Assembly: GCA_030583845.1 (NCBI GenBank) | Contig: CP129478.1 | Span: forward strand, 513,835-577,834 | From: Candidatus Dojkabacteria bacterium | Lineage (GTDB): Bacteria; Patescibacteriota; Dojkabacteria; SC72; JAHDCA01 | Length of the DNA: 64,000 bases | Direction: 5' to 3' | In this document: piece after piece, positions 1 through 64,000 of the stretch | Numbering within the stretch: position 1 is the first letter of the stretch | Layout of the letters: each line of letters opens with the position of its first letter | Notes under the pieces: generated by a model | What the model was told of the DNA's origin: nothing | The model's input: only the letters and a program-made list of their open reading frames with translations | Database searches by the model: none | Program-made: the position numbers and the translations under genes

Positions 1-186
1 GAAGTGGATGATGTTGTGGTTTCATTTGATAAATACCAGGGCGATTACGATAAAATTCCTGAGTTTATGACTATCGAGGCGGATGATGAAGATGAGGTGT
101 ATGAATGGGCAGAAAGGCTTGGATATGCGAAGAAGGATTGTGTGGCAATTTCTATCATTGACCTAATCAATAAGTATCACAAGTAG
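1..186 (+). CDS. hypothetical protein, C-terminal fragment (ORF open at window start)
   Basis: Open frame from base 1 to stop at 184-186; acidic small C-terminus; no recognisable motif. Confidence 0.3.
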   Translation, partial: EVDDVVVSFDKYQGDYDKIPEFMTIEADDEDEVYEWAERLGYAKKDCVAISIIDLINKYHK

Positions 187-933
187 ATGTCATTTGAAAA
201 TCGCGGATCACCCAAACTAAAGCCATACCTGAAGAAACTGGACTACTCATATGCATTAGGGATTGAACCTACCCTCGATCTGATGAAGCACCAGCCCGAC
301 CGGGTTATGAAAGTGCTTTTCCGCGACGGAGCAGATGAAAACGAGCCTGGTTGGAGAGATGTAATGAAATTCTGCGTGGAAAATAGGATTGAGTATGAGT
401 TCAACTACAAGGCGATCGATAAGATTTCGTATATCAAGACCACTTCAGTAATTGGGATTTATCATAAGTATCAGCCCGAATTAGACCCTTCGCACAATCA
501 TGTGGTGCTAGTTAACCCTATGAATATGGGAAATATCGGCACTGTGATGCGTAGTATGGCGGCATTTGGATTTCATGATCTCGCAATAATCCGCCCTGGG
601 GTAGATATCTTTGACCCGAAGGCGGTTCGTGGGTCGATGGGGGCATTTTTTCAGCATCGGTTTGAGTATTTCGAGGACTTTGAGGCGTACTCGACGCGGT
701 TTGGTGGACATGCGCTCTATCCATTTGTGCTGGGTGGATCGGCAAATCTTGTTGAGGTTGGAATTAAGTCGCCATATGCGCTGATTTTTGGTAATGAAAC
801 GAATGGACTTGGTGATGAGTATAAGCAGGTGGGTACACCGGTTTATATACCTCATTCTGTGAATGTGGAATCGCTCAATCTTTCTGTGGCCGCCTCTGTA
901 GCGATGTTTACCCTGTACTCGAGGGCTATATAG
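187..933 (+). CDS. SpoU/TrmH-family RNA 2-prime-O-methyltransferase (RlmB-like)
   Basis: C-terminal SPOUT motifs LVNPMNMGNIGTVMRSMAAFG, IFGNETNGL, SLNLSVAASVAMF; N-terminal substrate-binding-like domain; about 248 aa as in RlmB. Confidence 0.75.
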   Translation: MSFENRGSPKLKPYLKKLDYSYALGIEPTLDLMKHQPDRVMKVLFRDGADENEPGWRDVMKFCVENRIEYEFNYKAIDKISYIKTTSVIGIYHKYQPELDPSHNHVVLVNPMNMGNIGTVMRSMAAFGFHDLAIIRPGVDIFDPKAVRGSMGAFFQHRFEYFEDFEAYSTRFGGHALYPFVLGGSANLVEVGIKSPYALIFGNETNGLGDEYKQVGTPVYIPHSVNVESLNLSVAASVAMFTLYSRAI

Positions 934-936
934 AAT

Positions 937-1084
937 GGGGCGTCCCGGAACCGGGACGCCCTGGTTGGGTCAGCCCTAAACTGCTCAGACCCTCCGACCA
1001 CCCGACCACTTGCTTCGCAAGTGGGTCGGGCGAGTGGTCGGAGGGTCTGAGCTCTTAATCTCGGAGCAACACTGGGCTGACCTG
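937..1084. repeat. composite GC-rich palindromic repeat (REP-like): hairpin GGGCGTCCCGG-N3-CCGGGACGCCC (937-961) followed by an outer GGTCAGCCC/GGGCTGACC pair enclosing an imperfect long palindrome built on CTCAGACCC...GGGTCTGAG (984-1053)
   Basis: Direct reading of inverted symmetry; the same modules recur at 23595-23648, 24645-24668, 51628-51652 and 63336-63359. Confidence 0.55.
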
Positions 1085-1106
1085 CTGAAGTGGAGTATAC
1101 TTAAGG

Positions 1107-1637
1107 ATGTCTGACAACAATCACTCTTACACATTGGATCAGATCGAGGAGCTCGCCACAAAGGTGCGTGAGCGATTTAATATACCCAGCAGCAATTTCG
1201 TAGATGTAACTGAACTAGCCGACTCGCTCGGTTATGATGTATATGATGCAGAATTCGAGGTAGACGATATTGTCAGCACCCTGTGCGATGAAGATGACGA
1301 GGGCGAAAAGACAATCTATGTAAATCAGAAGCTCGACGAGTCAGAAAAGCGCTTTAATATTGCCAATCAGGTCGCACATGTCGTGTTAAATCACCACGCT
1401 TCCCTCCAGTCAAACGAGTATCTTGTCGAGTATCGCCCAAGGTATAAAGGGGTCTCCGACACACTCCAATATGGTGAGAAAATGCAGGCTATACTATTGG
1501 CGGCAGCTATCTTATTGCCGCATGATCTCGTAGTAAGTGCCTGGGGAAAATATAAAAATGTGGACATTATCGCAGAATACTTTAAAGTGCCGAAAAAGCT
1601 TGCAGTCGTACGCCTTGACGCATTGGGGTTAATATAA
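1107..1637 (+). CDS. hypothetical protein (weak ImmA/IrrE-like region AHVVLNHH, no clear HExxH)
   Basis: 176 aa ORF, acidic N-terminal half; the only motif resemblance is degenerate. Confidence 0.4.
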   Translation: MSDNNHSYTLDQIEELATKVRERFNIPSSNFVDVTELADSLGYDVYDAEFEVDDIVSTLCDEDDEGEKTIYVNQKLDESEKRFNIANQVAHVVLNHHASLQSNEYLVEYRPRYKGVSDTLQYGEKMQAILLAAAILLPHDLVVSAWGKYKNVDIIAEYFKVPKKLAVVRLDALGLI

Positions 1638-1649
1638 GAGTGTAAATAT

Positions 1650-2132
1650 ATGGCAGAAACTAGTGGGGAAACAAAGAGAGAAAAGCAGAAGGTAGCCGAG
1701 AAGATATTGCCACAGATACGCGATGAGGTCATGGCTGTTGCGACTGAACAGTCGGCTCCAACTCCAGTAGCACCTCCGCTACCAGTTGTGAATAAAACGA
1801 AGCGTACCAACGACCTTCAATATTTCCAGGAGGATTTCTCGAAATATCTACGAAGCATCATCCAGCTCCGCGACAAGTATGCTAACCGTCTTTATGCACT
1901 GCTGGTTTTTGAGATTGCGGTAATGTTTTTGTTTGTAATGTTGGCAGGGCTTGGGGTGCTCGAGCTAGAGCAGTGGCTGGTGCTGATTGTGGCGGAGTCG
2001 ATAATCGTGAAAACATTTCTCACAATACAGATTATTGTAAAGAATCTATTCCCGAACAAAAATCTGCTAGAATTGCTTATACAGGGCAGCGGTAGAAGTG
2101 TGTCGGAAGGGACATCTGAATCGGAAGAGTGA
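1650..2132 (+). CDS. hypothetical membrane protein
   Basis: C-terminal hydrophobic helices (LYALLVFEIAVMFLFVMLAGLGVL, IVAESIIVKTFLTIQIIV). Confidence 0.4.
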   Translation: MAETSGETKREKQKVAEKILPQIRDEVMAVATEQSAPTPVAPPLPVVNKTKRTNDLQYFQEDFSKYLRSIIQLRDKYANRLYALLVFEIAVMFLFVMLAGLGVLELEQWLVLIVAESIIVKTFLTIQIIVKNLFPNKNLLELLIQGSGRSVSEGTSESEE

Positions 2133-2187
2133 GCTCTTCGGGCTGAAAGTATGGGGCAGGGTAGTCAATAAGTTTAGTTATGGGAAA

Positions 2188-3165
2188 ATGTACAACGACC
2201 CAGCAATCGCAAATCTTCTCGAGCCAACTGGCACGCAGGCATCACCAGGTGAGCCAGCCAATTCTCGTGATATTGCCAAATTTTTCATTAAACGCGGCTA
2301 TGAAGTAATGGGCATCAACCAGATATGGAAAAGCGTCACCGGCCACCTAAAGAAAGATGGTGTTGAGTACTATCTTAAGTTGGCGAACAGCGGTGCAAGC
2401 TCCGAGCTTATCAAAAACGAGATCTCCTGGAATGAGACAATTCACAAATTAGCCACAGAAAAAGGCTTCGACAGGCTTATCGTCCCAGGGATAGAGGATC
2501 AAGGTGAATATGAGGGTAGTGTATTTTTCTTGACCAAGTACTACTTTGGCACACCGCTAGCCAATAAGAACTATACAAAAGTCGGGGATATAGCCAAGTA
2601 TGCGGACACAATTATCGACATTGCGCACCTGATAAATGATGGTGGAGTTGTACCTCTATCGATTGATAGTCAGCACAAGCAGAAAGATGGCTTAAAAGAG
2701 CATGAGATGCAAGGCTTCCTCAATGTGGCAAAAGGGTATGCTGCCGAGATAAAAGAGAATGATATGGCACCGTTACTAGCTATTGTCGATGAATACCAGA
2801 AGGCATTTGACTTCTCGCTCTGTCACAATTCGTTTGAGCCAAAAGAGATGATTCCAGAGGGTGACAAGATTGTTCTGATCGATGCAGAGCAGGCGAGCGC
2901 ATATTCGCCGAAGTATTACGACATTGCATACTTCTTTACCAAGACTTATGTCGCTGGAAGATTGCCCGACGTAGCAAAGGATCTTATACGTAAGTTTAAA
3001 GAGAAGCTCAGCGATGATGAGAAATCTGCCTTCGATGGGCTGGTGCGTCCGTCAATTGCGCTAAGCGCCATTCACTGCTTCCTCAAATCTGAGCAGGATG
3101 GCAACCACTTCTTCGAGTATCACAACAAATTCTTAGAAGAATTTAAAGCAGGTCTTCCATACTAG
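2188..3165 (+). CDS. phosphotransferase-family protein (APH/choline-kinase-like kinase fold)
   Basis: Catalytic-loop-like LCHNSFEPKEMI (compare HGDxHPGN) and VLIDAEQAS (compare IDxE); start placed at ATG 2188 to avoid overlapping the upstream gene (track ORF begins 2098). Confidence 0.55.
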   Translation: MYNDPAIANLLEPTGTQASPGEPANSRDIAKFFIKRGYEVMGINQIWKSVTGHLKKDGVEYYLKLANSGASSELIKNEISWNETIHKLATEKGFDRLIVPGIEDQGEYEGSVFFLTKYYFGTPLANKNYTKVGDIAKYADTIIDIAHLINDGGVVPLSIDSQHKQKDGLKEHEMQGFLNVAKGYAAEIKENDMAPLLAIVDEYQKAFDFSLCHNSFEPKEMIPEGDKIVLIDAEQASAYSPKYYDIAYFFTKTYVAGRLPDVAKDLIRKFKEKLSDDEKSAFDGLVRPSIALSAIHCFLKSEQDGNHFFEYHNKFLEEFKAGLPY

Positions 3166-3328
3166 TCTGATGGTAGACCCCGCCTATTTAAACTAGATTG
3201 TTCTGCCGACGCACTGTGTTGTCTATTCTGCTTTTGCAGAGGTATTTGTGTGAAAGGTGGATTATAGGTTTGAGATTGGGGAGCTTTTTCATTAAAATTC
3301 TTGAATAGGGACTCTTCAGCTATAGAAT

Positions 3329-3358
3329 ACTCCGGGATAAAAGCCGGAGTTTTCTTTT
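3329..3358 (+). terminator. rho-independent terminator after the kinase-like gene
   Basis: Stem ACTCCGG/CCGGAGT with 8-nt loop followed by TTTTCTTTT. Confidence 0.5.
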
Positions 3359-3425
3359 AGGTAAACAAGATGATGATGGTGAAATTTACTATCTGTTCGA
3401 AAAGGTCATCGAGCGTTAAAAATTA

Positions 3426-4274
3426 ATGAACCAGACCCCGATACAGAATTACAATTTACAATCCACCCTGCTTGGTGGGCAATCTTTCGGCTGGGATAAG
3501 GTCGGGGAGTGGTTTTACGGCTTCACTACCGAGGGTGCTGCAAAGTTAAAAATTCATGAAGATAATCTTATCTGGCAGACATATCCTGTAAGCGACAATT
3601 GGGAATGGCTGAGCAATTATCTAGGCTTGAGCCGAAATTATGAAAAGATCATTAAATTGATCGCAAAAGATGAGCACTTGATTGCCGCGATCGAAGCCTA
3701 TCCAGGATTGAGACTGTTAGAACAGCCTTTTGAAGACACTCTGGTTGGCTTTATCTGCTCATCCACCAAAAGCATTCCAGGAATCAGGCAGTGTGTTCGG
3801 CTAATGGCATCACGTTATGGAGAGAAAGTAGTTATTAATGATGAATATTTTAATGAAATTTCACTCTTTCCGAAATTAGAGCGACTTCATGAAATCTCAG
3901 AAGCTGAATTGCGCGAGTCAAAGGTAGGCTTCAGGGCGAAATACCTGAAAGCAGCAGCTGAGCAGATGGTAGACCATGATCTATCAGGAGAAATTACCAA
4001 AAGCGGGACAGCCTCCCAAGCACGTGAAAAATTAATGAAAATCCCAGGAGTAGGGGATAAAGTGGCCGACTGCGTGCTCGTTTATGGGCTGCAATTTCAT
4101 GAAGTCACACCGTTTGATATCTGGGGGCAGCGTTTTGTGCAGAAGTATTACGGACTACCTGAAAATGCGAAGTATTCACAGATGCGAGAGTGGTCGGAGA
4201 GCTATCTTGGGGAGTATGCGGGTTGGGCTGGGCAGTTTCTTTTTGAGTATATTCGGAATATTGATTGGAGGTGA
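3426..4274 (+). CDS. ogg: 8-oxoguanine DNA glycosylase/AP lyase, OGG1 type
   Basis: N-terminal LLGGQSFGW (OGG1 LPSGQSFRW); FICSS; HhH-GPD motif KIPGVGDKVADCVLVYGL with catalytic Lys/Asp positions; C-terminal YAGWAGQFLF as in OGG1. Confidence 0.8.
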   Translation: MNQTPIQNYNLQSTLLGGQSFGWDKVGEWFYGFTTEGAAKLKIHEDNLIWQTYPVSDNWEWLSNYLGLSRNYEKIIKLIAKDEHLIAAIEAYPGLRLLEQPFEDTLVGFICSSTKSIPGIRQCVRLMASRYGEKVVINDEYFNEISLFPKLERLHEISEAELRESKVGFRAKYLKAAAEQMVDHDLSGEITKSGTASQAREKLMKIPGVGDKVADCVLVYGLQFHEVTPFDIWGQRFVQKYYGLPENAKYSQMREWSESYLGEYAGWAGQFLFEYIRNIDWR

Positions 4275-4351
4275 GGGCATATTGTATTAGCATTGACGGG
4301 TACCTATTAATATGCTACGATACCTAATGCTAATATATACGTCATAATACT

Positions 4352-4612
4352 GTGGAGTTAGCTACAAGCATAACAAGTCAGGGACAAGTAACGATTCCCG
4401 TAAGTATCAGAAGGCATTTGGGATTAAGGCCATCTGATAAGGTCGAGTTCCTAAAAGAGAATGGTAGAGTCTATATAAAGCCATCAAAGGACTTTCTGCA
4501 GCTTAAGGGCACTCTAAAAAGTAAGCGCAAGTATACAGATTCTGAATTAGATAAGTTGATACTTGAACAGGTCGCCCATGAGCAGAAGAAAAAAGTCGCT
4601 AATCGACACTAA
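4352..4612 (+). CDS. vapB: AbrB/SpoVT-type antitoxin (VapB-like), GTG start
   Basis: SpoVT/AbrB-like swapped-hairpin signature QVTIPVSIRRHLGL...KVEF; directly upstream of and overlapping a PIN gene. Confidence 0.55.
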   Translation: MELATSITSQGQVTIPVSIRRHLGLRPSDKVEFLKENGRVYIKPSKDFLQLKGTLKSKRKYTDSELDKLILEQVAHEQKKKVANRH

Positions 4613-4991
4613 CATTCTCCTTCGCTTTCTCACTCAAGATGTTAAAAGTCAGGCAGATGCAGCCGAGAGACTTTTCGAGAGCAGTGAGGATGGGTCACTG
4701 TTCATACCGGATCTCGTAGTTGCCGAAATTGTCTTCATTCTCCAATCTTCCGCTTACGGGAAAGATAGAGGTGAGATCGCTCAAATCATAAGTGGTATCG
4801 CTAATTTCAAGAAATTTGACCTAGACAGGACGCTTATACTTAGGTCAATTGACATCTACCAATCCAGCGCGCTGTCGTTTACCGATTCATATATTGTTGC
4901 ACACGCCCAGTTGGGCAGAAATGATACTGTGTATACATTTGATCGTAAGATGCACAGGTCGGAGCCTTCGAGTGTAAAGATTCCAAGCTAG
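4563..4991 (+). CDS. vapC: PIN-domain toxin VapC
   Basis: N-terminal LIDTNILLRFL with acidic residues spaced as in PIN; 142 aa; C-terminal TFDRK; overlaps the antitoxin ORF. Confidence 0.65.
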   Translation: MNRSPMSRRKKSLIDTNILLRFLTQDVKSQADAAERLFESSEDGSLFIPDLVVAEIVFILQSSAYGKDRGEIAQIISGIANFKKFDLDRTLILRSIDIYQSSALSFTDSYIVAHAQLGRNDTVYTFDRKMHRSEPSSVKIPS

Positions 4992-5578
4992 CTCGTGATC
5001 GTATAGTGGTCGTACTTATATCCACTATGATCCTCAGCCGGTATAGTAAGCAATCTCAGGTAGAGCCAAAATAGTTGTACAAATACCGCTCCTGTGTACC
5101 TATCTAGTTCTTTGATTATATCTTGATATAGTGAAAGCTCGTCAGGAGAGAGTGGCTGACACGGGTTAGCCAGTGCAAATTCCTGAACCTTAAGCCAGTG
5201 AGTGAACCGTATTCGTTCTTCCTCAAACCGCTGCTTGTCAAATTGTCCGGGTAACAAGTGATGAAGTCCACACTCACCGATAATTCTTTTTGCATCTTCA
5301 ACCTGCTCAGCGAAGTGAGGAAAGCTCATCCAAACTGAAAAAGCATCGTTCGCTTGTACCGTATCAGGGTCAATACATTCGGCGCGAAAGCCTAAATTGT
5401 TTATCACTAAATTTTCGTTCTTGATCTGCCATATACAGAACATCAAAGCAGCGTCACCATCAGATAATAAATGCTCATAACATTGATGTCCTACCAATTC
5501 CAACCTCAAAGCCCATAAAACTTCGTCGGCTGGGTTCTTAGGCAATGCAGATTTCAGGAAGCTTTGTTCATCTCCCAT
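4988..5578 (-). CDS. hypothetical protein
   Basis: 196 aa ORF, no recognisable motif. Confidence 0.4.
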   Translation of the reverse strand: MGDEQSFLKSALPKNPADEVLWALRLELVGHQCYEHLLSDGDAALMFCIWQIKNENLVINNLGFRAECIDPDTVQANDAFSVWMSFPHFAEQVEDAKRIIGECGLHHLLPGQFDKQRFEEERIRFTHWLKVQEFALANPCQPLSPDELSLYQDIIKELDRYTGAVFVQLFWLYLRLLTIPAEDHSGYKYDHYTITS

Positions 5579-5642
5579 GTCTAAATATCACTTATCTATA
5601 TGTCCCCACATACATATGAAGCTGTCAATTTTACACCAAAAA

Positions 5643-5651
5643 TGGTATAAT
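5643..5651 (+). promoter_or_regulatory. candidate extended -10 element (TGGTATAAT) for the tmRNA gene
   Basis: TGnTATAAT 12 nt upstream of the tmRNA 5-prime GGGG; a possible -35 TGTCAA lies 17 nt upstream. Confidence 0.3.
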
Positions 5652-5662
5652 AGCACTGTTAT

Positions 5663-6094
5663 GGGGACGTAAGGCTTCGACAGGAGTATTACGTTCAGAG
5701 CCACAAGTGGAGGCTCCAGCTCTGTAAAACTGGAAACGACTGTAAGTGTCGAAAAACTATCAAACGCTTTCAATAAAGTAGTTGCGTTCGTTCAGAACCC
5801 TATGGGTGCTGTTCAGCCTAACTATATGTTTGCGTAAGCAAGCATTTGAAGGTCTAGCCCTGAGGGGCTGGCAATCTTGATTTCTCCTCCCGCTGAGGAA
5901 TCCTGATTGGTCATTAGCGGGATATAGCCTGGTTTGTGATAACTGCGTATCAGGCCGACCACAAAAGTCAGTTGTGCGGCCGCTCTGTTCCGCTAACCTA
6001 ATAGGCGCGGCTTTAAAAACAGGTTAGCTACACTTGTACAATGGTTCTGTACTTAGCTTCTTGGACGTGGGTTCAATTCCCACCGTCTCCACCA
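5663..6094 (+). ncRNA. ssrA: tmRNA (SsrA)
   Basis: 5-prime GGGGACGTAAGGCTTCGACAGG and 3-prime GGACGTGGGTTCAATTCCCACCGTCTCCACCA form a tRNA-Ala-like acceptor/T-arm with a G3:U70 pair and encoded CCA; internal tag ORF GCG..(or GCT at 5808)..AVQPNYMFA-TAA ends at 5837 (NY + hydrophobic tail as in ANDENYALAA); smpB is present at 53417. Confidence 0.75.
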
Positions 6095-6135
6095 TTCTTC
6101 GCTAAAGCTTCGAATGGTCTCGCCTATGGCGAGCC

Positions 6136-6501
6136 ATGAGAAGGTTTACTGAAGAATGGGTGCACTCCATAGCTCGGAGAGCGAAGGAGTGCAGTTTTCA
6201 AAAAATTCACGAACTTTTAATAAGTGTGGCATACAATGATTACAGTATGCGTTACTATGTGTATATCCTAAGAAGTGAGAACTACCCTGATAAAACCTAT
6301 GTGGGTTACACATCCGACTTAAGGCGTAGACTTTATAGACACAATGGCGGATTTGTCGCCTCTACCCAACGATTCCTACCATGGAGGCTTGAGACATATA
6401 TTTCATTTAGTGATAGGCTGATGGCCATGAGATTTGAGAGGTACTTAAAGACAGGTTCTGGTATAGCATTCAAGAGAAAACGATTCTCAAAAAGTAGGTA
6501 A
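6136..6501 (+). CDS. GIY-YIG nuclease-family protein
   Basis: YYVYILRSENYPDKTYVGYTSDLRRRLYRHNGG matches the GIY-YIG core (GIY..YVG..R...H); the core begins at alternative ATG 6247; immediately downstream of tmRNA. Confidence 0.55.
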   Translation: MRRFTEEWVHSIARRAKECSFQKIHELLISVAYNDYSMRYYVYILRSENYPDKTYVGYTSDLRRRLYRHNGGFVASTQRFLPWRLETYISFSDRLMAMRFERYLKTGSGIAFKRKRFSKSR

Positions 6502-6520
6502 GTCCTGCTATAATCCAAAT

Positions 6521-7393
6521 ATGCAAATCATCCGCACAAAGACCAAAGACGGAATACACTACGAAGGAATACTCACAGGCGATCCAGCCACCTCCGACTC
6601 AATAATCATCCACATCCACGGCATGGCCGGAAGCCCAACCCTCAACCAATACTACACAGAAATGTATAAAGATTACCCAGCAGCCGGCTGGCATTTCCTC
6701 GCCGTGACACACAGAGGTACTGGAGTCGCAACCGAATTCACAACTGACGATGGCGCTACAGTTCTTGGTAACGCATATGAAAAATTCGAAGATTGTATTC
6801 ATGATATTGAAGCCTGGGTAAACAAAGCAGCCGAGATGGGTTACAAAAGGATCTGGCTTCAATCCCACAGCCTTGGACCAACGAAAGTAGCCTACTATCT
6901 GAGCCAGACAAAAGACCCGAGAATAGAGGGTGCTATATTTATTAGCCCGTCAGACATGGTGGGCCTCATAAAGTCAGGCAACGAGAGTGAGAATTACAAG
7001 GCGATGATCAGTGAAGCAAATGATCTTGTAAAGCAGGGCAAGGGTGATCAGCTGCTTAGCCAAGATATATGGGGATTGGAGAAGCTATCGGCAGATACCT
7101 ACCTCAATTTCTTCGCAGAGGGTTCGAATCTAGGTGTATTTAACTATAACGGACCAGCTGACGGATGGGGCGTAGTAAACTCACTCACTTTACCGGTGCT
7201 TGCGATAGTTGGGACTGCTGATGTGGGTGTTGTTGAGTCAAAAAACCCGCATGAGGCGATGAAGCAGCTTGAGGGTGAGTTGAAGAATTCGCCAAGGGTG
7301 AAGACGATAGTGTATGAAGGGGCTGATCATAGCTTTGATGGTTTTGGTGGTCGGATTGTGGAAGATGTTTTGGAGTTTGTTAATCAGTCTTAA
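6521..7393 (+). CDS. alpha/beta-fold hydrolase
   Basis: HGMAGSP oxyanion region, nucleophile elbow SHSLG, C-terminal GADHSF (His of triad). Confidence 0.6.
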   Translation: MQIIRTKTKDGIHYEGILTGDPATSDSIIIHIHGMAGSPTLNQYYTEMYKDYPAAGWHFLAVTHRGTGVATEFTTDDGATVLGNAYEKFEDCIHDIEAWVNKAAEMGYKRIWLQSHSLGPTKVAYYLSQTKDPRIEGAIFISPSDMVGLIKSGNESENYKAMISEANDLVKQGKGDQLLSQDIWGLEKLSADTYLNFFAEGSNLGVFNYNGPADGWGVVNSLTLPVLAIVGTADVGVVESKNPHEAMKQLEGELKNSPRVKTIVYEGADHSFDGFGGRIVEDVLEFVNQS

Positions 7394-7482
7394 TGGCTAC
7401 TGGATTGCTACTGCCAGAATCTCTCCGATCCACTAAAAACTGAACTGATGTATAATCCAATATCATTTTACCCACCAACCCC

Positions 7483-7920
7483 ATGACACAAGAAAGAAAC
7501 AAAATATTCGCTGCCGTCTACCTCATACTCCTCAGAGACAAGAAAGTCGCAATGATCAGGCGATACAACACAGGATACCAAGATGGGAATTTCACACTAC
7601 CTTCAGGCCATATCGATGCAGGTGAGTCTGCCATTGCAGCAACCCTCAGGGAAGCAAAAGAAGAAACAGGCGTAGATGTTCAGCCTGAAACACTCAATCT
7701 CGCACATCTCATCCATAGAAACTCCACGGACAGAGTGTATGCCGATTTCTATTTCGTCACTGAGAGTTGGGATGGTGAGCCAGTGAATAACGAGCCCGAG
7801 AAAGCTGATCGGCTAGAATGGTTTGACCTCAATGATCTGCCGCAGAATATTATCCCGGATGTGAAGACGGCTATTGAGCTGTTTAGCAAGGGGGATAATT
7901 ACTCGGAGTTTGGGTGGTAG
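7483..7920 (+). CDS. NUDIX hydrolase
   Basis: Perfect Nudix box GHIDAGESAIAATLREAKEETGV. Confidence 0.8.
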   Translation: MTQERNKIFAAVYLILLRDKKVAMIRRYNTGYQDGNFTLPSGHIDAGESAIAATLREAKEETGVDVQPETLNLAHLIHRNSTDRVYADFYFVTESWDGEPVNNEPEKADRLEWFDLNDLPQNIIPDVKTAIELFSKGDNYSEFGW

Positions 7921-7921
7921 T

Positions 7922-8371
7922 CTACCCCTGCCCCCAATCCAACAAATCCGTAAACCTCAAGTAATACCCAAACGGATCCTCCATCCGAAAATCATACCAA
8001 ACATGCTCATGATCCCTCTTCTCCTTCATCTCCTGCACCACAAATTTCCCAAGCACACCCTGAACCTCACCATACTTCTTCCTCACATCCTTCACTGGCA
8101 CAGTTAGCTCAACACCATACCCCCTCTTCGTATCCCTCGGAAAATTCTTAAAATATGACTGATCATACACCTTCTCATCCCCACCATAGAAAGCTAGTAG
8201 GGTATCCCCAGCCGGATCTTTATGAACCATCGTCAAATATCCGCAATACTCCTCTGTAATCGGGTCTTCAACAGCGATCTTGAAACCTAGCTTGCCATAG
8301 AAATCTTTGGCGACATTGAAATCGGGTATATGGAGCTCGAGGAGGAGGTTGTTGTTGAGTGGTTTGTTCAT
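7922..8371 (-). CDS. VOC-family (glyoxalase/bleomycin-resistance fold) protein
   Basis: N-terminal LHIPDFNVAKDFYGKLGFKI beta-alpha-beta-beta-beta module; 149 aa. Confidence 0.55.
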   Translation of the reverse strand: MNKPLNNNLLLELHIPDFNVAKDFYGKLGFKIAVEDPITEEYCGYLTMVHKDPAGDTLLAFYGGDEKVYDQSYFKNFPRDTKRGYGVELTVPVKDVRKKYGEVQGVLGKFVVQEMKEKRDHEHVWYDFRMEDPFGYYLRFTDLLDWGQG

Positions 8372-8529
8372 GGTTAATTATAGGCTGAAAAGTCGATCAT
8401 TTCCATCGAACGTGCTCATCTTCTCTCATGATCAACGGTCGATTTGTATTTCGGCTATGGGCGTCGCTATTTTAGTTGTTGCGTGCTATAATCGGTAACT
8501 GCTATAGGCTAAGCTAAGCACAAGGAAAT

Positions 8530-9102
8530 ATGACTATTTTTACCGGTTTGAACAAGAACGTATCTGAAAAGGTGGGGCTTGTGGGTCGAGAGGTTTTCTC
8601 ACAGATAGGTTCTGATGACTACTACAGAAAAGGTAAGATCAATTCTAACCAAGGAGACTGGTACTTCCAGTATAAAGCAGGGCGATCTGCCGGAAAAGGC
8701 ATAAAGCTACAGAGAGTGGTAAACGATGTGCCTAGATTAGGTGCGCGTGAAATTACTGATCGTAAAGAGCTGGTATTCAATACGGCGACTGGAAGAGTAA
8801 CTATGGGAACTGCGCAGGTGTACACAAGATCGTCCAATGGGGATCGCGAGGTACACCCACGAGTATATTGCTTATCCTTGTATGAAATGGATGTATGCAT
8901 AGGCCAGTATAGGTGCGGCTTTGATTCGACAGAACAGGAGTGGGCAGCGACCTTATCAGACGGATCAGTCAGTGCTGATGATGTACGAGCTGTGTTATTA
9001 CCGTTCTGGGATGAGCATGGTTGGTTGGTGCTTGTAACTCCACACATGCAGGAAGCTGACCAATCTATTGCTTCATTGCTCAAGCACGAGCAGTATCGCT
9101 AG
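8530..9102 (+). CDS. hypothetical protein
   Basis: 190 aa ORF, no motif recognised; borders the degraded region. Confidence 0.35.
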   Translation: MTIFTGLNKNVSEKVGLVGREVFSQIGSDDYYRKGKINSNQGDWYFQYKAGRSAGKGIKLQRVVNDVPRLGAREITDRKELVFNTATGRVTMGTAQVYTRSSNGDREVHPRVYCLSLYEMDVCIGQYRCGFDSTEQEWAATLSDGSVSADDVRAVLLPFWDEHGWLVLVTPHMQEADQSIASLLKHEQYR

Positions 9103-10760
9103 TCGGAGAGTGTCAGACATCGAGAGAACTTTATTAGGATTTAATACGGACACCTCTTCGGCAAAACCCCAACCGCCTGTCTCGGTGCCAAAATCTCATC
9201 ACTCCGCTGATCAGGTACCGGTGTGCGAATATTTCAGGTACCATGATACCCATGCTGCGCCGTGCGAGAATGCAATCGTATGCTCTCCATCACACAGCTG
9301 GAATGTATTCTCAGCTAACATCACTGTGGTGCCGAATCTCGTCCTGATCACAGCTATAACCAACTGACTCGCGAGAAATGCGTCTCCGTTACCATCAGAT
9401 CGACTCCTCCGATGGCAATATGCCTGCCACACGCATTGCACAGGCTCCATCCAGTACCCTCGTTATGCACATAGGTCCATTCTTCCTGATAACTTGAAGG
9501 CTCTTCTGGGTCGCTGAAGACTGGACTGTTTCTATATTCAGAAACACGTTGAGCGACCATCTCGCCTAGAGAACCCCCTGACTCAATCCATACTGACCTC
9601 GATAATTACAATCGACCGTACCCTCCTTTTGGATTTCGGATCGACCACTAATCACCTCGTGATTACTGGAGCTCGAGAATGTGGAGGTAGACTCCCTCCA
9701 TGAGATAAAGGCGTGGTTCCCGGCCTATCCCTTGCTACAGACAGAGTCAGCTTCATCTAATTTAATAACTCCAGCTGTGCATCATATGCTTCCGGAGAAG
9801 ACACCATATATGTACAACCCTCAGCCGCGAATGTCACTCCTCGTGCCGCGCATAACTGAATCAAGTACGCCAGTGTCTTGCTCTTCGGTTGCAGTTACTG
9901 CAAAAACCGACATTCCCATGAGCGGGTAAGAATAGCCAGGAATGATCGAAAACCTCCCAGCTACCATAAGGCTCAACTTGTAAACCGATCCCTCACTGTA
10001 GATAAAGGTACGAAGTAGGATGCCTGTCTCTGCGCATACAGTATCGAGCAACGTACTCATGGCTTCTTGATCAAGCGTGGAGAGCGTGGTTTCTGAGACT
10101 AGGCTCCAGCAACATCAAAAGAAGGCTGTTATATACTCGCTCTAGAGCTCCGAGTCGTGAGACGACATCAGCATGTACTGGAGGGTTGTACTCCTTTGAT
10201 CGGGCTGCAAGAGCTTCAAGATCACCAATTATCTGTTCTGGATGTTCAGGCTCGCCAGAATAAGATTCACCTATCTCGATCAACTACTTCCAATAGCTGA
10301 AGTAGAACCAGTCACATGCTTCACTAATGAAGGATTCTACGACAGGAGTAATCATGGGCCTAGTCCTTCGGCTAGGTCTGTGCACCAACGACCCGATCGA
10401 TCGCCTCTAACTCATCTGGCCCAAGACCGAGGACAGGTTCTGTAGATGCTTCGATCGGTGTGAGATCGACTCTCATCGTATGTTCAACGTCGAGCCGGCG
10501 AAGACGCCCTATCCGGCCAGTAACATACATAAGGCGCACGTTGTCACCAGTGGTTAGTTTATTCAGCTGATCCAGCTTAACGGTTACCCCATACGATCTA
10601 TACTATATACGCTGGGCATAGTCCCAGACGTATCTACTGTTCTAATTATACCTGCAATCCGTTACTTGGACCCAATATGTCTGCCGCCAGTCGACAACCC
10701 TCGACTATCCACACCCACACTCCAGCTATATAATCCCCCAACATAATCTCAATAAGGCTC
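9103..10760. other. about 1.65 kb without an intact gene: only short overlapping ORFs on both strands, consistent with decayed gene(s) or pseudogenes
   Basis: Longest ORFs are 60-99 aa and mutually overlapping; minus-strand fragments (for example 10071-10283 and a continuation interrupted by a TAG near 10390) read like consecutive pieces of one disrupted frame. Confidence 0.35.
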
Positions 10761-10763
10761 AAT

Positions 10764-11474
10764 ATGAACGATATCCACAAAACCCAGCTCGGCATCCTGA
10801 AACAGCTCCTCTTCGCCAAAACCCTTCGCTACTCAGACCTCAAGACCGACCCAGAGCTCGAAAACAACACCTTCCAATTCCACATCGAGAAAATGATGAA
10901 AGAGGGCTACGTTGAGAAAAATGAGAAAGGATATACGCTCACAATGAAAGGGAAAAAGTTTGCGAACCATATCGACACAGACAAAGATAAAGTTGTCGAG
11001 GTGAAAAAGGTCTCCGTGCACATCTATTGCATTCGAGGAGAGGAAGGGAAGGAAGAGCTGCTCTGTTATACCCGACTTAAGCATCCATTCTTTGGCAATC
11101 AGGGAGTACCCAGCGGCAAGGTCGGATATGGCGAAAAGCATGCTGAGGCAGCGGCACGAGAATTAAAAGAGGAGACCAATCTTGAGGGCACACCGCAGCT
11201 ACTTAAAGTGATCCACTACATCGTGAAGGATGAAGATAGTAAAGAAGTTCTGGACGACAAGCTCTTCTTCGATTACTTCTTTATCAATCCCTCTGGCGAG
11301 CTGAAGGGAAGCAGCGAAGGTGAGTATTACTGGGTGCCAGTCACGGAATTGAAGTCGGTCATAAAGAAGCCGTTCAGCAATGTCGAGACATATGAAAGAG
11401 CTGTTGAGAAGATACTAAATTTCGATGGGTGCATAGATTTTGAGGAGTACGAAGATTTTACAAAGGATTTTTAA
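10764..11474 (+). CDS. winged-helix domain fused to NUDIX hydrolase domain
   Basis: N-terminal HTH-like segment (TQLGILKQLLFAKTLRYSDLK...EGYVEK); Nudix box GKVGYGEKHAEAAARELKEETNL (Gly-to-Asn substitution in the box). Confidence 0.6.
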   Translation: MNDIHKTQLGILKQLLFAKTLRYSDLKTDPELENNTFQFHIEKMMKEGYVEKNEKGYTLTMKGKKFANHIDTDKDKVVEVKKVSVHIYCIRGEEGKEELLCYTRLKHPFFGNQGVPSGKVGYGEKHAEAAARELKEETNLEGTPQLLKVIHYIVKDEDSKEVLDDKLFFDYFFINPSGELKGSSEGEYYWVPVTELKSVIKKPFSNVETYERAVEKILNFDGCIDFEEYEDFTKDF

Positions 11475-12388
11475 TGGCAAGATTGTTTGATCAATATATC
11501 GCGGTAGACTGGAGCGCTAGGAGTGTGCCATCTCCCAAGCGTCCGACAGGTGATGCTATCTGGATCGGTGTTAAGTCGTTTGATGAACCAACAGAGGAGC
11601 AATATTTTCAGACAAGATATGAAGCCGAGGAGTGGATCGGGTCTAGATTAGTGAGTGCGGCAGAAGAAGGGATAAGAACCTTGATTGGCTACGATTTCGA
11701 CTTCGGATTTCCTGCTGGTTTCGCGAATGCCGTTGGTGCAAATAATTGGCTTGGGGTATGGGAACTGCTAAACGGGCTAGTAGAAGATAATCAAGATAAT
11801 AGTAACAATCGCTTCAATGTGGCAGATTATCTCAATTCTATATGCACTGTCGCCGAGGAAGCGACCGGCCCGTTTTGGGCAATTCCAAGAGGCACATCCT
11901 ACAAGTATCTATCTGCCAAGAAGGATTTGACCTACCCGTTTATAACTTCGAGCGGTGTGGAATTAAGTGAGAAGAGACTTACCGAACTGAGAGAACCAAA
12001 ATCACAGCCTGTCTGGAAATTGATTGGGAGTGCCAGCGTCGGAGGACAAACGATTTTGGGCATACCGATGCTGCACAGGTTGATTTTCAATGAAAAGCTT
12101 AGAGTGGTCAGCACTATTTGGCCACTCGAGACAGGATTCAACGCTCCATCAAGTGACAAATTGATCTGTCATATTGAGATCTGGCCTGGGATATTTGCTG
12201 GGCGGTTTGTTGGTGAAGCAATCAGGGATCAGGCACAGGTAAGGGCGATAATAGAGTGGTTCGATGAGCTTGATCAATCGGGTGGTCTTGTGAAGTTGTT
12301 ATCGCGGCTGGACAGGTTGAGCGATGATGAGGTGGCAATTTGTGTTGGGGAAGAGGGGTGGATTATCGGGATGGGGCAAAGAAGATAA
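11474..12388 (+). CDS. hypothetical protein
   Basis: 304 aa; N-terminal IAVDWSARS resembles RNase-H-like/DUF429 openings but is not diagnostic. Confidence 0.4.
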   Translation: MARLFDQYIAVDWSARSVPSPKRPTGDAIWIGVKSFDEPTEEQYFQTRYEAEEWIGSRLVSAAEEGIRTLIGYDFDFGFPAGFANAVGANNWLGVWELLNGLVEDNQDNSNNRFNVADYLNSICTVAEEATGPFWAIPRGTSYKYLSAKKDLTYPFITSSGVELSEKRLTELREPKSQPVWKLIGSASVGGQTILGIPMLHRLIFNEKLRVVSTIWPLETGFNAPSSDKLICHIEIWPGIFAGRFVGEAIRDQAQVRAIIEWFDELDQSGGLVKLLSRLDRLSDDEVAICVGEEGWIIGMGQRR

Positions 12389-12398
12389 GTGCAATCCG

Positions 12399-12701
12399 TC
12401 AGTTGTAGTGGACAGTACCCTCATATCTGGCAAGCAGAACAAATCTCCATTTATCTTCTACAACCATTTTATCTTCTACTATCGAGTACAGACGTCCTTC
12501 TTGTGCATCGATCGGTAGATAGTCTGCATATCTTAAATCATTGTTAGAGTCAGGGTCGAGTCTTGTTAGGACATATTCACCACTGTCTGTAAAGCAACAA
12601 TCAACGCGATAAACCCATCCTATGGAGTCTTGTACAAGGTCGCCCACCCCGTAGGCAAATCTCAAACTATTTTCATATGAAGATTTATCGAACTCACTCA
12701 T
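12399..12701 (-). CDS. hypothetical protein
   Basis: 100 aa ORF adjacent to 12704-13258. Confidence 0.35.
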   Translation of the reverse strand: MSEFDKSSYENSLRFAYGVGDLVQDSIGWVYRVDCCFTDSGEYVLTRLDPDSNNDLRYADYLPIDAQEGRLYSIVEDKMVVEDKWRFVLLARYEGTVHYN

Positions 12702-12703
12702 AT

Positions 12704-13258
12704 CTAGACAAGACCCATTAGAACCTGATCAGGAACAGTTACCCCTGGCAATTCAAGGAATTCTACCATAGGTGCTCGCCAGCCTTGAACCCAAGAGGTT
12801 TGTGGAACAATTAGCCCGCTCAACTCGATAAACTGGAACCCTCCATCATATGACCTCTGAAATGTATACTCCTCTGCCAGTTCGCCTGACCTGTACAGTT
12901 CAGTACTTGGGCTGTGAACAAGTGCTATCCCGGGACTATTTCGTCTATACGAGATTATTTGTCTCAATAAGACAATTAACTGATCCTCAAGATTGAAGTA
13001 GACAGCGAGGTTCCTGTGTTCCTCAATCACATTACTGAACGTCATACCGGTTACTAGGTCAATCCCACCCAAGGAAAGCTTGATGTCTCTACTGAGAGAG
13101 TAAGGTGGTTTATGACTTCTTCTGGTTGCCATCTGCCCAGAGAGAAGCAAGCTTTCCTCTGCTTCAGTAATAGAAGAGCAGACAGATCGACTTATATCTG
13201 CTAATCTTCCAATTTCCCCGTAATTTTCCATATCCCAAATTGGCTGTCGATCTTTCAT
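12704..13258 (-). CDS. hypothetical protein
   Basis: 184 aa ORF. Confidence 0.4.
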   Translation of the reverse strand: MKDRQPIWDMENYGEIGRLADISRSVCSSITEAEESLLLSGQMATRRSHKPPYSLSRDIKLSLGGIDLVTGMTFSNVIEEHRNLAVYFNLEDQLIVLLRQIISYRRNSPGIALVHSPSTELYRSGELAEEYTFQRSYDGGFQFIELSGLIVPQTSWVQGWRAPMVEFLELPGVTVPDQVLMGLV

Positions 13259-13295
13259 TGTGTAAACCCATAGTATGGTATAATTATCTCATAAA

Positions 13296-13778
13296 ATGAG
13301 CGATTATTGTATGTCTTATCACGAGGGTAACGAAATAGACCGCCTTGATCAACGAGGCGCAACAGAAGCCCTTCAGCGCGTAATGGTCGAGCACTTTAGT
13401 AGTATTATAGGAAATGACTACGCTATAAATCCAACCGAAAAAGAATTGCTGCGACGATTAGGATATACAGAGGAAACCACCGGTTGGGTTACACCGGAGA
13501 CGCCTGGAGGCATAGATGAAGCGCTTATTAGATTAATTATTACTTACAGTAGTTTAAACTGCTTACAGAGAGTCATAAACACTAGAACCATTGTAGCTGA
13601 AGTCTTTGAGAGTGATTACTTTGAGTGGTCGAAGTACATAGAAATCGAAAAGCTTGCCCTCGAAATAGACCAGGAAGCTTATCTGGAAGAGTATAATGAA
13701 GCTCAATACTTTCTTAAAATGTATAAACTAGCAATCCTTGCCCTCAACGGTCCAGAGCCATCTAGCGAACAGCAGTGA
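13296..13778 (+). CDS. hypothetical protein
   Basis: 160 aa acidic ORF. Confidence 0.4.
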   Translation: MSDYCMSYHEGNEIDRLDQRGATEALQRVMVEHFSSIIGNDYAINPTEKELLRRLGYTEETTGWVTPETPGGIDEALIRLIITYSSLNCLQRVINTRTIVAEVFESDYFEWSKYIEIEKLALEIDQEAYLEEYNEAQYFLKMYKLAILALNGPEPSSEQQ

Positions 13779-13802
13779 GACTAACTCTGATATAATTGCC
13801 AT

Positions 13803-14288
13803 ATGGATAACATTTATAAAGCCTCGCCAAAACACCCATCCCACCTCTCGATCGGCGCGATAGTTATCAACCAGCAAAACCAAGTCCTCTGCAATCATTA
13901 CAGCAAATTCGGTCATCTAGAGGATATCTACACACTGATGACACAGACGCATCAGCCTGGCCTTACCATCGAGCAATCAGTAGCTGCTGGACTGAAGGAG
14001 GAATTTGGAATCGAGCCCGACCTTTCAGCTATGTCATATCTAGGCACGAAAACTTATAAAGATAAATGGTTTGCGGAATCACCGACGATGGTTGAGAAGA
14101 CCGTAGTCTATCTCCTCGTGAGGGTAGGTGATGATGTGCAGCCAGTGGTAGGTGCGGACAATACAGAGGAGGTAACAGCAAAGTGGATTGAAATCAATGA
14201 GCTGGTAAAGAAAATGCAGGAGCAGGGGATTGAGCATGGAGTGAGTTATCTGGATGAGTCAGCCATGTTGAAATTGGCTGTCAATTAA
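13803..14288 (+). CDS. NUDIX-like protein with degenerate Nudix box
   Basis: GLTIEQSVAAGLKEEFGIE retains the EE..G core but not the full GX5EX7REUXEEXGU. Confidence 0.4.
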   Translation: MDNIYKASPKHPSHLSIGAIVINQQNQVLCNHYSKFGHLEDIYTLMTQTHQPGLTIEQSVAAGLKEEFGIEPDLSAMSYLGTKTYKDKWFAESPTMVEKTVVYLLVRVGDDVQPVVGADNTEEVTAKWIEINELVKKMQEQGIEHGVSYLDESAMLKLAVN

Positions 14289-14363
14289 TACGAGATCCGT
14301 TTCATATTCCCCCCACCATCCTGTAAAATAAAGAGAGAATAACTTTGCCTACACCTTACGAAA

Positions 14364-15407
14364 ATGAAGAAGAACCAAATATTTTTCTATCTATTCTTCG
14401 TGCTCATCACAATAGCCACATTCTTCCTAGTTAAACCTTATCTCGTTACAGTTATCCTGGCATTCTTTAGCGCACTGCTCTTCTACCCGATCTATGAGGT
14501 CATCTTAAAGCGAACTAAGAACCGATCAGCTTTGTCGGCAATACTGACACTCTTCGTAGTATTGATAATCATGCTTATTCCGATGACGCTTCTGATTGGC
14601 CTTACATTAAGACAGGTCGCAGAGTTCAAGGACAATATCCTTAGCATCGTTGGTGGGACATCAGTTAACATTGACCAGGTGATTATGGCAGTTAACAACC
14701 TGCTAGACAAGATTCCTGGCGTAGAGGAGGAGCTTACAACAGAAGAGGTTGTGGTATTCGTACAGCAATCATTAAAATCTCTCACTACCTGGCTGCTTGG
14801 CAGCGCGCTGCTTGTTGGAAATAACGCCTTGGAGCTGATTACCAAGTTTATCCTATATGTCACACTACTTCTCACATTCCTGGTTAACAGGGATAAGATT
14901 GTTGATTTCATCATGCATATCAGCCCGATGGACAATAAAGTCGACAGGCTTTACATCAAGCGAGTGAGTGAGATGTCGAAGTCGATGATACTTGGGACAT
15001 TGGCTATATCGGCAGCGCAGGCTGCATCAACTGCGTTGGTGATGTATTTGCTGGGTATACCATACTCGGTGTTCTGGGGTGCGCTAATGACTTTCACAGG
15101 CATCATACCTTTTGTTGGGACGCAGATCGTGTCGGTGCCAGTAGCAATCTTTGAAATTGCCTCGGGAAATATATGGGAGGGTGTGCTCTTGATACTTTTT
15201 GCAATCTTCGTCGTAGGCTTTATAGACAACTTCTTGAGACCGATGCTGGTCACGAAGGAGGCAGAGTTGCATCCGATGTTGACATTGCTCGGCGTACTTG
15301 GGGGGATGAAGCTGTTTGGTGTATTAGGATTTATACTCGGCCCTGTGCTGATGATTATCTTCTACACTACTGTTGAGACCTACCTGAAGTATTATAAGAA
15401 GGCATAG
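14364..15407 (+). CDS. AI-2E family transporter (PerM/YdiK-like)
   Basis: About 8 predicted TM helices; conserved GIIPFVGTQIVSVPVAIF segment typical of the family; 347 aa. Confidence 0.65.
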   Translation: MKKNQIFFYLFFVLITIATFFLVKPYLVTVILAFFSALLFYPIYEVILKRTKNRSALSAILTLFVVLIIMLIPMTLLIGLTLRQVAEFKDNILSIVGGTSVNIDQVIMAVNNLLDKIPGVEEELTTEEVVVFVQQSLKSLTTWLLGSALLVGNNALELITKFILYVTLLLTFLVNRDKIVDFIMHISPMDNKVDRLYIKRVSEMSKSMILGTLAISAAQAASTALVMYLLGIPYSVFWGALMTFTGIIPFVGTQIVSVPVAIFEIASGNIWEGVLLILFAIFVVGFIDNFLRPMLVTKEAELHPMLTLLGVLGGMKLFGVLGFILGPVLMIIFYTTVETYLKYYKKA

Positions 15408-15428
15408 ATAAGTTTAGTTTTTTCAGCT

Positions 15429-15998
15429 ATGTCAAAGTGGTTTTTGCCATTGATTGGGATATTATCGATGGTGGTATTAGCTGCTTCTACGCCGCCTAAA
15501 GCAAGCGCTCTCACATGTGCTATGCCCGACGTGGATGCGAGTTATGAAGCAGCGGAGCTAGTATTTGAAGGTAGGGTCACAGACGTTGAGTATTCGCTAC
15601 TGCGTGCGACATTGCAAGGTAGGGCAGAGAGAACTGAGTTTGAGGTTATTCGAACGTGGAAAGGTGATGTCGGTGAGGATGGCAAAGTGGAGCTGGTGCA
15701 AGGAGATGAAGAAATCACTTGGGGATATTCATTTGCTGAGGGTCAGACATATACAGTATTTGCTGTTATGGAGGATGGCGACCTGAAGTTACCACTTTGT
15801 GGGATGTACTTCTCGAGTCCGTATGATGGAGAAGAGTATTACAAGATTTTCACTGAAGTGTATGGTGATGGAGAGATATTAGATGCAACTGTAAATGCAG
15901 GTAATCGAGACATGGATCAGCTGCTAAATCTTGGAGGGTTCCTCCTTATAACAACGCTGTTCTTCGGTGCTGCCGCACTATATCTACGTCGACGATAG
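15429..15998 (+). CDS. secreted protein with C-terminal membrane anchor (possible NTR/TIMP-like fold)
   Basis: N-terminal signal peptide, CAMPDVDASYEAAELVFEGRV resembling the TIMP-like N-terminus, C-terminal hydrophobic helix then RRR. Confidence 0.35.
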   Translation: MSKWFLPLIGILSMVVLAASTPPKASALTCAMPDVDASYEAAELVFEGRVTDVEYSLLRATLQGRAERTEFEVIRTWKGDVGEDGKVELVQGDEEITWGYSFAEGQTYTVFAVMEDGDLKLPLCGMYFSSPYDGEEYYKIFTEVYGDGEILDATVNAGNRDMDQLLNLGGFLLITTLFFGAAALYLRRR

Positions 15999-16079
15999 AT
16001 ACAAATCTGACGGCTTGGGTAGATGTTAAACTGCTCTAATGCTGTTATAATCGGCTAATTACTTGTTATAACTACCGCC

Positions 16080-17210
16080 ATGACAGACCCACGCAATACA
16101 GAACTCGCCCGAGTATTTGTCGAGCACTCGATGAGAGTCCAGCCGAAGGATAAGGTAGTTATCTCAGCCTCTGACCTGATCCCTATCGACATCATCCGAG
16201 AGACTTACAAGCTTTGCCTGCAGAAAGGCGCATATGTATATCTCGATATCATGGGGTTTAATTTCTTCTTGGATCGCTCGAGCTACGGTGATTTAGTACG
16301 TACCTTTTATGACAACGCCTCCGAGGATCAGTTCAACAACCCTCCAGAGATTTACAAGGCAATCTCAGAATGGGGTGATAAATATATCCGCATAACCTCG
16401 CTCGACAACTACTCACATCTTGCCGGTGTCGACCCTGTGAAGCTTCAGTGGCGGGCAAAAGCCTCGGACAAGTGGTTTCACCACATTATTGACGAGAAAG
16501 ATTGGGTGCTTACCTACTACCCAACCGAGGCGATGGCACAGCAGGCAGGCATGTCTATGAGTGATCTACTCGATTTCTACTTTAATGCAACCAATGTCGA
16601 CTACGATGCGATGGAGAAAGATGGTGACAGGATTGTGAAGCTAATGGATAAGGCTAATACTGTTCGAATCATTGGCGAAAAGACCGACCTCACAATCGAC
16701 ATCACCGGCCGTCTCGCCAAGAACGCCGCCGGAAGTCGCAACGTCCCAGATGGTGAGGTTTTCCTCGCTCCAGTACATACAAATACAACTGGCCATATAT
16801 ACTACGACCTACCTTTTGCCCGCAACGGTGGTGAGATCGAGGGTGCATATCTGGAATTTAAGGATGGTAAAGTGGTGAATGCTTCTGCCGAGAAGGGTGA
16901 GGCAATTTTGATGGGCGGTCTGGATACGGATGAGGGTGCTCGATATCTCGGCGAGCTTGGAATCGGCCTCAACTACGGTATCCAGCGCGTCATGAAGAAC
17001 ACAATGTTTGACGAGAAGATCGGTGGCACAGTTCATGTAACTCTCGGTAAAGCATATGTGACCGAGCGCGGTGGCAATCCTGACCCTGCTACTCAAAATA
17101 AATCGGCTATTCACTGGGATCTGGTAAAGGATATGCGAAAGCCAGGAAGTCGAATCGAGGTCGATGGAAAGGTAATGTTTGAGGATGGTAAGTGGGCTAC
17201 CAACCAATAG
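16080..17210 (+). CDS. M29-family aminopeptidase (AmpS/PepS-like)
   Basis: Length 376 aa, N-terminal ELARVFVEHSMRVQPKDKVVI, NVPDGEVFLAPV (M29 PxxEVFTAP-like). Confidence 0.6.
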   Translation: MTDPRNTELARVFVEHSMRVQPKDKVVISASDLIPIDIIRETYKLCLQKGAYVYLDIMGFNFFLDRSSYGDLVRTFYDNASEDQFNNPPEIYKAISEWGDKYIRITSLDNYSHLAGVDPVKLQWRAKASDKWFHHIIDEKDWVLTYYPTEAMAQQAGMSMSDLLDFYFNATNVDYDAMEKDGDRIVKLMDKANTVRIIGEKTDLTIDITGRLAKNAAGSRNVPDGEVFLAPVHTNTTGHIYYDLPFARNGGEIEGAYLEFKDGKVVNASAEKGEAILMGGLDTDEGARYLGELGIGLNYGIQRVMKNTMFDEKIGGTVHVTLGKAYVTERGGNPDPATQNKSAIHWDLVKDMRKPGSRIEVDGKVMFEDGKWATNQ

Positions 17211-17246
17211 CGCATTGTAAGTTAGCGACATGAGGTATAATGGGAA

Positions 17247-17843
17247 ATGGGCTTAACGCAATTTATACCGAAGAGGGATAAGAATGACCGACTACCACCC
17301 GGCCAGTATCTTACCGACGACTTTCCCATACTCTCATACAGTCTCACCCCGGAAGTTTCAGCAGCAGATTGGCGGCTGGAGATTGCAGGGGTAGCCAAGC
17401 CTCACTCTCTCAGCCTAGATGAACTAATAAAGCTGGGAGAGGCGGAGTTCCAGGCTGATATACATTGCGTCACGAAGTGGTCTAAACTTGATACGAACTG
17501 GAAAGGTGTTAGCTTAGATAAAATTATCGAAATATCCGAGGTTAGCCCAGATGCTGCCTATCTGATTGCATACTCCTACGATGATTACACCACCAATTTA
17601 CCGCTTATAGATTTACGTGACGGGAAAGCATTCATAGCATATGAATATAACGGTAAGCCGCTCGATGCAACCCACGGAGGACCTGTAAGATTGGTTGTAC
17701 CGCACCTATATTTCTGGAAGAGTGCGAAATGGCTGAAGAAAATTGAGTTTACGAAAGGTGACCAGCAAGGTTTCTGGGAAAGGCACGGTTATCATAATTA
17801 TGGTGATCCGTGGAAAGAGCAGAGATACAATTCAGATATATAG
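17247..17843 (+). CDS. sulfite-oxidase-family molybdopterin-binding oxidoreductase (short YedY/MsrP-like)
   Basis: DIHCVTKWSKLDTNWKGVSL matches the Moco-binding Cys region of the sulfite oxidase family. Confidence 0.6.
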   Translation: MGLTQFIPKRDKNDRLPPGQYLTDDFPILSYSLTPEVSAADWRLEIAGVAKPHSLSLDELIKLGEAEFQADIHCVTKWSKLDTNWKGVSLDKIIEISEVSPDAAYLIAYSYDDYTTNLPLIDLRDGKAFIAYEYNGKPLDATHGGPVRLVVPHLYFWKSAKWLKKIEFTKGDQQGFWERHGYHNYGDPWKEQRYNSDI

Positions 17844-17877
17844 CCCCAAATAAAGTGCAGAACCGAAACGCAACCAC

Positions 17878-18604
17878 GATGAATAGGTGGCAAGAAGCGA
17901 AATTAATAGAATCAAGCTACACCTCCAGGATGATGAAGTCGTTCAAATTTGAGCTTGAGCGACCGTTTGATTTCTTGCCTGGACAGTTCTGCGATATAAA
18001 GCTTACCAGTGCGGACGGTGTAGAAGCGACCAGAAGCTACTCCATCGCCTCAGCGCCAGGCGGAAAGTTAATTGAGTTTGGTATCCAGATACTTGAGGAT
18101 GGAGAGGTCTCGGGACATATGGATAAGATGGAGCCAGGGGATACTGTCCAGCTGCTTGGGCCGCTTGGTGGCTATTTCGTCTGGGATCCCGATCTTTCCG
18201 GGGGTCGAGAGATACTACTAATCGGTGGCGGTAGCGGAATCGTGCCTTTGGTAAGCATGATACGCCATAGGGTGAGGCTCGGACAAGGGAGTAAACTGTA
18301 TGCGTTATTCAGCGTGCGGTCGCTTCAGGATCTCGCATGGCGTGATGAGATTGTAGGGTATAGCTTATTGGAGCATGATGCTGGTGTGAGAGTCGCAGTA
18401 ACATTGAGTCGTGAGTGGGAAGATGATTGGGGAGGGGATGTTGGTAGAATTGATACAGAGAAAATCGAGCGATTGCTGAAAGATGTGAATGTTTCGAACT
18501 TAGATACCTATATATGTGGACGGTCAGAATTTGTGGAGAGTGTTGGCTCATCCTTGAAAAGCATCGGTGTGAAGGAAGCAATAAGGACTGAGAGGTTTGG
18601 ATAA
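17878..18604 (+). CDS. ferredoxin-NADP reductase-like FAD/NAD(P)-binding oxidoreductase
   Basis: RSYSIAS (RxYS FAD motif), LIGGGSGIVP (NAD motif); partner of the upstream Moco oxidoreductase; start at ATG 17878 (track ORF 17810). Confidence 0.6.
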
Positions 18605-18610
18605 ACTGGA

Positions 18611-19150
18611 CTACCGTTTTGAATAAATCGCTACTCTCTTAAACAATGCCTTTACTGAATGCGAGACTCTTCTGATCCCGCGTGGATCTTCATTAAAATA
18701 TAGCCTAATAGCCTTCAACCTGCTCTCGAGGTCGCCCACCTGGTAGTCATATTTGGCTTCTGCGGGAATCAAGCCAGGCTTCTCGCTAATTAGCTTGATC
18801 TTCAGGTCGTGCGGCAATAGCTCGAATTCTTCAACCATAAATGGTCGTACTCCGAGGAGTTGCATGTCGCGTTTGACAAAGATATTCCACAGTTGGGGAA
18901 TTTCATCGAGCCCGCTTTTTCGCAAGAAAGACCGGAATGGGGTGATATGCTTGGCCTCTTCTGGGTCGATTAGGCCAGAGAGAGAGAGCAGGTGATCTCT
19001 TCCCCCTCCTGGGAGGTCAGGGATAGTTCGAAGCTTGTATATTCTAATAATCTTGCGACCTTTACCTGTCGCGTCACGGGCGTAGATAAACCCCTTTGGC
19101 GACGGCCTTTGCCGTTGTCCTTTGTATTTACGCATGATATAATCGCGCAA
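18611..19150 (-). CDS. sugar transferase (Bac_transf/WbaP C-terminal domain family)
   Basis: KIIRIYKLRTI, DEIPQLWNIFVKRDMQLLGVRP signature; no N-terminal TM helix in this ORF. Confidence 0.6.
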   Translation of the reverse strand: MRDYIMRKYKGQRQRPSPKGFIYARDATGKGRKIIRIYKLRTIPDLPGGGRDHLLSLSGLIDPEEAKHITPFRSFLRKSGLDEIPQLWNIFVKRDMQLLGVRPFMVEEFELLPHDLKIKLISEKPGLIPAEAKYDYQVGDLESRLKAIRLYFNEDPRGIRRVSHSVKALFKRVAIYSKR

Positions 19151-19169
19151 TTAATTCAGCCTATTATAT

Positions 19170-20000
19170 ATGAAGAAACTGATAATAATTTTGGGTCTTG
19201 TTTTCGGTCTGTTTTTCATCACAACAGTCGCAGCAGGAAGCTTTGCATATTTTAGATATTTTGTACCCGCACAGACTTTTGCACAGGGTACTGAAACTAT
19301 ACAGGAAGTAAGGCAGGCTGATGCTAATACTGTAATGGATATTAAGATGAAACTTATATCTATGGAGCCTGGATCAGAGGGTGAAACGATAACTCTTTCA
19401 ATGCATGTCGACATGGATATGCTGCTAGATACTGATAATGAGAAGCTTTACCTTAAAATGTTGATGGATGGTGAGTCTGCCTATAATGGCGAGGAAGGAA
19501 CTTTTCCTGAAACCAAAGTCGAGATGTATGTGATTGGCGAAGATCTTTACCTAGTCGACGCAGGCAAGGTTTCAACATTGGATCGTTCGATCTTGGGTGA
19601 AGATGAGGCCACAATTTTCGATTTCGAGACTACATGGCAAGAGATTACAGCAGAAACAATGTATGAATTTTTGGGCGAGGAGAAAGTCAATGGAATTGAT
19701 GCATATAAATATAGGGTTCCGATTGATGCAACTGCTCTCGAATCAATGTTTGAGCAGCTTAATAGCAGCTTATCCTCATTTACAAAAGAAGATATCAGCT
19801 TTGATGATGTATCAATCGATGAGATTAATTACTTTGTGTGGGTCTCTAAAGATGATGCAGAACCTCTAAGAGAGGATGTCGAGTTAAAAGGCTTCTCAGT
19901 CTCAATTCCAGGTATTGCAAAGTTTGAATACGAAGAGGTAGATGCGGTTACGTTATACAATAGCGTTAACAAGCCTGTTAAGATTGAAGCTCCAGAGTAG
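19170..20000 (+). CDS. secreted hypothetical protein
   Basis: N-terminal signal/TM (KKLIIILGLVFGLFFITTVAAG); acidic. Confidence 0.4.
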   Translation: MKKLIIILGLVFGLFFITTVAAGSFAYFRYFVPAQTFAQGTETIQEVRQADANTVMDIKMKLISMEPGSEGETITLSMHVDMDMLLDTDNEKLYLKMLMDGESAYNGEEGTFPETKVEMYVIGEDLYLVDAGKVSTLDRSILGEDEATIFDFETTWQEITAETMYEFLGEEKVNGIDAYKYRVPIDATALESMFEQLNSSLSSFTKEDISFDDVSIDEINYFVWVSKDDAEPLREDVELKGFSVSIPGIAKFEYEEVDAVTLYNSVNKPVKIEAPE

Positions 20001-20328
20001 TATAGGTAGTATTTGCACGTGAATATAGGAGGAGGTTAAACGCCTCCTCTTTTGATGATGGCTCGATTAACTCAATAGCTTCGACCTTCTGGCTATTGTA
20101 GGTAATCGCTGTGTTGAATTTAAATACGCCGACCCTACGTCCGTTCACTATGACCTCTCTTATGAGAGTAGTGTCTTTTAGAAGTTCTGGCTTTAGCTCG
20201 TCATACTCGAGACTTGAAGCTGTCTGATACGCGATATGGTCAATCTCCATATCAGAGACATCAATCCCCATATCTCTTAAGCCTGAAAATACCTTGTCTA
20301 GGAAACTTTGATACCCTGAGTAGATCAT
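19978..20328 (-). CDS. hypothetical protein
   Basis: 116 aa ORF. Confidence 0.35.
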   Translation of the reverse strand: MIYSGYQSFLDKVFSGLRDMGIDVSDMEIDHIAYQTASSLEYDELKPELLKDTTLIREVIVNGRRVGVFKFNTAITYNSQKVEAIELIEPSSKEEAFNLLLYSRANTTYTTLELQS

Positions 20329-20356
20329 CGTGGTGGCAGTTAAAAATTACTATGCA

Positions 20357-20385
20357 ACAGCCCCGCCTAAGCTAGGCGAGGCTGT
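20357..20385 (-). terminator. hairpin downstream of the HdeD-like gene (candidate terminator)
   Basis: 12-bp stem ACAGCCCCGCCT/AGGCGAGGCTGT with one mismatch and a 5-nt loop; the T-run on the minus strand is offset by about 8 nt, so the call is weak. Confidence 0.35.
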
Positions 20386-20398
20386 CACAATTAGAAAG

Positions 20399-20944
20399 CT
20401 ATTTCTTGCCCTTCTTAACTTCTCGCTTCAATTTGATAGAAGCAACGATTGAGAAGATACCTGCGAACAGTGCGGTCAAACCGATTACCCACATATATGC
20501 CACGCTTGTGACCAATGGGTGAACGACCAAGAGTGTACCGAAGAGTATATTTACAACACCAGCCAGAAGCAGTAGGAATCTGTTATCAACTTCTTTCTTG
20601 AATCTGAAGAAGTTAATGAAATCAACAATACCTGAAGCAATTGTCATAGCACCGAAGATTGTTACAACTGTGATGAATGTTACTTTAGTATAGTTAAATA
20701 CGAGCACACCACCTATAACTGCAAGCAATCCAAGCAGTACCATTAGGTACCAATGCTTATCTTTGCCGATACTGAAGAAACCCATAACGATACCAACGAT
20801 ACCGTCGATGAGTAGGAATAGTCCCATAAGGAGGACTATAGTGGCTAGGGAAATCCCTGGCCATGCGACTACGATCATACCGAAGATGACCGCGAGGAGG
20901 CCTCTAAAGAAAAGAAGACCTGGGGTTACTTTACCTTCCTGCAT
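20399..20944 (-). CDS. HdeD/DUF308-family membrane protein
   Basis: Six hydrophobic helices with GxxxG-rich repeats (GLLAVIFGMIVVAWPG, LIDGIVGIVMGF) typical of DUF308. Confidence 0.5.
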   Translation of the reverse strand: MQEGKVTPGLLFFRGLLAVIFGMIVVAWPGISLATIVLLMGLFLLIDGIVGIVMGFFSIGKDKHWYLMVLLGLLAVIGGVLVFNYTKVTFITVVTIFGAMTIASGIVDFINFFRFKKEVDNRFLLLLAGVVNILFGTLLVVHPLVTSVAYMWVIGLTALFAGIFSIVASIKLKREVKKGKK

Positions 20945-21042
20945 AGTGAGTTAATGATATATTTATTTTATCTGGCCTCGCGAATGCGAGTACCTATAAT
21001 AAATATATCATGGTTTGGTGGGGTTTGTCGATTATTTGGCCT

Positions 21043-21600
21043 TTAGTAACCAATCTCGGCTAGCTCTTCTGTGATTGCTTTGCGGCTTAGGTCTGGGTTA
21101 AGGCTGTGGATCAGATCATCGGTTAGCTCTGCATGATCGTAAATAGCCCGGATTGTGTCTAGGTTGAGATTTTTTTCATAATATCCGTCGGCCCACTGCT
21201 TGTATGCTTCGGGTCTCCCGTCGAGTATCTTCAAGATTCTCTCATCGACACCTCCCTGCGAATGCCACTCTGTTTCACTCTCTTTCTTCCAGAGGAAGAA
21301 AGTCGCGTTATTTATCTCAAAAGCCGGCTCGGTGAAGAAAGTTGGAAAGAGTGAGTTACCATCTTGTGGTATCTCGACGGTTGTTGGGTTCTCGTGGAGG
21401 AAGAATTTGCCTACCACCCCTGTATTAGTAAACAGTATATAGAATTCGTCTCCTGAACCGTTACGCATCGAGAACATTTCTTCGCCCTCTGCCCATTTTG
21501 AATTGTAGGAGTAGTAGCGTGACTCCCAGTTTGGAGAAATGATTGCTTCGAGTGTGGCGATTGATTTGGCGGTTTGTTTGAGGTTTGTGGCGATATTCAT
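21043..21600 (-). CDS. hypothetical protein
   Basis: 185 aa ORF. Confidence 0.4.
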   Translation of the reverse strand: MNIATNLKQTAKSIATLEAIISPNWESRYYSYNSKWAEGEEMFSMRNGSGDEFYILFTNTGVVGKFFLHENPTTVEIPQDGNSLFPTFFTEPAFEINNATFFLWKKESETEWHSQGGVDERILKILDGRPEAYKQWADGYYEKNLNLDTIRAIYDHAELTDDLIHSLNPDLSRKAITEELAEIGY

Positions 21601-22077
21601 AAACGATTATACTATAAACAATATATAAGATTAGTCCGACTACTTATGTCGCCAGAGCTGCAAGAAGCATTCTCTAAATTGGGCATCTCTAAAATACAGG
21701 CAGTTGGAGATAAAGTCATGATTCGAGGCAAAGAACACGAGATCAAGGTGCCACTTGCTGAGATCTTGGGAGGGCTAAAATCTATTCAAAAACAGTATTA
21801 CTATGATTACTTCCTTCTTAAAAGTCCGCAAGACTATTTCCACCTGAGGTTTCAACCAATCTTAGATCTGTCGGAGTATCCATGCACTGAGAAATTTCCT
21901 TATGTGGGCTTTGCGTTAAATCAATATGATTCCTATTTTGCAGTTAGACTTGATGATCCAAGTCCTGAAGACCCCAAGACTTATTTCATTGATCATGATG
22001 ATTTTGACGGGACTGAGCCACGGGATAAAGATGTGAGAATAAGTGAGTTCTTAAACTTGTTGATGGAATTGCCTTAA
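21574..22077 (+). CDS. hypothetical protein
   Basis: 167 aa ORF. Confidence 0.35.
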   Translation: MFEVCGDIHKRLYYKQYIRLVRLLMSPELQEAFSKLGISKIQAVGDKVMIRGKEHEIKVPLAEILGGLKSIQKQYYYDYFLLKSPQDYFHLRFQPILDLSEYPCTEKFPYVGFALNQYDSYFAVRLDDPSPEDPKTYFIDHDDFDGTEPRDKDVRISEFLNLLMELP

Positions 22078-22364
22078 TACCTTAGGAAATTCCTAGAGAA
22101 GACTTCTGATTCCTCCACACTAAACAATTTCAAGACCTTAAAGGTTATATCCGTATATTCTGCAGTTATTTCAAGCTTTAACACCACAACCTTCCCGATG
22201 TATTTATGGTCAGAATCGGAAAGCTCCATAGGCATCTTAATGGGTGTTATTCTGTATCCAGATTTTCTAATTGTATATACTTTGTCTATCTCCAGTGTCT
22301 CACTAAAGTCTTCGGGAAGAGAAAGTAATGCGTTTAAGTTGATAGGTGTTGACATAAGTTTCAT
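22074..22364 (-). CDS. hypothetical protein
   Basis: 96 aa ORF. Confidence 0.3.
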   Translation of the reverse strand: MKLMSTPINLNALLSLPEDFSETLEIDKVYTIRKSGYRITPIKMPMELSDSDHKYIGKVVVLKLEITAEYTDITFKVLKLFSVEESEVFSRNFLRY

Positions 22365-22380
22365 AAGTTAAGTTATAAGT

Positions 22381-22394
22381 GGAGAGGGAGGGAT
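22381..22394. repeat. 14-bp direct repeat of the tRNA-Ser 3-prime end (GGAGAGGGAGGGAT), second copy at 22544-22557
   Basis: Exact 14-mer read at both positions; att-like arrangement or tRNA remnant. Confidence 0.5.
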
Positions 22395-22507
22395 GACGCT
22401 CAGTCGTTACACTCCCTCGCTAGACACACAAGAAGAGATGATGCTCGTGTGTTCCGCCCCCTGTCTTGCTTCGCAAGCCATGAGGTTCTCATCCCGCCTC
22501 GTAGTAT

Positions 22508-22539
22508 TGTTTTAGTATTCAATATTGAATACTAAAACA
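22508..22539. repeat. 32-bp perfect palindrome TGTTTTAGTATTCAATATTGAATACTAAAACA adjoining the tRNA 3-prime end
   Basis: Direct reading; perfect dyad symmetry. Confidence 0.55.
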
Positions 22540-22542
22540 ATA

Positions 22543-22633
22543 CGGAGAGGGAGGGATTCGAACCCTCGGTGGGCTTTAAAAGGCCCACGCCTCGTTAGCA
22601 GTGAGGTACTTTCGACCACTCAGCCACCTCTCC
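22543..22633 (-). tRNA. tRNA-Ser (anticodon GCT)
   Basis: Reverse complement GGAGAGGTGGCTGAGTGGTCGAAAGTACCTCACTGCTAACGAGGCGTGGGCCTTTTAAAGCCCACCGAGGGTTCGAATCCCTCCCTCTCCG: 7-bp acceptor stem, long variable arm, T-loop TTCGAATCC. Confidence 0.85.
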
Positions 22634-22708
22634 ATACCTGCGTGATTATATCATAGGTAGGCAGCAAAATCGGCAAAATAGGCCGAATGTGTGCGAGATT
22701 TCATTAAA

Positions 22709-23581
22709 CTAGCCGTTTGGATGAGCAGCTTTATAGGCTTTGTACTCTCGAATGAAGATTGCGTAATCCCCGAGAGAGACCTTGTCGTCATCATTGAGGT
22801 CAGATCGTGCATTGCAATCTGTGAAGTTTTTGTTGCGGCACTCTCTATAATCTTGAAGGAATAGGGAATAATCGCTTAATGAAATCTTGCCATCCTGATT
22901 AAGGTCGCCAAGTAGGTCGCCTGGGTCCGGCGGTGGTGGATCTGGTTCTCCTTCGCCATCATTTACGGTTACGGTCGAGGATGCTCCTAGAATATCTTGC
23001 GCAGTGCCATTGTTATTGCGGACGATGTTAGAGTCGACTGTTGAGCCTGTGCTTGTAAATTCTGTCTTGATCTCATTCTCGCCTTCGGCTAGCACTGTAA
23101 AGCGCACTGTCGCAAGCAGCTGGTTAGATGTAATCGGTGGGGCTGTCTCGTTGTTTCGAAACCCTACCCAGCTAACTCTTACCGTGCCGTTGTTGTGGGT
23201 AATACCGCTATTGCCTTCGTACGGATATGTACCTGCAATTGCACCATTTGTGACTTGGGTCGCCTGTACTTTGGTTCGATCATACTTAATCACTGCGTCG
23301 ACGGCCATTGCGCTTCCACTATTGGCATTGTCAGGATTAACCCGAATCTCTACATTAAACTGCTCGCCATTATCAGCTGTGATAAGTGCAGGGGAGAGGT
23401 TTATGCTGCCGTTTGGGTTATCGGCGCTGCTCCTTGTGTCTTGTGTGTCATTGTTAATAACGACATAAACTGCGATACCTGTGAGCACCATTAATACTGG
23501 AATGATGGCGAGTGATTGTAGTCGCTTTTTATTCTTGTAATTCATTAAATAGATCTTAGACCATACGAAGGTGTGCCACAA
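22709..23581 (-). CDS. secreted protein with cohesin-like domain and C-terminal dockerin-like repeats
   Basis: N-terminal TM/signal; duplicated Ca-binding dockerin-like segments DLNQDGKISLSDYSLFLQ and DLNDDDKVSLGDYAIFIREY; central beta-rich domain resembling cohesin. Confidence 0.5.
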   Translation of the reverse strand: MWHTFVWSKIYLMNYKNKKRLQSLAIIPVLMVLTGIAVYVVINNDTQDTRSSADNPNGSINLSPALITADNGEQFNVEIRVNPDNANSGSAMAVDAVIKYDRTKVQATQVTNGAIAGTYPYEGNSGITHNNGTVRVSWVGFRNNETAPPITSNQLLATVRFTVLAEGENEIKTEFTSTGSTVDSNIVRNNNGTAQDILGASSTVTVNDGEGEPDPPPPDPGDLLGDLNQDGKISLSDYSLFLQDYRECRNKNFTDCNARSDLNDDDKVSLGDYAIFIREYKAYKAAHPNG

Positions 23582-23594
23582 GAGGCTTAAGCTG

Positions 23595-23648
23595 GGTCAG
23601 CCCGAAGTAGGGCGTCCCGGCTCCGGGATGCCCTACTTCGGGCTGACC
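23595..23648. repeat. 54-bp near-perfect palindrome (26-bp arms, one mismatch) combining GGTCAGCCC and GGGCGTCCCGG modules
   Basis: Left arm GGTCAGCCCGAAGTAGGGCGTCCCGG, right arm CCGGGATGCCCTACTTCGGGCTGACC; lies in a divergent intergenic region. Confidence 0.6.
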
Positions 23649-23739
23649 ATTTCCACTTTTCCAATTGACACGGCAATTCCGATGGCATAGCATAAAATTA
23701 AGGTGGAACGTTTGGGGATAAATTCATTAAATCAAGCCT

Positions 23740-24612
23740 GTGGAAAGATATTTAGGAGCACATGTTTCGGCGTCGGGAGGCTTGAAGAATGCTATAGCCA
23801 ACGGTTTAGAGCTTGAAGTAAATTCAATCCAGACAATGTTTTCTGCTCCGATGCGCTGGTCTACTAAGGATATCGATGAGAAGCAGATCGAAGAGTTCGC
23901 CGAAGCAGCCGCAAACTCAAATATTAAGAAAATCCTATTTCACGGAGTGTACCTGATTAATCTCGCTCGTGCCGAGAAGCAGATGTTTCATCTGAGTAAG
24001 CTTTCACTTTTAACCCACCTATCCGCTTCGGCAAAATTAGCTGAGGGCATCAAAGAGAGAGGCTCGGAGTGCGAGGTGTTAGGGGTAACATTCCACCCAG
24101 GCTCGGCTAAAGATCTGACTCCAGAAGAAGGGGTTAAGCGTATTTCATATGGTCTTAACTGGATTTTAGAGCAGCTAAAAGGTGGGATGATTCTGCTTGA
24201 ATCGTCGGCAGGATCTGGTCAGATTATGGGCGACACACTTGAAGAGCTAGTCGCGATGCGTGAAGGCGTTGAGGACAAGGCACGCGTCGGATATGTCTTA
24301 GATACGCAGCATATGTTTGTCTCTGGATACGACTGGCGTGATAATCTCGACGGGATAATTTCACAAATTGAATCCACAATCGGCCTCGAAAATGTAAAAG
24401 CCTTTCACCTAAACGACTCGATGAAACCTTTTGATTCTCATAAAGATCGTCACGCAAATCTTGGCGAGGGTGAGATAGGTAGTGAAGCTATTAAAAAGCT
24501 ACTATCCCATTCAAAGCTCGCAGACAAGCCATTCATACTTGAAACACCCAATTTAAAAAGCATGGCAACTGCTCGAAAGGAGGTGGCCGTATTGAAGTCG
24601 CTCGCACAGTAA
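23740..24612 (+). CDS. nfo: endonuclease IV (AP endonuclease family 2)
   Basis: HGVYLINLA, FHPGS, LDTQHMFVSGYD, KAFHLNDS, DRHANLGEGEIG metal-binding motifs. Confidence 0.85.
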   Translation: MERYLGAHVSASGGLKNAIANGLELEVNSIQTMFSAPMRWSTKDIDEKQIEEFAEAAANSNIKKILFHGVYLINLARAEKQMFHLSKLSLLTHLSASAKLAEGIKERGSECEVLGVTFHPGSAKDLTPEEGVKRISYGLNWILEQLKGGMILLESSAGSGQIMGDTLEELVAMREGVEDKARVGYVLDTQHMFVSGYDWRDNLDGIISQIESTIGLENVKAFHLNDSMKPFDSHKDRHANLGEGEIGSEAIKKLLSHSKLADKPFILETPNLKSMATARKEVAVLKSLAQ

Positions 24613-24644
24613 GCCGTTGAACCCGGCCAGGTCGAACCAAAAGT

Positions 24645-24668
24645 GCTCAGACCCGATCGGGTCTGAGC
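24645..24668. repeat. 24-bp perfect palindrome GCTCAGACCCGATCGGGTCTGAGC (identical copy at 63336-63359)
   Basis: Direct reading; exact second copy; related imperfect copy at 984-1053. Confidence 0.6.
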
Positions 24669-24716
24669 GACGATACCCGATCTTGTTACGAAGCCATTTC
24701 CAATGCGTATAAAGCA

Positions 24717-25346
24717 ATGAAATCAAATGCTCAAAGTGAAAAACATAAGAAAATTATGCGCAGGAAGTCACAAAAGCTATTCGAGAAATGTTACTTTGAT
24801 AACCGGAAAGCGGTATTTTTCTACATCTATCGAAAAGTAAACAAAAAGGAACTCGCTGAAGATCTCACGGCCGATGTGTTTGTGAAGTTAGCCGAGCATC
24901 CCGAAGTACTTCAAGATAGAGACGCCAACGGTGTTAAAGCTTGGCTCTTTACAGTATCAAGAAATAAAGTGATTGACCATTTCAGAAAGCTTGGCCGCAA
25001 TATGCAGCAGGTTGAAATGGAGGAGGAGATTTTTGAAATTGTAACTCAGGATGAGCCTGGCTACCTTGAAAGTCTTGCTAAAGATGAAGAGGTTCAGCTC
25101 ATGCTAGCTGTGGTTGAGGGACTTACCTCAGAAGAAAAAGAGATAATCACCCTGCGATTCCACGATGACCTCCAATTTGCAGAGATAGCCGAGACACTTG
25201 GTAAAAGCGAGGGCGCTGTAAAAATGACCTTATATAGAGCCTTGGAGAAAGTTAAAGCCAAGATGGAGTATAGAGATGAATCTGATGATCTGAATCTTGA
25301 GAGTCTGGTTAATGAAGATGACCAGGATCAGGATATAGATCAGTGA
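24717..25346 (+). CDS. ECF-type sigma-70 family RNA polymerase sigma factor
   Basis: Region 2 (FFYIYRKVNKKELAEDLTADVFVKL) and region 4 HTH (LQFAEIAETLGKSEGAVKMTLYRALEKV). Confidence 0.75.
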   Translation: MKSNAQSEKHKKIMRRKSQKLFEKCYFDNRKAVFFYIYRKVNKKELAEDLTADVFVKLAEHPEVLQDRDANGVKAWLFTVSRNKVIDHFRKLGRNMQQVEMEEEIFEIVTQDEPGYLESLAKDEEVQLMLAVVEGLTSEEKEIITLRFHDDLQFAEIAETLGKSEGAVKMTLYRALEKVKAKMEYRDESDDLNLESLVNEDDQDQDIDQ

Positions 25347-25378
25347 GTTCATTAAATAATTAATGTGGATCTTAAATA

Positions 25379-28300
25379 ATGAAAGATTTAATGAAAAAGT
25401 TCAAAAATAGATTAAACAGGAAGCAAGAGCAGAAGCCGGTTAACCCGGCTGCAGAAAGCACTCCAAAAATCAGCACTGATAAAGCCGCACATGATGCAGA
25501 TAAGGCCGACTTCTCAAAGTTCACTGAGATACAGGATCAGATTGGAGATATGTTTGCTCCTATAAGATCACTTGAAGAGAGTGTCGACATGAAGTCGCTC
25601 GATCTGCGACTGGCGCAGAAGCTTGCTGCTGATTCATCTAAGAAAGAGCTGTCGGAGTCAATCAAAGAGCAGGCAGGCAAGGATACATCAAAGCCGCGTA
25701 TTTTCTCAAAGGAGGCATTCGCTTGGGCAGGTGGAAGCATTGCATCGTTACTAGCACTCACGATTGCTGTAATCTTCATCGTCCCACAGCTCATGGGTGA
25801 AAGCTCGCCATCCGATCTAGCAAACTCACAGCCTATTCCTGCGGTTCGCCTGCAGCCTGCCAACATTACATCGTCTGGCTACATTGCGACTCAAAATAGC
25901 TTCACGCTCGAGACAGAGAGCGCCATTACTAGCAACCTCAACGATGCCATAAAAGTGACCCCAGAGGTACCCTTCACCGCTACAGCAGAGGCCGATGGGG
26001 ATGGGTCGAAAATTACAGTTGAGATCGAGGATGAGCTGGCACGTGGTGCTGAATATACAATCGCACTTGTTGATGGTGTCACATTCGCTGATGGCTCACA
26101 GCTGCGCAAAGATATCGAGTGGGTGTTCAGGGTAGAGCCACTATTTGCGGTCATTGGTAGTACTCCTAGAGATAAGGCCAAAGAGGTTCCTGTGGATACT
26201 ACAATTGAATTTGAATTCAACCATAAGAATATTAGCGCCGAAGAATTGGCCAAGCATGTGAAAATTGCACCAGAGCTAACTGGTCGGTATGAGCAGATCG
26301 GCATGAAAGTTGTCTTTATCCCAAATGATAATCTCGCTCCAAATCACCTTTATGATGTCACAGTAAGCGGTGAATTTGCAAACGGTGACGGTGAGAAATT
26401 AGGTGAGGATTATAAGTTTAGCTTTGATACTGGATCCACCGACTCAAAGGGCAAATATATCGAGAGTGATATGGTGTCGTTCGGTTGGATAAGTAAGCCA
26501 GTAGAGAACGTAACAAATGGTGTTGATGTAAATCTGCGAACTTCGGGTGACTCTGCTTATCCTATCACTGTAAAGCTTTACTCTGTACCAGCAGAGAGTG
26601 CAGTTACACACATCACCAACTTAACTGGGGAGATTACCTCATTGCCAGATGGTATTCAGCTTATAGAGCAGAAGCAGTTAAACATCGACGACCCAAGATA
26701 TGTCAAAGCTCTGCCTAATCGTGGATTCTATATTGTCTCCGCAACAAATAAAGCTGGCACAACCACTGCGTATAAGTATTATGTTAAAACCGACCTCGGT
26801 ATTATCGCTACACAGTCCGATGGAAACCATGGCTACGTCTACAATATGGTTAATGAGACTCCTGCCGCAGAGGTAAGCATGGATGTTTATGATAGCGGTA
26901 AGAAAGTAGGGAGTGCGAAAACAAATGGTGAGGGCTTCTATTCGACCGACACGGATGGGAATGTAGTGATCGGTAAAGCTGGCGAGAGCTGGATTGTATT
27001 TTCCAGCAACGAGGGATGGTTAGACTACCCTGCATATGAGGGGATGCATGGAGGCTCTATTTTTAACCGCAATCATACATATCCGACATATCTGAGCACA
27101 GACAGGCCTCTATACAAGCCTGGGGATACAGTCAACTTCAGCGGGATCGTCCGAGAACAGTCGGGTGACACGCTCGCAATCCCGCAACCTCTCACTGTGA
27201 GGGTGGTTGCCGATGAAGCATACAGCTACATGTTTGATAGTGAGAATATTGGAGCAAGCACTCTACCAATCTTTGAAGGTGAATTCAAAACCACAAATGA
27301 ATTCGGAGTTGTTAATGGTAGCTTCACAATCCCTTATACACAGCAGCAAGCATATGTTGGAATTAGGATGTATGTAGAAGATGAGCAGATTGCAAGCACA
27401 GTTATTGATGTCTCTGAATACAGCAAGCCTGATCAGCAGTTTGTGGTGGAGTTTGAGAAACCAAAGTATTTCGCAGGCGAGCCAATCAAGGCTGTGGTTA
27501 CAGGTACCGACTATTCGGGCCAACCGCTCGCAGGCAAGACAGCAAGGCTGCGCCTCTACAAGGGCAATCCTTCGCCTACAATGATGCAATCAGATCATTA
27601 TGAGCAGTACGGATATATCGCATCACAGTTAGTTGAGGAAAAAAATGTGACATTAGATCAAGCTGGTAGGTACAGTTACAGTTTCACACATTTGAGGAAC
27701 AATGGTGACATGAACTTTACGGCATATCGAGTCGCACTTGTTACCGCTGATGCTGAGTATCAAGTGCTTTCACACAGCAGCGCTTTAGTCTCCGACTATG
27801 ACTACGATATTGAGATGACCACAGATTCAACTTCTATCTCAGTAGATGAAGGTCAAACTAAAGATGTAACTTTGAATTTCAAGTCGAAGAAGGTGTGGTC
27901 AGGAGATCCAATCGGCAACAAGTCATTTAATATCGCTGTAACAAGGCGCTGGACCGAATGGGTAGACACCGGCGAGGAGGAATACAATGAATACACAAAG
28001 AGCCATGTGCCTGTTTATAGGACTATTCAGCACACTGAAACTGTTCCTGGCTATGACCAGAGATATACAACTGATGGAAATGGCAATGTAAGCGTAGAAC
28101 TTAAAGATCTGAAGCACGGAAGCTACAGCATCGAGGTTAAATTCGAGCAGGCAGTAAAGGATTATGCGTATAACTTCTACATTTCCGAGTTGAGCAACGA
28201 AAGAAGGCAATATTACAACAATATTGAAGTTACACCGTCTGTCCTGCGAGCTAAGCCAGGAGAGAAGGTTAAAGTAGACATCTCAGTGCTCTCAGGAGGG

Positions 28301-29893
28301 AAGGGAGTATATATGGTTGCCTCATCCAATATAGACCAGCGAGGCAAGCTAGAATTACCAGCAAATGGTCAAAAAGAGATCGAGATCGAGATTAAAGAGA
28401 GCATGGCACCCTACCTTAGCATTTGCGCATATGTTATAGCTACACCGAGTGAAGCCGAACCGAATGGTGAGCGTGGTAAAGGCTGGTCGTATGGCTGTGG
28501 TACTCTCTCTGTAGATTCAGAAGCATATGATCTCGATGTGAAGATCGAGAGCAGCAAGGAAAGTTATAAGCCAGGTGAAGAAGCTGTGCTAAATATCACT
28601 ACAACAGATAGTGCTGGCAAGCCGGTTAGCAGCTCCGTCTCGGTTGCTGTCGTTGATAAAGCTCTCCTAGATCTGAAGAACAACAGCTTCGCCTATCCTG
28701 ACCTTGGGCAGCACTTTGAATCACGCAAGCGATACTTCACATTTGAATTAGGTAATCCTATGTATAACCAGGTCGATGACGGATCTGGAGCTGGTGGCGG
28801 TGGTGGTGATGGTACTTCGGCAAGAGATGATTTCCCTGATACAGCCTACTGGAATCCTACAGTTGTAACTGATGCCAATGGCCGTGCCACTGTGAAATTT
28901 ACATTGCCTGACAGCTTGACCACATGGTCGGTAGCTGGGTATGGCGCGAGCAAGGATAATGACTATGGCTACGGGAGTGACTTATTTACCAGCAGAATTG
29001 ACCAATTCTTAGACATTGAGGTGCCACAATTTATCCGCGATGGAGACAAGATGATAGTTAGAGTCGAAGCTGCAAATTTTGGCAGCGCAGTAAGTGGTAA
29101 GCTAAAATTTGATTGTGAGGGCTGCTCAGAAGGAGATAAGGAGATCGATGTGAATCTACCTGCAAATACACGCCAGGAGCATGAATTTACGATTGTACCC
29201 GCAGCCGGGGTTGAAGAGGCAAAATTGACCGCTGAGCTAGTACAGGGAGAGACCAAGCTTGATGCGATCAGATATACACTCCCAGTCTATACAGATGGCA
29301 TTATCTCGAATGAGCTGCATTCAGAGCTGCTCAAAACTGATGAAAACAGTGCCGAAATCAAGTTCGATCTTGAGTCAGTGCGCAAAGATGCCACAAAGGT
29401 AAACTTGGTCGTATCGAAGGCGTTCTCAATTGATAGCTTCAAATATGCTGTCGATCCCGGATTGAACTCAACACCTCAATTGGCTAGTGCGATCTTGCAC
29501 GATAATTTCATAGTAGAGCATTATGATGATCTGCAGCCAGACACACCGAAAGCCGAGCTTGAGAAGAAACTTGTTTACTATGCTGAACTGCTAAGCACCA
29601 ATCAGGCTGAGAATGGTGGGTTCGGATGGTTTAGCTATGACGCAGTATCGTTAGAATCATCAGTATTGGCTGCTGAAGCACTCGTAGCCGTGGAAGAGCT
29701 GAAGCCATTGCCACAAACGCAGAGGGGCTTGATGGCTAAATATTTCGCGCAGCATATTGTGTCAGATCATACATCAGTGCAGGATAAGATCTTGGCGTTC
29801 AAAGGCTTGGCCGCTGTCGACGCAGATAGTGCGACTTGTTTATTCCGAAGACATGAAAGAGCTTTTCCTAAGCAGCACCGAGGCTCAGTCTGA
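25379..29893 (+). CDS. giant cell-surface protein of the alpha-2-macroglobulin family (N-terminal cytoplasmic segment + single TM + tandem MG/Ig-like domains + A2M_comp-like region); frame is broken near the end and continues in 29757-30881
   Basis: TM helix GGSIASLLALTIAVIFIVPQL at about residue 120-140; repetitive beta-rich MG-like domains; LLSTNQAENGGFGWFS resembles the TED/A2M_comp signature; no CxEQ thioester seen. Confidence 0.55.
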   Translation: MKDLMKKFKNRLNRKQEQKPVNPAAESTPKISTDKAAHDADKADFSKFTEIQDQIGDMFAPIRSLEESVDMKSLDLRLAQKLAADSSKKELSESIKEQAGKDTSKPRIFSKEAFAWAGGSIASLLALTIAVIFIVPQLMGESSPSDLANSQPIPAVRLQPANITSSGYIATQNSFTLETESAITSNLNDAIKVTPEVPFTATAEADGDGSKITVEIEDELARGAEYTIALVDGVTFADGSQLRKDIEWVFRVEPLFAVIGSTPRDKAKEVPVDTTIEFEFNHKNISAEELAKHVKIAPELTGRYEQIGMKVVFIPNDNLAPNHLYDVTVSGEFANGDGEKLGEDYKFSFDTGSTDSKGKYIESDMVSFGWISKPVENVTNGVDVNLRTSGDSAYPITVKLYSVPAESAVTHITNLTGEITSLPDGIQLIEQKQLNIDDPRYVKALPNRGFYIVSATNKAGTTTAYKYYVKTDLGIIATQSDGNHGYVYNMVNETPAAEVSMDVYDSGKKVGSAKTNGEGFYSTDTDGNVVIGKAGESWIVFSSNEGWLDYPAYEGMHGGSIFNRNHTYPTYLSTDRPLYKPGDTVNFSGIVREQSGDTLAIPQPLTVRVVADEAYSYMFDSENIGASTLPIFEGEFKTTNEFGVVNGSFTIPYTQQQAYVGIRMYVEDEQIASTVIDVSEYSKPDQQFVVEFEKPKYFAGEPIKAVVTGTDYSGQPLAGKTARLRLYKGNPSPTMMQSDHYEQYGYIASQLVEEKNVTLDQAGRYSYSFTHLRNNGDMNFTAYRVALVTADAEYQVLSHSSALVSDYDYDIEMTTDSTSISVDEGQTKDVTLNFKSKKVWSGDPIGNKSFNIAVTRRWTEWVDTGEEEYNEYTKSHVPVYRTIQHTETVPGYDQRYTTDGNGNVSVELKDLKHGSYSIEVKFEQAVKDYAYNFYISELSNERRQYYNNIEVTPSVLRAKPGEKVKVDISVLSGGKGVYMVASSNIDQRGKLELPANGQKEIEIEIKESMAPYLSICAYVIATPSEAEPNGERGKGWSYGCGTLSVDSEAYDLDVKIESSKESYKPGEEAVLNITTTDSAGKPVSSSVSVAVVDKALLDLKNNSFAYPDLGQHFESRKRYFTFELGNPMYNQVDDGSGAGGGGGDGTSARDDFPDTAYWNPTVVTDANGRATVKFTLPDSLTTWSVAGYGASKDNDYGYGSDLFTSRIDQFLDIEVPQFIRDGDKMIVRVEAANFGSAVSGKLKFDCEGCSEGDKEIDVNLPANTRQEHEFTIVPAAGVEEAKLTAELVQGETKLDAIRYTLPVYTDGIISNELHSELLKTDENSAEIKFDLESVRKDATKVNLVVSKAFSIDSFKYAVDPGLNSTPQLASAILHDNFIVEHYDDLQPDTPKAELEKKLVYYAELLSTNQAENGGFGWFSYDAVSLESSVLAAEALVAVEELKPLPQTQRGLMAKYFAQHIVSDHTSVQDKILAFKGLAAVDADSATCLFRRHERAFPKQHRGSV

Positions 29894-30881
29894 TCCGTTG
29901 GCCATCGCTCTGTTCATGCAGGCATTTAATCAGATCGGCAATACCGGAGATTCAACATGGCTTTCTGGCTACCTGCCTAACTTGGCTGAAGAATCAGACA
30001 GAGGAATGTTCTGGGAGGATATCGAGAGCAACTTCAAGGTTATGGGAAGCTCAGACTATGTGACATCAGCAGCTTATCTGGCACTAGCACCGCTCGAATC
30101 ATGGGATACCAAATATAAAGTGCGAAACTGGCTGCTTGATCGAAACGTTAATAGCTACTATGGAGACAAGAACTCCGCGGCAATTATGTATGCATTGGCG
30201 GTGGCTGATTCCGAAAGTGTTGCTGACTTTGGTAAGGATAATAATCTAAAGCTATTTGTAAATGGCGAGGAAGTAGAGGATTTTGAGTTAACAGGTGATA
30301 GCCGCTATTCGAAAGTGGTTGCATCAATTGATTCGAAATATCTTGAGGAGGGCGAGAATGTGATTAAAATTGCTAGAAATGGCGAAGGTGAGCTATATCT
30401 GACCGCTAATGTGAAGAGTGTGACGGACGAGATCCCAGAATCGAAAGGCTTCACAATTAGTCGATCATTAACCGATCTGGATAGTGGTAAGCCGATTGCC
30501 GAGTCAGACTTGCAGGTTGCAGATGTAGTGAAGGTGACTGTTAAAGTGACTCCGGATGCTGATTATACAAATGTAGTGGTGCGTGACTTTGTGCCTTCAG
30601 GCACGGAGCCGTTGCGATTCAATCTAGCCGGTGTATCAATGGAGACGATGCGAAAATTCTGGCAGTACAATGGCGTCTCTGTTGATAGGAGTGGTGTTGC
30701 AGCCAAGGATTATGTAAGCTTCGGCACTGGCACAATGGAGAAGGGGAAAGAGTATAGCTATGAGTATCTGCTTGTTGTGGCAAATAAGGGGGAGCTAAGT
30801 GGTGGGTCAGCCAGCGTATTCTTGGAGATGTTTCCTGATATCGCTGGGTATGTTAGCACTGCGAAGGTAGTGATCGACTAG
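29757..30881 (+). CDS. C-terminal part of the alpha-2-macroglobulin-like protein in the +1 frame (frameshift relative to 25379-29893)
   Basis: NSYYGDKNSAAIMYALAVAD resembles the C3/A2M [23 protein letters not shown] segment; C-terminal beta-domain like the receptor-binding domain; frames overlap at 29757-29893. Confidence 0.5.
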   Translation: MCQIIHQCRIRSWRSKAWPLSTQIVRLVYSEDMKELFLSSTEAQSDPLAIALFMQAFNQIGNTGDSTWLSGYLPNLAEESDRGMFWEDIESNFKVMGSSDYVTSAAYLALAPLESWDTKYKVRNWLLDRNVNSYYGDKNSAAIMYALAVADSESVADFGKDNNLKLFVNGEEVEDFELTGDSRYSKVVASIDSKYLEEGENVIKIARNGEGELYLTANVKSVTDEIPESKGFTISRSLTDLDSGKPIAESDLQVADVVKVTVKVTPDADYTNVVVRDFVPSGTEPLRFNLAGVSMETMRKFWQYNGVSVDRSGVAAKDYVSFGTGTMEKGKEYSYEYLLVVANKGELSGGSASVFLEMFPDIAGYVSTAKVVID

Positions 30882-31517
30882 CTCGCTCTCTTCCGGTGTT
30901 AGTTGATACTCGAGGGCTTTTACTACATCTATAAGGTCTTCGTAAAGAAGCTGGTGGGTCGCCTTCGCGAAGTGAAGCAGCGAAAGCCGCGTCTCAATTA
31001 TCCAGTAAGGGATCTTCAGAGAACGAGGATCCGAGCTGCTGACTCCAATAACGCCTTGGAGGTTGTCGATTCGGTCTGACAGTTTGATAATCTTCACTGA
31101 AAGTGAGGCATCCGCTAATTTCCAATTCTGACTAGCTTTTTGAAATGTTTTTGCTGGTTGCTTTGTGTCGCTATACTTGCTGCGAGTTAGGCACCTCACA
31201 TTACTTGTGATCTCAGGTCCAAAGACATTGTGCATTGCTTCAGTGGTTACGGCGAATTCTTCTACAGCATCGTGGAGTATTGCCGAGACAACGGTATCAA
31301 TATCGCGAATACCAAGCCTGGTCAGGATATAATTTGCTACCCTGCAGGCATGGTAAAAGGCGTTATCTCCTACATTCCCTCTCACTTTACCGCTTAGCTT
31401 TGTATATACGAGATTGAGCGCAAGATTAACTTTCTCGCTTTCCCTTGTGAGCTCCGCAAGAGCGGTTGGTAATAGCTCTCTGTCAAACTTAAGCTGTGTG
31501 TGCGGTGTTGGTGTCAT
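30807..31517 (-). CDS. HD-domain phosphohydrolase, (p)ppGpp-hydrolase-like (small alarmone hydrolase candidate)
   Basis: FYHACRVANYILTRLG...AILHDAVEE HD motif arrangement as in SpoT/Mesh1 hydrolase domains. Confidence 0.5.
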   Translation of the reverse strand: MTPTPHTQLKFDRELLPTALAELTRESEKVNLALNLVYTKLSGKVRGNVGDNAFYHACRVANYILTRLGIRDIDTVVSAILHDAVEEFAVTTEAMHNVFGPEITSNVRCLTRSKYSDTKQPAKTFQKASQNWKLADASLSVKIIKLSDRIDNLQGVIGVSSSDPRSLKIPYWIIETRLSLLHFAKATHQLLYEDLIDVVKALEYQLTPEESELVDHYLRSANIPSDIRKHLQEYAG

Positions 31518-31972
31518 GATATCCTATCAACCCGGAATTGTGCCTTGCCTACTGGTGTACTCACATCTACCAAGTCTCCGACTTTTCTTCCTATGACAGC
31601 CTGCCCGATAGGTGAGTCGACAGAGATCTTATTTTTGAGAGGGTTTGCCTCTACGCTTGAGACTACCTGCATCTCGTAATGGGTGTCGGGGTTAACCAGA
31701 TGGACTATAGAGCCCAGTTCCACTACATCTGTGCTTCTTGTAGTTACGGTCTCGACACTCTTAGCTTTTCTGAGAATATCTTTATATTTATCTAACTCTG
31801 CCTGTGTCTCATTTTTAATTTCTAATCTGTCAAAGTATTGTTCATCGTCAGAGCCATACCACTCTACCGTTCGGTTAACTGAGGCTTTTCTTCTTTGAAG
31901 CATAACCTCAAGCTTGCTAACTTGCATCTGCAGCTCTTCGATCCCCGACTGAGTCAATAGAATTGGTTCCAT
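31514..31972 (-). CDS. greA: transcription elongation factor GreA
   Basis: N-terminal coiled coil, C-terminal FKBP-like domain with SVDSPIGQAVIGRKVGDLVDV. Confidence 0.85.
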   Translation of the reverse strand: MEPILLTQSGIEELQMQVSKLEVMLQRRKASVNRTVEWYGSDDEQYFDRLEIKNETQAELDKYKDILRKAKSVETVTTRSTDVVELGSIVHLVNPDTHYEMQVVSSVEANPLKNKISVDSPIGQAVIGRKVGDLVDVSTPVGKAQFRVDRIS

Positions 31973-32119
31973 TGAGAGTTAATTTGATATCTTAATAACC
32001 GAATAATATAGGTCATTCCTGATGTCAGCTTGATGAAGTTCTGTCACGGTTTTGACACATCCTGTCAAAATCTGACGTTTGTCTGAGTGGTGGCTTATTG
32101 GAGAGGGATAGGGTGTTGT

Positions 32120-33406
32120 CTACCTGCCAAGTTTGAAACCTCTGCCCTTAATGGTTTTAATAGTTACTCCTTGAGGTAACTTCTTTCTTAGACGAGAAAT
32201 TGTCTGATCTATTGCCCAATCAGAATACTTCTCTATGGAACGTGATTTCCAAAGAATTTCGGCAACATCGTCTCTAGTGACAACTTTCCCATAGTTTTGG
32301 ACAAAGAGTGATAAAAGCTCAAACTCTCTCTCTGAAAGTTCGTCACCTATAGTCTCACCGTCGAAGTAGATGTTTCCATCACGTACCTCTGGGTCGCTCT
32401 TCGTATGGTTTGACTCTCCTTGGATGTCAGCATTTTCAACCTTAACCTCTGCTGAAGCAGCTGCCGGGTGAGTCTTTGAGTAGGCCCTGAGTATCGGTAT
32501 AGAGTCTGCATAACCACCATCTGCTGGCTTTATGATGAAACCTGCTTTAATCAGCTGGTCAAGTTCTGATGAGCCATCCTCCATATTTGAAGGTTCAGTC
32601 GTTGAGTAATATCTGTACAGATCAGAGCCCATTTCATCAACTAATCTCATTATCCTTGTTTTGATTGGTTCGTACTCGAGCAGGTTGTTTACCTCACACT
32701 CGCCATTCTCCAAGAGATATTGAACTGTATATTTGATAAAACTTGCATGCCCCCCGGCAATGCTATGAATATGTTTCTTCTCCTCCTTTGTCACCGGATA
32801 CTTATACCTCTTTGCTGCGGATTCAATAACCTCCTCAAAGTACTGGTAATCATCTACAGAAAGCCTGAGGACTAGAGCGTTCAAAACCTCTTCAAATGAT
32901 CCTACACACTCTCTCGTCAACTTTCTTAAAAGGTCGGTATTGCCTGTGAAGATATAGCCGATGCGATTGATATCTTGCTCTCGCAGACCTCTCAGACTCA
33001 TATAGAATTGTGGTCCAAGATGTGCGTATCTATCAATATTCGTCACAACGATGGTCACAGATTTCTCTTTATCTAGTAGATACTCGGAGATAATCTTGCT
33101 GGCTGCTTTATTTAGTTTGTACAAGTCCTTACTCAATAGAGCTTGGCTACTGTCTTCATAAGCAACGCCTAGCACGTCTAGCATGGTGCTAATCAATAGT
33201 CCGTAAAATGACTCAACAGTAATATCGATCAGCGCTGATGCTCTAACAAGTACAATCGCATTGTTTGGGTTAGTCTCTCGGTTCTCGTCATCGAGTTGCC
33301 TGAGGAAATCGCTTTTGCCGGAGCCGTTCATGCCGACAAGGGTAATATAGTTACCGTTGGGCAGGAGTGAAACGACTTGTTGCCTCAACTCTTTTCGAGT
33401 CTTCAT
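32120..33406 (-). CDS. AAA-type ATPase with C-terminal OmpR/PhoB-type winged-helix DNA-binding domain
   Basis: Walker A GMNGSGKS at N-terminus; C-terminal LSEREFELLSLFVQNYGKVVTRDDVAEILW...DQTISRLRKKL...IKTIKGRGFKL matches trans_reg_C. Confidence 0.55.
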   Translation of the reverse strand: MKTRKELRQQVVSLLPNGNYITLVGMNGSGKSDFLRQLDDENRETNPNNAIVLVRASALIDITVESFYGLLISTMLDVLGVAYEDSSQALLSKDLYKLNKAASKIISEYLLDKEKSVTIVVTNIDRYAHLGPQFYMSLRGLREQDINRIGYIFTGNTDLLRKLTRECVGSFEEVLNALVLRLSVDDYQYFEEVIESAAKRYKYPVTKEEKKHIHSIAGGHASFIKYTVQYLLENGECEVNNLLEYEPIKTRIMRLVDEMGSDLYRYYSTTEPSNMEDGSSELDQLIKAGFIIKPADGGYADSIPILRAYSKTHPAAASAEVKVENADIQGESNHTKSDPEVRDGNIYFDGETIGDELSEREFELLSLFVQNYGKVVTRDDVAEILWKSRSIEKYSDWAIDQTISRLRKKLPQGVTIKTIKGRGFKLGR

Positions 33407-33556
33407 CAGATACCTGTCAGGTTGATGTCAGATTTCGGATTATATACCATGGTAGTAGCATCGACAAGAGCCATTTACTACTCGTTGCATAAGCCGAAGC
33501 TAGCCTGTAGCTTACCGGATGTTTGTCCTTTCGCCCCGGATAGTTTAATCTATTAA

Positions 33557-35092
33557 GTGAAATTTAACGCCATGAACCACCAAGACCAATTCCTAAACAA
33601 CTCAAATCTGGCACCAGGGCAAAGTGTCGGGAGCATATCAGCTCAGCCTGCAGTGGTAACGCCGCCAGTAGCTCAGCCTGCAGTGGTAACGCCGCCAGTA
33701 GCGCAGCCTGCTCCAGTAACTCCACTACCCGTTGATCAGCCAGCTGTCTCAGAAGAGCTAGCTGCAGCTGTTCAAAGCTCTCCAGCCGCACCCGATCCGA
33801 TTAAGATCGCCGAGGCTACAACTTCTGCAATCAGTACGACTGAAGCATTAAATGATTCAAACATAGCTGTAGATAGCAGCACGCCAATCGTTGAGCAAGC
33901 TCCACCGAAAGCAAAAGCAAGTCCATCTACCGACAGCGAGGTAATTGAAGAGATAGAAGAGCTAGAGCAGAAAGTTAATAGCTCGCAGATGCCAGAGGAG
34001 CTTCGGGAAAAAGCCTTACGATCAATCGAGAGATTGTATCGCATGGCGAAGCGAGGAAGCTACACAGGTGAATTTGAGACGGTAGAGAAATATATCTATT
34101 GGATTACAAGCATCCCGTGGGGGACATACACTGAAGATAGGCTTGATGTCGCGAACGCTAAGGGGATCATGGACAAGACACACTACGGTATGGATACAGT
34201 CAAAAATTTGGTACTCGATTATCTGGCTGTGATGCAGCTCAAGAATAGTGCGATTGCTGCGCAAGGCCAGAATTCAGCTCAGCCGACTGTCACGCCTGGT
34301 GCTGCATCAGCCTCTGTCACACCTGTAGCCCCGGAGATGGCTATCCTTCGAGGATCATCCGCAAACGCCCCTGTGATGCTATTCGTCGGATTGCAGGGTG
34401 TTGGTAAGACCTCGATTGCCAAGTCGATCGCTATGGCGATGGGGAGAGATTTCACAAGGGTCGCGCTTGGGGCCATCGGCAGTGTGCAAGCATTGCGTGG
34501 GCAGTCTAAGGCATTTCTCGATGCTGAGCCAGGACAGGTGGTGAAAGCATTGATCCGCACCAAGAGCATGAACCCGGTCATCCTACTAGACGAGATAGAT
34601 AAGGCAAGCGGCCAGAGTGGATTGCTCAACGATATTATGGCAGCGTTGTTGGAGATACTTGACCCAGAGCAGAACAGCGCCTTTATCGACCATTACATTG
34701 ATCACCCGATCGATCTATCGAAAGTATTTTTCATCTGTACGGCGAACAACCTGGGGACATTGTCTGCAGCACTTCTAGACCGCATGGAGGTTATCCGCTT
34801 TACCAGCTACAACGACGAAGAGAAGACAACAATCGCCAAGAATTTCTCATTCCCGAAGGTGATAGAGAATACTGGACTCCGACCAGATCAGATAGTGATC
34901 GAAGAAAATGTATGGCCACTACTTGTACGCCCTGTTGGCTTCGATGCAGGACTGCGCCAGCTTGAGAGAAATCTCGCGACTATGGTGCGCGCAGTCGCCA
35001 GGAAGATAGTTGAGGGTGCACCAGCTCCTATTGTTATAACGACTGAAAATCTAAAAGAATTTGTATTGCCTGACCAAGGGCCGTTAAGCTAG
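33557..35092 (+). CDS. Lon-like AAA+ protein lacking LON-N and S16 protease domains, with Pro-rich tandem-repeat N-terminus
   Basis: Collinear with the Lon ATPase module: YIYWITSIPWG, GLQGVGKTSIAKSIA (Walker A), ILLDEIDKA (Walker B), EILDPEQNSAF, LLDRMEVIR (sensor 2); the ORF ends after the AAA alpha-domain. Confidence 0.6.
   Translation: MKFNAMNHQDQFLNNSNLAPGQSVGSISAQPAVVTPPVAQPAVVTPPVAQPAPVTPLPVDQPAVSEELAAAVQSSPAAPDPIKIAEATTSAISTTEALNDSNIAVDSSTPIVEQAPPKAKASPSTDSEVIEEIEELEQKVNSSQMPEELREKALRSIERLYRMAKRGSYTGEFETVEKYIYWITSIPWGTYTEDRLDVANAKGIMDKTHYGMDTVKNLVLDYLAVMQLKNSAIAAQGQNSAQPTVTPGAASASVTPVAPEMAILRGSSANAPVMLFVGLQGVGKTSIAKSIAMAMGRDFTRVALGAIGSVQALRGQSKAFLDAEPGQVVKALIRTKSMNPVILLDEIDKASGQSGLLNDIMAALLEILDPEQNSAFIDHYIDHPIDLSKVFFICTANNLGTLSAALLDRMEVIRFTSYNDEEKTTIAKNFSFPKVIENTGLRPDQIVIEENVWPLLVRPVGFDAGLRQLERNLATMVRAVARKIVEGAPAPIVITTENLKEFVLPDQGPLS
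33641..33730 (+). repeat. 30-bp tandem repeat (2 perfect + 1 diverged copy) encoding AQPAVVTPPV repeats
   Basis: GCTCAGCCTGCAGTGGTAACGCCGCCAGTA x2 exact at 33641-33700, third copy diverged. Confidence 0.7.
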
Positions 35093-35138
35093 AAGTAAGT
35101 AATCGCTACCTGCCGGCACAAAATGAAAGGTATAAAAG

Positions 35139-35801
35139 ATGGGATCAAAAGGGATCAAACGCAGATATAGAAAAGCTACGATTTTTGTAACAGCTTTAAG
35201 CCTTGTGGTATCAGCACTTCTATTCGCAGGGTCGGTGAGAAGCGGCTACCCGTCGATAAGCAGTAGAGAGAGCTTACCTTCAGAGCCTGTCGCTCAGAAA
35301 CCATATATTCCGCAGCATATATATGCTGTACCCGCATCGAACGAAGTATTGTCACAGCAGGACTCGTTAAAGCTTATCTGGCCTGTGGAACGTGGCCTCG
35401 GAAAAATAACCCAATGCGTTTCGGCTGCTCACAACGGTATCGATATAGCGCATCCAGGATATCCAGATGTAATAGCTGCACATCGCGGTAAAGTGACCTT
35501 TGCCGGTTGCGAGCCGAGAAACTGCCCGCCCGACGGTGAAGAGCAGGGTGGCGAAGGGTTAGCTAGGAGTGTGATAATCGAGCACGAATCAGGCTTATCA
35601 ACGGTATATGGTCACCTTAACGAAGTTTATGTAAAAACTGGATTCTTTGTCGAGGCTGGCACCTCAATCGGTCAGATGGGTCGAACAGGCAAGACGAACG
35701 GTGGTGTACACTTGCACTTTATGTTGGCGGAATGGGGGAAGAACAAAGTGTACAATCCTGCGAAATTTATGGACCCGATTGAGTGTCCGGATGGGGATTA
35801 G
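35139..35801 (+). CDS. M23-family metallopeptidase (LytM domain)
   Basis: HNGIDIA (HxxxD), GLSTVYGHLNEV, GRTGKTNGGVHLHF (HxH) motifs; N-terminal TM anchor. Confidence 0.8.
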   Translation: MGSKGIKRRYRKATIFVTALSLVVSALLFAGSVRSGYPSISSRESLPSEPVAQKPYIPQHIYAVPASNEVLSQQDSLKLIWPVERGLGKITQCVSAAHNGIDIAHPGYPDVIAAHRGKVTFAGCEPRNCPPDGEEQGGEGLARSVIIEHESGLSTVYGHLNEVYVKTGFFVEAGTSIGQMGRTGKTNGGVHLHFMLAEWGKNKVYNPAKFMDPIECPDGD

Positions 35802-35815
35802 GCCGCTAACTTATA
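35798..35815. repeat. half-copy (TTAGGCCGCTAACTTATA) of the 23-bp inverted repeat found at 57312-57436, again placed directly after a stop codon
   Basis: 15-nt identity GGCCGCTAACTTATA with 57315-57329. Confidence 0.4.
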
Positions 35816-35840
35816 ATATTTTAGTACTATGGGACTGCGA

Positions 35841-36131
35841 CTACGCTCCTCTGAATGGGTTTCTGACTTTTAACGCCAAATCCTCTTGCTTCTTCTGCTG
35901 GCTTTCTGTTGTGGCGTTTATAGTTGCCCCGCCGCTATATGGAGCGCCGATCTTTCTCTCAAAAGCCATGAGTTTATCGTAGTCGGATTGTTCTTTCGTT
36001 TGAGCAATGCTTTGGGTTGTGCCACCTGCCGTGGGTGTTGTGGCTTGGTTGTTTTGCGCAGCTGGTTGTGCGACTGGCTGGTCAGCTTGAGTCGTGCCTG
36101 GCTTGCTTTTGAAAATGTTGAAGATGCCCAA
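35841..36131 (-). CDS. hypothetical small Q/T/A-rich protein downstream of virB4-like gene
   Basis: 96 aa ORF, low complexity. Confidence 0.3.
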   Translation of the reverse strand: MGIFNIFKSKPGTTQADQPVAQPAAQNNQATTPTAGGTTQSIAQTKEQSDYDKLMAFERKIGAPYSGGATINATTESQQKKQEDLALKVRNPFRGA

Positions 36132-36148
36132 AGCTCTTTATGGCAAAT

Positions 36149-38638
36149 TTATTGGACTGGGTTGGTTGGCTCCTCGGGACTCCCAAAATCTGGAGATTCA
36201 TATCCTGGCTGGGCTGGCTGACTTGGTGGTGGAGTCGGAGCTGTTGATTCAACAGGAACCGTGCCTCCAACAATGCCCTGTGAAGTGATATGTGACCTAC
36301 CTTTTTGCAATGCATCTCTTTCCGCGCTTACCATGTCTGACATAGATGCGTATGTTTCGGCAATGCCATCACCATCCATATCCACCATGCCTTGAGTGTT
36401 TACATCCGATTGTGGTACAGCATGATACTTCAGCCTATCCTCAATCATCTGGTCAACCTGCTCCTTGCGGCTCTGGACTGCACGGCTGATTACATTTGTT
36501 TTGTCCCTGCGGACGCGATCTTTGATTGGATCTTGGACTGCTGGCGGGTCATACATCATCGCAAGCTCCTCGAGCGGGCGTTGTTTCTTAATGCCTTGTG
36601 CTTCTTCGGCACGCATTCTCTCGAGGTCTTTCGGATCGGAGGTAATAAGCTCATGCTCGGCTTGGCTGGATACCACCTGGATAGCCACATGGTTTGCTCC
36701 AGCGAAGAATAAGCCCTGACCCTTGTCGGCAGTTAATAGATACTGTTTCTCACCTTCTGATAAGTTGAAAGTGCCAGTGAGCCGGTCAATCGCAGCTGGG
36801 CTCTGCTTCATCAAGAATTGGATCGAAGAGTTAGTAATAATAGCGCGTCCCATATCATTCTTAAGGAAATCATCAACATCTTGAGTGATTGTCGTGAGTC
36901 CGAGGTAATATTTACGTGCTCGTTTCGCCATGCCGTACAAGAATTTGGCTGAGTCCTCATTTTGCATCATGTACCACGCCTCATCCACGATCAAGATCCG
37001 TCGCTTCATGTCACGTCGAATTCTGGTCCAGATATAGTCCAGCATCAGATACATAACCATCGGACGGAGCTCGTCGGCCATATCACGGATGCTAAATACT
37101 GTGAACGGATTATTAATTTCGACCGTGCTCCGTTCATTGAACACGCCCTTGGCTGAGCCGATGATATATCGTTCGAGGCGGCTTGCCATGCTTCGCGCTT
37201 CAGGCTCTGCCATGCCTTTCAATACCTTGTACAGGTCCTCAAGCAGAGGGTAATCGGCGTTTCGCTGGGTCGCAGGATCGAGTGTGATCCCTTTCTCGCG
37301 ATAGGTCAGGATTAAGGCACGATCCAAGATTGCAATTTCAATAGGGTTCAACTGTCCCATCATTAGCCTGAAGAAGCCCTGTAATGAGAGCATCTTAATC
37401 CTCAACTCATCTTCATCTTGCCCAAGTCCTGACAGCTCAAATGGATTCATCTTGTCGCCTTTATCTTGTGAGAATGAGATATATGCACCGCCAACAGCTT
37501 GGCACAGTCTCTCGTACTCTTTCTCAGGGTCGATAATTATCAATTCTGTCCCAAACATCAGGCTTCTCACCGCTTCCAGCTTCACGAAGTAGCTCTTACC
37601 AGCACCCGACCTGGCAAATACAACTGTATTTGCATTCTCCATATCGAATCGGTCAAAGATAACCAAGCTTCGGTTATGCTGGTTGATCCCATACATGATC
37701 CCATGATCCATGGTGAGCTCCGAGGTGACAAATGGGAATGTAGTAGCCAACGATGTCGTATCCATATTTCGGGTAATAAACATCTTGTCCAAGCCGAGCG
37801 GCTGTGTGCTGATCAGTCCTTGCTCCTGCTGGAGAACCGCTGGCTTTGCAGTCACATTCATCGAGGCTAAAGTCGATGTCACATTCTTGCCGATCTTTTC
37901 GAGCTCATCCTTGTCTTTTGATTGAATGGTGACATACATCCCGAAGTGGAAGAATTTCTCGGTGCCCTCTGCGATCGAGTCTTGAAGCTGCTGAGCGTCG
38001 GTTAGGGCTACTTTGAGCGTGGGATCGACGGCTTTGCGGCCTTCCATCTGCGAGTACAACGTTGCCTCCATCTCACCGATCTTGCGCTTTAACTTTTGCA
38101 AAATCACCTTCGAATCTACTGGGTAATAGAAAGTGCTGATATAGAGCGAATGCTCGAAGTTAATTATAGGCGAGAGCCAGTTCGGCCCGACAAAACGTGG
38201 ATAGCCCTGCGGGCTAACAAAATATGTCTGGAAGTACCAGTCGCCAATCTTCAGGTGGTTAAAATCTACCTCCATGTCGATTGGGGCGATAAGGTCTTCG
38301 ATTGTAAGCCCTTCGATTTTTCGCCCATCTACCGCTTGCTCTTCTGCGGCTATCTGTTCCTCATCATTCTTCGGCGCGTAGTTTTTACCGATAACGGGGA
38401 GATAGGCGAGGAAGTTTTGGAGTGGGCTACGTTTCTTGATTACTGTTGGGTCATATCGCTCTTTATCTTCGAGCTCTTTGGTTTTGAGGCGATCCTCTTT
38501 GACCTGTCGCTGGAAATCATTGATCTTCTTTCCTGGGTCGAGTGTCTCATTTCGCTTATCGATCATCTGCTGAGTCTTAGACTGGTGAGTCTTAGTGAAG
38601 CGGTTTGGATCTTTTTCAAATGGTTGTGTGGTGCTCAT
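36149..38638 (-). CDS. type IV secretion ATPase VirB4 family (Gram-positive TcpF/PrgJ/TrsE type)
   Basis: N-domain LKIGDWYFQTYFVSPQGYPRFVGPNWL...SLYISTFYYPVD; Walker A FARSGAGKSYF; IIIDPEKEY; Walker B ILIVDEAWYMM; 829 aa. Confidence 0.75.
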   Translation of the reverse strand: MSTTQPFEKDPNRFTKTHQSKTQQMIDKRNETLDPGKKINDFQRQVKEDRLKTKELEDKERYDPTVIKKRSPLQNFLAYLPVIGKNYAPKNDEEQIAAEEQAVDGRKIEGLTIEDLIAPIDMEVDFNHLKIGDWYFQTYFVSPQGYPRFVGPNWLSPIINFEHSLYISTFYYPVDSKVILQKLKRKIGEMEATLYSQMEGRKAVDPTLKVALTDAQQLQDSIAEGTEKFFHFGMYVTIQSKDKDELEKIGKNVTSTLASMNVTAKPAVLQQEQGLISTQPLGLDKMFITRNMDTTSLATTFPFVTSELTMDHGIMYGINQHNRSLVIFDRFDMENANTVVFARSGAGKSYFVKLEAVRSLMFGTELIIIDPEKEYERLCQAVGGAYISFSQDKGDKMNPFELSGLGQDEDELRIKMLSLQGFFRLMMGQLNPIEIAILDRALILTYREKGITLDPATQRNADYPLLEDLYKVLKGMAEPEARSMASRLERYIIGSAKGVFNERSTVEINNPFTVFSIRDMADELRPMVMYLMLDYIWTRIRRDMKRRILIVDEAWYMMQNEDSAKFLYGMAKRARKYYLGLTTITQDVDDFLKNDMGRAIITNSSIQFLMKQSPAAIDRLTGTFNLSEGEKQYLLTADKGQGLFFAGANHVAIQVVSSQAEHELITSDPKDLERMRAEEAQGIKKQRPLEELAMMYDPPAVQDPIKDRVRRDKTNVISRAVQSRKEQVDQMIEDRLKYHAVPQSDVNTQGMVDMDGDGIAETYASMSDMVSAERDALQKGRSHITSQGIVGGTVPVESTAPTPPPSQPAQPGYESPDFGSPEEPTNPVQ

Positions 38639-39261
38639 ACTTCTGGTGTGTATACTTCATAAAATAGCTGAATCAGCTCGTTATTTTCAAGCTGGTGCCC
38701 CATTAGTCCCATCCGGCCAAGCTGCTTAAGAATATGGTCGCGCTTCGGGTAGAGGTAGATTCGCCCCTGTTCAGCTACCTGTAATTTATGCTTTTCAGAC
38801 AATATGCTGTTTGCGGCAGCTTTCTGCTTTTTCAGCTTAGCTCCAGCCAGTGGGTTTGCTGGATTGTAGGGGACGACCAGGTAAAATTTCTTATCCAGCA
38901 CATCATTAGTGACGATTAGGTTCTGAACGAAAGAGGTGTAGACAGTGAGTTGGGTCCTTAAGCCTTCAGACATTGGGCGTGAGAGCTGCTGATTGAGGTA
39001 GTCGATATAGTTGGCAATATCGATTCGTTGGGTCTTGATCAAGATCTGAATATGGAAGTTGAGCGAATTTAGGAGACCAGCAAAGGCGTAGATCTTGCTG
39101 TCTTGCTCATACTCTGAAAGTAGGTCGAAGTTAACTGCGTTGGTCTGGATGACAAGTGATACACTGCCGCTTTTGGTGATTACTAAATCGTCAATTACAT
39201 CGAGTATCTCTAGGTGATCTTGTGTCGATGGTTTGATTTTGCTTCTAACTTTCGGGTCCAA
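38635..39261 (-). CDS. hypothetical protein resembling the CagE/TrbE/VirB4 N-terminal region (possible separate N-domain component)
   Basis: LVITKSGSVSLVIQTNAVNFDLLSEYEQDS...LLNSLNFHIQILIKTQR resembles the opening of PF03135-type VirB4 N-termini; ATGA overlap with virB4 start/stop suggests translational coupling. Confidence 0.4.
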   Translation of the reverse strand: MDPKVRSKIKPSTQDHLEILDVIDDLVITKSGSVSLVIQTNAVNFDLLSEYEQDSKIYAFAGLLNSLNFHIQILIKTQRIDIANYIDYLNQQLSRPMSEGLRTQLTVYTSFVQNLIVTNDVLDKKFYLVVPYNPANPLAGAKLKKQKAAANSILSEKHKLQVAEQGRIYLYPKRDHILKQLGRMGLMGHQLENNELIQLFYEVYTPEV

Positions 39262-39279
39262 ATTGGGCAGATCAATAAA

Positions 39280-40287
39280 CTAATTTAAAGGGGTCACTAA
39301 AATTGGTGGATATATACCTTGCTCAATTACATAGTGAAGTCTTGGGAAATTATACTGGCCGTACTCTATGTCTACAAGGTACTCACCTGGCTTAAGCGGC
39401 TTTGCATTTACTAGGTTGCCGGCTCCATCTGTCTGATACACCTGCAATATGTTTTCTGAGGTATCTCTAAGCATTACCATAGCGCGGTGAAGTGGCTGCG
39501 AGCTGTCCTGGAGGTGGAGGTAGATCGTGTTTGGGTGTAGCTCCAAGCCCTCAATACTGTACTGGAATTGGGAGATGTTCTCCTTGGTAATTGTTACACG
39601 AGGTCGAGCCGGGAGCGGTGTTACCTGGTGTACCATCTGTGGCTGCTCAACTGCGGGTTGCTCGGGCTGTGCTGGTGCGGTACTCTCAGGCACTGCTGTG
39701 CCTTCCTGTTGCATCGGTTGTGGCTGTGGCATACTGCTCTGCATGCTGACCTGTGTTGAAGCAATATTTTCAATCTCCGCCAGCCTCTGCTCCTCCTCCA
39801 TGTCGAGAGCCTGGGTCACCTGAGAGCTTTGCATGAATTGATTTGACCCCATCTCACTTGGATCAACTCCACCTATGATCTTACTCTTCTGGTTCTTGGA
39901 AGATGCTGGGAGTTCATTACGCGACATCTCGCCCTGTGTCATTACTAGTCCGCGCTGCTCAGCAATCCCTTCTACCTTCCGGTCAAACTGCTCATTGCGC
40001 CATACTCGCCTGGTTGGTCGAGTAATTGCTGCAATATAGTTGGTAAGGAATGTATCGGCTTTCTGCTCATTTATTGGCACCAATCCGAGGAATAGCCCTA
40101 TTGCTGAAGAGATCAAGAAGATTGGGACAGCAATGAAGTATGTGAGCTCTCCACGAGTGGCAAAGTAGAGAAAAATCCCACCAAAGCCTATCCCTGCGGC
40201 CATATAGATAAATTCACGAACTGTAAATTTCGTAAAAAGCTTAAACTCTACGTCCAATATATTTTGTGGTATCGGATGCTGCTTCAT
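39280..40287 (-). CDS. PrgI/VirB3-like T4SS membrane protein with extended Q/P-rich linker and C-terminal domain
   Basis: KLFTKFTVREFIYMAAGIGFGGIFLYF + second TM helix matches the PrgI-family N-terminus; heads the virB4 operon. Confidence 0.5.
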   Translation of the reverse strand: MKQHPIPQNILDVEFKLFTKFTVREFIYMAAGIGFGGIFLYFATRGELTYFIAVPIFLISSAIGLFLGLVPINEQKADTFLTNYIAAITRPTRRVWRNEQFDRKVEGIAEQRGLVMTQGEMSRNELPASSKNQKSKIIGGVDPSEMGSNQFMQSSQVTQALDMEEEQRLAEIENIASTQVSMQSSMPQPQPMQQEGTAVPESTAPAQPEQPAVEQPQMVHQVTPLPARPRVTITKENISQFQYSIEGLELHPNTIYLHLQDSSQPLHRAMVMLRDTSENILQVYQTDGAGNLVNAKPLKPGEYLVDIEYGQYNFPRLHYVIEQGIYPPILVTPLN

Positions 40288-40384
40288 AATTTGATCGCCG
40301 AGCCACCCTTTTCACTACTGTTTTTATCTTATTCTGGAAACAGCAGTATAATTGATTGCTAAGGCAGTAAAAGTTTAACAGATA

Positions 40385-41254
40385 TTGGGCATGAAATTAA
40401 GCGATAAAAGCAATAAAAGTATGGATGCAGATCGCGTCGAGGCAGTAATCAAAATGATTGCTTTTCGAAAGCAGATGGAGAAGAGGCTCGACAGCTCAAT
40501 TGCAAAACGCTATTGGGGTAACGATATCGTTGAGTTGCTTGAGAATCTTGGTGGTAAGGAGCTAGTCAATAAGTGGATAGCGGATAGCGACGCGATCTTT
40601 GAGTCGCGTCGCGCGGAGCAGCTGAGGTATGCAGAAAGAATTATTAAAGAGAAGTGGTATTTGCGATACGGAGTACTGTTTGTAGGAGTATCGGGATCGC
40701 TTGCAGCAGGCACTTATAAAGAAGAGGATGATATCGATCTGTTTGTGGTTACCAAGGATTACACTGCCTGGATCTATCGTGGGCTCGTGAAGCTATTTGG
40801 AAAAGGGATCGTTCGCTATTTTAATGAAGATGAAAATTCAGGCAAATTATGCATTAACTTCGTATGCGAGGAGAGAGGGACTACTTTTGATGAAGATATA
40901 TTTACATTGCACGAGCTGCTACACCTACAGCCGGTATATAATAAGGAGTACCATCTGAAGCTACTTAGTAGTAATCCTTGGGTGGCTACTAAGTTTCAGG
41001 TGTCGATGCCCGCAAGTCTGGAGAGTGCCCGCACCAGATCATCAAACTTTATTAAAATTGCAAACAGTGCCGCACGAAAACTTCAGATCTTATACATGCG
41101 ACGCACCAGTCATGCTCCAGATACCACACGCATAAATGAGAGTTATCGCAGGGGCAGGATCGAGTTTTATCCCTCCCAATTTCATGAAATGGTAATGAAG
41201 CAGTACGAGCAGGCATATAGCGAAATAAAGGGAGAATTTAAGAAGCATACTTGA
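40385..41254 (+). CDS. Pol-beta-superfamily nucleotidyltransferase-domain protein
   Basis: GVSGSLAAGTYKEEDDIDLFVV fits hG[GS]x9-13Dh[DE]h. Confidence 0.5.
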   Translation: MGMKLSDKSNKSMDADRVEAVIKMIAFRKQMEKRLDSSIAKRYWGNDIVELLENLGGKELVNKWIADSDAIFESRRAEQLRYAERIIKEKWYLRYGVLFVGVSGSLAAGTYKEEDDIDLFVVTKDYTAWIYRGLVKLFGKGIVRYFNEDENSGKLCINFVCEERGTTFDEDIFTLHELLHLQPVYNKEYHLKLLSSNPWVATKFQVSMPASLESARTRSSNFIKIANSAARKLQILYMRRTSHAPDTTRINESYRRGRIEFYPSQFHEMVMKQYEQAYSEIKGEFKKHT

Positions 41255-41279
41255 GCTTTTAAGCTAAAATAATGTATAA

Positions 41280-44200
41280 GTGTCCATGCAGTTCAATCTG
41301 AACGAACGACAACAAGAAGCAGTACAGCATAAAGCAGGACCACTGCTTATAATCGCTGGCGCTGGTACAGGAAAGACCGCAGTCATCACTAGGCGTATTA
41401 CTCATATTATTAATGAGGGCTGGGCTAAGCCATCTGAAATATTGGCCCTAACATTCACCGAGAAAGCTGCAGGAGAGATGCTCGAAAGGGTTGATCAAGA
41501 AATGCCAATCGGCCACGAAGAGATAGCCATCTCGACATTTCACTCTTTCTGCGATCGGATCTTGAGGCAGGAGGGGATATATATCGGTCTCGATACAAAT
41601 TATAAGCTGATGAGCCAGGCTCAATCATATATCCTGTTTAAGAAAAATCTGTTCACCATGTCGCTCGATAAATTCAGGCCGCTGGGCAACCCCACCTCAC
41701 ACATCGACGATATCCTGAAGCACTTCTCGCGATTGCAAGATGAAGATGTCTTCCCAGAGGAGTATATAAAGTTTGCCGAAAAGTTGCCCTCAACAACTGA
41801 AGAGGAGGAAGAGCTAAAGGCGGAGGCAGTTGAGCTAGCCAAAGTGTATAAAGAATACTCAGATATCAAGGTACGTGAGTCGATGCTCGACTTCGGAGAT
41901 CTGATACTGCTCACCCTGAGACTCTTCCGTGAGAAGCCGAATGTCCTAAAGAAATACCACGACCTCTACAAATATATCCTTGTAGACGAGTATCAGGATA
42001 CCAACTATACCCAAAATGTGCTCGTGAACACGATCGCATTTGGCGGCGACCAGAAGAATAAAACCGTAAAACAGAAACAGCCGAATGTCACTGTTGTAGG
42101 AGACGATGACCAGGCTATCTACAAGTTCCGAGGTGCTGCTATCTCAAACATCTTGCAATTCAATAAGACATATAAAGGTGTGAAGAAAGTGGTACTAGTC
42201 GAAAACTACCGATCTCGACAGGAGATACTCAACGCCGCCTACGACCTGATTCAGAAAAATAACCCCGACCGTTTGGAGATATCTGAGTCGATAGATAAAC
42301 GACTTGCGGCTCGAGCCGAATTTGAGGTACCAGAGGTCGATCCTGTGCAGCTAATTGTGGCAGACAGTGGTGCAGTTGAGGCCGACAGCGTAGCGAAAGA
42401 GATCCTGAATCTAACAGGCAACAAGGAGCTGCTTAAAAATGACAACTCGATCGTAAGCAGGAAGTTTGACTCGAAAGGGCAGAGCATGTTTGTGGATGTG
42501 GAGAAAGAGAATGGGGCAGAATTTAGATTCTCAGATATTGCACTGCTTGTTCGGGCAAATAATAACTCGGATGAATTTATCCAGGCATTCAAATATTACG
42601 GAATTCCGTTCAAGTTCTCTGGTCCAAAAGGGCTCTACTCACGGCCAGAGATCTCGAAGCTGATCTCTTTCTTGAGGCTGGTTGTTGATTACAAAGATGA
42701 TAGAAACATGTTCAACATCTTGAAGATGCAATCATTGGATCTGGATTCGCGCGATGTGGTGGAGCTTATGCGCCTTGCCAAAGAGCAGCGCCTATCTATA
42801 TTTGAGGAGATAGAGGCTATAACCGGTACTCGAATCGGCGATGTGGAGAGTGAAGAGATCGAGATCGCGGAAAATCGACGCAATCTGATTGAGAAGACCT
42901 TTAGCACTGATGCTATCGACTCAATGAAGGCTTTGGTCACACTTTTTGACAGCGCTTTTAAAGCAGTCAAAGAGGGACGAAGCATTGGCGAGATATTGTA
43001 CGATTTTGTGAAGAGTAGCGGCTACCTGGACTCAATGACGGAGGTCGAATCGTATGAGAATCAGTTCAAAATTCAGAATATGACAAAATTTTTCGACCTG
43101 ATCAAAAGTTATGAGCGCGACAATAATGACGCTTCTATCTACGACTATGTCGATTATCTGAACTATAGCATTGAGATAGGTGAGAGCCCTCGGGTGGATG
43201 AGGATATGCTTGAGGATTTTGACGCTGTGAAGATTATGACTGTCCACGGATCAAAGGGCTTGGAATTTCCTGTAGTATTTCTGACAAACCTGGTGTCAGA
43301 CCGATTCCCGACGCGGCGACGAAGCGACACAATTCCTATCGCAGAAGAGCTGGTTAAAGAGCAGTTTAGTGACGAGGATGAGCGGATAGCACACCTGAAG
43401 GAAGAGCGCAGGCTCTTCTATGTTGGCGCTACTCGTGCCAAAGAGCGCCTCTACCTGACCGCGGCGAAAGTATACGGCGATGCGAAAACCAAGCGGAAGC
43501 CAAGTCTATTCCTCGACGAGCTACTTGGCAGGAAGGTCTCGCTCGATTTTGCCGAAGATGGAGCAAATGTTCGCAAGGAGCCTGAATTTAAAGTTCAGAT
43601 CTCAACCTACGATGACTCGCTCGATGTGAAGGGACTCAACATCAGTGCGCCCTTAAACCTGAGCTACTCGCAGATAAAGACTTATGATGATTGTGGGAAA
43701 AAATATAAGTATCAGTATATTATCCGGCTTCCATCCAAACCGAGCTCGACGCTTTCATTTGGAAATACAGTGCATGCGGTGCTTAAGTCTTTCTATGAAC
43801 AGCAGAGGGCTGCTCTGTCCGGGCTTGAGGGCTTTGTCCAAACCCCGACAGTGGATGATCTGATCGATAGCTATCATGATAAATGGATATCCACAGGGTA
43901 TGATAGCCGAGAGCATGAGAAAATCCGCAAGGAGTATGGGGAAAGAAAATTGCGCGAGTTTTATGAAAACTTCTACTCGGTCAAGGAAAATCCGATTGAG
44001 CTGGAGAAGTCTTTTCACTACAAGATCGGGGGGGTTGGGATGACAGGAAAGATCGATAGGATTGACCTGGTAGGGAAAGAAGATGGTCGCGAGGTTGTAG
44101 ATCTGTTGGATTACAAAACTGGCAAGAAGAAGGAGCTGAGGGATGTGAAAAACGATTTGCAGCTGGCATTGTACACGATTGTGTGTGAGGAGGTGTTTAA

Positions 44201-44408
44201 TATGAAGGTACGGAAGGCGGGGTTACTCTTTGTCGAGCACTGTGAGAGAGTAGATATTGAGGTCGATGAAAAAATGCGACAGAAGTGCAAAGAGAAGATC
44301 CATGAAGTAGTTGAGCTGATAAGAAAAGAGGATTTTGCCGCGAAACCGAGCAAATTTACCTGTGGATTTTGTGATTTCCGTGATATCTGCTCGGATGCGG
44401 TAATCTAG
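41280..44408 (+). CDS. UvrD/PcrA-family helicase fused to C-terminal Cas4/AddB-like PD-(D/E)xK nuclease with Cys cluster (AddA/AdnB-like)
   Basis: Walker A AGAGTGKT, helicase motifs through VHGSKGLEFP and VGATRAKERL; nuclease module with DDCGKKYKYQY ... DLLDYKTGKK ... CGFCDFRDIC. Confidence 0.8.
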   Translation: MSMQFNLNERQQEAVQHKAGPLLIIAGAGTGKTAVITRRITHIINEGWAKPSEILALTFTEKAAGEMLERVDQEMPIGHEEIAISTFHSFCDRILRQEGIYIGLDTNYKLMSQAQSYILFKKNLFTMSLDKFRPLGNPTSHIDDILKHFSRLQDEDVFPEEYIKFAEKLPSTTEEEEELKAEAVELAKVYKEYSDIKVRESMLDFGDLILLTLRLFREKPNVLKKYHDLYKYILVDEYQDTNYTQNVLVNTIAFGGDQKNKTVKQKQPNVTVVGDDDQAIYKFRGAAISNILQFNKTYKGVKKVVLVENYRSRQEILNAAYDLIQKNNPDRLEISESIDKRLAARAEFEVPEVDPVQLIVADSGAVEADSVAKEILNLTGNKELLKNDNSIVSRKFDSKGQSMFVDVEKENGAEFRFSDIALLVRANNNSDEFIQAFKYYGIPFKFSGPKGLYSRPEISKLISFLRLVVDYKDDRNMFNILKMQSLDLDSRDVVELMRLAKEQRLSIFEEIEAITGTRIGDVESEEIEIAENRRNLIEKTFSTDAIDSMKALVTLFDSAFKAVKEGRSIGEILYDFVKSSGYLDSMTEVESYENQFKIQNMTKFFDLIKSYERDNNDASIYDYVDYLNYSIEIGESPRVDEDMLEDFDAVKIMTVHGSKGLEFPVVFLTNLVSDRFPTRRRSDTIPIAEELVKEQFSDEDERIAHLKEERRLFYVGATRAKERLYLTAAKVYGDAKTKRKPSLFLDELLGRKVSLDFAEDGANVRKEPEFKVQISTYDDSLDVKGLNISAPLNLSYSQIKTYDDCGKKYKYQYIIRLPSKPSSTLSFGNTVHAVLKSFYEQQRAALSGLEGFVQTPTVDDLIDSYHDKWISTGYDSREHEKIRKEYGERKLREFYENFYSVKENPIELEKSFHYKIGGVGMTGKIDRIDLVGKEDGREVVDLLDYKTGKKKELRDVKNDLQLALYTIVCEEVFNMKVRKAGLLFVEHCERVDIEVDEKMRQKCKEKIHEVVELIRKEDFAAKPSKFTCGFCDFRDICSDAVI

Positions 44409-44524
44409 TCGTGGGATTATTCGGAAATTGTCGATCACTTGTTATGACGGCGTTTTGTAGCGCTTTTCTATCCGATAATGTATAATTCCCCCGCATAAGT
44501 AAATGTGCTAGACTGGTTTTAATT

Positions 44525-44911
44525 GTGAATAATATTGGATCAATAACAAAAATTGCAGCTCGAATAGGTGCAATTCTTACTGCGATTTACACAACTGCAT
44601 TTCTCTTCGCAGGCCGTATTTACGCCGACGCGCTCAGTGACAGGATTGATGATGTAACAGATTCAAGGAATGAAGACGATTTAGTAAGCTCCATATTGCG
44701 GCTTGCAGTGCCTCTTGCGATTACTGCACTTGTGGCACTGTTTGTATTTGCCGGATATCAGATGCTCACAAGTCAAGGAAACCCCGATAAGCTCAATGAG
44801 GCTCGTGAGACTATTACCAATGCAGTACTTGGCTTTCTACTTATTGCACTTTCAGTCGCAATTCTAGTGCTGATTCAGAATGTCTTGCAAATTCCGGGTG
44901 TAAACCCTTAA
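44525..44911 (+). CDS. VirB2/TrbC-like T4SS pilin paralog 1
   Basis: Signal-like N-terminus, hydrophobic helix, FAGYQMLTSQGNPDKLNEARETI loop, second hydrophobic helix (compare VirB2 WAGFLMLTGG...). Confidence 0.55.
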   Translation: MNNIGSITKIAARIGAILTAIYTTAFLFAGRIYADALSDRIDDVTDSRNEDDLVSSILRLAVPLAITALVALFVFAGYQMLTSQGNPDKLNEARETITNAVLGFLLIALSVAILVLIQNVLQIPGVNP

Positions 44912-44930
44912 ATTTAGCGCTTTCAAAAAG

Positions 44931-45266
44931 ATGTTGAACGGAAAGATCAAAAAGTTCTCGAAGAAGATAGAGGCGACAGGGTTAGGGGCTTGTTGGTACG
45001 GAATATGTACACCGATTGGTGATAATATCTCTACCTACGCTGGTTTCATTGATACGGTGCAGGCACTCTTGAACGGGCTTATCGGCATCTCAGGTTTGGT
45101 TGCTGTAGCAGTCATGATATTTGGTGGTATTACAATTATTACCTCAGGAGGCGATTCGGACAAATTTGATAAGGGGCAGAAAACTGTGACCTATGCGGTG
45201 ATCGGACTTGTAATCGTGTTCATCTCGGTGCTTATTGTCAACTTCGTGTTTGACGTGGTACTCTAG
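44931..45266 (+). CDS. VirB2/TrbC-like T4SS pilin paralog 2
   Basis: Same two-helix architecture with FGGITIITSGGDSDKFDKGQKTV loop. Confidence 0.5.
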   Translation: MLNGKIKKFSKKIEATGLGACWYGICTPIGDNISTYAGFIDTVQALLNGLIGISGLVAVAVMIFGGITIITSGGDSDKFDKGQKTVTYAVIGLVIVFISVLIVNFVFDVVL

Positions 45267-45358
45267 AGAACGAGCGGGTTCATTGACCTTAAGAAGGCAA
45301 TAAGATATAATAGCCCATAACTCGAAAGTATATATTAATTATTTTAGGTATAACAAAA

Positions 45359-45724
45359 GTGAACACACGAAAACTGGCAACTGTTGCAGTAGCATCAGCT
45401 TCAATGATTAGCTCCACAGCTACTAATCTTTATGCACAAGCTCCTTGCTTCGGGTCAGCATGTATTGATGGCTTAAACCCAACAAACCAGAGCGACCTTT
45501 TGGCATTTATCCAGACAGCTCTCAACACCGTTATCGGTCTTGCAGCACTTATCGCAGTTGGATTCTTGGTATATAGCGGTATTCAGTATATCCTTGCAGC
45601 AGGTGATGAGAACAAGGTTGATAAAGCAACCAAGGGTATTATGTATGCAATCGTAGGTTTGGTTATCTGCTTCATCTCAGTATTGATCGTCAACTTCGTA
45701 TTGACAGCATTCCTAGGTCAGTAA
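45359..45724 (+). CDS. VirB2/TrbC-like T4SS pilin paralog 3
   Basis: VYSGIQYILAAGDENKVDKATKGIMYAIVGLVICFISVLIVNFV. Confidence 0.55.
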   Translation: MNTRKLATVAVASASMISSTATNLYAQAPCFGSACIDGLNPTNQSDLLAFIQTALNTVIGLAALIAVGFLVYSGIQYILAAGDENKVDKATKGIMYAIVGLVICFISVLIVNFVLTAFLGQ

Positions 45725-45753
45725 AGCGGATAGAACTGTGATTCTGAATATAG

Positions 45754-45790
45754 ACAGCGCCCTTGGACATAGTTCGGGGCGCTGTTTTAT
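45754..45790 (+). terminator. rho-independent terminator after pilin paralog 3
   Basis: ACAGCGCCC/GGGCGCTGT 9-bp stem followed by TTTTATT. Confidence 0.6.
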
Positions 45791-45860
45791 TGTAGAGGTG
45801 CTTTATGTGTAATTACGTTTGAGAAACTGCCGACTATAAAATATATGGTAAAATCTTGTT

Positions 45861-46139
45861 ATGGATGCAACAGATCTAATTGAACCTATAAACCCAACAG
45901 ATTTCGCGACATTGTCGGAGTTTGTGGTCTCAACAATGAACCTAATCATATCGATCGCAGCATTGGTAGCTGTTATTGCGCTTGTTTGGGCCGGTTTCCA
46001 ATACATCATCTCAAGAGGTGAGGGTGAAAAGGCCGAGAAAGCACAGAAATCAATAATTTATATCCTTATCGGTCTGGTACTTTGCTTTATATCGCCATTG
46101 GTGATTAACTTCATATTGGTACAGGTATTAGGCCAATGA
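45861..46139 (+). CDS. VirB2/TrbC-like T4SS pilin paralog 4
   Basis: VWAGFQYIISRGEGEKAEKAQKSIIYILIGLVLCFISPLVINFILVQVLGQ. Confidence 0.55.
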   Translation: MDATDLIEPINPTDFATLSEFVVSTMNLIISIAALVAVIALVWAGFQYIISRGEGEKAEKAQKSIIYILIGLVLCFISPLVINFILVQVLGQ

Positions 46140-46456
46140 GAAAGATAGCTCAATCACTCACAATCGCAGCTTCGCTAACATTCCTAGGTAGCCGTGCTGT
46201 GTTTGCAGCGCCTCCGAAGTTTGAGGATCTTTCTATAGTGATTGGCAATGCTTTGACTGCAGCGCTTAGCTTTTCTGCTTTGCTGGCAGTAGGGATGATT
46301 ATCTTCGCTGGATACACATACATGACCTCACAGGGTGATCCTCAAAAGATACAGCAGGCGCAGGGTACAATCACCTGGACTGTTGTTGCGCTTATCTTCC
46401 TCGCAATTTCGGGTGTGGCCATCATCGCACTGATGGACTTCTTCTCTATTCAGTAG
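46136..46456 (+). CDS. VirB2/TrbC-like T4SS pilin paralog 5
   Basis: IIFAGYTYMTSQGDPQKIQQAQGTITWTVVALIFLAISGVAIIAL; start overlaps the stop of paralog 4. Confidence 0.5.
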   Translation: MRKIAQSLTIAASLTFLGSRAVFAAPPKFEDLSIVIGNALTAALSFSALLAVGMIIFAGYTYMTSQGDPQKIQQAQGTITWTVVALIFLAISGVAIIALMDFFSIQ

Positions 46457-46487
46457 GCTTCAAGTTCAGGATAAGGATTGATCTGAA

Positions 46488-47147
46488 TTGGATAACCGCG
46501 AGCTCTCTTTTGTGCTAAAATTTGCTGAATTAAGTTGGCATTTTAAATCAATGGAGAACGAACAGAAAAAAGATAAAAGTTTGCAGCAACTTCGTATGTT
46601 AACGTTTATGGCGGTTGGTTCATGCATTTTCTTCTTCTATGTGGCATATATGGGCTTCACAGGCTCGCTTAGCATCCCAGGTATGGAGCAGGATAAAGGG
46701 GCATCGGTCCAGGGTGTTAATGATAGTGCAAACGATGTAGTAAAGCTCTCGCAAGGCACTCCAGCATCGATTCAGATCAATAATGCAGAAGCAGAAAGTG
46801 GTACCTCCACTGTAGAAGTGAAACTAAGCTCGCCAGTAAATCTGGCTGGTGCAGAGCTTTACTTTGAAATAGAGGGTAATCTGCAGGTGGCCGCAGTTAC
46901 ATGCTCAGCTCTTGTAACCTGCATCAGTAGTGAAGCCAAAAATGGTCGTGTAGAGATAATCGCGCTTGTATCTCCAGATAATGCAGAGCTTTTCCCCGCT
47001 GGTGTCTATGAGCTGGCAACAATAGCTTATGTTCCAGGAACTTATGGCGAATTGAAACTTGACCCACAGTCTACACTGCTCGAGATAGGCTCAGACCAAT
47101 CGATACTGTCGGATAGCAATCCACACCTTGCGGTTGGGAGCTATTAA
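46488..47147 (+). CDS. membrane-anchored surface protein with cohesin-like beta domain
   Basis: N-terminal TM; domain similar to that in 47186-47839 and 22709-23581 (VEVKLSSPVNLAGAELYFEIEG...). Confidence 0.4.
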   Translation: MDNRELSFVLKFAELSWHFKSMENEQKKDKSLQQLRMLTFMAVGSCIFFFYVAYMGFTGSLSIPGMEQDKGASVQGVNDSANDVVKLSQGTPASIQINNAEAESGTSTVEVKLSSPVNLAGAELYFEIEGNLQVAAVTCSALVTCISSEAKNGRVEIIALVSPDNAELFPAGVYELATIAYVPGTYGELKLDPQSTLLEIGSDQSILSDSNPHLAVGSY

Positions 47148-47185
47148 GGTCATAATGGCTTGATAACTATAAGTGCCGAATTTAT

Positions 47186-47839
47186 ATGACGCTGCTGCTC
47201 AAAGGATTAAGAAGACAAGGTAAGATTATCCGCACCTTTACGATTTTATTTGTAGCAACTTTGCTCTTTTCATTTGCCGCGACTCCTGCAGAGGCTGCGA
47301 CCATATCCATATCGCCAGCTTCTGGTACATATGCAGGATCTTTCTCGTTCAATGTCGTAATTGATGTTGCGAGTGGAGAGCAGATGGCGGCAGTAGACTT
47401 AAATATTGCCTATACCGGTCCGGTTGAGTTTGTAACCGCGGCTAATGGGGTTCAAAACTGTACCCCATCCGTCAATGCGGGTAGTGGTACGGTAAATGTG
47501 CTCTGTGCATCTCTTGATTACTTTCAAGATGGCGCAATTGTCAGGCTTACTTTCGTGGCTAACGGTAGTGGTACAGCTAATTTCACTGTTAGCGTGGCCG
47601 ACAGTGATGGGACAATCTCGAGTGCCACCGGCGCTTCCTATACTGTGAGCGGGAGTGGTGGTCAGGGAGGTGGTGGCGAATTGCCTGAAACAGCGTTAAT
47701 AGATGTGAAAACAGCTGGAGTAGGGACATTTCTACTAAGTGTAGGAATGGCGTCGCTGCTTCTTGGGCATGTAATAAATCGTGCACCCAAATCTGACGAG
47801 CTATATGAAGATAAGTGTTTGGCAGATAAGGTCAAATAA
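47186..47839 (+). CDS. surface protein with cohesin-like domain and C-terminal LPXTG-like (LPETA) sorting signal
   Basis: Signal peptide; Gly-rich spacer; ELPETA + hydrophobic helix (GVGTFLLSVGMASLLLGHVI) + charged tail. Confidence 0.5.
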   Translation: MTLLLKGLRRQGKIIRTFTILFVATLLFSFAATPAEAATISISPASGTYAGSFSFNVVIDVASGEQMAAVDLNIAYTGPVEFVTAANGVQNCTPSVNAGSGTVNVLCASLDYFQDGAIVRLTFVANGSGTANFTVSVADSDGTISSATGASYTVSGSGGQGGGGELPETALIDVKTAGVGTFLLSVGMASLLLGHVINRAPKSDELYEDKCLADKVK

Positions 47840-47854
47840 TCTAGATTTATCCAA

Positions 47855-49735
47855 ATGCTTCTAAAAAAGAATATTAAAAATGCACTTTTTGTATTAATGA
47901 TTCTCTGTACTACAGGGTTGGCTCTCTTTTGGGTAGATTCAACACTTAGAACGCCAGTCAGATCGCAATCCGCCGAAGATCTCGAAGAAGAGCTAGAGCT
48001 TACACAGGAGCAGCTTGCCGAGCAGAATCGAATTTTGGAACAAGCCAGAAGTCAGATATCCAGAATTACCTCGAGTTCCCGATCGGTTAGCCAGAAAATC
48101 GCTGACTTGGAGGCAGTCATTGCTGATCTAGAGGCAGATATAAAGGACACGCAAGCGCAGATTACAACAAAAGAGGAGTCAATCAAGACTAAGCAAGGAG
48201 AGCTAGAAATCAAGGTCGACTCTGCGAAAGAGATAACTGGTCAGCTATATCGAGGCTCGCGTTCTAGCCTTCTTGAGCTAATCATGGCTCAAACCAAAAG
48301 CAACGACCTTCTACGCGCACTAGCCTACAGGAAGTATGTGTTCAGAGCCCACGCCGACCAGATGGCCAGTCTAAACAAAGAGATCGAATCTCTAGAAGCC
48401 GAGAAAGCAGCGTTGGATCAGGAGAAGGCTAACCTCGAGAGCCAAAATATAGCACTCGATGAGTCAAGGCAGGCCTTAAACGCTGAGCGGTCGAACTTGC
48501 AGGCTCAGCTAAATGCCCAGCGTAGCGCCTCGAATCAAGCCCAGTCACAGATCAACACCCTGAATGGTCAGATTACTCAGCTACAACAGCAGATCTTGAT
48601 CGCAAGATCGGGTGCATTTATACCTCCTATTGATTCAACCCCTATCGGTGCTGATTACCCTGGTACTGCAGCTGGATTTCGAGAGCTAGCACCATCGGGC
48701 TCATATGCTGTGTTCTCATTTGGTGCTTATACCCACCGTAATGGTATGAGTCAATGGGGTGCAAAAGCACGCGATGATGCAGGGCAGAACTTTAACCAGA
48801 TTCTGAGCGCATATTATCCTGGTACGACGATCCGGACTGGGACCGTCAATATCAATGGGACAATCGAGAATCTTACAGCCAATATCACTGTAACAGGGCA
48901 TGGAACTATGCCTTTTGAGGCCCAGTATCTACTTGGGATTAGGGAGATAACCGGAGCATGGAACAATTCTAGCGATATTAATGTGTTGAAAGCACAGGCG
49001 ATAGCGGCGAGAACCTATGCAATCCGCCGTACTACAAACGGCCGTACCGCAATCTGCGCGACAGAAAGCTGTCAGGTGTATAGTCCTAACCAGTTTGGGG
49101 GTACATGGACACAGGCGGTTCAAGAGACTGCAGGCATGATATTAACCGATGGGAATGGCGTGCCAGTTTCTACACAGTATGCAGCTGTACATGGTGGATA
49201 TGGTACTGGTGTTGGCTGGGACACGACAGACGGAAGTGGCAGCGGTGATTGGATGTCTAGAGCTTATGATAGGATCAGTGGAGTATCATGGTTTTATAAA
49301 GCATGGTATAGGCAGGGCTACTCCAGCTCTGGCGAGTCGTGTGGAAGATACTCATGGCTAAATCAGGAAGAGATGGCAGATATCCTCAATGCATGGCTAG
49401 TTATGAACAACCAAGGTGTGGTTGGCAACCCGGATCTAAACAGAATCATTCCGGTGACGATCTCGACATGCCCGATCGGTGTTGGTGGCAACCCGTACTC
49501 TATGGCCGAGCTTCGTTCGTACCTAAGTGCGCCAGTAACTTCGATAAGTGGCCTGCCAGGGATAATATTTACAGGCAGCGGAAACACTTCTAGCGTTGTG
49601 TTTAGCACGAACCGGGGTACAGTCGTAATACCTGGCTCTGAATTTAAAACTATCTTTAATACTCGCGCACCTGGTCATCTCAGATTGCCATATCAGGGTA
49701 ATTACTACCACTTCAACGTTGAGAGGAAGCTGTAG
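47855..49735 (+). CDS. SpoIID/LytB-domain peptidoglycan hydrolase with N-terminal TM and long coiled coil
   Basis: KAQAIAARTYAIRRT...ICATESCQVYSP SpoIID signature; about 230-aa heptad-rich coiled coil after TM. Confidence 0.6.
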   Translation: MLLKKNIKNALFVLMILCTTGLALFWVDSTLRTPVRSQSAEDLEEELELTQEQLAEQNRILEQARSQISRITSSSRSVSQKIADLEAVIADLEADIKDTQAQITTKEESIKTKQGELEIKVDSAKEITGQLYRGSRSSLLELIMAQTKSNDLLRALAYRKYVFRAHADQMASLNKEIESLEAEKAALDQEKANLESQNIALDESRQALNAERSNLQAQLNAQRSASNQAQSQINTLNGQITQLQQQILIARSGAFIPPIDSTPIGADYPGTAAGFRELAPSGSYAVFSFGAYTHRNGMSQWGAKARDDAGQNFNQILSAYYPGTTIRTGTVNINGTIENLTANITVTGHGTMPFEAQYLLGIREITGAWNNSSDINVLKAQAIAARTYAIRRTTNGRTAICATESCQVYSPNQFGGTWTQAVQETAGMILTDGNGVPVSTQYAAVHGGYGTGVGWDTTDGSGSGDWMSRAYDRISGVSWFYKAWYRQGYSSSGESCGRYSWLNQEEMADILNAWLVMNNQGVVGNPDLNRIIPVTISTCPIGVGGNPYSMAELRSYLSAPVTSISGLPGIIFTGSGNTSSVVFSTNRGTVVIPGSEFKTIFNTRAPGHLRLPYQGNYYHFNVERKL

Positions 49736-49892
49736 TTCGTAAGTTGTCGTGATGTGGCGACCTTTTCATTCCTGATAGAGTGATATCTTGTCCGATTACC
49801 TTTGTAGAAAATATTTCTATGGGCTTCGCAATGACGCCGCGAAGTGATATAATTAGCCATATAGCTTTCCAAATTAACAACATATCTGAGGG

Positions 49893-50519
49893 GTGATGCA
49901 AGTTCAGATACCAGACAAGTTCAAAATCAATCGCAAATCGTTTGTAACCAAGATTACGCAGGCAAATTCTAGGTCTGCGATTAGCAATTTCTGCGCTTTC
50001 CCGAAGAATGTGAGCTTCACAGGCAAGGAGATCGACGAGTGTGTTGTGCTTCTTGTGCGTCGAAGCCTCGTCTCATATTGGCCACAATATCTTCTGATCT
50101 TCTTTTTTATTATCGCTCCGATGATATTTGGTGTGCTTCTGAGTGCATGGGATAATGAAAATACCGCCGCAATTGGCTTGGCCGCGACCATACTTTTCTG
50201 GTTGTTAGCATTCACAACTGCAGTTGATACATTCTTGAAATGGTTCTACTCGGTAAATATTATTACCGACCAACGCGTCATCGATGTCGACTTTAATAAT
50301 GTGCTTTATCATAGATACTCTGAAGCTCAGCTTGAGAATATCCAGGATGTGACTCACTCGGTCGCAGGATTACTTGGCTCAATCTTCGATTATGGAGATG
50401 TATATATCCAGACTGCAGGTACCAACCCAGAGTTTGTATTTGAGATGGTTCCAAAGCCAAGAATTGTACAGGATACGTTGCAGGACTTACTTGAAATGAA
50501 GCAGGAGGGCACACTTTAA
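49893..50519 (+). CDS. membrane protein with bacterial PH (bPH_2/YdbT-like) domain
   Basis: Two TM helices followed by ...IITDQRVIDVDFN...DYGDVYIQTAG pattern typical of bPH_2. Confidence 0.45.
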   Translation: MMQVQIPDKFKINRKSFVTKITQANSRSAISNFCAFPKNVSFTGKEIDECVVLLVRRSLVSYWPQYLLIFFFIIAPMIFGVLLSAWDNENTAAIGLAATILFWLLAFTTAVDTFLKWFYSVNIITDQRVIDVDFNNVLYHRYSEAQLENIQDVTHSVAGLLGSIFDYGDVYIQTAGTNPEFVFEMVPKPRIVQDTLQDLLEMKQEGTL

Positions 50520-50770
50520 TGGATTATGTTGGCCAGCTAAACCAAACAGGTGTAGAAGTGCTCAGTCTAAACTTTGCATTTCAATGCCTCTTCTTCGTAC
50601 TTATTGTCGGATACCTTTTTTATGCCTTCATGCTCACGGTTCGTGTGAGAATACTTTCAGAAACGATTAAAGCGCCCTATAACAATCTTGCTGTCACCAT
50701 AAGCTATATCCACCTGCTTGTAGCATTAATTGGTGGATTCCTTGCATTGTTGGTGATTCTTCTTGCATAA
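50519..50770 (+). CDS. small membrane protein
   Basis: 83 aa, two hydrophobic helices; ATGG overlaps with flanking genes. Confidence 0.35.
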   Translation: MDYVGQLNQTGVEVLSLNFAFQCLFFVLIVGYLFYAFMLTVRVRILSETIKAPYNNLAVTISYIHLLVALIGGFLALLVILLA

Positions 50771-53435
50771 TAGAGGCATGAAAATTCATCTTAAAGATTT
50801 TCTGGTCGATAGTCCCGACAGATCCTCGGTAACCAAGATCTTCCGCTCAGACCTCTCGGGTGATATTAGAGGTCACCTGGTAATACTGCTATCGATTAAG
50901 GCAAAAGGAAAAGTTGATGTAAACCAGATCGCGCCATTTATTATCAATGGTGTTGGTCTTGGTGCCAAAGCAGCAAAATCTCCGATCGAGTGTCTAAAAT
51001 TGGGTCTAGAGCAGGGTGAACGACAGCTGCGTGACCTTATTCGCCACGATGGAGAGGCAGAGCTAGGCCTTGATGTGAATCTCTCAATGGTGCTGCTCCA
51101 AGAAGGCAAAGCCTATATTGGTATGCTTGGCTCTCATGAGATCCGCCTATACCACGATGAAAATCTGGTAGATGTCACAGAAATCTTAGAAACCAACAAT
51201 GTCCAAACTTGTAGCCTAGTGATTAAGGATGAAGATTATTTCGTACTTTCATCTTCACGAGCCTTCTTTGACCAGCTGAGCTCTGCTACATCAGGGAGTG
51301 CCAAAGAGCTTTTCAACGATATTTCAAACACGCAGAGTGTTCTTGAGCAAGGTGAAGGACTACTTCTACTCTCGACAGGTGTAGATTTTGAGAAGTTTGC
51401 AGAGGAATATGCCGCGCCATTTGCGGCTGATCGTGACGACCAGCTTGTTGCACCTCACAATTCAGCGCTTTTTGATGTAGTGCTGACTGAGGATGAGCTA
51501 AATGTTAGCGATATTAAGGAAGAAGTTGAAGAGGAGCTAGAGGAAAAGTTGGAAGAAAAAGAGGTTGAGACAAACTCCTTCTTGGATAGTCATGCAGATG
51601 AGCCAGAGGTAGGGGCAGCCCAAACTAGGGCGTCCCGGACCTGGGACGCCCCAGAAGCTGAGCCGGCTCCCAGAGCGACTTCTCGAGATGTTTTAGAAAC
51701 TGAAACCGAAAAATATGTAGAGGAGGTCGATGAGGATCAGCCAGCAAAAGTGCAAGAAGTGCCTGTAAAGTCCAGCTCATATACAGAAAAAATGCGAGAT
51801 ACGTTCAAACCGCTGAGCGTTACGCCAACACCACCCGCAAGTGTGCCCCCTGCCATCTCGACCTCGGCCGCTCCACAAGATATCAAGAAGTTCAAAGATA
51901 TCCGTAAGCCACTGCGTGAATTTAAGTCAGGCGTAGATGTAGAAGACCTGAAAGGGAAATTCCGCACAGTTTCCAACAAGACTCAGCAAAAATTAAGTCC
52001 GGTAGTCAATAAAGTGGGTACAAACCTCTCTAGGAAGTATGACACAGTTTCTACTCGGGTTACCAATAGGCTCTCGACAAAATATGGTCGAAGTCCATGG
52101 TTTAAACGAATCATGGCAAAATTAAGCCAGGCTCGAGTAAGCAGCGGTAAGGCACCGGGACTAAGACTTGGTGAGTACAGAGAGAGGGCAAATCGAAGGA
52201 GCAAATTCACCAAGATTGCACTGGCGTTTGTTATTGTTGCGCTAATCTTTAGCGGATGGAGAATTACCCAGAATTGGAAATATAAGTCAGAAGTCCACAG
52301 CAAATTTGTGAGCTATCTGTCAGCTGTTGAGGGTAGCCTAAGTGAGGCCGAAGCAAAGGTGAATAGTAGCCCGGAAGAAGCCATCCTAGCACTGTTTAAT
52401 GCACAAAAGAAGATTGACCAGATACCTGTAAGCCTAGATGACCTGTCAGAAGATGATCGTGAGGCATATAGCGACCTTCAAGGACGTGTACTGGGAATCT
52501 CCGACCAGGTAAATAAGGTGACGGTACTTTCTGAAGATTCTGGCAACATAAGTCTATTTGCAGATGGCAGGATTGATTTCGACTCAAAGTCTGCACCAAC
52601 TGACATTGCCATTTTTAGAAACTCTGAGCTGGTAGAGCAGCTATTGATTACCGACAGAGGTACAAGCTCGGTCTACCGAATCCCGACCGTTGGAGGTGAT
52701 GTGAAGAAAATTCTTGACACAAACGGTGTTGTTAAAACCCCGATGTATATCGATGTAGGAACCAATGGTATATATATTTTTGACGAGACAGCAGGTGTAT
52801 TGAGAGCTGCGTTTGGTGACTCAGATAGTGAGATCACCACATTCACGACGCTGACTGGGGCAGGCCGAGATCAATTTGAAGGTGCAAGTGTAGATGAGTT
52901 TGCCGTATTTACCGCCGCAGACAATCTTTACGTCTTGAGCAAGAGTGCAAACTCTATTTTCAAGTCTCAACGAGCGTCCAGCGGTTCTTACGGATTGCCA
53001 TTTGTGTATTATGAAAATGCTGTTTTGTCCAGCGGTGAAGATCTTTTTGCTGACTTCAATATCTATGTGATCACAGGCGGGGCTACAGGGCTAAATCGTT
53101 ATACATTTGATAGCAGGCGGGGAGCATTGACGGAGTTCCCAGTGGAAGTTGCTGAGCTACGCGGATCATTTGAAAATCTAACCGCCGGATACACAGGGGC
53201 TGATCTGACCAAAGAGCTATATCTATTTGACAATGCAACCAAGAGGATAATAATCTTGGCGAAGCCTAGTGAGGGTGATAATGCAAATGCTAGCGTGATG
53301 GTGATGCAGAAACAGTTTGAGTATAGAGGGGACAATGATGAAATGTTTGAGAATGTCTCAGATATAGTTGTGGATGATGCAGAGCAGTTCATGTATGTCC
53401 TTGATGGGACTAAAGTGTGGAAGATCACCCTGTGA
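50763..53435 (+). CDS. large bitopic membrane protein (cytoplasmic about 470 aa, acidic/low-complexity linker, one TM at about residue 480, extracytoplasmic about 400 aa), function unknown
   Basis: TM FTKIALAFVIVALIFSGW; carries an in-frame copy of a palindromic repeat in its acidic linker. Confidence 0.5.
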   Translation: MHNRGMKIHLKDFLVDSPDRSSVTKIFRSDLSGDIRGHLVILLSIKAKGKVDVNQIAPFIINGVGLGAKAAKSPIECLKLGLEQGERQLRDLIRHDGEAELGLDVNLSMVLLQEGKAYIGMLGSHEIRLYHDENLVDVTEILETNNVQTCSLVIKDEDYFVLSSSRAFFDQLSSATSGSAKELFNDISNTQSVLEQGEGLLLLSTGVDFEKFAEEYAAPFAADRDDQLVAPHNSALFDVVLTEDELNVSDIKEEVEEELEEKLEEKEVETNSFLDSHADEPEVGAAQTRASRTWDAPEAEPAPRATSRDVLETETEKYVEEVDEDQPAKVQEVPVKSSSYTEKMRDTFKPLSVTPTPPASVPPAISTSAAPQDIKKFKDIRKPLREFKSGVDVEDLKGKFRTVSNKTQQKLSPVVNKVGTNLSRKYDTVSTRVTNRLSTKYGRSPWFKRIMAKLSQARVSSGKAPGLRLGEYRERANRRSKFTKIALAFVIVALIFSGWRITQNWKYKSEVHSKFVSYLSAVEGSLSEAEAKVNSSPEEAILALFNAQKKIDQIPVSLDDLSEDDREAYSDLQGRVLGISDQVNKVTVLSEDSGNISLFADGRIDFDSKSAPTDIAIFRNSELVEQLLITDRGTSSVYRIPTVGGDVKKILDTNGVVKTPMYIDVGTNGIYIFDETAGVLRAAFGDSDSEITTFTTLTGAGRDQFEGASVDEFAVFTAADNLYVLSKSANSIFKSQRASSGSYGLPFVYYENAVLSSGEDLFADFNIYVITGGATGLNRYTFDSRRGALTEFPVEVAELRGSFENLTAGYTGADLTKELYLFDNATKRIIILAKPSEGDNANASVMVMQKQFEYRGDNDEMFENVSDIVVDDAEQFMYVLDGTKVWKITL
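51628..51652. repeat. GGGCGTCCCGG-N-CTGGGACGCCCC palindromic repeat copy inside the CDS 50763-53435 (translated in frame as AQTRASRTWDAP)
   Basis: Same hairpin module as 937-961 and 23611-23635; sits in an acidic linker. Confidence 0.5.
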
Positions 53436-53890
53436 GCATAAAAATTATCTCAAAAAACAAGCGGGCATATTTCGATTATGAGATCTTAGAGGAATTTGAA
53501 GCTGGAATTGCACTTGCTGGTGCTGAGGTCAAGTCTGTAAAGAATTCCCAAGTTAATCTAGCCGATTCTTTTGTACGGTTTGAAGGCGACCAGGCTTATC
53601 TCTGGAACGCAAATATCGCCATGTATAAGCATGCATACGATCCCTCTTACGATCCATTAAGGAGTCGTAAGCTATTATTAAAGAAAGGGGAGATAGATAT
53701 GCTTCAGAGCAAGGTTAAGCAGGCTCGCCTTACTGTTGTACCGCTAAAGGTATACTTAAGTAGAGGGCTAGTCAAATTATCTATCGGGCTGGTGCGGGGC
53801 AAGAAACAGTATGAGAAGAAACTAAAAATTAAGGAGCGTGACCTTGATCGTGAGCTACATAGAGAAAAAAGGGTTCACATGGTAAAATAG
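53417..53890 (+). CDS. smpB: SsrA-binding protein SmpB
   Basis: KNKRAYFDYEILEEFEAGIALAGAEVKS..., RSRKLLLKKGEI, VVPLKVYLSRGLVKLSIGLVRGKKQYEKK. Confidence 0.85.
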   Translation: MEDHPVSIKIISKNKRAYFDYEILEEFEAGIALAGAEVKSVKNSQVNLADSFVRFEGDQAYLWNANIAMYKHAYDPSYDPLRSRKLLLKKGEIDMLQSKVKQARLTVVPLKVYLSRGLVKLSIGLVRGKKQYEKKLKIKERDLDRELHREKRVHMVK

Positions 53891-53917
53891 CCGACGTATA
53901 GTGACAGCAAAAGAGAT

Positions 53918-54601
53918 ATGACGCCTAACAATCAAACAAATAATGTTAGCCAGCAGGAACGGGAGCTACTGATCCAGCAGGAAATCCCTAGGTATCTTCA
54001 GCGCATGCTTTCTGTAGACCAGTGGGAAAGATTTACACTAGAGCAGAAAGATCTATTGCGCCAATCCGAAAATGGCCTTCCCAAAAATCTAAACGGCATA
54101 GTACCAGATAGCATCTGGGGCACACTCCAGCCCGAGCAGAAGCTCGAATTCCTCTTCTCGCACAATCTTCTACCACGCTTTGAGATGACCGCTGACCCGA
54201 TGGAGGCCGTCTCACACGGTTTCGATGGAGCTATGCAAGGCACTGAGACAATGAGTGTCGAGATGGCAGAAGAAGCAGAGTCACAGGCGGTAGAGGTACC
54301 GTTACAGCAAGAATCGAAGGAGCAGTTCACCCAGGCGGTAGAGAGGATGAATCAGGTAGAGGAGCAATATAGCACTGATGTGGAGCCACAGCTCCCACCA
54401 GAAGATGTCAGACACCTGGATAATGAAAGAGGCAGGAATCTCCTCCTTTCATCACCCACGATAGTTGGCCACCGCCCATCCGACGATCTTCTTGCCAACT
54501 ATAAGAAGTATGCAGATGGTAACACCACACAGAGCAAGACCTGGATCTCCACAATGATCCAGAAGTTTGTTGACTCAATCGGTCTGGAAAGAGTCGAATA
54601 A
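53918..54601 (+). CDS. hypothetical acidic/Q-rich protein
   Basis: 227 aa ORF. Confidence 0.4.
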   Translation: MTPNNQTNNVSQQERELLIQQEIPRYLQRMLSVDQWERFTLEQKDLLRQSENGLPKNLNGIVPDSIWGTLQPEQKLEFLFSHNLLPRFEMTADPMEAVSHGFDGAMQGTETMSVEMAEEAESQAVEVPLQQESKEQFTQAVERMNQVEEQYSTDVEPQLPPEDVRHLDNERGRNLLLSSPTIVGHRPSDDLLANYKKYADGNTTQSKTWISTMIQKFVDSIGLERVE

Positions 54602-54712
54602 GCAGCAAAATGTCGCTTTGAGACCTCGCTTTCCGATAGTTCATATGCTATCCTGATTTAGTATTTAAAAAGCTTTCGGATAGATGTTTGGCAATTCACA
54701 AACATCGTAGGG

Positions 54713-57313
54713 ATGCTTTTAACTAGAGAAATGTTTATGTTGACTGTCCCACAAAATTCTCAATCGAATCTAGAGATCTACGCCTTTGATAATGATGGCG
54801 GCGTTTTGTCGCAGGTTGTCGGGCCATCTCCATCGAGTGAGGATGTTGAGAATAATGTCGACACGGTTTATCCGGATGATAGCTTTGCCCAAGAAAGCAA
54901 TGGAGCCGCTATCTTCACCTGGGTGCTGCTGGTGGTTTTCCTCCTGTTGCTTATCGGATCTGCGGCTGGACTGCTCTACCTTTACATGAACCAGCTGAAG
55001 CGAAAAGACCGCGAGCATAAGACGAAAGAGGGTGTACTGTTCGAGGTGAAAGTGCCACGAGGCAATGAAACTGAGGTAGGTGTGGCCGAATCGATGTTTG
55101 CAAACCTTTATGGAATAGGCGGAGTTGGCGACGGCATTAAGAAATATATGACAGTGAGCAACAGCATCAGCTTTGAGATTGTAGGATTACCAGGAGAAAT
55201 CCGCTTCTTCGTTTATGCGCCGAAGAAATTCGCTGACCTCGTTGAGAAGCAGATACTCGGCTCCTATCAGGATGCTGAGATTACAGTTATCGATGAGCAC
55301 AATATCTTCCACGACGATGCACAGGTTGCTTACGCACAGCTGGACATCACAGATGAGCGGTACTATCCGATAAAAGTTGCTGAAGATTTTAAAGGCGATC
55401 CAATTGCAAATATCCTCTCAACCATCAGCAAGATGGGCGACAAAGAGGGCGCAATGATACAGATTGTGATCTCTCCTGCAGGATCTAGCTGGCAGAAATC
55501 AGGACGCAAATTTGTATCCAGCGTTGAAAGCAACAATGCCGATCCCGAGAAGAAACGAATGAACGTCAGCCAGGAGCAGCTCCAGGCCATTTCAAAGAAG
55601 ACCAGCAAGATCGGCTTTAACACCGCTATTCGTATCGTCGCCAGCTCGCCAAATGTCGAGATCGCAAAAATGCACGTCAACAACATTATTGGTGCATTCG
55701 ACCAGTTCTCAAACCCTGGCATCAACAACCTAAAGAAAACCAAGATTCGCACCGGCGATGAGAAAGAGTTTATGCACAACGTAATCTATCGACGCATGCC
55801 GCTAAAGACCAAGACAGTCTTAAATATCGAAGAGCTCGCCTCAATCTACCACTACCCGAATCAGGAGGTGACCACTCCAAACATTAACTGGCTGCTCGCC
55901 AAAGAGGCTCCCGCCGCCAACTGGGTCAATTCAGATATCCAAGGCCGCGACACGATCTGGATAGGTAACAACTATTTCCGAGGGAATGTTCAGCCGATCT
56001 GTATGGCTCGTGAGGATCGAATGCGACACAGTTATGTAGTTGGACAGACAGGCTCGGGTAAGTCGTGGTTCCAGCTGCGCATGATTATGCAGGATATCTA
56101 TAATGGTGACGGTGTATGTGTAATGGATCCGCACGGCTCTTTGGCCGAAATGGTGCTAGAGAGGATTCCACATGAGCGAGCCGAAGATGTTATCTATTTC
56201 AATGTAGCCGACTTTGAGAGGCCACTAGGCTTCAACCTGATGGATTTCCAGAACGAGCAGGATAAGCACCGCGTGGTAAACGGATTTATCGGATTGCTAA
56301 AGAAGCTTTTCGACCCAAATGAGCAGGGTATTGTCGGTCCAATCCTCGAGCGTGCCGTCCGAAACGCTATGCTCACCGCAATGTCCGAAAAAGGCTCTAC
56401 GCTAGTTGAAGTTGTACGTATCCTGACCGACGAGAAATGGGTAAAGGAGAAGTGGCTCCCAATAATCCAGGACGACCTTGTAAAGCGATACTGGACCGAC
56501 CAGATAGCCAAGACTACCGAGCAGCAGAAATCAGAGACGCTCGGCTATATCGTCTCGAAATTTGACCGCTTCGTCACAAACTTGGCAATCCGCAACATCA
56601 TCGGCCAGTCCGAGTCATCATTTAATGTGCGTCAGGTAATGGACGAAGGTAAAATCCTTGTAATCAACCTCTCGAAAGGCTTGATCGGTGAGGAAAATGC
56701 ACAGTTCTTGGGTATGCTGGTGGTACCGAAGATTATGTCTGCTGCTTTGAGCCGTGAAGATCTGCCTGAAGATCAGAGGCGCGACTTCTTCTTCCACGTC
56801 GACGAGTTCCAGAACTTCGCAACAGAAGAGTTCGCAGGAATTCTCTCAGAGGCTCGTAAATATCGACTCTCGCTAAATGTCGCAAACCAGTATATCTCGC
56901 AGATGCCAGAGAAGGTGCGTGATGCTGTCTTCGGTAACGTCGGCTCAATGTTTATCGGCCGCGTTGGCGCTGAAGATGCAGAGTTCCTCCAGAAGCAGTT
57001 TGAGCCAACTTTAACCTCCAACGACCTGCTCAACCAGCCAAATATGCATTACTATGCCAAGATGCTCACGGATGGTAAGTATTCACCTCCATTCTCGCTC
57101 GACCCGAAGTATGGTCCGAAATTCCCAGAATCTGGCTTCAATCTACCGGTAAATCAAGATGTCGCGGAGCTTATCAAGAAGCTATCCCGATTGAAGTATG
57201 GCCGCGACGTAAACATTGTGGAGTCGGAGATGAATCAGCGAGCCGATCTTGCCGTAAACCCTGGTGCTCAATCGGACAATATGTCGGCGCCACCGCCGTT
57301 GTCGTTTAAGTAG
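54713..57313 (+). CDS. T4SS coupling-protein-like ATPase (VirD4/TraG/TraD family)
   Basis: N-terminal TM; Walker A VGQTGSGKSW; VMDPHGS; FFFHVDEFQNF; C-terminal ...ARKYRLSLNVANQYISQ... resembling TraG-D_C. Confidence 0.6.
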   Translation: MLLTREMFMLTVPQNSQSNLEIYAFDNDGGVLSQVVGPSPSSEDVENNVDTVYPDDSFAQESNGAAIFTWVLLVVFLLLLIGSAAGLLYLYMNQLKRKDREHKTKEGVLFEVKVPRGNETEVGVAESMFANLYGIGGVGDGIKKYMTVSNSISFEIVGLPGEIRFFVYAPKKFADLVEKQILGSYQDAEITVIDEHNIFHDDAQVAYAQLDITDERYYPIKVAEDFKGDPIANILSTISKMGDKEGAMIQIVISPAGSSWQKSGRKFVSSVESNNADPEKKRMNVSQEQLQAISKKTSKIGFNTAIRIVASSPNVEIAKMHVNNIIGAFDQFSNPGINNLKKTKIRTGDEKEFMHNVIYRRMPLKTKTVLNIEELASIYHYPNQEVTTPNINWLLAKEAPAANWVNSDIQGRDTIWIGNNYFRGNVQPICMAREDRMRHSYVVGQTGSGKSWFQLRMIMQDIYNGDGVCVMDPHGSLAEMVLERIPHERAEDVIYFNVADFERPLGFNLMDFQNEQDKHRVVNGFIGLLKKLFDPNEQGIVGPILERAVRNAMLTAMSEKGSTLVEVVRILTDEKWVKEKWLPIIQDDLVKRYWTDQIAKTTEQQKSETLGYIVSKFDRFVTNLAIRNIIGQSESSFNVRQVMDEGKILVINLSKGLIGEENAQFLGMLVVPKIMSAALSREDLPEDQRRDFFFHVDEFQNFATEEFAGILSEARKYRLSLNVANQYISQMPEKVRDAVFGNVGSMFIGRVGAEDAEFLQKQFEPTLTSNDLLNQPNMHYYAKMLTDGKYSPPFSLDPKYGPKFPESGFNLPVNQDVAELIKKLSRLKYGRDVNIVESEMNQRADLAVNPGAQSDNMSAPPPLSFK

Positions 57314-57436
57314 GGCCGCTAACTTATAGTGCGCGGTTGTGACTCGCACATAAAGCATTCTCAGGAAATCATTAAACGTGGATTGGAAATTTTACTATCG
57401 TACTTAACCTTCAGCGCACTATAAGTTAGCGGCCCT
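57312..57436. repeat. perfect 23-bp inverted repeat (AGGGCCGCTAACTTATAGTGCGC / GCGCACTATAAGTTAGCGGCCCT) flanking a 79-bp spacer between convergent genes
   Basis: Direct reading; the arms abut the stop codons of the VirD4-like gene and holA. Confidence 0.6.
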
Positions 57437-58376
57437 ACATTATCGCAATCAACAACGTCAGCCCAAGCTTCCCATCTATCTCGCCAGTTTTCATCTGGTA
57501 GTCGAGATTGGCCAATTTGTCATACAAGGTAAATAGCCTCTCATAGCTCGTGTCGTCGGCAGCTTTGACTAGGGCAGGGACAGTAAAAGGTGGGATTTTA
57601 AGCTCTTTGGCGATCGCTGAGCTGTCATATCCCTCGTCTCGTAGGCTCTTGCACAATAGAAGTGAGCGAGTATTGCGCACAATCATTGCTAAGATATAGA
57701 TCGGGTCGACTCGATTCTGAAATAGGTTCTCGAGGATCTCGATTGGCGGATAATCGTTGCGACCATTAATGCTGTCGATCAATGCCCAAATATCGCTCTC
57801 ATACGTATCGATAGCTGTATCTTTGATTAATTGAGCGGTGACAATCTTCTCTCCGGAAAGAGAGATCTTTTTTAGACTATTCATGAAGCGCTCTGGCTCG
57901 TAATTTGAGATTTCGGCAAGCGAGTAGAGTGTGGCTCTGTCAGCTTTTATATCGGGGTAATCCCGCTTGATCTCCTCGGCGGCCCAGCTCATAAACGATT
58001 GCTTGTTTAGTGGTGCAGATTCAAACGCCGCTTTCTGGTTGCCAAAAAATTTAAAAAACTTGGTGTTTGAGGCAATTTTCTGATCCTCCCACAAGATGGT
58101 GTTGCGACTCTCGTCCTCATTGCTTAGGAAATTCTTGAGCCTCTCAAAGAGCTGCTCTTTCTGCTTATTTCGGTAGAGGCGTTTGAGTAGGATGTTTTTG
58201 CCCGGCGAAAACATATCGACAGTCTCGCAGATTTTTATAATCTCGCCGGCATCAACTTTTTCGCAGTCCAGCACGACTTTCCCGAAATCGGGTCTCTCCT
58301 CGCAAAATTTCTGAAATGCACTCCTGGCTGCACGCAAGGATAGATAGCTCTCTTTGCCGTGATATAGCTGAAACAT
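57435..58376 (-). CDS. holA: DNA polymerase III delta subunit (HolA-like)
   Basis: N-terminal MFQLYHGKESYL, KNILLKRLY and overall about 313 aa helical organisation typical of delta subunit. Confidence 0.5.
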   Translation of the reverse strand: MFQLYHGKESYLSLRAARSAFQKFCEERPDFGKVVLDCEKVDAGEIIKICETVDMFSPGKNILLKRLYRNKQKEQLFERLKNFLSNEDESRNTILWEDQKIASNTKFFKFFGNQKAAFESAPLNKQSFMSWAAEEIKRDYPDIKADRATLYSLAEISNYEPERFMNSLKKISLSGEKIVTAQLIKDTAIDTYESDIWALIDSINGRNDYPPIEILENLFQNRVDPIYILAMIVRNTRSLLLCKSLRDEGYDSSAIAKELKIPPFTVPALVKAADDTSYERLFTLYDKLANLDYQMKTGEIDGKLGLTLLIAIM

Positions 58377-58399
58377 CTCTCCTTCTACGCTAAGCTATA

Positions 58400-59974
58400 T
58401 TAATTGGGCTGTGCCTCACTCTCGGTCGTGGCTGACGCAGTGGCCGGATCTGTCGCTAGCATGATTGATACATGCTCATTATAAAGCTTGGTCGTAACAA
58501 ATGCAGGCTTCTCTGTATTGGTGATGTTTAGATGCTGTTTAAATACCTCAAAAGTAGCGGTCATTTTCTCACTCTCATTATTATAGAAGATACTATTTTC
58601 TGTTTGGTCATTCCTCAATGTGCCGGCAAAGACGATTGCATTAAACGGATACTGCTTCTGGAGGTCGGTTGCGACCTTCTGAGTTGCAGCATAGCCGAGC
58701 CCGACGTCATAAACATACACGATAGATTTCTCAGAAAGGAATGCAGGATTCTCCATTACCAAGTCTACATATGTGTGGATATCGTCATACTTGCCAAGCC
58801 CAAGTCTTGGTCCAATTGCATAGATATTCTCGGCAACACCAGTCTTGACCAATTTTGAATTGCCAACAGAAGGGTCAAGTACAAATGAGTAGCTGTTGCT
58901 CGCTTTTAGCTCATCGGCAAGTGCAAGTGCGGCCTTCACCTCGTCAAGCGAGTAATCTGAAATCACTGTATTTTTGCTCAACGATTGTGCAATGCTCAGA
59001 ACTTTATCCGGATTGAGCAGTGTCTCAGAAGATAGTACCTTATCCATCACGGCGTTGATAACTTTCTGCTGCCTTCTGGCACGAGCGTAGTCAGAGCCCT
59101 CTGGTCCCTGTGCTTTACGCGATCTTGCATACTTAAGTGCGGTCTCTGCATCCATAGTTTGTGGGCCTTCGGTAAATTTCACTGTGACATATGGAGGATT
59201 TGAGCCTTTTGGGTTTGGATATTGATAGTCAGTGAAGCTATTGTCTACATAAACATCAACTCCGCCAACGATATCGATTACCTCCTTAAATCCACCGAGA
59301 TCGACCATCCCGTAATATTGGATCTCAACTCCAAGCAGATCTTCAACAGATGTGACGAGAGCCGGGAGTCCAGTACCCTCAGTTTGTGCTTCGTATCTAT
59401 TGTAGATGCTGTTGATTTTCACATACCACTTCTCACCAGGGATGCCCGCGTAGAAGTCGCGGGGGATTGAGAACATCACAATATCGTTGGTCTCATAATT
59501 GTACGAAACCAAGATGATAGTATCTGTGTTTTGTAGGCCGTCGCTATATTCTCGCGTGTCTTTACCGACAATCAAGATATTGGTATAGCCACCTGTGCTA
59601 TCTTTCTTTAGTTCAGGCTCCTTGCCGATCGTAGTGACGGTAGAGATAGTATCAATAACTGTGAGGTCGAGCCCTGCGCCTTTTGCCAGCTGTTTTGCGC
59701 TAAACCATATCCCACTGATTGAGAGTACGAAGATAAGTAGTGGGAGCATTTTATAGGCAGCTCGGAAAAGCTTCGATTGACCCAATGGTTTCTTCACACC
59801 TTTGTTTCTCTGTGGTGCGTTTGGCGTCTTCTGCTCAACAGTTGGCCTTACTTCTACTTCATTAGCATTTTGCTTCTGAAGTGACCCGTTCAGGGTGATC
59901 TTGGTGTTGCTCTTCTCTGGTGGTGCTACTGGCTTCGGTGTTGTTTTGGAGTCGGAAAGATTTAGATTTACCAT
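58400..59974 (-). CDS. LytR-CpsA-Psr (LCP) family cell-envelope phosphotransferase
   Basis: NTDTIILVSYNYETNDIVMFSIPRDFY...KINSIYN...DLGGFKEVIDIVGGVDVYVD; N-terminal TM. Confidence 0.8.
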   Translation of the reverse strand: MVNLNLSDSKTTPKPVAPPEKSNTKITLNGSLQKQNANEVEVRPTVEQKTPNAPQRNKGVKKPLGQSKLFRAAYKMLPLLIFVLSISGIWFSAKQLAKGAGLDLTVIDTISTVTTIGKEPELKKDSTGGYTNILIVGKDTREYSDGLQNTDTIILVSYNYETNDIVMFSIPRDFYAGIPGEKWYVKINSIYNRYEAQTEGTGLPALVTSVEDLLGVEIQYYGMVDLGGFKEVIDIVGGVDVYVDNSFTDYQYPNPKGSNPPYVTVKFTEGPQTMDAETALKYARSRKAQGPEGSDYARARRQQKVINAVMDKVLSSETLLNPDKVLSIAQSLSKNTVISDYSLDEVKAALALADELKASNSYSFVLDPSVGNSKLVKTGVAENIYAIGPRLGLGKYDDIHTYVDLVMENPAFLSEKSIVYVYDVGLGYAATQKVATDLQKQYPFNAIVFAGTLRNDQTENSIFYNNESEKMTATFEVFKQHLNITNTEKPAFVTTKLYNEHVSIMLATDPATASATTESEAQPN

Positions 59975-59987
59975 AGCTTAATACGTT

Positions 59988-61052
59988 TTATTGAAGATAG
60001 TTACGAATATTTTCGTTATGCTCAGCCAAAGTCCTTGCTGGATACATTACATTATTTTCGTCATGAATGTAATAGTAATACAGGGTATTTTCAGGATTTT
60101 GCGCGGCTTGTAGTGATGAGAGACCAGGATTGCAGATAGGGGTAGGGGTAAGCCCAAGTCTTGTTCGTGTATTGTATGGATGGTCCTCTTCAAGATCTTG
60201 GAAGGTCAATTCGTACTGCCAGTCACCATGGTAGTAAAGGTTCGCTGCATCTATACCTAGGAACCACCCCTCATCAACACGCTTCTGGATAATATCTGAA
60301 ATAATATATCGCTGCTCTTCGGTTTTTGCCTCGCGCTCAATTAAGCTGGCAACAATAAGCTCTTCATAGCTGTAGTTCCCACCTGTTTTAGTCTTGAAAT
60401 TCGCCACCATACTCTCAATTACCTGCTCGGTTGTGGCTTCTACCGAGAAGAGGTACTTATCTGGGAAGAGGTATCCTTCTAATGTGGTGGCAGGGGAGAG
60501 TCCAAGCTGTGCGATATATGTCGGATCATCAAAATAGTCTATAAATAATGCCTTATCAAACTGTGCAACTTCATATCCAGCAAACTGTTCCTCAACAATA
60601 TCAGCTATCTCATCATATCTCTTCCCCTCGGGCACTGTTACCCATACAGAAGGGATTCCTGCATCCTGTAGTGCCGCAGCAAGCTCTTTGACTGAGAGGT
60701 TCTTTGCTAATTCAAATTGACCTGCCTGAAGCTTTGGCGCCAAGTCATTTAGCTGAAGGTATGCTAGGAAATAAAGCTTTCGTTCTGGTTGAAGTAGCTC
60801 AAGAGATATAAGCGCATCTACAATTTCTTCTGGGGTATCTCCTGGATCAACGATAAAAATAATTTTCTCTGATGATGCTGAGTTAGCAGCCTCGATCTCC
60901 TGGTTATACTTACCCTGTACAAGAATAAACGCAGTTGCTCCGACAAGTAATACTAATAGTAGAAATGCTAAAAATGCTTTGAACGGCGAGCGCTTCTTAC
61001 TCGTCGGTGGTTGTTGGCGTATGTTGTTTGGCTTGAAGGCGCTGTTCTGCAT
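59988..61052 (-). CDS. mltG: endolytic murein transglycosylase MltG (YceG-like)
   Basis: N-terminal TM, C-terminal HPYNTRTRLGLTPTPICNPGLSSLQAAQNP motif. Confidence 0.8.
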   Translation of the reverse strand: MQNSAFKPNNIRQQPPTSKKRSPFKAFLAFLLLVLLVGATAFILVQGKYNQEIEAANSASSEKIIFIVDPGDTPEEIVDALISLELLQPERKLYFLAYLQLNDLAPKLQAGQFELAKNLSVKELAAALQDAGIPSVWVTVPEGKRYDEIADIVEEQFAGYEVAQFDKALFIDYFDDPTYIAQLGLSPATTLEGYLFPDKYLFSVEATTEQVIESMVANFKTKTGGNYSYEELIVASLIEREAKTEEQRYIISDIIQKRVDEGWFLGIDAANLYYHGDWQYELTFQDLEEDHPYNTRTRLGLTPTPICNPGLSSLQAAQNPENTLYYYYIHDENNVMYPARTLAEHNENIRNYLQ

Positions 61053-61512
61053 CTAAATATTCCTTAAGAAAATTGGCCGCAGCCAAAGAATCTATTTTAT
61101 CCTTATATTTTTTACGAGATTGACCTAATGATAGTAACATATTTTGCGCCCCCTTTGTAGAAAAGCTTTCATCAAAAAACGCCGTATCTAGTGGTGTTTT
61201 ATCTCTAATTGCCGCTGCAAAGTGCTCGATCTTTTCGCGGATCTCCTCGTGGCTAGCAACAAATGCCTGTGGTAAGCCGATTAGGAGGCTTTTCACCCTA
61301 TATTTCTCAGCTGCAGCAAGCAGCTCCGTGATTACCAACTCCTCGCTCTTATTTCGCGTGATGTGGATAACTGGCAAAGGACTTGCAATGAGTCCTTTGC
61401 TATCACTGACCGCAAGTCCGATCCGCTTGCTGCCATAATCAATTGCCAATATAGGTTTTTCTAATGTAGTACTGTTATTCAAGGATTGCTTTAATACGTT
61501 TAATTCCGGCAC
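60997..61512 (-). CDS. ruvX: Holliday-junction resolvase-like RuvX/YqgF
   Basis: ILAIDYGSKRIGLAVSD RNase-H-like opening; true start may be an internal non-ATG codon. Confidence 0.75.
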   Translation of the reverse strand: MPELNVLKQSLNNSTTLEKPILAIDYGSKRIGLAVSDSKGLIASPLPVIHITRNKSEELVITELLAAAEKYRVKSLLIGLPQAFVASHEEIREKIEHFAAAIRDKTPLDTAFFDESFSTKGAQNMLLSLGQSRKKYKDKIDSLAAANFLKEYLDAEQRLQAKQHTPTTTDE

Positions 61513-63280
61513 CTACATTCTCCTGCTTTACAATCTTAAATCTGCCAAGCTCTCTGGTATTGCTGACATGTGGCCCATTGCAGATCTCTACAGAGAATGG
61601 TGTTTCTTTGCCACCCATCCAGTATACCTTAACCATCTCGCCATATCGCTCAGAAAATGCAGCGTACGGTACTAGCTCCAACGCCTTATCCTTCGGCATC
61701 TCTTCCCAGGTAACCTCAAGCCCTGCTTCGATCTGGGCGTTCACCATCTCTTCAACTCTCTTGATCTGCTCATTGGTGAGCTTCTCATCATTTGGGAAAT
61801 CCAATCTTAGTCGATCTGGAGTAATGTTGCTTCCTTTCTGATAGATATGATCTCCGAGAGTTTTATACAGTGCCGCCAGGAGCAGGTGAGTGGCTGTGTG
61901 GAGCTTTGTGCTACCCTCTGAGGTGTCTGCGAGACCTCCCTTGAACATACCCTTGGCTGCTGTTCGCGACTTGCTCTGATGCTCCTCATAGGCTTTGTTG
62001 TGATTAGCCCAGAATGTCTCCTCGTTGACCTCGATACCACGAGTGCTCAGCTCTTCTAGAAGCATCTCTGGTGGGAATCCATATGTCTCGTAAAGCTTGA
62101 ATGAAGCTCCATCTTCGTTGGTAAAAACTTTTTCACCGTTCTTGGTAAGACCTTCCACTTCACGCAACCCTTTTTCGACTGTCAGGTTGAATTTTCGTTC
62201 CTCCTCCTCGAGGATATTTAGGATCTCATCTTTTCTTGGCTCTAAGTTTTCATGCACTGGCTTGAACTGCTCAATAGCTACCTCACCGACTTTTCGGGTG
62301 AATTCACCCTCTATGCCAAGCTTTCGCCCGTGCCTGATTGCCCGGCGGATCAACCGCCTCAAGATATACTCGCGCTGCGTCCTACCTGGCACCACACCAT
62401 CCGCAATCATCCAGGTTGCCGCTTTGATATGGTCAACGATTATCCGGATCGAGTTTTCGATATCGTTGCTTGCAAGCTCTTTAACCTGATCATAGATCGG
62501 CTTGTAAATATCTACCTGGTACACATTATCCACGCCCTGCAAGATCATAGCGATACGATCCAAGCCACCGCCAAAGTCTACATTATGTCTGCCCAGCGGT
62601 TTATACTCTCCACCCTCTTTCAGGTACTGCATGAACACATTATTGCCGATCTCTACATACTTCACTCCGTCGCTTGCCACGTTGCTATCCTCGACCGTTG
62701 GCTCTACACCCATGTCGTAGAACATCTCGCTGTCAGGTCCACATGGGCCACCACCATCTAGCTCCCACCAGTTCTCAGACTTCGGATGTGGCTGAATTCT
62801 CTGATCTCTGCCAACTTGTGCATCGATGCCATAATCAGCAAACACTTTCTTCCAGATCTCGACAGCATCTTCATCCATAGGCACGTCTTCATTGCCTTCG
62901 AACACTGACACATATATCTTGTTGATATCGAATCCTAGCTTATCCACATAGTAGCCAACCGAGATCTTGATGGCCTCCTCTTTGAAATAGTCATTGAGCG
63001 ACCAGTTCCCGATCATCTCAAAAGCTGTGAGGTGAGAGTGATCGCCGACCTCCTCAATATCGATAGTCCTGATGCATCTCTGTACATCCGCCAATCTTGT
63101 CCCTTCAGGATGGGCCTCGCCAAGCAGAAAAGGCACCAATGGAAACATACCCGAATTTACAAATAGCACTGTGGGGTCATTCTCCGGCACCAGCGATGCG
63201 GATGGGATGATGGCATGACCATGCTCTTTTAAATGGTCGAGATATAGCTGCCTTGCTTCTAGGTATGTAAGGCTTTTCAT
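61475..63280 (-). CDS. alaS: alanine--tRNA ligase, short form lacking C-Ala domain
   Basis: NDPTVLFVNSGMFPLVPFLLG, QRCIRTIDIEEVGDHSHLTAFEMIGNWSLNDYFK, editing-domain HTATHLL and CNGPHV; ends after the editing domain (601 aa). Confidence 0.85.
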   Translation of the reverse strand: MKSLTYLEARQLYLDHLKEHGHAIIPSASLVPENDPTVLFVNSGMFPLVPFLLGEAHPEGTRLADVQRCIRTIDIEEVGDHSHLTAFEMIGNWSLNDYFKEEAIKISVGYYVDKLGFDINKIYVSVFEGNEDVPMDEDAVEIWKKVFADYGIDAQVGRDQRIQPHPKSENWWELDGGGPCGPDSEMFYDMGVEPTVEDSNVASDGVKYVEIGNNVFMQYLKEGGEYKPLGRHNVDFGGGLDRIAMILQGVDNVYQVDIYKPIYDQVKELASNDIENSIRIIVDHIKAATWMIADGVVPGRTQREYILRRLIRRAIRHGRKLGIEGEFTRKVGEVAIEQFKPVHENLEPRKDEILNILEEEERKFNLTVEKGLREVEGLTKNGEKVFTNEDGASFKLYETYGFPPEMLLEELSTRGIEVNEETFWANHNKAYEEHQSKSRTAAKGMFKGGLADTSEGSTKLHTATHLLLAALYKTLGDHIYQKGSNITPDRLRLDFPNDEKLTNEQIKRVEEMVNAQIEAGLEVTWEEMPKDKALELVPYAAFSERYGEMVKVYWMGGKETPFSVEICNGPHVSNTRELGRFKIVKQENVGAGIKRIKAILE

Positions 63281-63335
63281 ATGTCTTAATGTATTCTTTC
63301 GATAAATTTAGCTTTGTCTGCGCCCGATCAGAGAT

Positions 63336-63359
63336 CGCTCAGACCCGATCGGGTCTGAG
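63336..63359. repeat. second exact copy of 24-bp palindrome GCTCAGACCCGATCGGGTCTGAGC with adjacent related arms
   Basis: Identical to 24645-24668; lies upstream of alaS. Confidence 0.6.
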
Positions 63360-63698
63360 CACTTCGGGTCTGACCCGACCCGAGGGCAAATAAAAACCGC
63401 CCTTCTCACATGCAAAACGTCTGCAATTCAGACACCTCGCATATAATAAGGACGGTTGTTACCGTGGTACCACCTTAATTTCCATCTATGTTGCCACAGA
63501 TGACTTATCAACTGATTTCAAACCAGTCCTCTATATTTTGTAGCTACATTTAGAGTTGTGTATCTAGTCGGGTGTTTCTCCTTATGAGAGGTCACTTTCC
63601 TAGCTCGCTCACAGTTGGCCAGACCGAAGTCCTCTTACTGATCTGCGCGATCTACAGGGGTAATTCTATTGGAATGACGGCCTAATGTCAATTTTCGC

Positions 63699-64000
63699 CT
63701 AGAAGCGAGGCGGTTGAGGCTGGGCTGGATTTGAAGGCTGTGAGGTAGAGGCTGTTGGCGTGACTGATGGTGGAGCTGGCTGAGTAGGTGTAGTAGTTGT
63801 GACAGGTGTGGTTGTGGAAGCTGTTGGAGGTGTTGCCGGCGAAGCTGCAGCGACAGGTGGTGTAGAAGCTCCAAAAGAAGCGTTGTTTACGGTAGATGTC
63901 GGCTGTGTGTTTGTAGGCACAGGAGCTGGGGTATTAGGCCTGGCAGCGCTGCTGACTGATACCGGAGCTGGTGCAGGCGTGGCTACCGGAGCATTGGTTG
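63699..64000 (-). CDS. C-terminal end of a Pro/Thr/Ala-rich low-complexity protein (ORF open at window end)
   Basis: Minus-strand frame open from base 64000 to stop at 63699; composition PTASTTTPVTTTTPTQPAPP. Confidence 0.35.
   Translation of the reverse strand, partial: TNAPVATPAPAPVSVSSAARPNTPAPVPTNTQPTSTVNNASFGASTPPVAAASPATPPTASTTTPVTTTTPTQPAPPSVTPTASTSQPSNPAQPQPPRF

Follow-up and report, generated by a model that had tools for sequence, protein, structure and literature searches.

A probable Patescibacteria-type T4SS, encoded by two chromosomal gene modules in a Candidatus Dojkabacteria genome

The window studied here is a 64-kb stretch of the ultra-small genome of a Candidatus Dojkabacteria (WS6) MAG, in which the T4SS genes form two modules (Table 1). 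The first (35841-40287, minus strand) is an operon comprising the genes of PrgI/VirB3, TrsD, VirB4 and a small NPFRG protein. The second lies inside a collinear block on the plus strand (41280-57313), present class-wide in Dojkabacteria, with the order UvrD/nuclease, pilins, SpoIID, bPH, DUF5657, PP2C-like membrane protein (p890), smpB and T4CP-like ATPase. The ORFs named in the original prediction, which was made from the sequence alone, all exist where it placed them, and profile-HMM searches provided identities for VirB4, PrgI, TrsD, the pilins, SpoIID and DUF5657.

Table 1 Features of the T4SS region, numbered from the first nucleotide of the 64-kb window
Feature	Position	Strand	Remark
Small Q-rich protein, 96 aa	35841-36131	-	last gene of the VirB4 operon
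VirB4 ATPase	36149-38638	-	monoderm MPF_FATA / CD1110 type
TrsD-like protein	38635-39261	-	free-standing homologue of the VirB4 N-terminal domain
PrgI/VirB3-like membrane protein	39280-40287	-	first gene of the VirB4 operon
Nucleotidyltransferase (NTase)	40385-41254	+	divergent from PrgI; Pfam; syntenic, not part of the T4SS
UvrD-helicase/PD-(D/E)XK nuclease fusion	41280-44408	+	Pfam; syntenic, not part of the T4SS
Five VirB2/TrbC-like pilin paralogues	44525-46456	+	PF18895 T4SS_pilin; ORFs 44525-44911, 44931-45266, 45359-45724, 45861-46139, 46136-46456
Variable slot, two predicted surface proteins	46488-47839	+	between pilin array and SpoIID; coh1 46488-47147, coh2 47186-47839
SpoIID-CC	47855-49735	+	membrane-anchored coiled coil (EnvC-like) and SpoIID/LytB-type domain
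bPH	49893-50519	+	2-TM bacterial PH-domain protein; syntenic in relatives
DUF5657 protein	50519-50770	+	2-TM; syntenic in relatives
p890	50763-53435	+	bitopic membrane protein, 885-890 aa; PP2C-like N-terminal cytoplasmic domain
Acidic protein, 227 aa	53918-54601	+	between smpB and the T4CP-like gene
T4CP-like ATPase	54713-57313	+	divergent VirD4-type coupling-protein-like; DUF8128 N-domain
Perfect 25-bp inverted repeat	57310-57438		arms 57310-57334, 57414-57438

VirB4 scores 379 bits against the NCBIfam model NF045971 'VirB4-like conjugal transfer ATPase, CD1110 family' (cutoff 325), and matches Pfam PF19044 P-loop_TraG (1.6e-27) and the T. pseudethanolicus VirB4 structure 4AG5 in the PDB (3.1e-49). 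Its Walker A (GAGKS) and Walker B (DEAW) motifs are intact, and its C-terminal tail is long and of low complexity. A protein with Candidatus Dojkabacteria annotation, encoded on a 1.04-Mb contig, is 100% identical to it, and Dojkabacteria relatives sharing 60-86% identity fall into more than 100 clusters. The protein had been described as a TcpF/PrgJ-type VirB4; it is a VirB4, but the TcpF label is imprecise, as the TcpF match has an E-value of 0.0018 and the best family is CD1110/MPF_FATA. The PrgI/VirB3-like and VirB4-N-like ORFs foreseen upstream in the same operon are borne out. PrgI scores 37.6 bits against PF12666 (cutoff 27); it begins with two TM helices (residues 26-44 and 52-70), continues with a Q/P-rich linker and ends in a beta-rich domain. 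Of 18 related loci, 17 have it immediately 5' of TrsD-VirB4. The TrsD-like protein matches NF041427 TrsD/TraD at 7.5e-8, as well as positions 103-236 of the VirB4_plasma model, which correspond to its N-terminal part; its orthologues in relatives carry PF26593 TraC-like, it is 61% identical to its counterpart in the WS6 relative L002, and there is a 4-bp overlap between its stop codon and the start of VirB4. A Pfam scan gave no family match for the 96-aa protein, whose C-terminal NPFRG motif is invariant in the aligned positional orthologues from L002, L079 and L080.

The five tandem pilin paralogues of the original prediction all exceed the PF18895 gathering score (33-47 bits versus 26.6), each with a two-helix hydrophobic hairpin, and three of them (the first, third and fifth) with a clear signal-peptide-like leader; identity to the first paralogue is 23-27%. 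Relatives possess arrays of four to eight copies at the same position, with a mode of five (33 of 47 loci). Downstream of the array is a slot whose length differs among relatives and whose two proteins were not found among 75 species loci. The first, coh1, has an N-terminal anchor and is conserved in the close subclade only, with orthologues of 28-30% identity in L079 and L080; the second, coh2, is unique to the window's genome. Both had been called cohesin-like and sortase-anchored. A Cohesin match was obtained for coh2 alone and below threshold (15.9 bits versus 24.1, E = 0.016), coh1 giving none; likewise, only coh2, which has a signal peptide, displays the LPETA motif followed by a TM helix and tail, and the search of the 64 kb yielded no sortase gene.

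The UvrD-to-T4CP block is kept in about 45 Dojkabacteria species, and the full succession from UvrD through four to eight pilins, SpoIID, bPH, DUF5657, p890 and smpB to T4CP is collinear in essentially every long-enough locus among the 75 species loci. The UvrD fusion always precedes the pilin array, directly upstream in about 45 loci, and the NTase adjoins PrgI in at least nine. The two modules are widely separated in most Dojkabacteria, where nfo stands before UvrD, xerC-divIC-efp follows T4CP, and LCP-holA...NTase lies ahead of PrgI; in one WS6 relative the VirB4 module and the pilin-T4CP block are on separate contigs. In the window's subclade (merged order in the window, L079 and L080), the UvrD-to-T4CP block lies exactly between holA and the NTase neighbour of the VirB4 module, and it is this arrangement that gives the appearance of a single 21-kb cluster. 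Among dozens of Dojkabacteria species, the T4SS genes share 35-86% amino-acid identity and a fixed order relative to housekeeping genes.

A Pfam scan of about 65 ORFs of the window identified no relaxase or integrase family, in agreement with the original prediction; together with the class-wide conservation and the housekeeping synteny, this upholds its view of a chromosomal locus rather than a conjugative element. VirB6-like polytopic and VirB8-like proteins were also sought, and neither type was found in the block or in the rest of the window, so that a complete channel could not be assembled from the visible genes.

The closest known systems are those of the Patescibacteria survey of Quiñonero-Coronel et al. 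2025 (PMC12102498) and the T4SS of 'Ca. Southlakia epibionticum' ML1 (SEML1_0006-0019; Wang et al. 2023, PMC10633639). In the survey, pilin arrays comprise 2-11 copies of about 25% identity, relaxases are absent and the T4CP is rarely near virB4 (PMC12102498). The locus described here shares with these systems an MPF_FATA-like VirB4 adjoined by TrsD and PrgI/VirB3, tandem divergent VirB2-like pilins (here five, about 25% identical), the lack of a relaxase, a T4CP homologue outside the virB4 operon, and a chromosomal, vertically inherited location. It differs in its lineage, since Dojkabacteria were included in the survey dataset but not discussed (PMC12102498); in having no recognisable VirB6-/VirB1-like gene, whereas the Southlakia locus is reported to contain VirB6 and peptidase/lysozyme genes beside virB4; in the presence of SpoIID-CC, bPH, DUF5657 and the PP2C-like membrane protein between pilins and T4CP; and in its T4CP-like gene, usually unlinked in Patescibacteria, which lies about 7 kb from the pilins in about 45 species.

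Similarity extends to the monoderm MPF_FATA systems (C. difficile CTn2 CD1110/CD1115, E. faecalis pCF10 Prg/Pcf, S. aureus pGO1 Trs), with a VirB4 above the CD1110-family cutoff, a PrgI-type VirB3, a TrsD as in pGO1, a VirD4-like ATPase weakly similar to CD1115, and no outer-membrane core genes. Unlike them, the present locus is chromosomal and immobile, contains no relaxase, oriT, PrgH/VirB6, PrgL/VirB8, VirB1-type SLT/CHAP hydrolase or PrgB-type adhesin, and has VirB2-like pilins, which the Gram-positive systems do not. The Rickettsiales rvh and the Anaplasma/Bartonella T4SSs likewise have their genes dispersed over several chromosomal islands amid housekeeping genes, with divergent VirB2 paralogues in tandem and a role in host interaction instead of conjugation (presumptive in our case), but they are of the diderm MPF_T type, possess VirB6-11 and outer-membrane core complexes, and belong to an unrelated lineage and envelope type. 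Taken together, the locus is probably a chromosomal Patescibacteria-type T4SS made of two gene modules and derived from monoderm MPF_FATA conjugation machinery.

The genes between the pilins and the T4CP are less readily assigned to this T4SS. SpoIID-CC, predicted to be a coiled-coil SpoIID-domain hydrolase, is confirmed as such by PF08486 (50 bits) and TIGR02669 (91 bits, cutoff 83); its coiled coil matches 8i6o_E at 9.6e-6, the motifs of its SpoIID domain occur in permuted order, conservation of E364 and of THRNGMSQWGA is 95% or higher, and it is found in 75 related loci. It is a candidate cell-wall-opening enzyme and a putative T4SS component. The window's bPH protein gives a weak bPH_2 match (E = 0.0033), but the domain is hit in 26 of 31 orthologues; the DUF5657 protein scores 45 bits (cutoff 25). 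In p890, from a small family of 189 representatives, the N-terminal domain leads into a long disordered linker, beyond which come a TM helix (485-503) and an extracellular domain that is all-beta and propeller-like. All 50 top Foldseek matches of its low-confidence model are PP2C phosphatases (best E 1.6e-6), and among 48 orthologues PP2C_2 is matched in three and PP2C in two; no Asp is invariant in the N-terminal domain, which is probably catalytically dead. The topology of p890 resembles that of PstP, and its place in the T4SS is putative. The 227-aa protein matched no Pfam or NCBIfam family; its slot in relatives holds a gene of about 190 aa, with a positional equivalent in L078 and detectable similarity only in L014 and L077.

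These genes might be new lineage-specific structural or regulatory subunits, the whole plus-strand run from 44.5 to 57.3 kb being one dedicated T4SS operon in which they replace the missing VirB6 and VirB8; SpoIID-CC would then stand in for VirB1, beside bPH, DUF5657, the PP2C-like/beta-propeller bitopic protein and the 227-aa protein. Indeed, the genes are co-oriented and tightly packed, their order from pilins to T4CP is kept in about 45 species, the block was relocated as a unit beside the VirB4 module, no VirB6, VirB8 or VirB1 is recognisable in the window, and pilins adjoin SpoIID also in L073 (Shapirobacteria). We nevertheless regard this as unlikely. The unrelated housekeeping gene smpB lies inside the run, and collinearity is weak functional evidence here because the flanking nfo, xerC, divIC and efp are equally syntenic. 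Moreover, lineage L069 keeps a SpoIID-bPH-p890-like-smpB sub-block devoid of pilins and T4CP, so the SpoIID-to-smpB genes may be hitchhikers. The coiled-coil architecture of SpoIID-CC is EnvC/PcsB-like, typical of division hydrolases, the topology of p890 is that of PstP-type membrane phosphatases, and none of the candidates has the five or more TM helices of a VirB6. The genes of the full component list offered by the original prediction exist, but with the L069 sub-block, the syntenic housekeeping flanks and the weak cohesin and sortase-anchoring assignments, their membership as T4SS parts is not established, and several may be mere neighbours.

The T4CP-like ATPase comprises one N-terminal TM helix, a conserved DUF8128 domain of about 320 aa, and a P-loop domain (Walker A GSGKS, Walker B DEFQ) with an all-helical insertion. 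Its prediction as a VirD4/TraG-like ATPase stands for a divergent member: it falls just under the Pfam cutoffs of TrwB_AAD_bind (19.8 versus 20.5) and TraG-D_C (20 versus 22), and under those of the NCBIfam T4CP families, its best Pfam match above cutoff being DUF87/HerA. It could accordingly be an exapted FtsK/HerA-superfamily translocase, with for instance a chromosome or division role, near the pilins by coincidence. The gene is followed by xerC and divIC in most Dojkabacteria, and in the window it abuts a point at which gene orientation and GC skew change; the T4CP homologues of Patescibacteria mostly lie away from virB4, that of Southlakia is not essential, and exaptation has already been proposed (PMC12102498). 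We find this quite unlikely, as profiles favour T4CPs (NCBIfam TraD and CD1115 at about 5e-12, DotL at 1.5e-6) over HerA (0.13), the precomputed domains of orthologues and fold matches also back a T4CP-like protein, and the gene, never more than about 7 kb from the array in about 45 species, was relocated together with it.

In such a Patescibacteria-type T4SS, by analogy with known machines, a membrane-anchored VirB3/TrsD/VirB4 motor would pull the pilins out of the membrane and build them into a pilus or conduit across the monoderm wall. The SpoIID-type enzyme may assist wall opening, and the T4CP-like ATPase may deliver or take up substrates. Since no relaxase is present, the system most likely serves epibiotic host-cell interaction, through macromolecule exchange or uptake or effector delivery, rather than conjugation. 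To our knowledge no member of the Dojkabacteria has been cultured, and host dependence and function are hence extrapolated from Saccharimonadia. Southlakia cannot grow as an epibiont without its T4SS and pilin array (PMC10633639; review PMC12857230). The original prediction of a chromosomal, non-conjugative T4SS in a small-genome episymbiont agrees with the Dojkabacteria source, the lack of a relaxase and a gene content like that of published systems (PMC12102498, PMC10633639). As this kind of system is largely known in Patescibacteria (Wang 2023; Quiñonero-Coronel 2025), the locus is less novel than was first assumed; the two modules, the conserved collinear block, the merged subclade order and the L069 sub-block are incremental additions.

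The T4SS might instead work in the import direction for nucleic acids, as do ComB of Helicobacter and Ced of Sulfolobales, two chromosomal systems that likewise use a VirB4-family ATPase and have no relaxase. In this reading the host would be tapped through the pilus, the DUF8128 ATPase would draw in DNA or RNA, and the neighbouring UvrD/PD-(D/E)XK helicase-nuclease, together with nfo, would prepare the import for nucleotide salvage. Patescibacteria are devoid of nucleotide synthesis, and in a 2026 preprint a parasite from this group is described as living on the RNA of its host, the tubular structures seen there being proposed to be T4SS pili. The pilin-T4CP block invariably opens with the UvrD-nuclease gene, which in most species has nfo ahead of it, ABY1 T4SS loci adjoin competence and recombination genes, and VirB4 and the T4CP-like protein weakly match the CedB and CedD models (7.9e-17 and 1e-5). 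However, the Ced matches are far under cutoffs and reflect the common ATPase fold; UvrD/AddA-like enzymes are ordinary repair genes whose adjacency may be plain synteny; the block contains no ComEC, CedA, ComB-type or other import-channel gene; and no experiment is known to link a patescibacterial T4SS to nucleic-acid import. A nucleic-acid uptake machine is very doubtful.

That the region is an integrative conjugative element transferring DNA, or its remnant, is scarcely credible: although VirB4 passes a conjugal-transfer ATPase cutoff, a T4CP-like gene is present and one end is marked by a perfect 25-bp inverted repeat, the window has no relaxase, integrase, replication or partition genes, its base composition is uniform, conservation is vertical and syntenic with housekeeping genes across the whole class, and a non-mobile conclusion is already published for Patescibacteria in general. 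The inverted repeat, of which no exact copy was found in metagenome contigs, is located at the right-hand junction of the relocated block. It spans the spacer of the convergent T4CP-like and holA genes, including both stop codons, and its predicted fold has an energy of -56.6 kcal/mol (z = -8.4).

The VirB4 operon comprises four genes lying head to tail on the minus strand (see the table), in which the stop codon of the TrsD ORF overlaps the start of the VirB4 gene. All the ORFs of the original prediction are present at the coordinates it gave, and HMM scores together with this gene packing bear out its view that a VirB4 is encoded in one operon with PrgI/VirB3-like and VirB4-N-like genes. Judged by its sequence, the ATPase is of the monoderm MPF_FATA type, and its closest 120 homologue clusters (60-86% identity) belong to Dojkabacteria/WS6 or Patescibacteria; the TrsD ORF is, by its alignment, a fragment of the VirB4 N-domain encoded as a separate gene. 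A VirB4 scan of related genomes showed PrgI, TrsD and VirB4 to be adjacent in 17 of 18 loci. The small protein encoded directly after VirB4 is disordered and conserved across Dojkabacteria, and its ORF is considered real because a C-terminal NPFRG is invariant in positional orthologues of three relatives (L002:12354-12662, L079:12381-12665 and L080:12346-12612). Just downstream of VirB4, on the opposite strand, a Lon-like AAA+ gene is found in 15 of the 18 related loci.

Features of the window and the matches on which their assignment rests; scores are followed by the model's cutoff
Feature	Position	Strand	Description
Inverted repeat	958-1077		Strong intergenic hairpin; 50-nt arms, 72% complementarity
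tmRNA	5663-6094
Cohesin-dockerin protein	22709-23581	-	Cohesin 47 bits, Dockerin_1 23.5 bits; N-terminal anchor
Inverted repeat	23595-23648		Strong intergenic hairpin; 26-nt arms at 96%, 2-nt loop
nfo	23740-24612
ECF-type sigma factor gene, then alpha-2-macroglobulin-like protein	24717-30881	+	Overlapping ORFs 25379-29893 and 29757-30881, the latter with bMG10 domain
Lon-like AAA+ ATPase	33557-35092	+	Lon lid without protease domain; long Pro/Val-rich N-terminal region
M23 peptidase	35139-35801
Small Q-rich protein, 96 aa	35841-36131	-	Positional orthologues; no known family
VirB4 ATPase	36149-38638	-	NF045971 (CD1110 family) 379 bits vs 325; PF19044 1.6e-27; PDB 4AG5 3e-49
TrsD	38635-39261	-	TrsD/TraD 7.5e-8; aligns with positions 103-236 of full-length VirB4 model
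PrgI/VirB3 family	39280-40287	-	PF12666 37.6 bits vs 27; two N-terminal TM helices
Five VirB2/TrbC-like pilin ORFs (pil1 to pil5)	44525-46456	+	PF18895 T4SS_pilin 33-47 bits vs 26.6, all five pass
coh1	46488-47147	+	ORF between last pilin and SpoIID-CC
coh2	47186-47839	+	LPETA, TM helix and tail; Cohesin HMM 15.9 bits vs 24.1, E = 0.016
SpoIID-CC	47855-49735	+	Membrane-anchored; coiled coil, then SpoIID/LytB domain; PF08486 50 bits vs 23; TIGR02669 91 bits vs 83
bPH	49893-50519	+	208-aa bacterial PH-domain protein, 2 TM helices
DUF5657	50519-50770	+
p890	50763-53435	+	QY318_02580; bitopic, cytoplasmic N-domain
smpB	53417-53890
T4CP-like P-loop ATPase	54713-57313	+	One TM helix, residues 70-88; Walker A/B; helical insertion
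Inverted repeat	57310-57438		Perfect 25-bp repeat (32 nt at 91%), 79 nt between arms

On the plus strand, the five tandem VirB2/TrbC-like pilin paralogues that had been proposed are supported by the PF18895 scores and by the two-helix VirB2/TrbC topology of each ORF, with TrbC HMM matches remaining sub-threshold. The array is divergent, identity to the first paralogue being 23-27%; a signal-peptide-like leader is clear in pil1, pil3 and pil5, and pil4 (perhaps also pil2) shows no obvious long leader. What lies between the last pilin and SpoIID varies among relatives: coh1 is confined to the subclade, coh2 occurs only in this genome, and their positional equivalents in relatives have no Pfam match. 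The proposal that these two ORFs encode cohesin-like, sortase-anchored surface proteins is poorly supported, as coh2 scores below the Cohesin cutoff, coh1 has no Cohesin HMM match, and no sortase gene was found among the scanned window ORFs. A cohesin identity for 46488-47839 was also sought by BLASTP against the cohesin-dockerin protein of the window and against Pfam at E <= 10, and no convincing match was obtained. That protein is a genuine carrier of both domains and has no significant sequence similarity to coh1 or coh2.

The VirD4/TraG-like coupling ATPase of the original prediction could be retained in its architecture and not in its formal family membership. The protein combines an N-terminal anchor, a P-loop NBD with Walker A/B motifs, and an all-alpha insertion domain located at ~515-645 in the AF2 model; GSGKS (Walker A) and DEFQ (Walker B) are invariant in the orthologues. 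A profile of 23 orthologues matches DotL (1.5e-6) and TrwB (1.3e-3) in the PDB, and HerA at only 0.13. The model superposes on TrwB and Cagβ over 363-397 residues; it fits the VirB4 C-terminal domain (29.3) and a DptH ATPase domain (27.7) just as well, and FtsK and TcpA (17) less well. However, the T4CP cutoffs are missed for TrwB_AAD_bind (19.8 vs 20.5) and TraG-D_C (20 vs 22) in Pfam, and for CD1115 (45 bits vs 250) and SXT_TraD (45 bits vs 366) in NCBIfam, whose TraD and CD1115 'VirD4-like' models match at ~5e-12. The only Pfam match of the protein itself to pass is DUF87/HerA, and its orthologues carry precomputed PF26449 (DUF8128, ~residues 100-420) together with weak or faint precomputed PF10412, PF02534 and PF12696. 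Canonical VirD4 possesses two TM helices, whereas this protein has one, plus the extra DUF8128 domain. It is best described as a T4CP-like ATPase of divergent VirD4 type whose N-domain is lineage-specific, not as a certified family member. No other protein of the plus-strand block is as well conserved (57-68% identity in the 23-sequence alignment, 53-67% for the best tblastn segment per locus). Nothing was found in the literature on DUF8128, or on the DUF5657 encoded upstream.

Between the pilins and this ATPase lie four envelope genes. The coiled-coil SpoIID-domain protein is confirmed above both family cutoffs and remains a predicted hydrolase; in 46 sequences its HRNGMSQWGA motif never varies, and conservation of E364 is at least 95%. 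Compared with C. difficile SpoIID, the segments of the domain are permuted: the C-terminal signature HRNGMSQWGA (293-303) precedes 325-449, the part that aligns to the N-terminal region of the C. difficile protein. Because of this permutation, it is uncertain whether E364 is the counterpart of the catalytic E101 of C. difficile SpoIID. In its N-terminal coiled coil, the protein is similar to EnvC-type regulators of division hydrolases (8i6o_E, 9.6e-6). No SLT or CHAP match indicative of a VirB1-type hydrolase was seen in the region, which contains only SpoIID-CC and the M23 peptidase. For bPH, the bPH_2 domain is matched by 26 of 31 orthologues. p890 belongs to a small family (189 representatives among 1.84 billion proteins), and its profile has no match in the PDB. 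The structure model of p890, built from three homologues only, has a pLDDT of 40 and is usable for the N-domain alone (pLDDT 65-78, itself poor), for which the top 50 Foldseek matches are all PP2C phosphatases (best E 1.6e-6). Among 48 orthologues, Pfam PP2C_2 is found in only 3 and PP2C in only 2, and since the orthologue alignment of the N-domain holds no invariant Asp, this domain is probably a pseudo-phosphatase. The extracellular part is predicted to be all-beta and propeller-like.

The gene order was compared by scanning a single genome of each species with the SpoIID protein, which gave 75 loci, nearly all from Dojkabacteria, followed by tblastn of the window proteins. Essentially every long-enough locus (~45) presents the order UvrD/nuclease, 4-8 pilins (mode 5), SpoIID-CC, bPH, DUF5657, p890, smpB, (small protein) and T4CP-like ATPase, at 25-67% identity. 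VirB4, TrsD and PrgI are absent from these loci by tblastn. The VirB4 scan and look-ups show that the VirB4 operon usually has the small ORF and the Lon-like AAA+ gene downstream and a nucleotidyltransferase gene divergently upstream. In most Dojkabacteria, this region runs LCP, holA, about eight genes, nucleotidyltransferase on the minus strand, PrgI, TrsD and VirB4, and the pilin block has nfo as its neighbour at one end and xerC, divIC and efp at the other; the WS6 reference assembly carries the two modules on separate contigs. In the window and in its closest relatives (L079 and L080, VirB4 71-86% identical), the entire UvrD-to-T4CP block sits exactly between the nucleotidyltransferase gene and holA, and in the window nfo has been left 16.7 kb away. 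With the modules apart in most Dojkabacteria and merged in this subclade, the 21-kb 'dispersed T4SS cluster' therefore represents a derived state in which two older modules lie side by side, the pilin-T4CP block having moved as one piece.

The idea that synteny ends at UvrD and at the T4CP-like gene was rejected, as flank clustering shows nfo upstream and xerC-divIC-efp downstream to be conserved among relatives too. Collinearity is thus weak evidence of shared function, because the housekeeping flanks are equally syntenic and smpB lies inside the block. A promoter/terminator scan was uninformative, giving counts equal to the shuffled expectation. The smpB position is kept across Dojkabacteria and even in Shapirobacteria-like loci, and in the window smpB and the tmRNA gene are 47 kb apart.

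Within the window no VirB6 or VirB8 equivalent was found, and no protein with at least 5 TM helices, as expected of a VirB6-like polytopic subunit, is encoded in 33-61 kb; the polytopic proteins of the window are limited to an AI-2E transporter and a DUF308 protein. The same lack has been reported for Microgenomatia and Gracilibacteria (PMC12102498). The window differs in this from Southlakia, whose T4SS is reported to include a VirB6-like channel subunit, a component that is scarce in some Patescibacteria classes.

In characterised T4SSs, pilin extraction and pilus biogenesis are driven by VirB3/VirB4 (PMC12857230; PMC12624023). By analogy, the PrgI/TrsD/VirB4 complex would form a membrane motor that polymerises the VirB2-like pilins, with the T4CP-like ATPase docking substrates and a wall hydrolase opening the peptidoglycan. 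In Saccharimonadia, the T4SS and the pilin array are essential for epibiotic growth (PMC10633639; PMC12857230), and by extension from these bacteria the system most likely serves as a pilus or conduit acting on a host cell.

SpoIID-CC, bPH, DUF5657 and p890 could be envelope parts of this T4SS or else ordinary cell-envelope or division genes. That all four are new T4SS envelope subunits seems unlikely, as a locus outside Dojkabacteria (L069) has SpoIID, bPH, a p890-like gene and smpB without pilins or T4CP. In a Shapirobacteria locus (L073), two pilins adjoin SpoIID and T4CP is absent. Less probable is a reading, based on adjacency, of the T4SS as a nucleic-acid importer, in spite of the UvrD-nuclease that invariably heads the pilin-T4CP block, of weak Ced-model matches, and of a 2026 preprint describing a patescibacterial parasite that feeds on host RNA. 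Slightly more remote still is the fuller version that treats the UvrD-to-T4CP block as a self-sufficient 'feeding-tube' module, importing host nucleic acid for a nucleotide-auxotrophic epibiont. In it, VirB4 would power a filament of five pilins that taps the host cell; host DNA or RNA would be drawn in by the DUF8128-T4CP-like ATPase and then processed for salvage by the collinear helicase-nuclease. SpoIID-CC, bPH, DUF5657 and the PP2C-like/propeller protein would act as hitherto unrecognised subunits that span the envelope in place of VirB1, VirB6 and VirB8. Nothing in the window points to conjugation, and an ICE or conjugative element is rejected on the lack of relaxase and integrase in the window and on vertical, class-wide conservation.

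Indeed, as originally proposed, no relaxase (MOB) or integrase was matched in the scanned ORFs of the 64-kb window, and housekeeping genes do lie in between, namely those for an M23 peptidase, a nucleotidyltransferase and a UvrD/PD-(D/E)XK helicase-nuclease, together with smpB, holA, LCP, YceG and alaS. The context is chromosomal, with class-wide synteny with housekeeping genes and a vertical distribution.

The locus agrees with published Patescibacteria T4SSs in gene repertoire, pilin-array properties, absence of relaxase and chromosomal setting (PMC12102498; PMC10633639). Several marks of the Patescibacteria-clade T4SS are found: a VirB4 assigned to MPF_FATA, adjacent TrsD and PrgI, a divergent pilin array, and no relaxase in the window; a VirB6-like subunit was not found there. 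Four points appear to be new relative to that literature, namely the linkage between DUF8128-T4CP and pilin array throughout the class, the fixed gene set between pilins and T4CP, the two-module history with a merged order in one subclade, and the conserved NPFRG protein after VirB4. They are incremental and leave the current picture of patescibacterial T4SSs unchanged. The locus is a well-resolved Dojkabacteria example of these systems. No other T4SSs are known to be essential to their own bearer, and no other monoderm ones to have VirB2-type pilins. The search is narrowed by a DUF8128-containing coupling-type ATPase that is tied genetically to the pilin array and not to virB4, and by a pilin-T4CP block that behaves as a movable unit, brought beside the VirB4 operon in one subclade; the fixed set of envelope proteins provides concrete candidates.

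At the end of the block, an inverted repeat takes up the intergenic stretch separating the convergent T4CP-like and holA genes, with both stop codons inside it, and its RNA fold reaches -56.6 kcal/mol (z = -8.4). The repeat coincides with the point where synteny with other Dojkabacteria breaks and with a switch in gene orientation, and could be a bidirectional terminator or a rearrangement scar. As a repeated element it was discarded, being unique in the window and having no exact copy in metagenome contigs. Genes are on the minus strand in the VirB4 operon (35.8-40.3 kb), on the plus strand from 40.4 to 57.3 kb and on the minus strand beyond 57.4 kb, and the cumulative GC skew (profile 1-64000) rises up to ~57 kb, then falls. 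This double switch at ~57.3 kb is the pattern expected at a replication terminus, and in relatives the T4CP-like gene is followed by xerC. A published proposal, by contrast, has patescibacterial T4SS genes clustering close to the origin.

Elsewhere in the window, an ECF-type sigma factor gene precedes that of a very large bacterial alpha-2-macroglobulin-like protein, whose split into two overlapping ORFs may reflect a frameshift or a sequencing error. Two further inverted repeats form strong intergenic hairpins, the second being just upstream of nfo.

Follow-up and report, generated by a model that had tools for sequence, protein, structure and literature searches.

Introduction

Pilins of the TrbC/VirB2 kind polymerise with phospholipid into an extracellular tubular pilus, and in some of them the ends of the pilin are cyclised. 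For the T4SS of Patescibacteria, of which we know no pilus to have been seen in any member, the candidate roles are effector export, or the import of host nucleotides or DNA. Diverged pilin genes in tandem, between 2 and 11 to a row and termed 'VirB2 arrays', have already been published from this phylum (Wang 2023, PMC10633639; Quinonero-Coronel 2025, PMC12102498); the latter survey counted 441 such arrays across 383 assemblies (PMC12102498). Published arrays include the six VirB2-like pilins of Ca. Southlakia epibionticum ML1 and the 'Sec secreted array' of TM7x (PMC10633639; PMC12102498; reviewed in PMC12857230). In the one species tested, S. epibionticum, the T4SS is essential for epibiotic growth (PMC10633639). 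The pilin arrays are the oddest trait of this T4SS because Gram-positive-type T4SSs are normally without a pilus (PMC12857230). Rows of such genes have been read as variable repertoires in Bartonella (Trw) and Anaplasma (VirB2 arrays), and the same reading was suggested for Patescibacteria by Quinonero-Coronel et al. (PMC12102498).

Here we describe an array on a chromosome of Ca. Dojkabacteria (Patescibacteria/CPR), within a stretch of 64,000 nucleotides referred to below as the window. Five adjoining small genes are diverged copies of a VirB2-like T4SS_pilin membrane protein and lie by T4SS genes. The array is a well-preserved further example of the published system, not a new kind; what it adds to the published array work is positional orthology between genomes, unequal rates of evolution, leader-less members and a three-unit layout.

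Results

The array and its family

The five ORFs, here named p1 to p5 (their products 100% identical to the Ca. Dojkabacteria MAG entries QY318_02530-02550), are consecutive on the + strand at 44525-46456, where the preliminary description had placed them: p1 at 44525-44911 (128 aa, GTG start), p2 at 44931-45266 (111 aa), p3 at 45359-45724 (121 aa, GTG start), p4 at 45861-46139 (92 aa) and p5 at 46136-46456 (106 aa). The intergenic gaps from p1 to p5 are 19, 92, 136 and -4 nt, the start of p5 overlapping the stop of p4 (ATGA). In each of the five proteins two segments of 19 residues are strongly hydrophobic (mean Kyte-Doolittle 2.2-3.0). All five have a common core of helix, G-[DE]-x-x-K loop and helix, in which the G and K of the loop are invariant. 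The four loop strings quoted earlier were exact, and the fifth, that of p2, is GGITIITSGGDSDK. Pairwise identity within the array is 19-43%.

Against PF18895 (T4SS_pilin), with a gathering cut-off of 26.6 bits, p1 to p5 scored 33.1, 33.8, 47.2, 45.4 and 33.8 bits, so that all five passed, and each ORF matched on its own with E-values of 6e-8 to 2e-12. A profile built from the five pilins found no further match among window ORFs of at least 60 aa. Since each ORF separately matches PF18895 and the profile finds no other ORF in the window, the array is not a product of chance. Matches to PF04956 (TrbC/VirB2; gathering cut-off 27.9 bits) all fell below the cut-off (p4 26.5 bits, E 7.8e-6; p2 20.9; p3 17.0; p1 14.8), and p5 had no match to this family; the E-values for p4 and p2 are significant and therefore indicate homology without formal membership. 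Among 113 relatives, PF18895 was matched by 113 and PF04956 by 37. For NF045849 (Mbov_0395 family pilin-like conjugal transfer protein), whose equivalog cut-off is 40 bits, p3 was the sole paralog above it (43.7 bits), followed by p4 (34.8), p5 (31.0), p2 (27.1) and p1 (19.6). The earlier assignment to a VirB2/TrbC-type pilin family thus stands in substance, with PF18895 passed by all five, PF04956 reached below threshold by four, and T4SS genes on the flanks; the results named beforehand as speaking against it were the lack of any pilin HMM match and a holin-like assignment, and neither was obtained.

p3 is the nearest of the five to the family consensus, with the top PF18895 score, and 89 of 120 classified database matches were of its type. 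The single-sequence search with p1 returned 12 close relatives only, being too insensitive for the p1 type outside Dojkabacteria. p4 carries the product name 'pilin' at NCBI. No match to p3 was found by tblastn in 72,556 plasmids, so at the sensitivity of this search nothing points to an origin from a plasmid or ICE. AF2 models of p1 and p4 were helical (three helices, pLDDT 87, and a helical hairpin, pLDDT 86, respectively), and structure searches did not tell pilins apart from other helical hairpins. The profile of the 113 relatives, run against PDB sequences, gave nothing better than E of about 1, with rhodopsin on top; by this search the T4SS_pilin family has no member or detectable relative with a solved structure.

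Positional orthology and unequal rates

Seven genomes were compared: that of the window and those of six relatives (L032, L034, L035, L037, L038 and L039). The order and sizes of the five genes are kept in six of the seven, and the array of L037 (DTUPAT1) has four pilins in order, with p4 absent; p1 orthologs are present in all seven. Across these genomes the nearest cross-genome neighbour of a pilin stood at the same array position in 34 of 34 cases, mean identity was 43-66% within a position as against 22-45% between positions, and each paralog carries position-specific conserved motifs. The array consists of five ancient orthogroups. No DNA repeat longer than 16 nt was found between the copies, nor any tandem-repeat signal or gene-conversion tract; recent duplication or gene conversion as the source of the array was ruled out because the copies have no shared repeats or tandem-repeat signal.

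Rates were judged between the window and L032 by dN and amino-acid identity alone, and not by dN/dS, because dS was saturated for most genes; dN ranged over 0.04-0.37. The copies evolve at very unequal rates. p4 has 97% amino-acid and 78% nucleotide identity to its L032 ortholog, and its dN of 0.037 is the lowest among 18 genes; the corresponding identities of VirB4 and SmpB are 83% and 80%. p2, the fastest-evolving copy, has 56% identity and p5 61%, and both evolve faster than most neighbouring genes. The paralogs differ from one another chiefly at the N-terminal end of the mature protein and in the C-tail.

N-termini

A signal-like N-terminus had been ascribed to every member of the array. 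This was borne out for p1, p3 and p5, in which a basic or hydrophobic N-region precedes a conserved A-x-A-type site (..YA↓DALS, ..A↓Q/P and ..A↓APP[KR], respectively), and not for p2 or p4, so that a Sec-type signal peptide is predicted in just three of the five paralogs. In p1 both the mature N-terminus (DALSDRI...) and the C-terminal tail (IPG[VIL]x-P) are conserved, and the signal peptide is poor in L038 and L039; the mature N-terminus APP[KR] is likewise conserved in p5. No normal signal peptide is predicted in p2. Its N-terminus is Lys-rich, with a best 10-residue hydrophobic window of just 1.0-1.4, and the conserved motif [ACST]-W-[YF]-G-I-[CS] comes next. We rejected p2 as a lipoprotein; its LGAC/LSAC 'lipobox-like' string is limited to the close relatives of the window and the hydrophobic stretch is far too short. 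p4 has no predicted signal peptide but an acidic N-tail of 20-25 residues with no K/R. No upstream extension of the p2 or p4 ORF is possible.

Transcription signals

A promoter-like extended -10 element, TGTATAAT, can be read upstream of p1 (44479-44486, + strand), and the gap between the helicase gene and p1 carries TGTATAAT or GGTATAAT in all six of the compared genomes. Upstream of p3 lies a sigma-70-type promoter-like site, TTGACC-17-TATAAT (45283-45311, + strand), which matches the consensus at 11 of 12 positions and is the top match in the region. The block around it, ATTGACCTTAAGAAGGyAATAAGATATAAT, is 28/29 identical among the window, L032 and L034, and its -10 element is invariant across five genomes. 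p3 is followed by an intrinsic terminator (45754-45791, + strand), made up of the stem ACAGCGCCC / GGGCGCTGT (45754-45785; 9-12 bp, G+C-rich) and then TTTTATT. A hairpin with a T-run stands at the same post-p3 position in L032, L034, L035, L038 and L039, the stem sequences being unrelated; the strong terminator reported earlier within the array is confirmed. A second promoter-like extended -10 element, TGGTAAAAT (45846-45854, + strand), ends 6 nt before the ATG of p4, and TG-n-TA[AG]AAT occurs at the matching pre-p4 position in L032 and L034. If active, it would yield a leaderless or near-leaderless p4-p5 transcript. Taken together, the promoter-like and terminator elements, which are conserved across relatives, suggest three transcription units: p1-p2, p3 and p4-p5.

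Genomic context

VirB4, TrsD-like and PrgI/VirB3-like genes lie ~6 kb upstream of the array and a VirD4-like ATPase gene ~8 kb downstream. The VirB4-like T4SS ATPase (36149-38638, - strand) scored 379 bits against NF045971 (CD1110 family; cut-off 325) and matched Pfam P-loop_TraG and AAA_10. It is followed in coordinate order by a TrsD/TraD-like protein (38635-39261, - strand; NF041427 E 7.5e-8, below cut-off), whose orthologs match PF26593 (TraC-like) weakly, and by a PrgI/VirB3-like membrane protein with two hydrophobic segments (39280-40287, - strand; PF12666 PrgI 37.6 bits against a cut-off of 27). A UvrD-type helicase with a PD-(D/E)XK nuclease domain (41280-44408, + strand; Pfam of orthologs: UvrD-helicase, UvrD_C, PDDEXK_1, Cas_Cas4) is encoded directly 5' of p1 in every genome examined.

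On the other side, a SpoIID-domain protein (47855-49735, + strand; PF08486 50.2 bits), conserved in its downstream position, is a candidate cell-wall lytic factor. Then comes a conserved trio (49893-53435, + strand): a two-segment membrane/bPH-like protein (49893-50519), a DUF5657 protein (50519-50770) and an 890-aa protein (50763-53435), all on the + strand. The trio is also present in L032, L034, L037, L038 and L039, and in L035 without a called DUF5657 gene. The 890-aa protein was considered as a VirB6, which was not supported, as it has just one strong hydrophobic segment and no family match. The VirD4-like/HerA-type ATPase (54713-57313, + strand) matched PF01935 (33.4 bits), TrwB_AAD_bind and TraG-D_C (both weakly) and NF045973 (VirD4-like CD1115; E 5e-12, below cut-off), and is a candidate coupling protein. 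M23 is also among the T4SS-context genes.

The T4SS parts recognised in the window are VirB4, VirB3-like, TrsD-like and VirD4-like proteins with cell-wall hydrolases only; neither the VirB5-VirB11 diderm core set nor a VirB6-like polytopic protein was found there. When 31 VirB4-anchored GTDB loci were taken with 10 kb on either side, pilins occurred in L001 only, and the other 30 had no pilin within 10 kb. The VirB4 block adjoins the array only in close relatives of the window; the pilin arrays of relatives were reached via the pilins themselves, not via VirB4 anchors.

Discussion

A model of specialised subunits

On balance we favour the view that the five genes encode specialised, non-redundant subunits of one T4SS-associated filament or conduit, with p3 likely the major one. 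The pilins would enter the cytoplasmic membrane, with p1, p3 and p5 using Sec and signal peptidase I and p2 and p4 a leader-independent route, and the VirB4 machinery would then draw them from the membrane pool into a single filament or conduit, which, by analogy with Saccharibacteria, may serve contact with the host cell. There the five paralogs would act together as non-redundant specialised subunits, not as interchangeable variants. p3 is probably the major subunit, the whole basis for this being its own promoter-like site, its own terminator and its position nearest the family consensus; p1-p2 and p4-p5 would be accessory subunits of lower abundance (base, tip or nucleation), and p4 would be the paralog whose contacts constrain it most. 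In other Patescibacteria, genes for PF18895 pilins rank among those with the highest expression (PMC10936435). In S. epibionticum the pilins as a series are reported to be essential (PMC10633639), which fits non-redundancy, and co-action of the paralogs is supported by the fusion of 2-10 diverged pilin domains into one polypeptide in other Patescibacteria.

Several observations count against the filament model. A signal peptide is not predicted for p2 or p4, and that of p1 appears poor in L038 and L039; the array of L037 (DTUPAT1) lacks p4 even though this copy is the most conserved of the five. The PF04956 cut-off is also missed, no VirB6-like protein is found in the window, and VirB4 is mostly distant from the arrays.

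A stronger form of the model, possible but doubtful, is a single hetero-oligomeric VirB2-type structure in a monoderm, built from five obligate, non-interchangeable subunits. Either p3 would be the major subunit, with dedicated 'minor pilins' p1, p2, p4 and p5 in VirB5/VirB6 roles, or each five-subunit layer would be made of the five different paralogs. To our knowledge, no T4SS pilus is at present known to require several VirB2 paralogs. If the hetero-oligomer is real, polypilin fusions (2-10 domains per chain) would be a covalent version of the same principle.

Alternative explanations

The preliminary description had left the choice between antigenic and functional diversification. If the paralogs were interchangeable variants of one major pilin, one or few being used at a time for surface variation (antigenic or phage evasion) or for matching of host strains, then the low identity within the array (19-43%), the pace of p2 and p5 (56% and 61% identity, outpacing most neighbouring genes) and the clustering of differences in the N-terminal mature part and C-tail, regions that face outward in known VirB2-type pili, would all be expected, and three separate promoter-like sites would permit differential expression. 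We consider this quite unlikely, since orthology is strictly 1:1 by position (34/34 across seven genomes) with position-specific motifs, copy number is unchanged apart from one loss, repeats and gene-conversion tracts are absent, p4 is almost invariant, and leader type differs between positions in a fixed manner; nor would an essential pilin series, as reported for S. epibionticum (PMC10633639), be expected if the copies were redundant. Specialisation is thus favoured over antigenic variation because of the fixed orthogroups, the lack of DNA repeats, the unequal rates, the apparent three units and the leader-less members, and of the two earlier proposals the functional one stands.

It is also unlikely, if somewhat less so, that the pilins stay in the membrane and together contribute their 10 helices to the translocon or assembly platform of the T4SS, for example in place of a VirB6-like channel subunit that went undetected, with no extracellular pilus being made. 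The window yielded no VirB6-like polytopic protein, VirB6 is reported to be rare or missing in several classes of Patescibacteria (PMC12102498), Gram-positive-type T4SSs normally do without a pilus (PMC12857230), and two of the five paralogs have no predicted cleavable leader. Moreover, related 'polypilin' proteins of up to 8-10 fused hairpins (16-20 helices) resemble polytopic membrane proteins more than extractable subunits; since both termini of VirB2-type pilins lie on one side, however, fused hairpins could still polymerise. The homology to pilins (PF18895 and, below threshold, PF04956) argues against a purely membrane-bound role, and an apparently monocistronic p3 with its promoter and terminator, together with very high PF18895 expression elsewhere in Patescibacteria (PMC10936435), would better fit an abundant polymer. 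The reading of the five as small membrane proteins of unrelated origin (holin-like, bacteriocin-immunity-like, or of a type IV pilus or pseudopilus), with no more than a likeness to T4SS pilins, is essentially refuted. Weak, chance-level matches to many membrane-protein families were seen, but all five proteins pass a curated pilin-family cut-off and no holin or immunity family rose above threshold in Pfam or NCBIfam. A holin was ruled out by the absence of any holin family from these matches and by the neighbours, T4SS and housekeeping genes that belong to a T4SS locus on the chromosome and not to a phage lysis cassette. A type IV pilin or pseudopilin was ruled out because none of the five translations contains the class III prepilin leader (G↓F/M-x-x-x-E) and the proteins form a two-helix hairpin, not a single N-terminal helix.

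The array matters in that the comparison between genomes narrows the hypotheses: five fixed orthogroups, unequal constraint, a p3 that appears to be separately transcribed, and leader-less members speak for a composite structure whose subunits divide the labour and not for a variable surface repertoire. The comparison also names candidates, p3 for the major subunit and p4 for the most constrained core contact.

Comparison with known systems

The array is a Patescibacteria pilin array by the definition of PMC12102498, being tandem, diverged and in a host with a monoderm-type VirB4. It shares with the published VirB2 arrays the family (PF18895/PF04956 profiles), the phylum, the tandem arrangement, and a chromosomal, apparently relaxase-free, monoderm-type T4SS (CD1110-like VirB4, TrsD, PrgI); its within-array identity is similarly low (19-43%; published arrays average 25% and reach at most 54%; PMC12102498). 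It differs in belonging to the class Dojkabacteria/WS6, which the main text of the published survey does not mention by name (PMC12102498), in having five genes where S. epibionticum has six, in following a UvrD/PD-(D/E)XK helicase and, in distant Dojkabacteria, in lying >10 kb from virB4.

The Mycoplasma ICE proteins of NF045849/PF18895 (MMCAP2_0565 type) have the same 70-80 residue core of helix, G-[DE]-x-x-K loop and helix and the same association with a monoderm VirB4 (NF045975/NF045971 types). They are, however, single genes on mobile elements, whereas here there are five chromosomal paralogs, of which p3 alone reaches the equivalog cut-off. Like the Gram-negative TrbC/VirB2/TraA pilins (T-pilus, F-pilus, RP4 pilus), the proteins are small, with two hydrophobic helices and a short charged loop, apparently have a long cleavable leader in three of five cases, and are encoded with VirB4 and VirB3; unlike in those systems, VirB5, VirB7-11 and an outer-membrane core are missing from the locus, the array belongs to a monoderm, and two copies are apparently leader-less. 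A parallel with type IV pili and T2SS pseudopili (GspG with GspH-K) holds by analogy only: there would be one probable abundant subunit and about four conserved co-encoded accessory paralogs, but fold and machinery are unrelated, neither a class III leader nor prepilin peptidase logic applies, and a minor-pilin role here is hypothetical. The TrwL genes of Bartonella Trw and the VirB2 arrays of Anaplasma/Rickettsiales (as cited in PMC12102498) are likewise diverged VirB2-type genes in a row by a host-interaction, non-conjugative T4SS. The arrays of these pathogens are interpreted as variable surface repertoires, whereas in Dojkabacteria copy number, order and per-position motifs are fixed class-wide, which argues for division of labour.

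Identity of the pilin genes

The five small genes at 44525-46456 are arranged in tandem on the + strand: p1 (44525-44911, 128 aa, GTG start), p2 (44931-45266, 111 aa, ATG start), p3 (45359-45724, 121 aa, GTG start), p4 (45861-46139, 92 aa, ATG start) and p5 (46136-46456, 106 aa, ATG start). They bear the locus tags QY318_02530 to QY318_02550 of Ca. Dojkabacteria (WS6; a Patescibacteria/CPR MAG, contig of 1,036,382 bp), with identical proteins; NCBI names p4 'pilin' and p1, p2 and p5 'hypothetical protein'. Alignment showed a common core of ~75 residues (hydrophobic helix, loop, second hydrophobic helix), with 19-43% identity between pairs; the loop reads x-G-[DE]-x-x-K, its Gly and Lys being invariant. 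The five-ORF array of the preliminary description was confirmed, and the loop strings it gave are exact. For p4 and p1, AlphaFold2 gave confident models (pLDDT 86 and 87, respectively) that contain the long helical hairpin which was expected; p1 adds to it one N-terminal helix that includes its leader.

All five proteins passed the curated cut-off of Pfam T4SS_pilin, PF18895 (33.1-47.2 bits vs 26.6), which supports the pilin family call made earlier. Four of the five matched Pfam TrbC/VirB2, PF04956 (E down to 7.8e-6), all below its cut-off of 27.9 (best 26.5 bits). Among 113 relatives, every one matched PF18895 and 37 matched PF04956. Because PF18895 is passed and PF04956 scores stay sub-threshold, p1-p5 are T4SS_pilin members, homologous to classical VirB2/TrbC pilins yet not formal members of PF04956. 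The sole related NCBIfam model, NF045849 ('Mbov_0395 family pilin-like conjugal transfer protein'), was passed by p3 only. With 88,687 representatives (50% identity level) matching the profile at E<=1e-3, the family is a very large one. A structure search of the PDB added nothing for the pilins because any helical hairpin matches equally well, and a profile search of PDB sequences found no solved relative.

Genomic surroundings

Upstream of the array, the - strand encodes a VirB4-like ATPase (36149-38638; passing NF045971, CD1110 family, with 379 bits vs 325), a TrsD-like protein (38635-39261) and a PrgI/VirB3-like protein (39280-40287), and the + strand an M23 peptidase (35139-35801). Immediately 5' of p1 is a gene whose product joins a UvrD-type helicase to a PD-(D/E)XK/Cas4-like nuclease domain (41280-44408, +). 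This gene adjoins p1, at a distance of 18-119 nt, in 7/7 Dojkabacteria genomes, even in genomes that have the VirB4 block elsewhere; the adjacency may be plain synteny or a T4SS link to DNA processing. The array is followed, in order, by genes for two secreted cohesin/Ig-like proteins (46488-47147 and 47186-47839, both +, the second with a weak cohesin/Ig-like match), SpoIID, a bPH-like membrane protein, DUF5657, an 890-aa protein without assigned function, SmpB (53417-53890, +, in a conserved block) and a VirD4-like ATPase (54713-57313). No relaxase domain was found among the larger window ORFs scanned, and the locus matches the T4SS reported for Patescibacteria, which is chromosomal, monoderm-type and apparently relaxase-free.

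The secreted pair between p5 and SpoIID is limited to the window's close relatives; its second member ends in LPETA, a hydrophobic stretch and a basic tail, resembling a sortase sorting signal. Other surface or secreted proteins of the window are a cohesin-plus-dockerin protein (22709-23581, -) and a 1504-aa alpha-2-macroglobulin-like protein (25379-29893, +), whose gene overlaps an ORF carrying a bMG10 domain (29757-30881, +); the overlap may mark a frameshift or a split gene. The SmpB gene lies 47 kb from its partner tmRNA (5663-6094, +, 432 nt, Rfam 111.8 bits), which ARAGORN did not report. Neither strand of positions 9100-10760 (~1.6 kb) has an ORF of >=100 aa, an unusual gap in a compact genome; the stretch matched nothing in Rfam at E<=0.1 and lacks notable repeats. 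Among the VirB4-anchored comparison loci, L002-L031 include many MAGs with VirB4 57-71% identical to the window's; their titles, 'uncultured Candidatus Saccharibacteria' and in some cases even 'uncultured Gammaproteobacteria', look like taxonomic mislabels.

Leaders and transcription signals

Sec-type N-regions with conserved A-x-A-type sites are present in p1, p3 and p5. No leader is apparent in p2, whose unusual N-terminal region (44931-45080) is Lys-rich (five Lys within residues 1-12), devoid of a hydrophobic core and continued by a conserved W-[YF]-G-I-[CS], or in p4, which has a short acidic N-tail; upstream extension of either ORF is impossible. The signal-like N-terminus previously ascribed to every copy hence holds for p1, p3 and p5 and fails for p2 and p4. 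A C-x4-C motif, possibly a disulfide loop, is common to p2 (CWYGIC) and mature p3 (CFGSAC, 45440-45470) within the window's clade.

The element TGTATAAT precedes p1 in every genome compared. The best promoter-like site in the region, TTGACC-17-TATAAT (45283-45311), lies 5' of p3; this 29-nt block is 28/29 identical across three genomes whose coding DNA is just 59-78% identical, and in five genomes its -10 element does not vary. A hairpin and T-run follow p3 in 6/6 genomes, with unrelated stem sequences, which confirms the terminator (45754-45791) that the preliminary description had placed within the array and extends it to six genomes. A TG-n-TAAAAT -10-like element ends 6 nt before the p4 ATG (45846-45863) and no Shine-Dalgarno sequence precedes the gene, a layout repeated in the array loci L032 and L034 of other Dojkabacteria; the mRNA from which p4 is translated may be leaderless. 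The p4 stop and p5 start are joined by an ATGA overlap. To judge from these signals, the likely transcription units are p1-p2, p3 alone and p4-p5.

Conservation and divergence of the array

Traced by the pilins themselves, the array was found in six additional Dojkabacteria genomes, with identical pilin order after the helicase-nuclease gene in all six and consistent sizes (p1, 117-146 aa; p2, 110-112 aa; p3, 118-130 aa; p4, 90-94 aa; p5, 103-107 aa). SpoIID lies 3' of the array, with 1-2 secreted-protein genes in between in the window's close relatives. The one genome without p4 is DTUPAT1 (locus L037), its p3-p5 gap being just 69 nt (L037 10369-10439); p4 is the most conserved copy in the other genomes. 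For 34/34 proteins the closest cross-genome relative occupies the same array position, mean identity being 43-66% at the same position and 22-45% between positions. Positions also have their own motifs: a mature N-terminus DALS... and C-terminal IPG-x-x-P in p1, W-[YF]-G-I-[CS] in p2, SRGEGEKAEKAQKS in p4 and a mature N-terminus APP[KR] in p5. Since orthology and motifs are position-specific and no DNA repeats common to the array copies were found, the five pilins are ancient orthogroups, not recent or recombining duplicates.

Rates of change are unequal. Across 18 genes compared with the L032 relative by amino-acid identity, p4 was 97% identical (dN 0.037, the lowest of the 18), VirB4 83%, SmpB 80%, p3 76%, p1 75%, p5 61% and p2 56%; synonymous sites were saturated, so that no dN/dS ratio is given.

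Fused pilins in relatives

The top relatives in a 1.84-billion-protein library are not single pilins: 140 of the best 150 (P0121-P0267) carry 2-8 or more consecutive pilin domains per chain, such as P0123, with 8 domains in 820 aa, and P0235, with ~10 matches in 966 aa. These chains, of up to 966 aa, carry a single leader, at the N-terminus, and their domains abut or are joined by short linkers (0-40 aa); mean identity between domains of one chain is 34-58%, some domains (34-39%) having diverged like separate paralogs. The polypilins are real ORFs: P0123 is a clean translation from contig L040 (9925-12387), and P0270 (PIT98131.1, 527 aa, P0124 cluster) is an annotated protein of a Ca. Andersenbacteria MAG. 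Such Rosetta-stone-type fusions hint that diverged pilin domains work together in one assembly. Right after the 8-domain polypilin, L040 (12675-16481) encodes a 155-aa pilin, a 383-aa PF18895 plus PKD protein and a 718-aa PKD-repeat protein, a gene set suggesting that adhesin modules can ride on a pilin scaffold. No mention of fused pilins was found in a survey of Patescibacteria pilins (PMC12102498).

Meaning of the multiplicity

The five proteins are T4SS_pilin proteins within a conserved chromosomal T4SS neighbourhood, and their five-fold multiplicity is old, ordered and constrained. We infer that they would be non-redundant subunits of a single structure, which fits the essentiality reported for the Southlakia epibionticum pilin series (Wang et al., PMC10633639). 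The abundant subunit is likely p3, because a strong promoter-like site and a terminator serve this gene alone, because its family scores are the best, and because 89/120 database relatives are of p3 type. The other four are likely accessory subunits; protein contacts probably constrain p4 the most, and the most exposed or host-facing copies are probably p2 and p5.

That the paralogs form a repertoire of variants is a reading weakened by the strict orthology by position and by the absence of recombination among copies. The pilins may instead be a membrane-resident part of the translocon: no VirB6-like protein was recognised in the window, p2 and p4 appear leaderless, and many relatives are long fused multi-hairpin proteins. 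Of greater interest, the pilins may form a composite VirB2-type structure that includes dedicated minor subunits.

Tandem T4SS pilin arrays of Patescibacteria are already published. Quinonero-Coronel et al. (2025, PMC12102498) applied PF04956 and PF18895 to 3,035 Patescibacteria genomes and reported 441 'VirB2 arrays' of 2-11 pilin genes each in 383 assemblies, with an average identity of 25% inside an array; they likened them to the VirB2 arrays of Bartonella and Anaplasma, and proposed host-range versatility. A 2025 review (PMC12857230) described the six S. epibionticum pilins as 'structurally conserved, but sequence-divergent' and speculated on a pilus conduit, and PF18895 genes rank among the most highly expressed in other Patescibacteria (PMC10936435). 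Because the main text of the survey does not name Dojkabacteria, the present array is a new member of this group, an additional and unusually well-ordered example.
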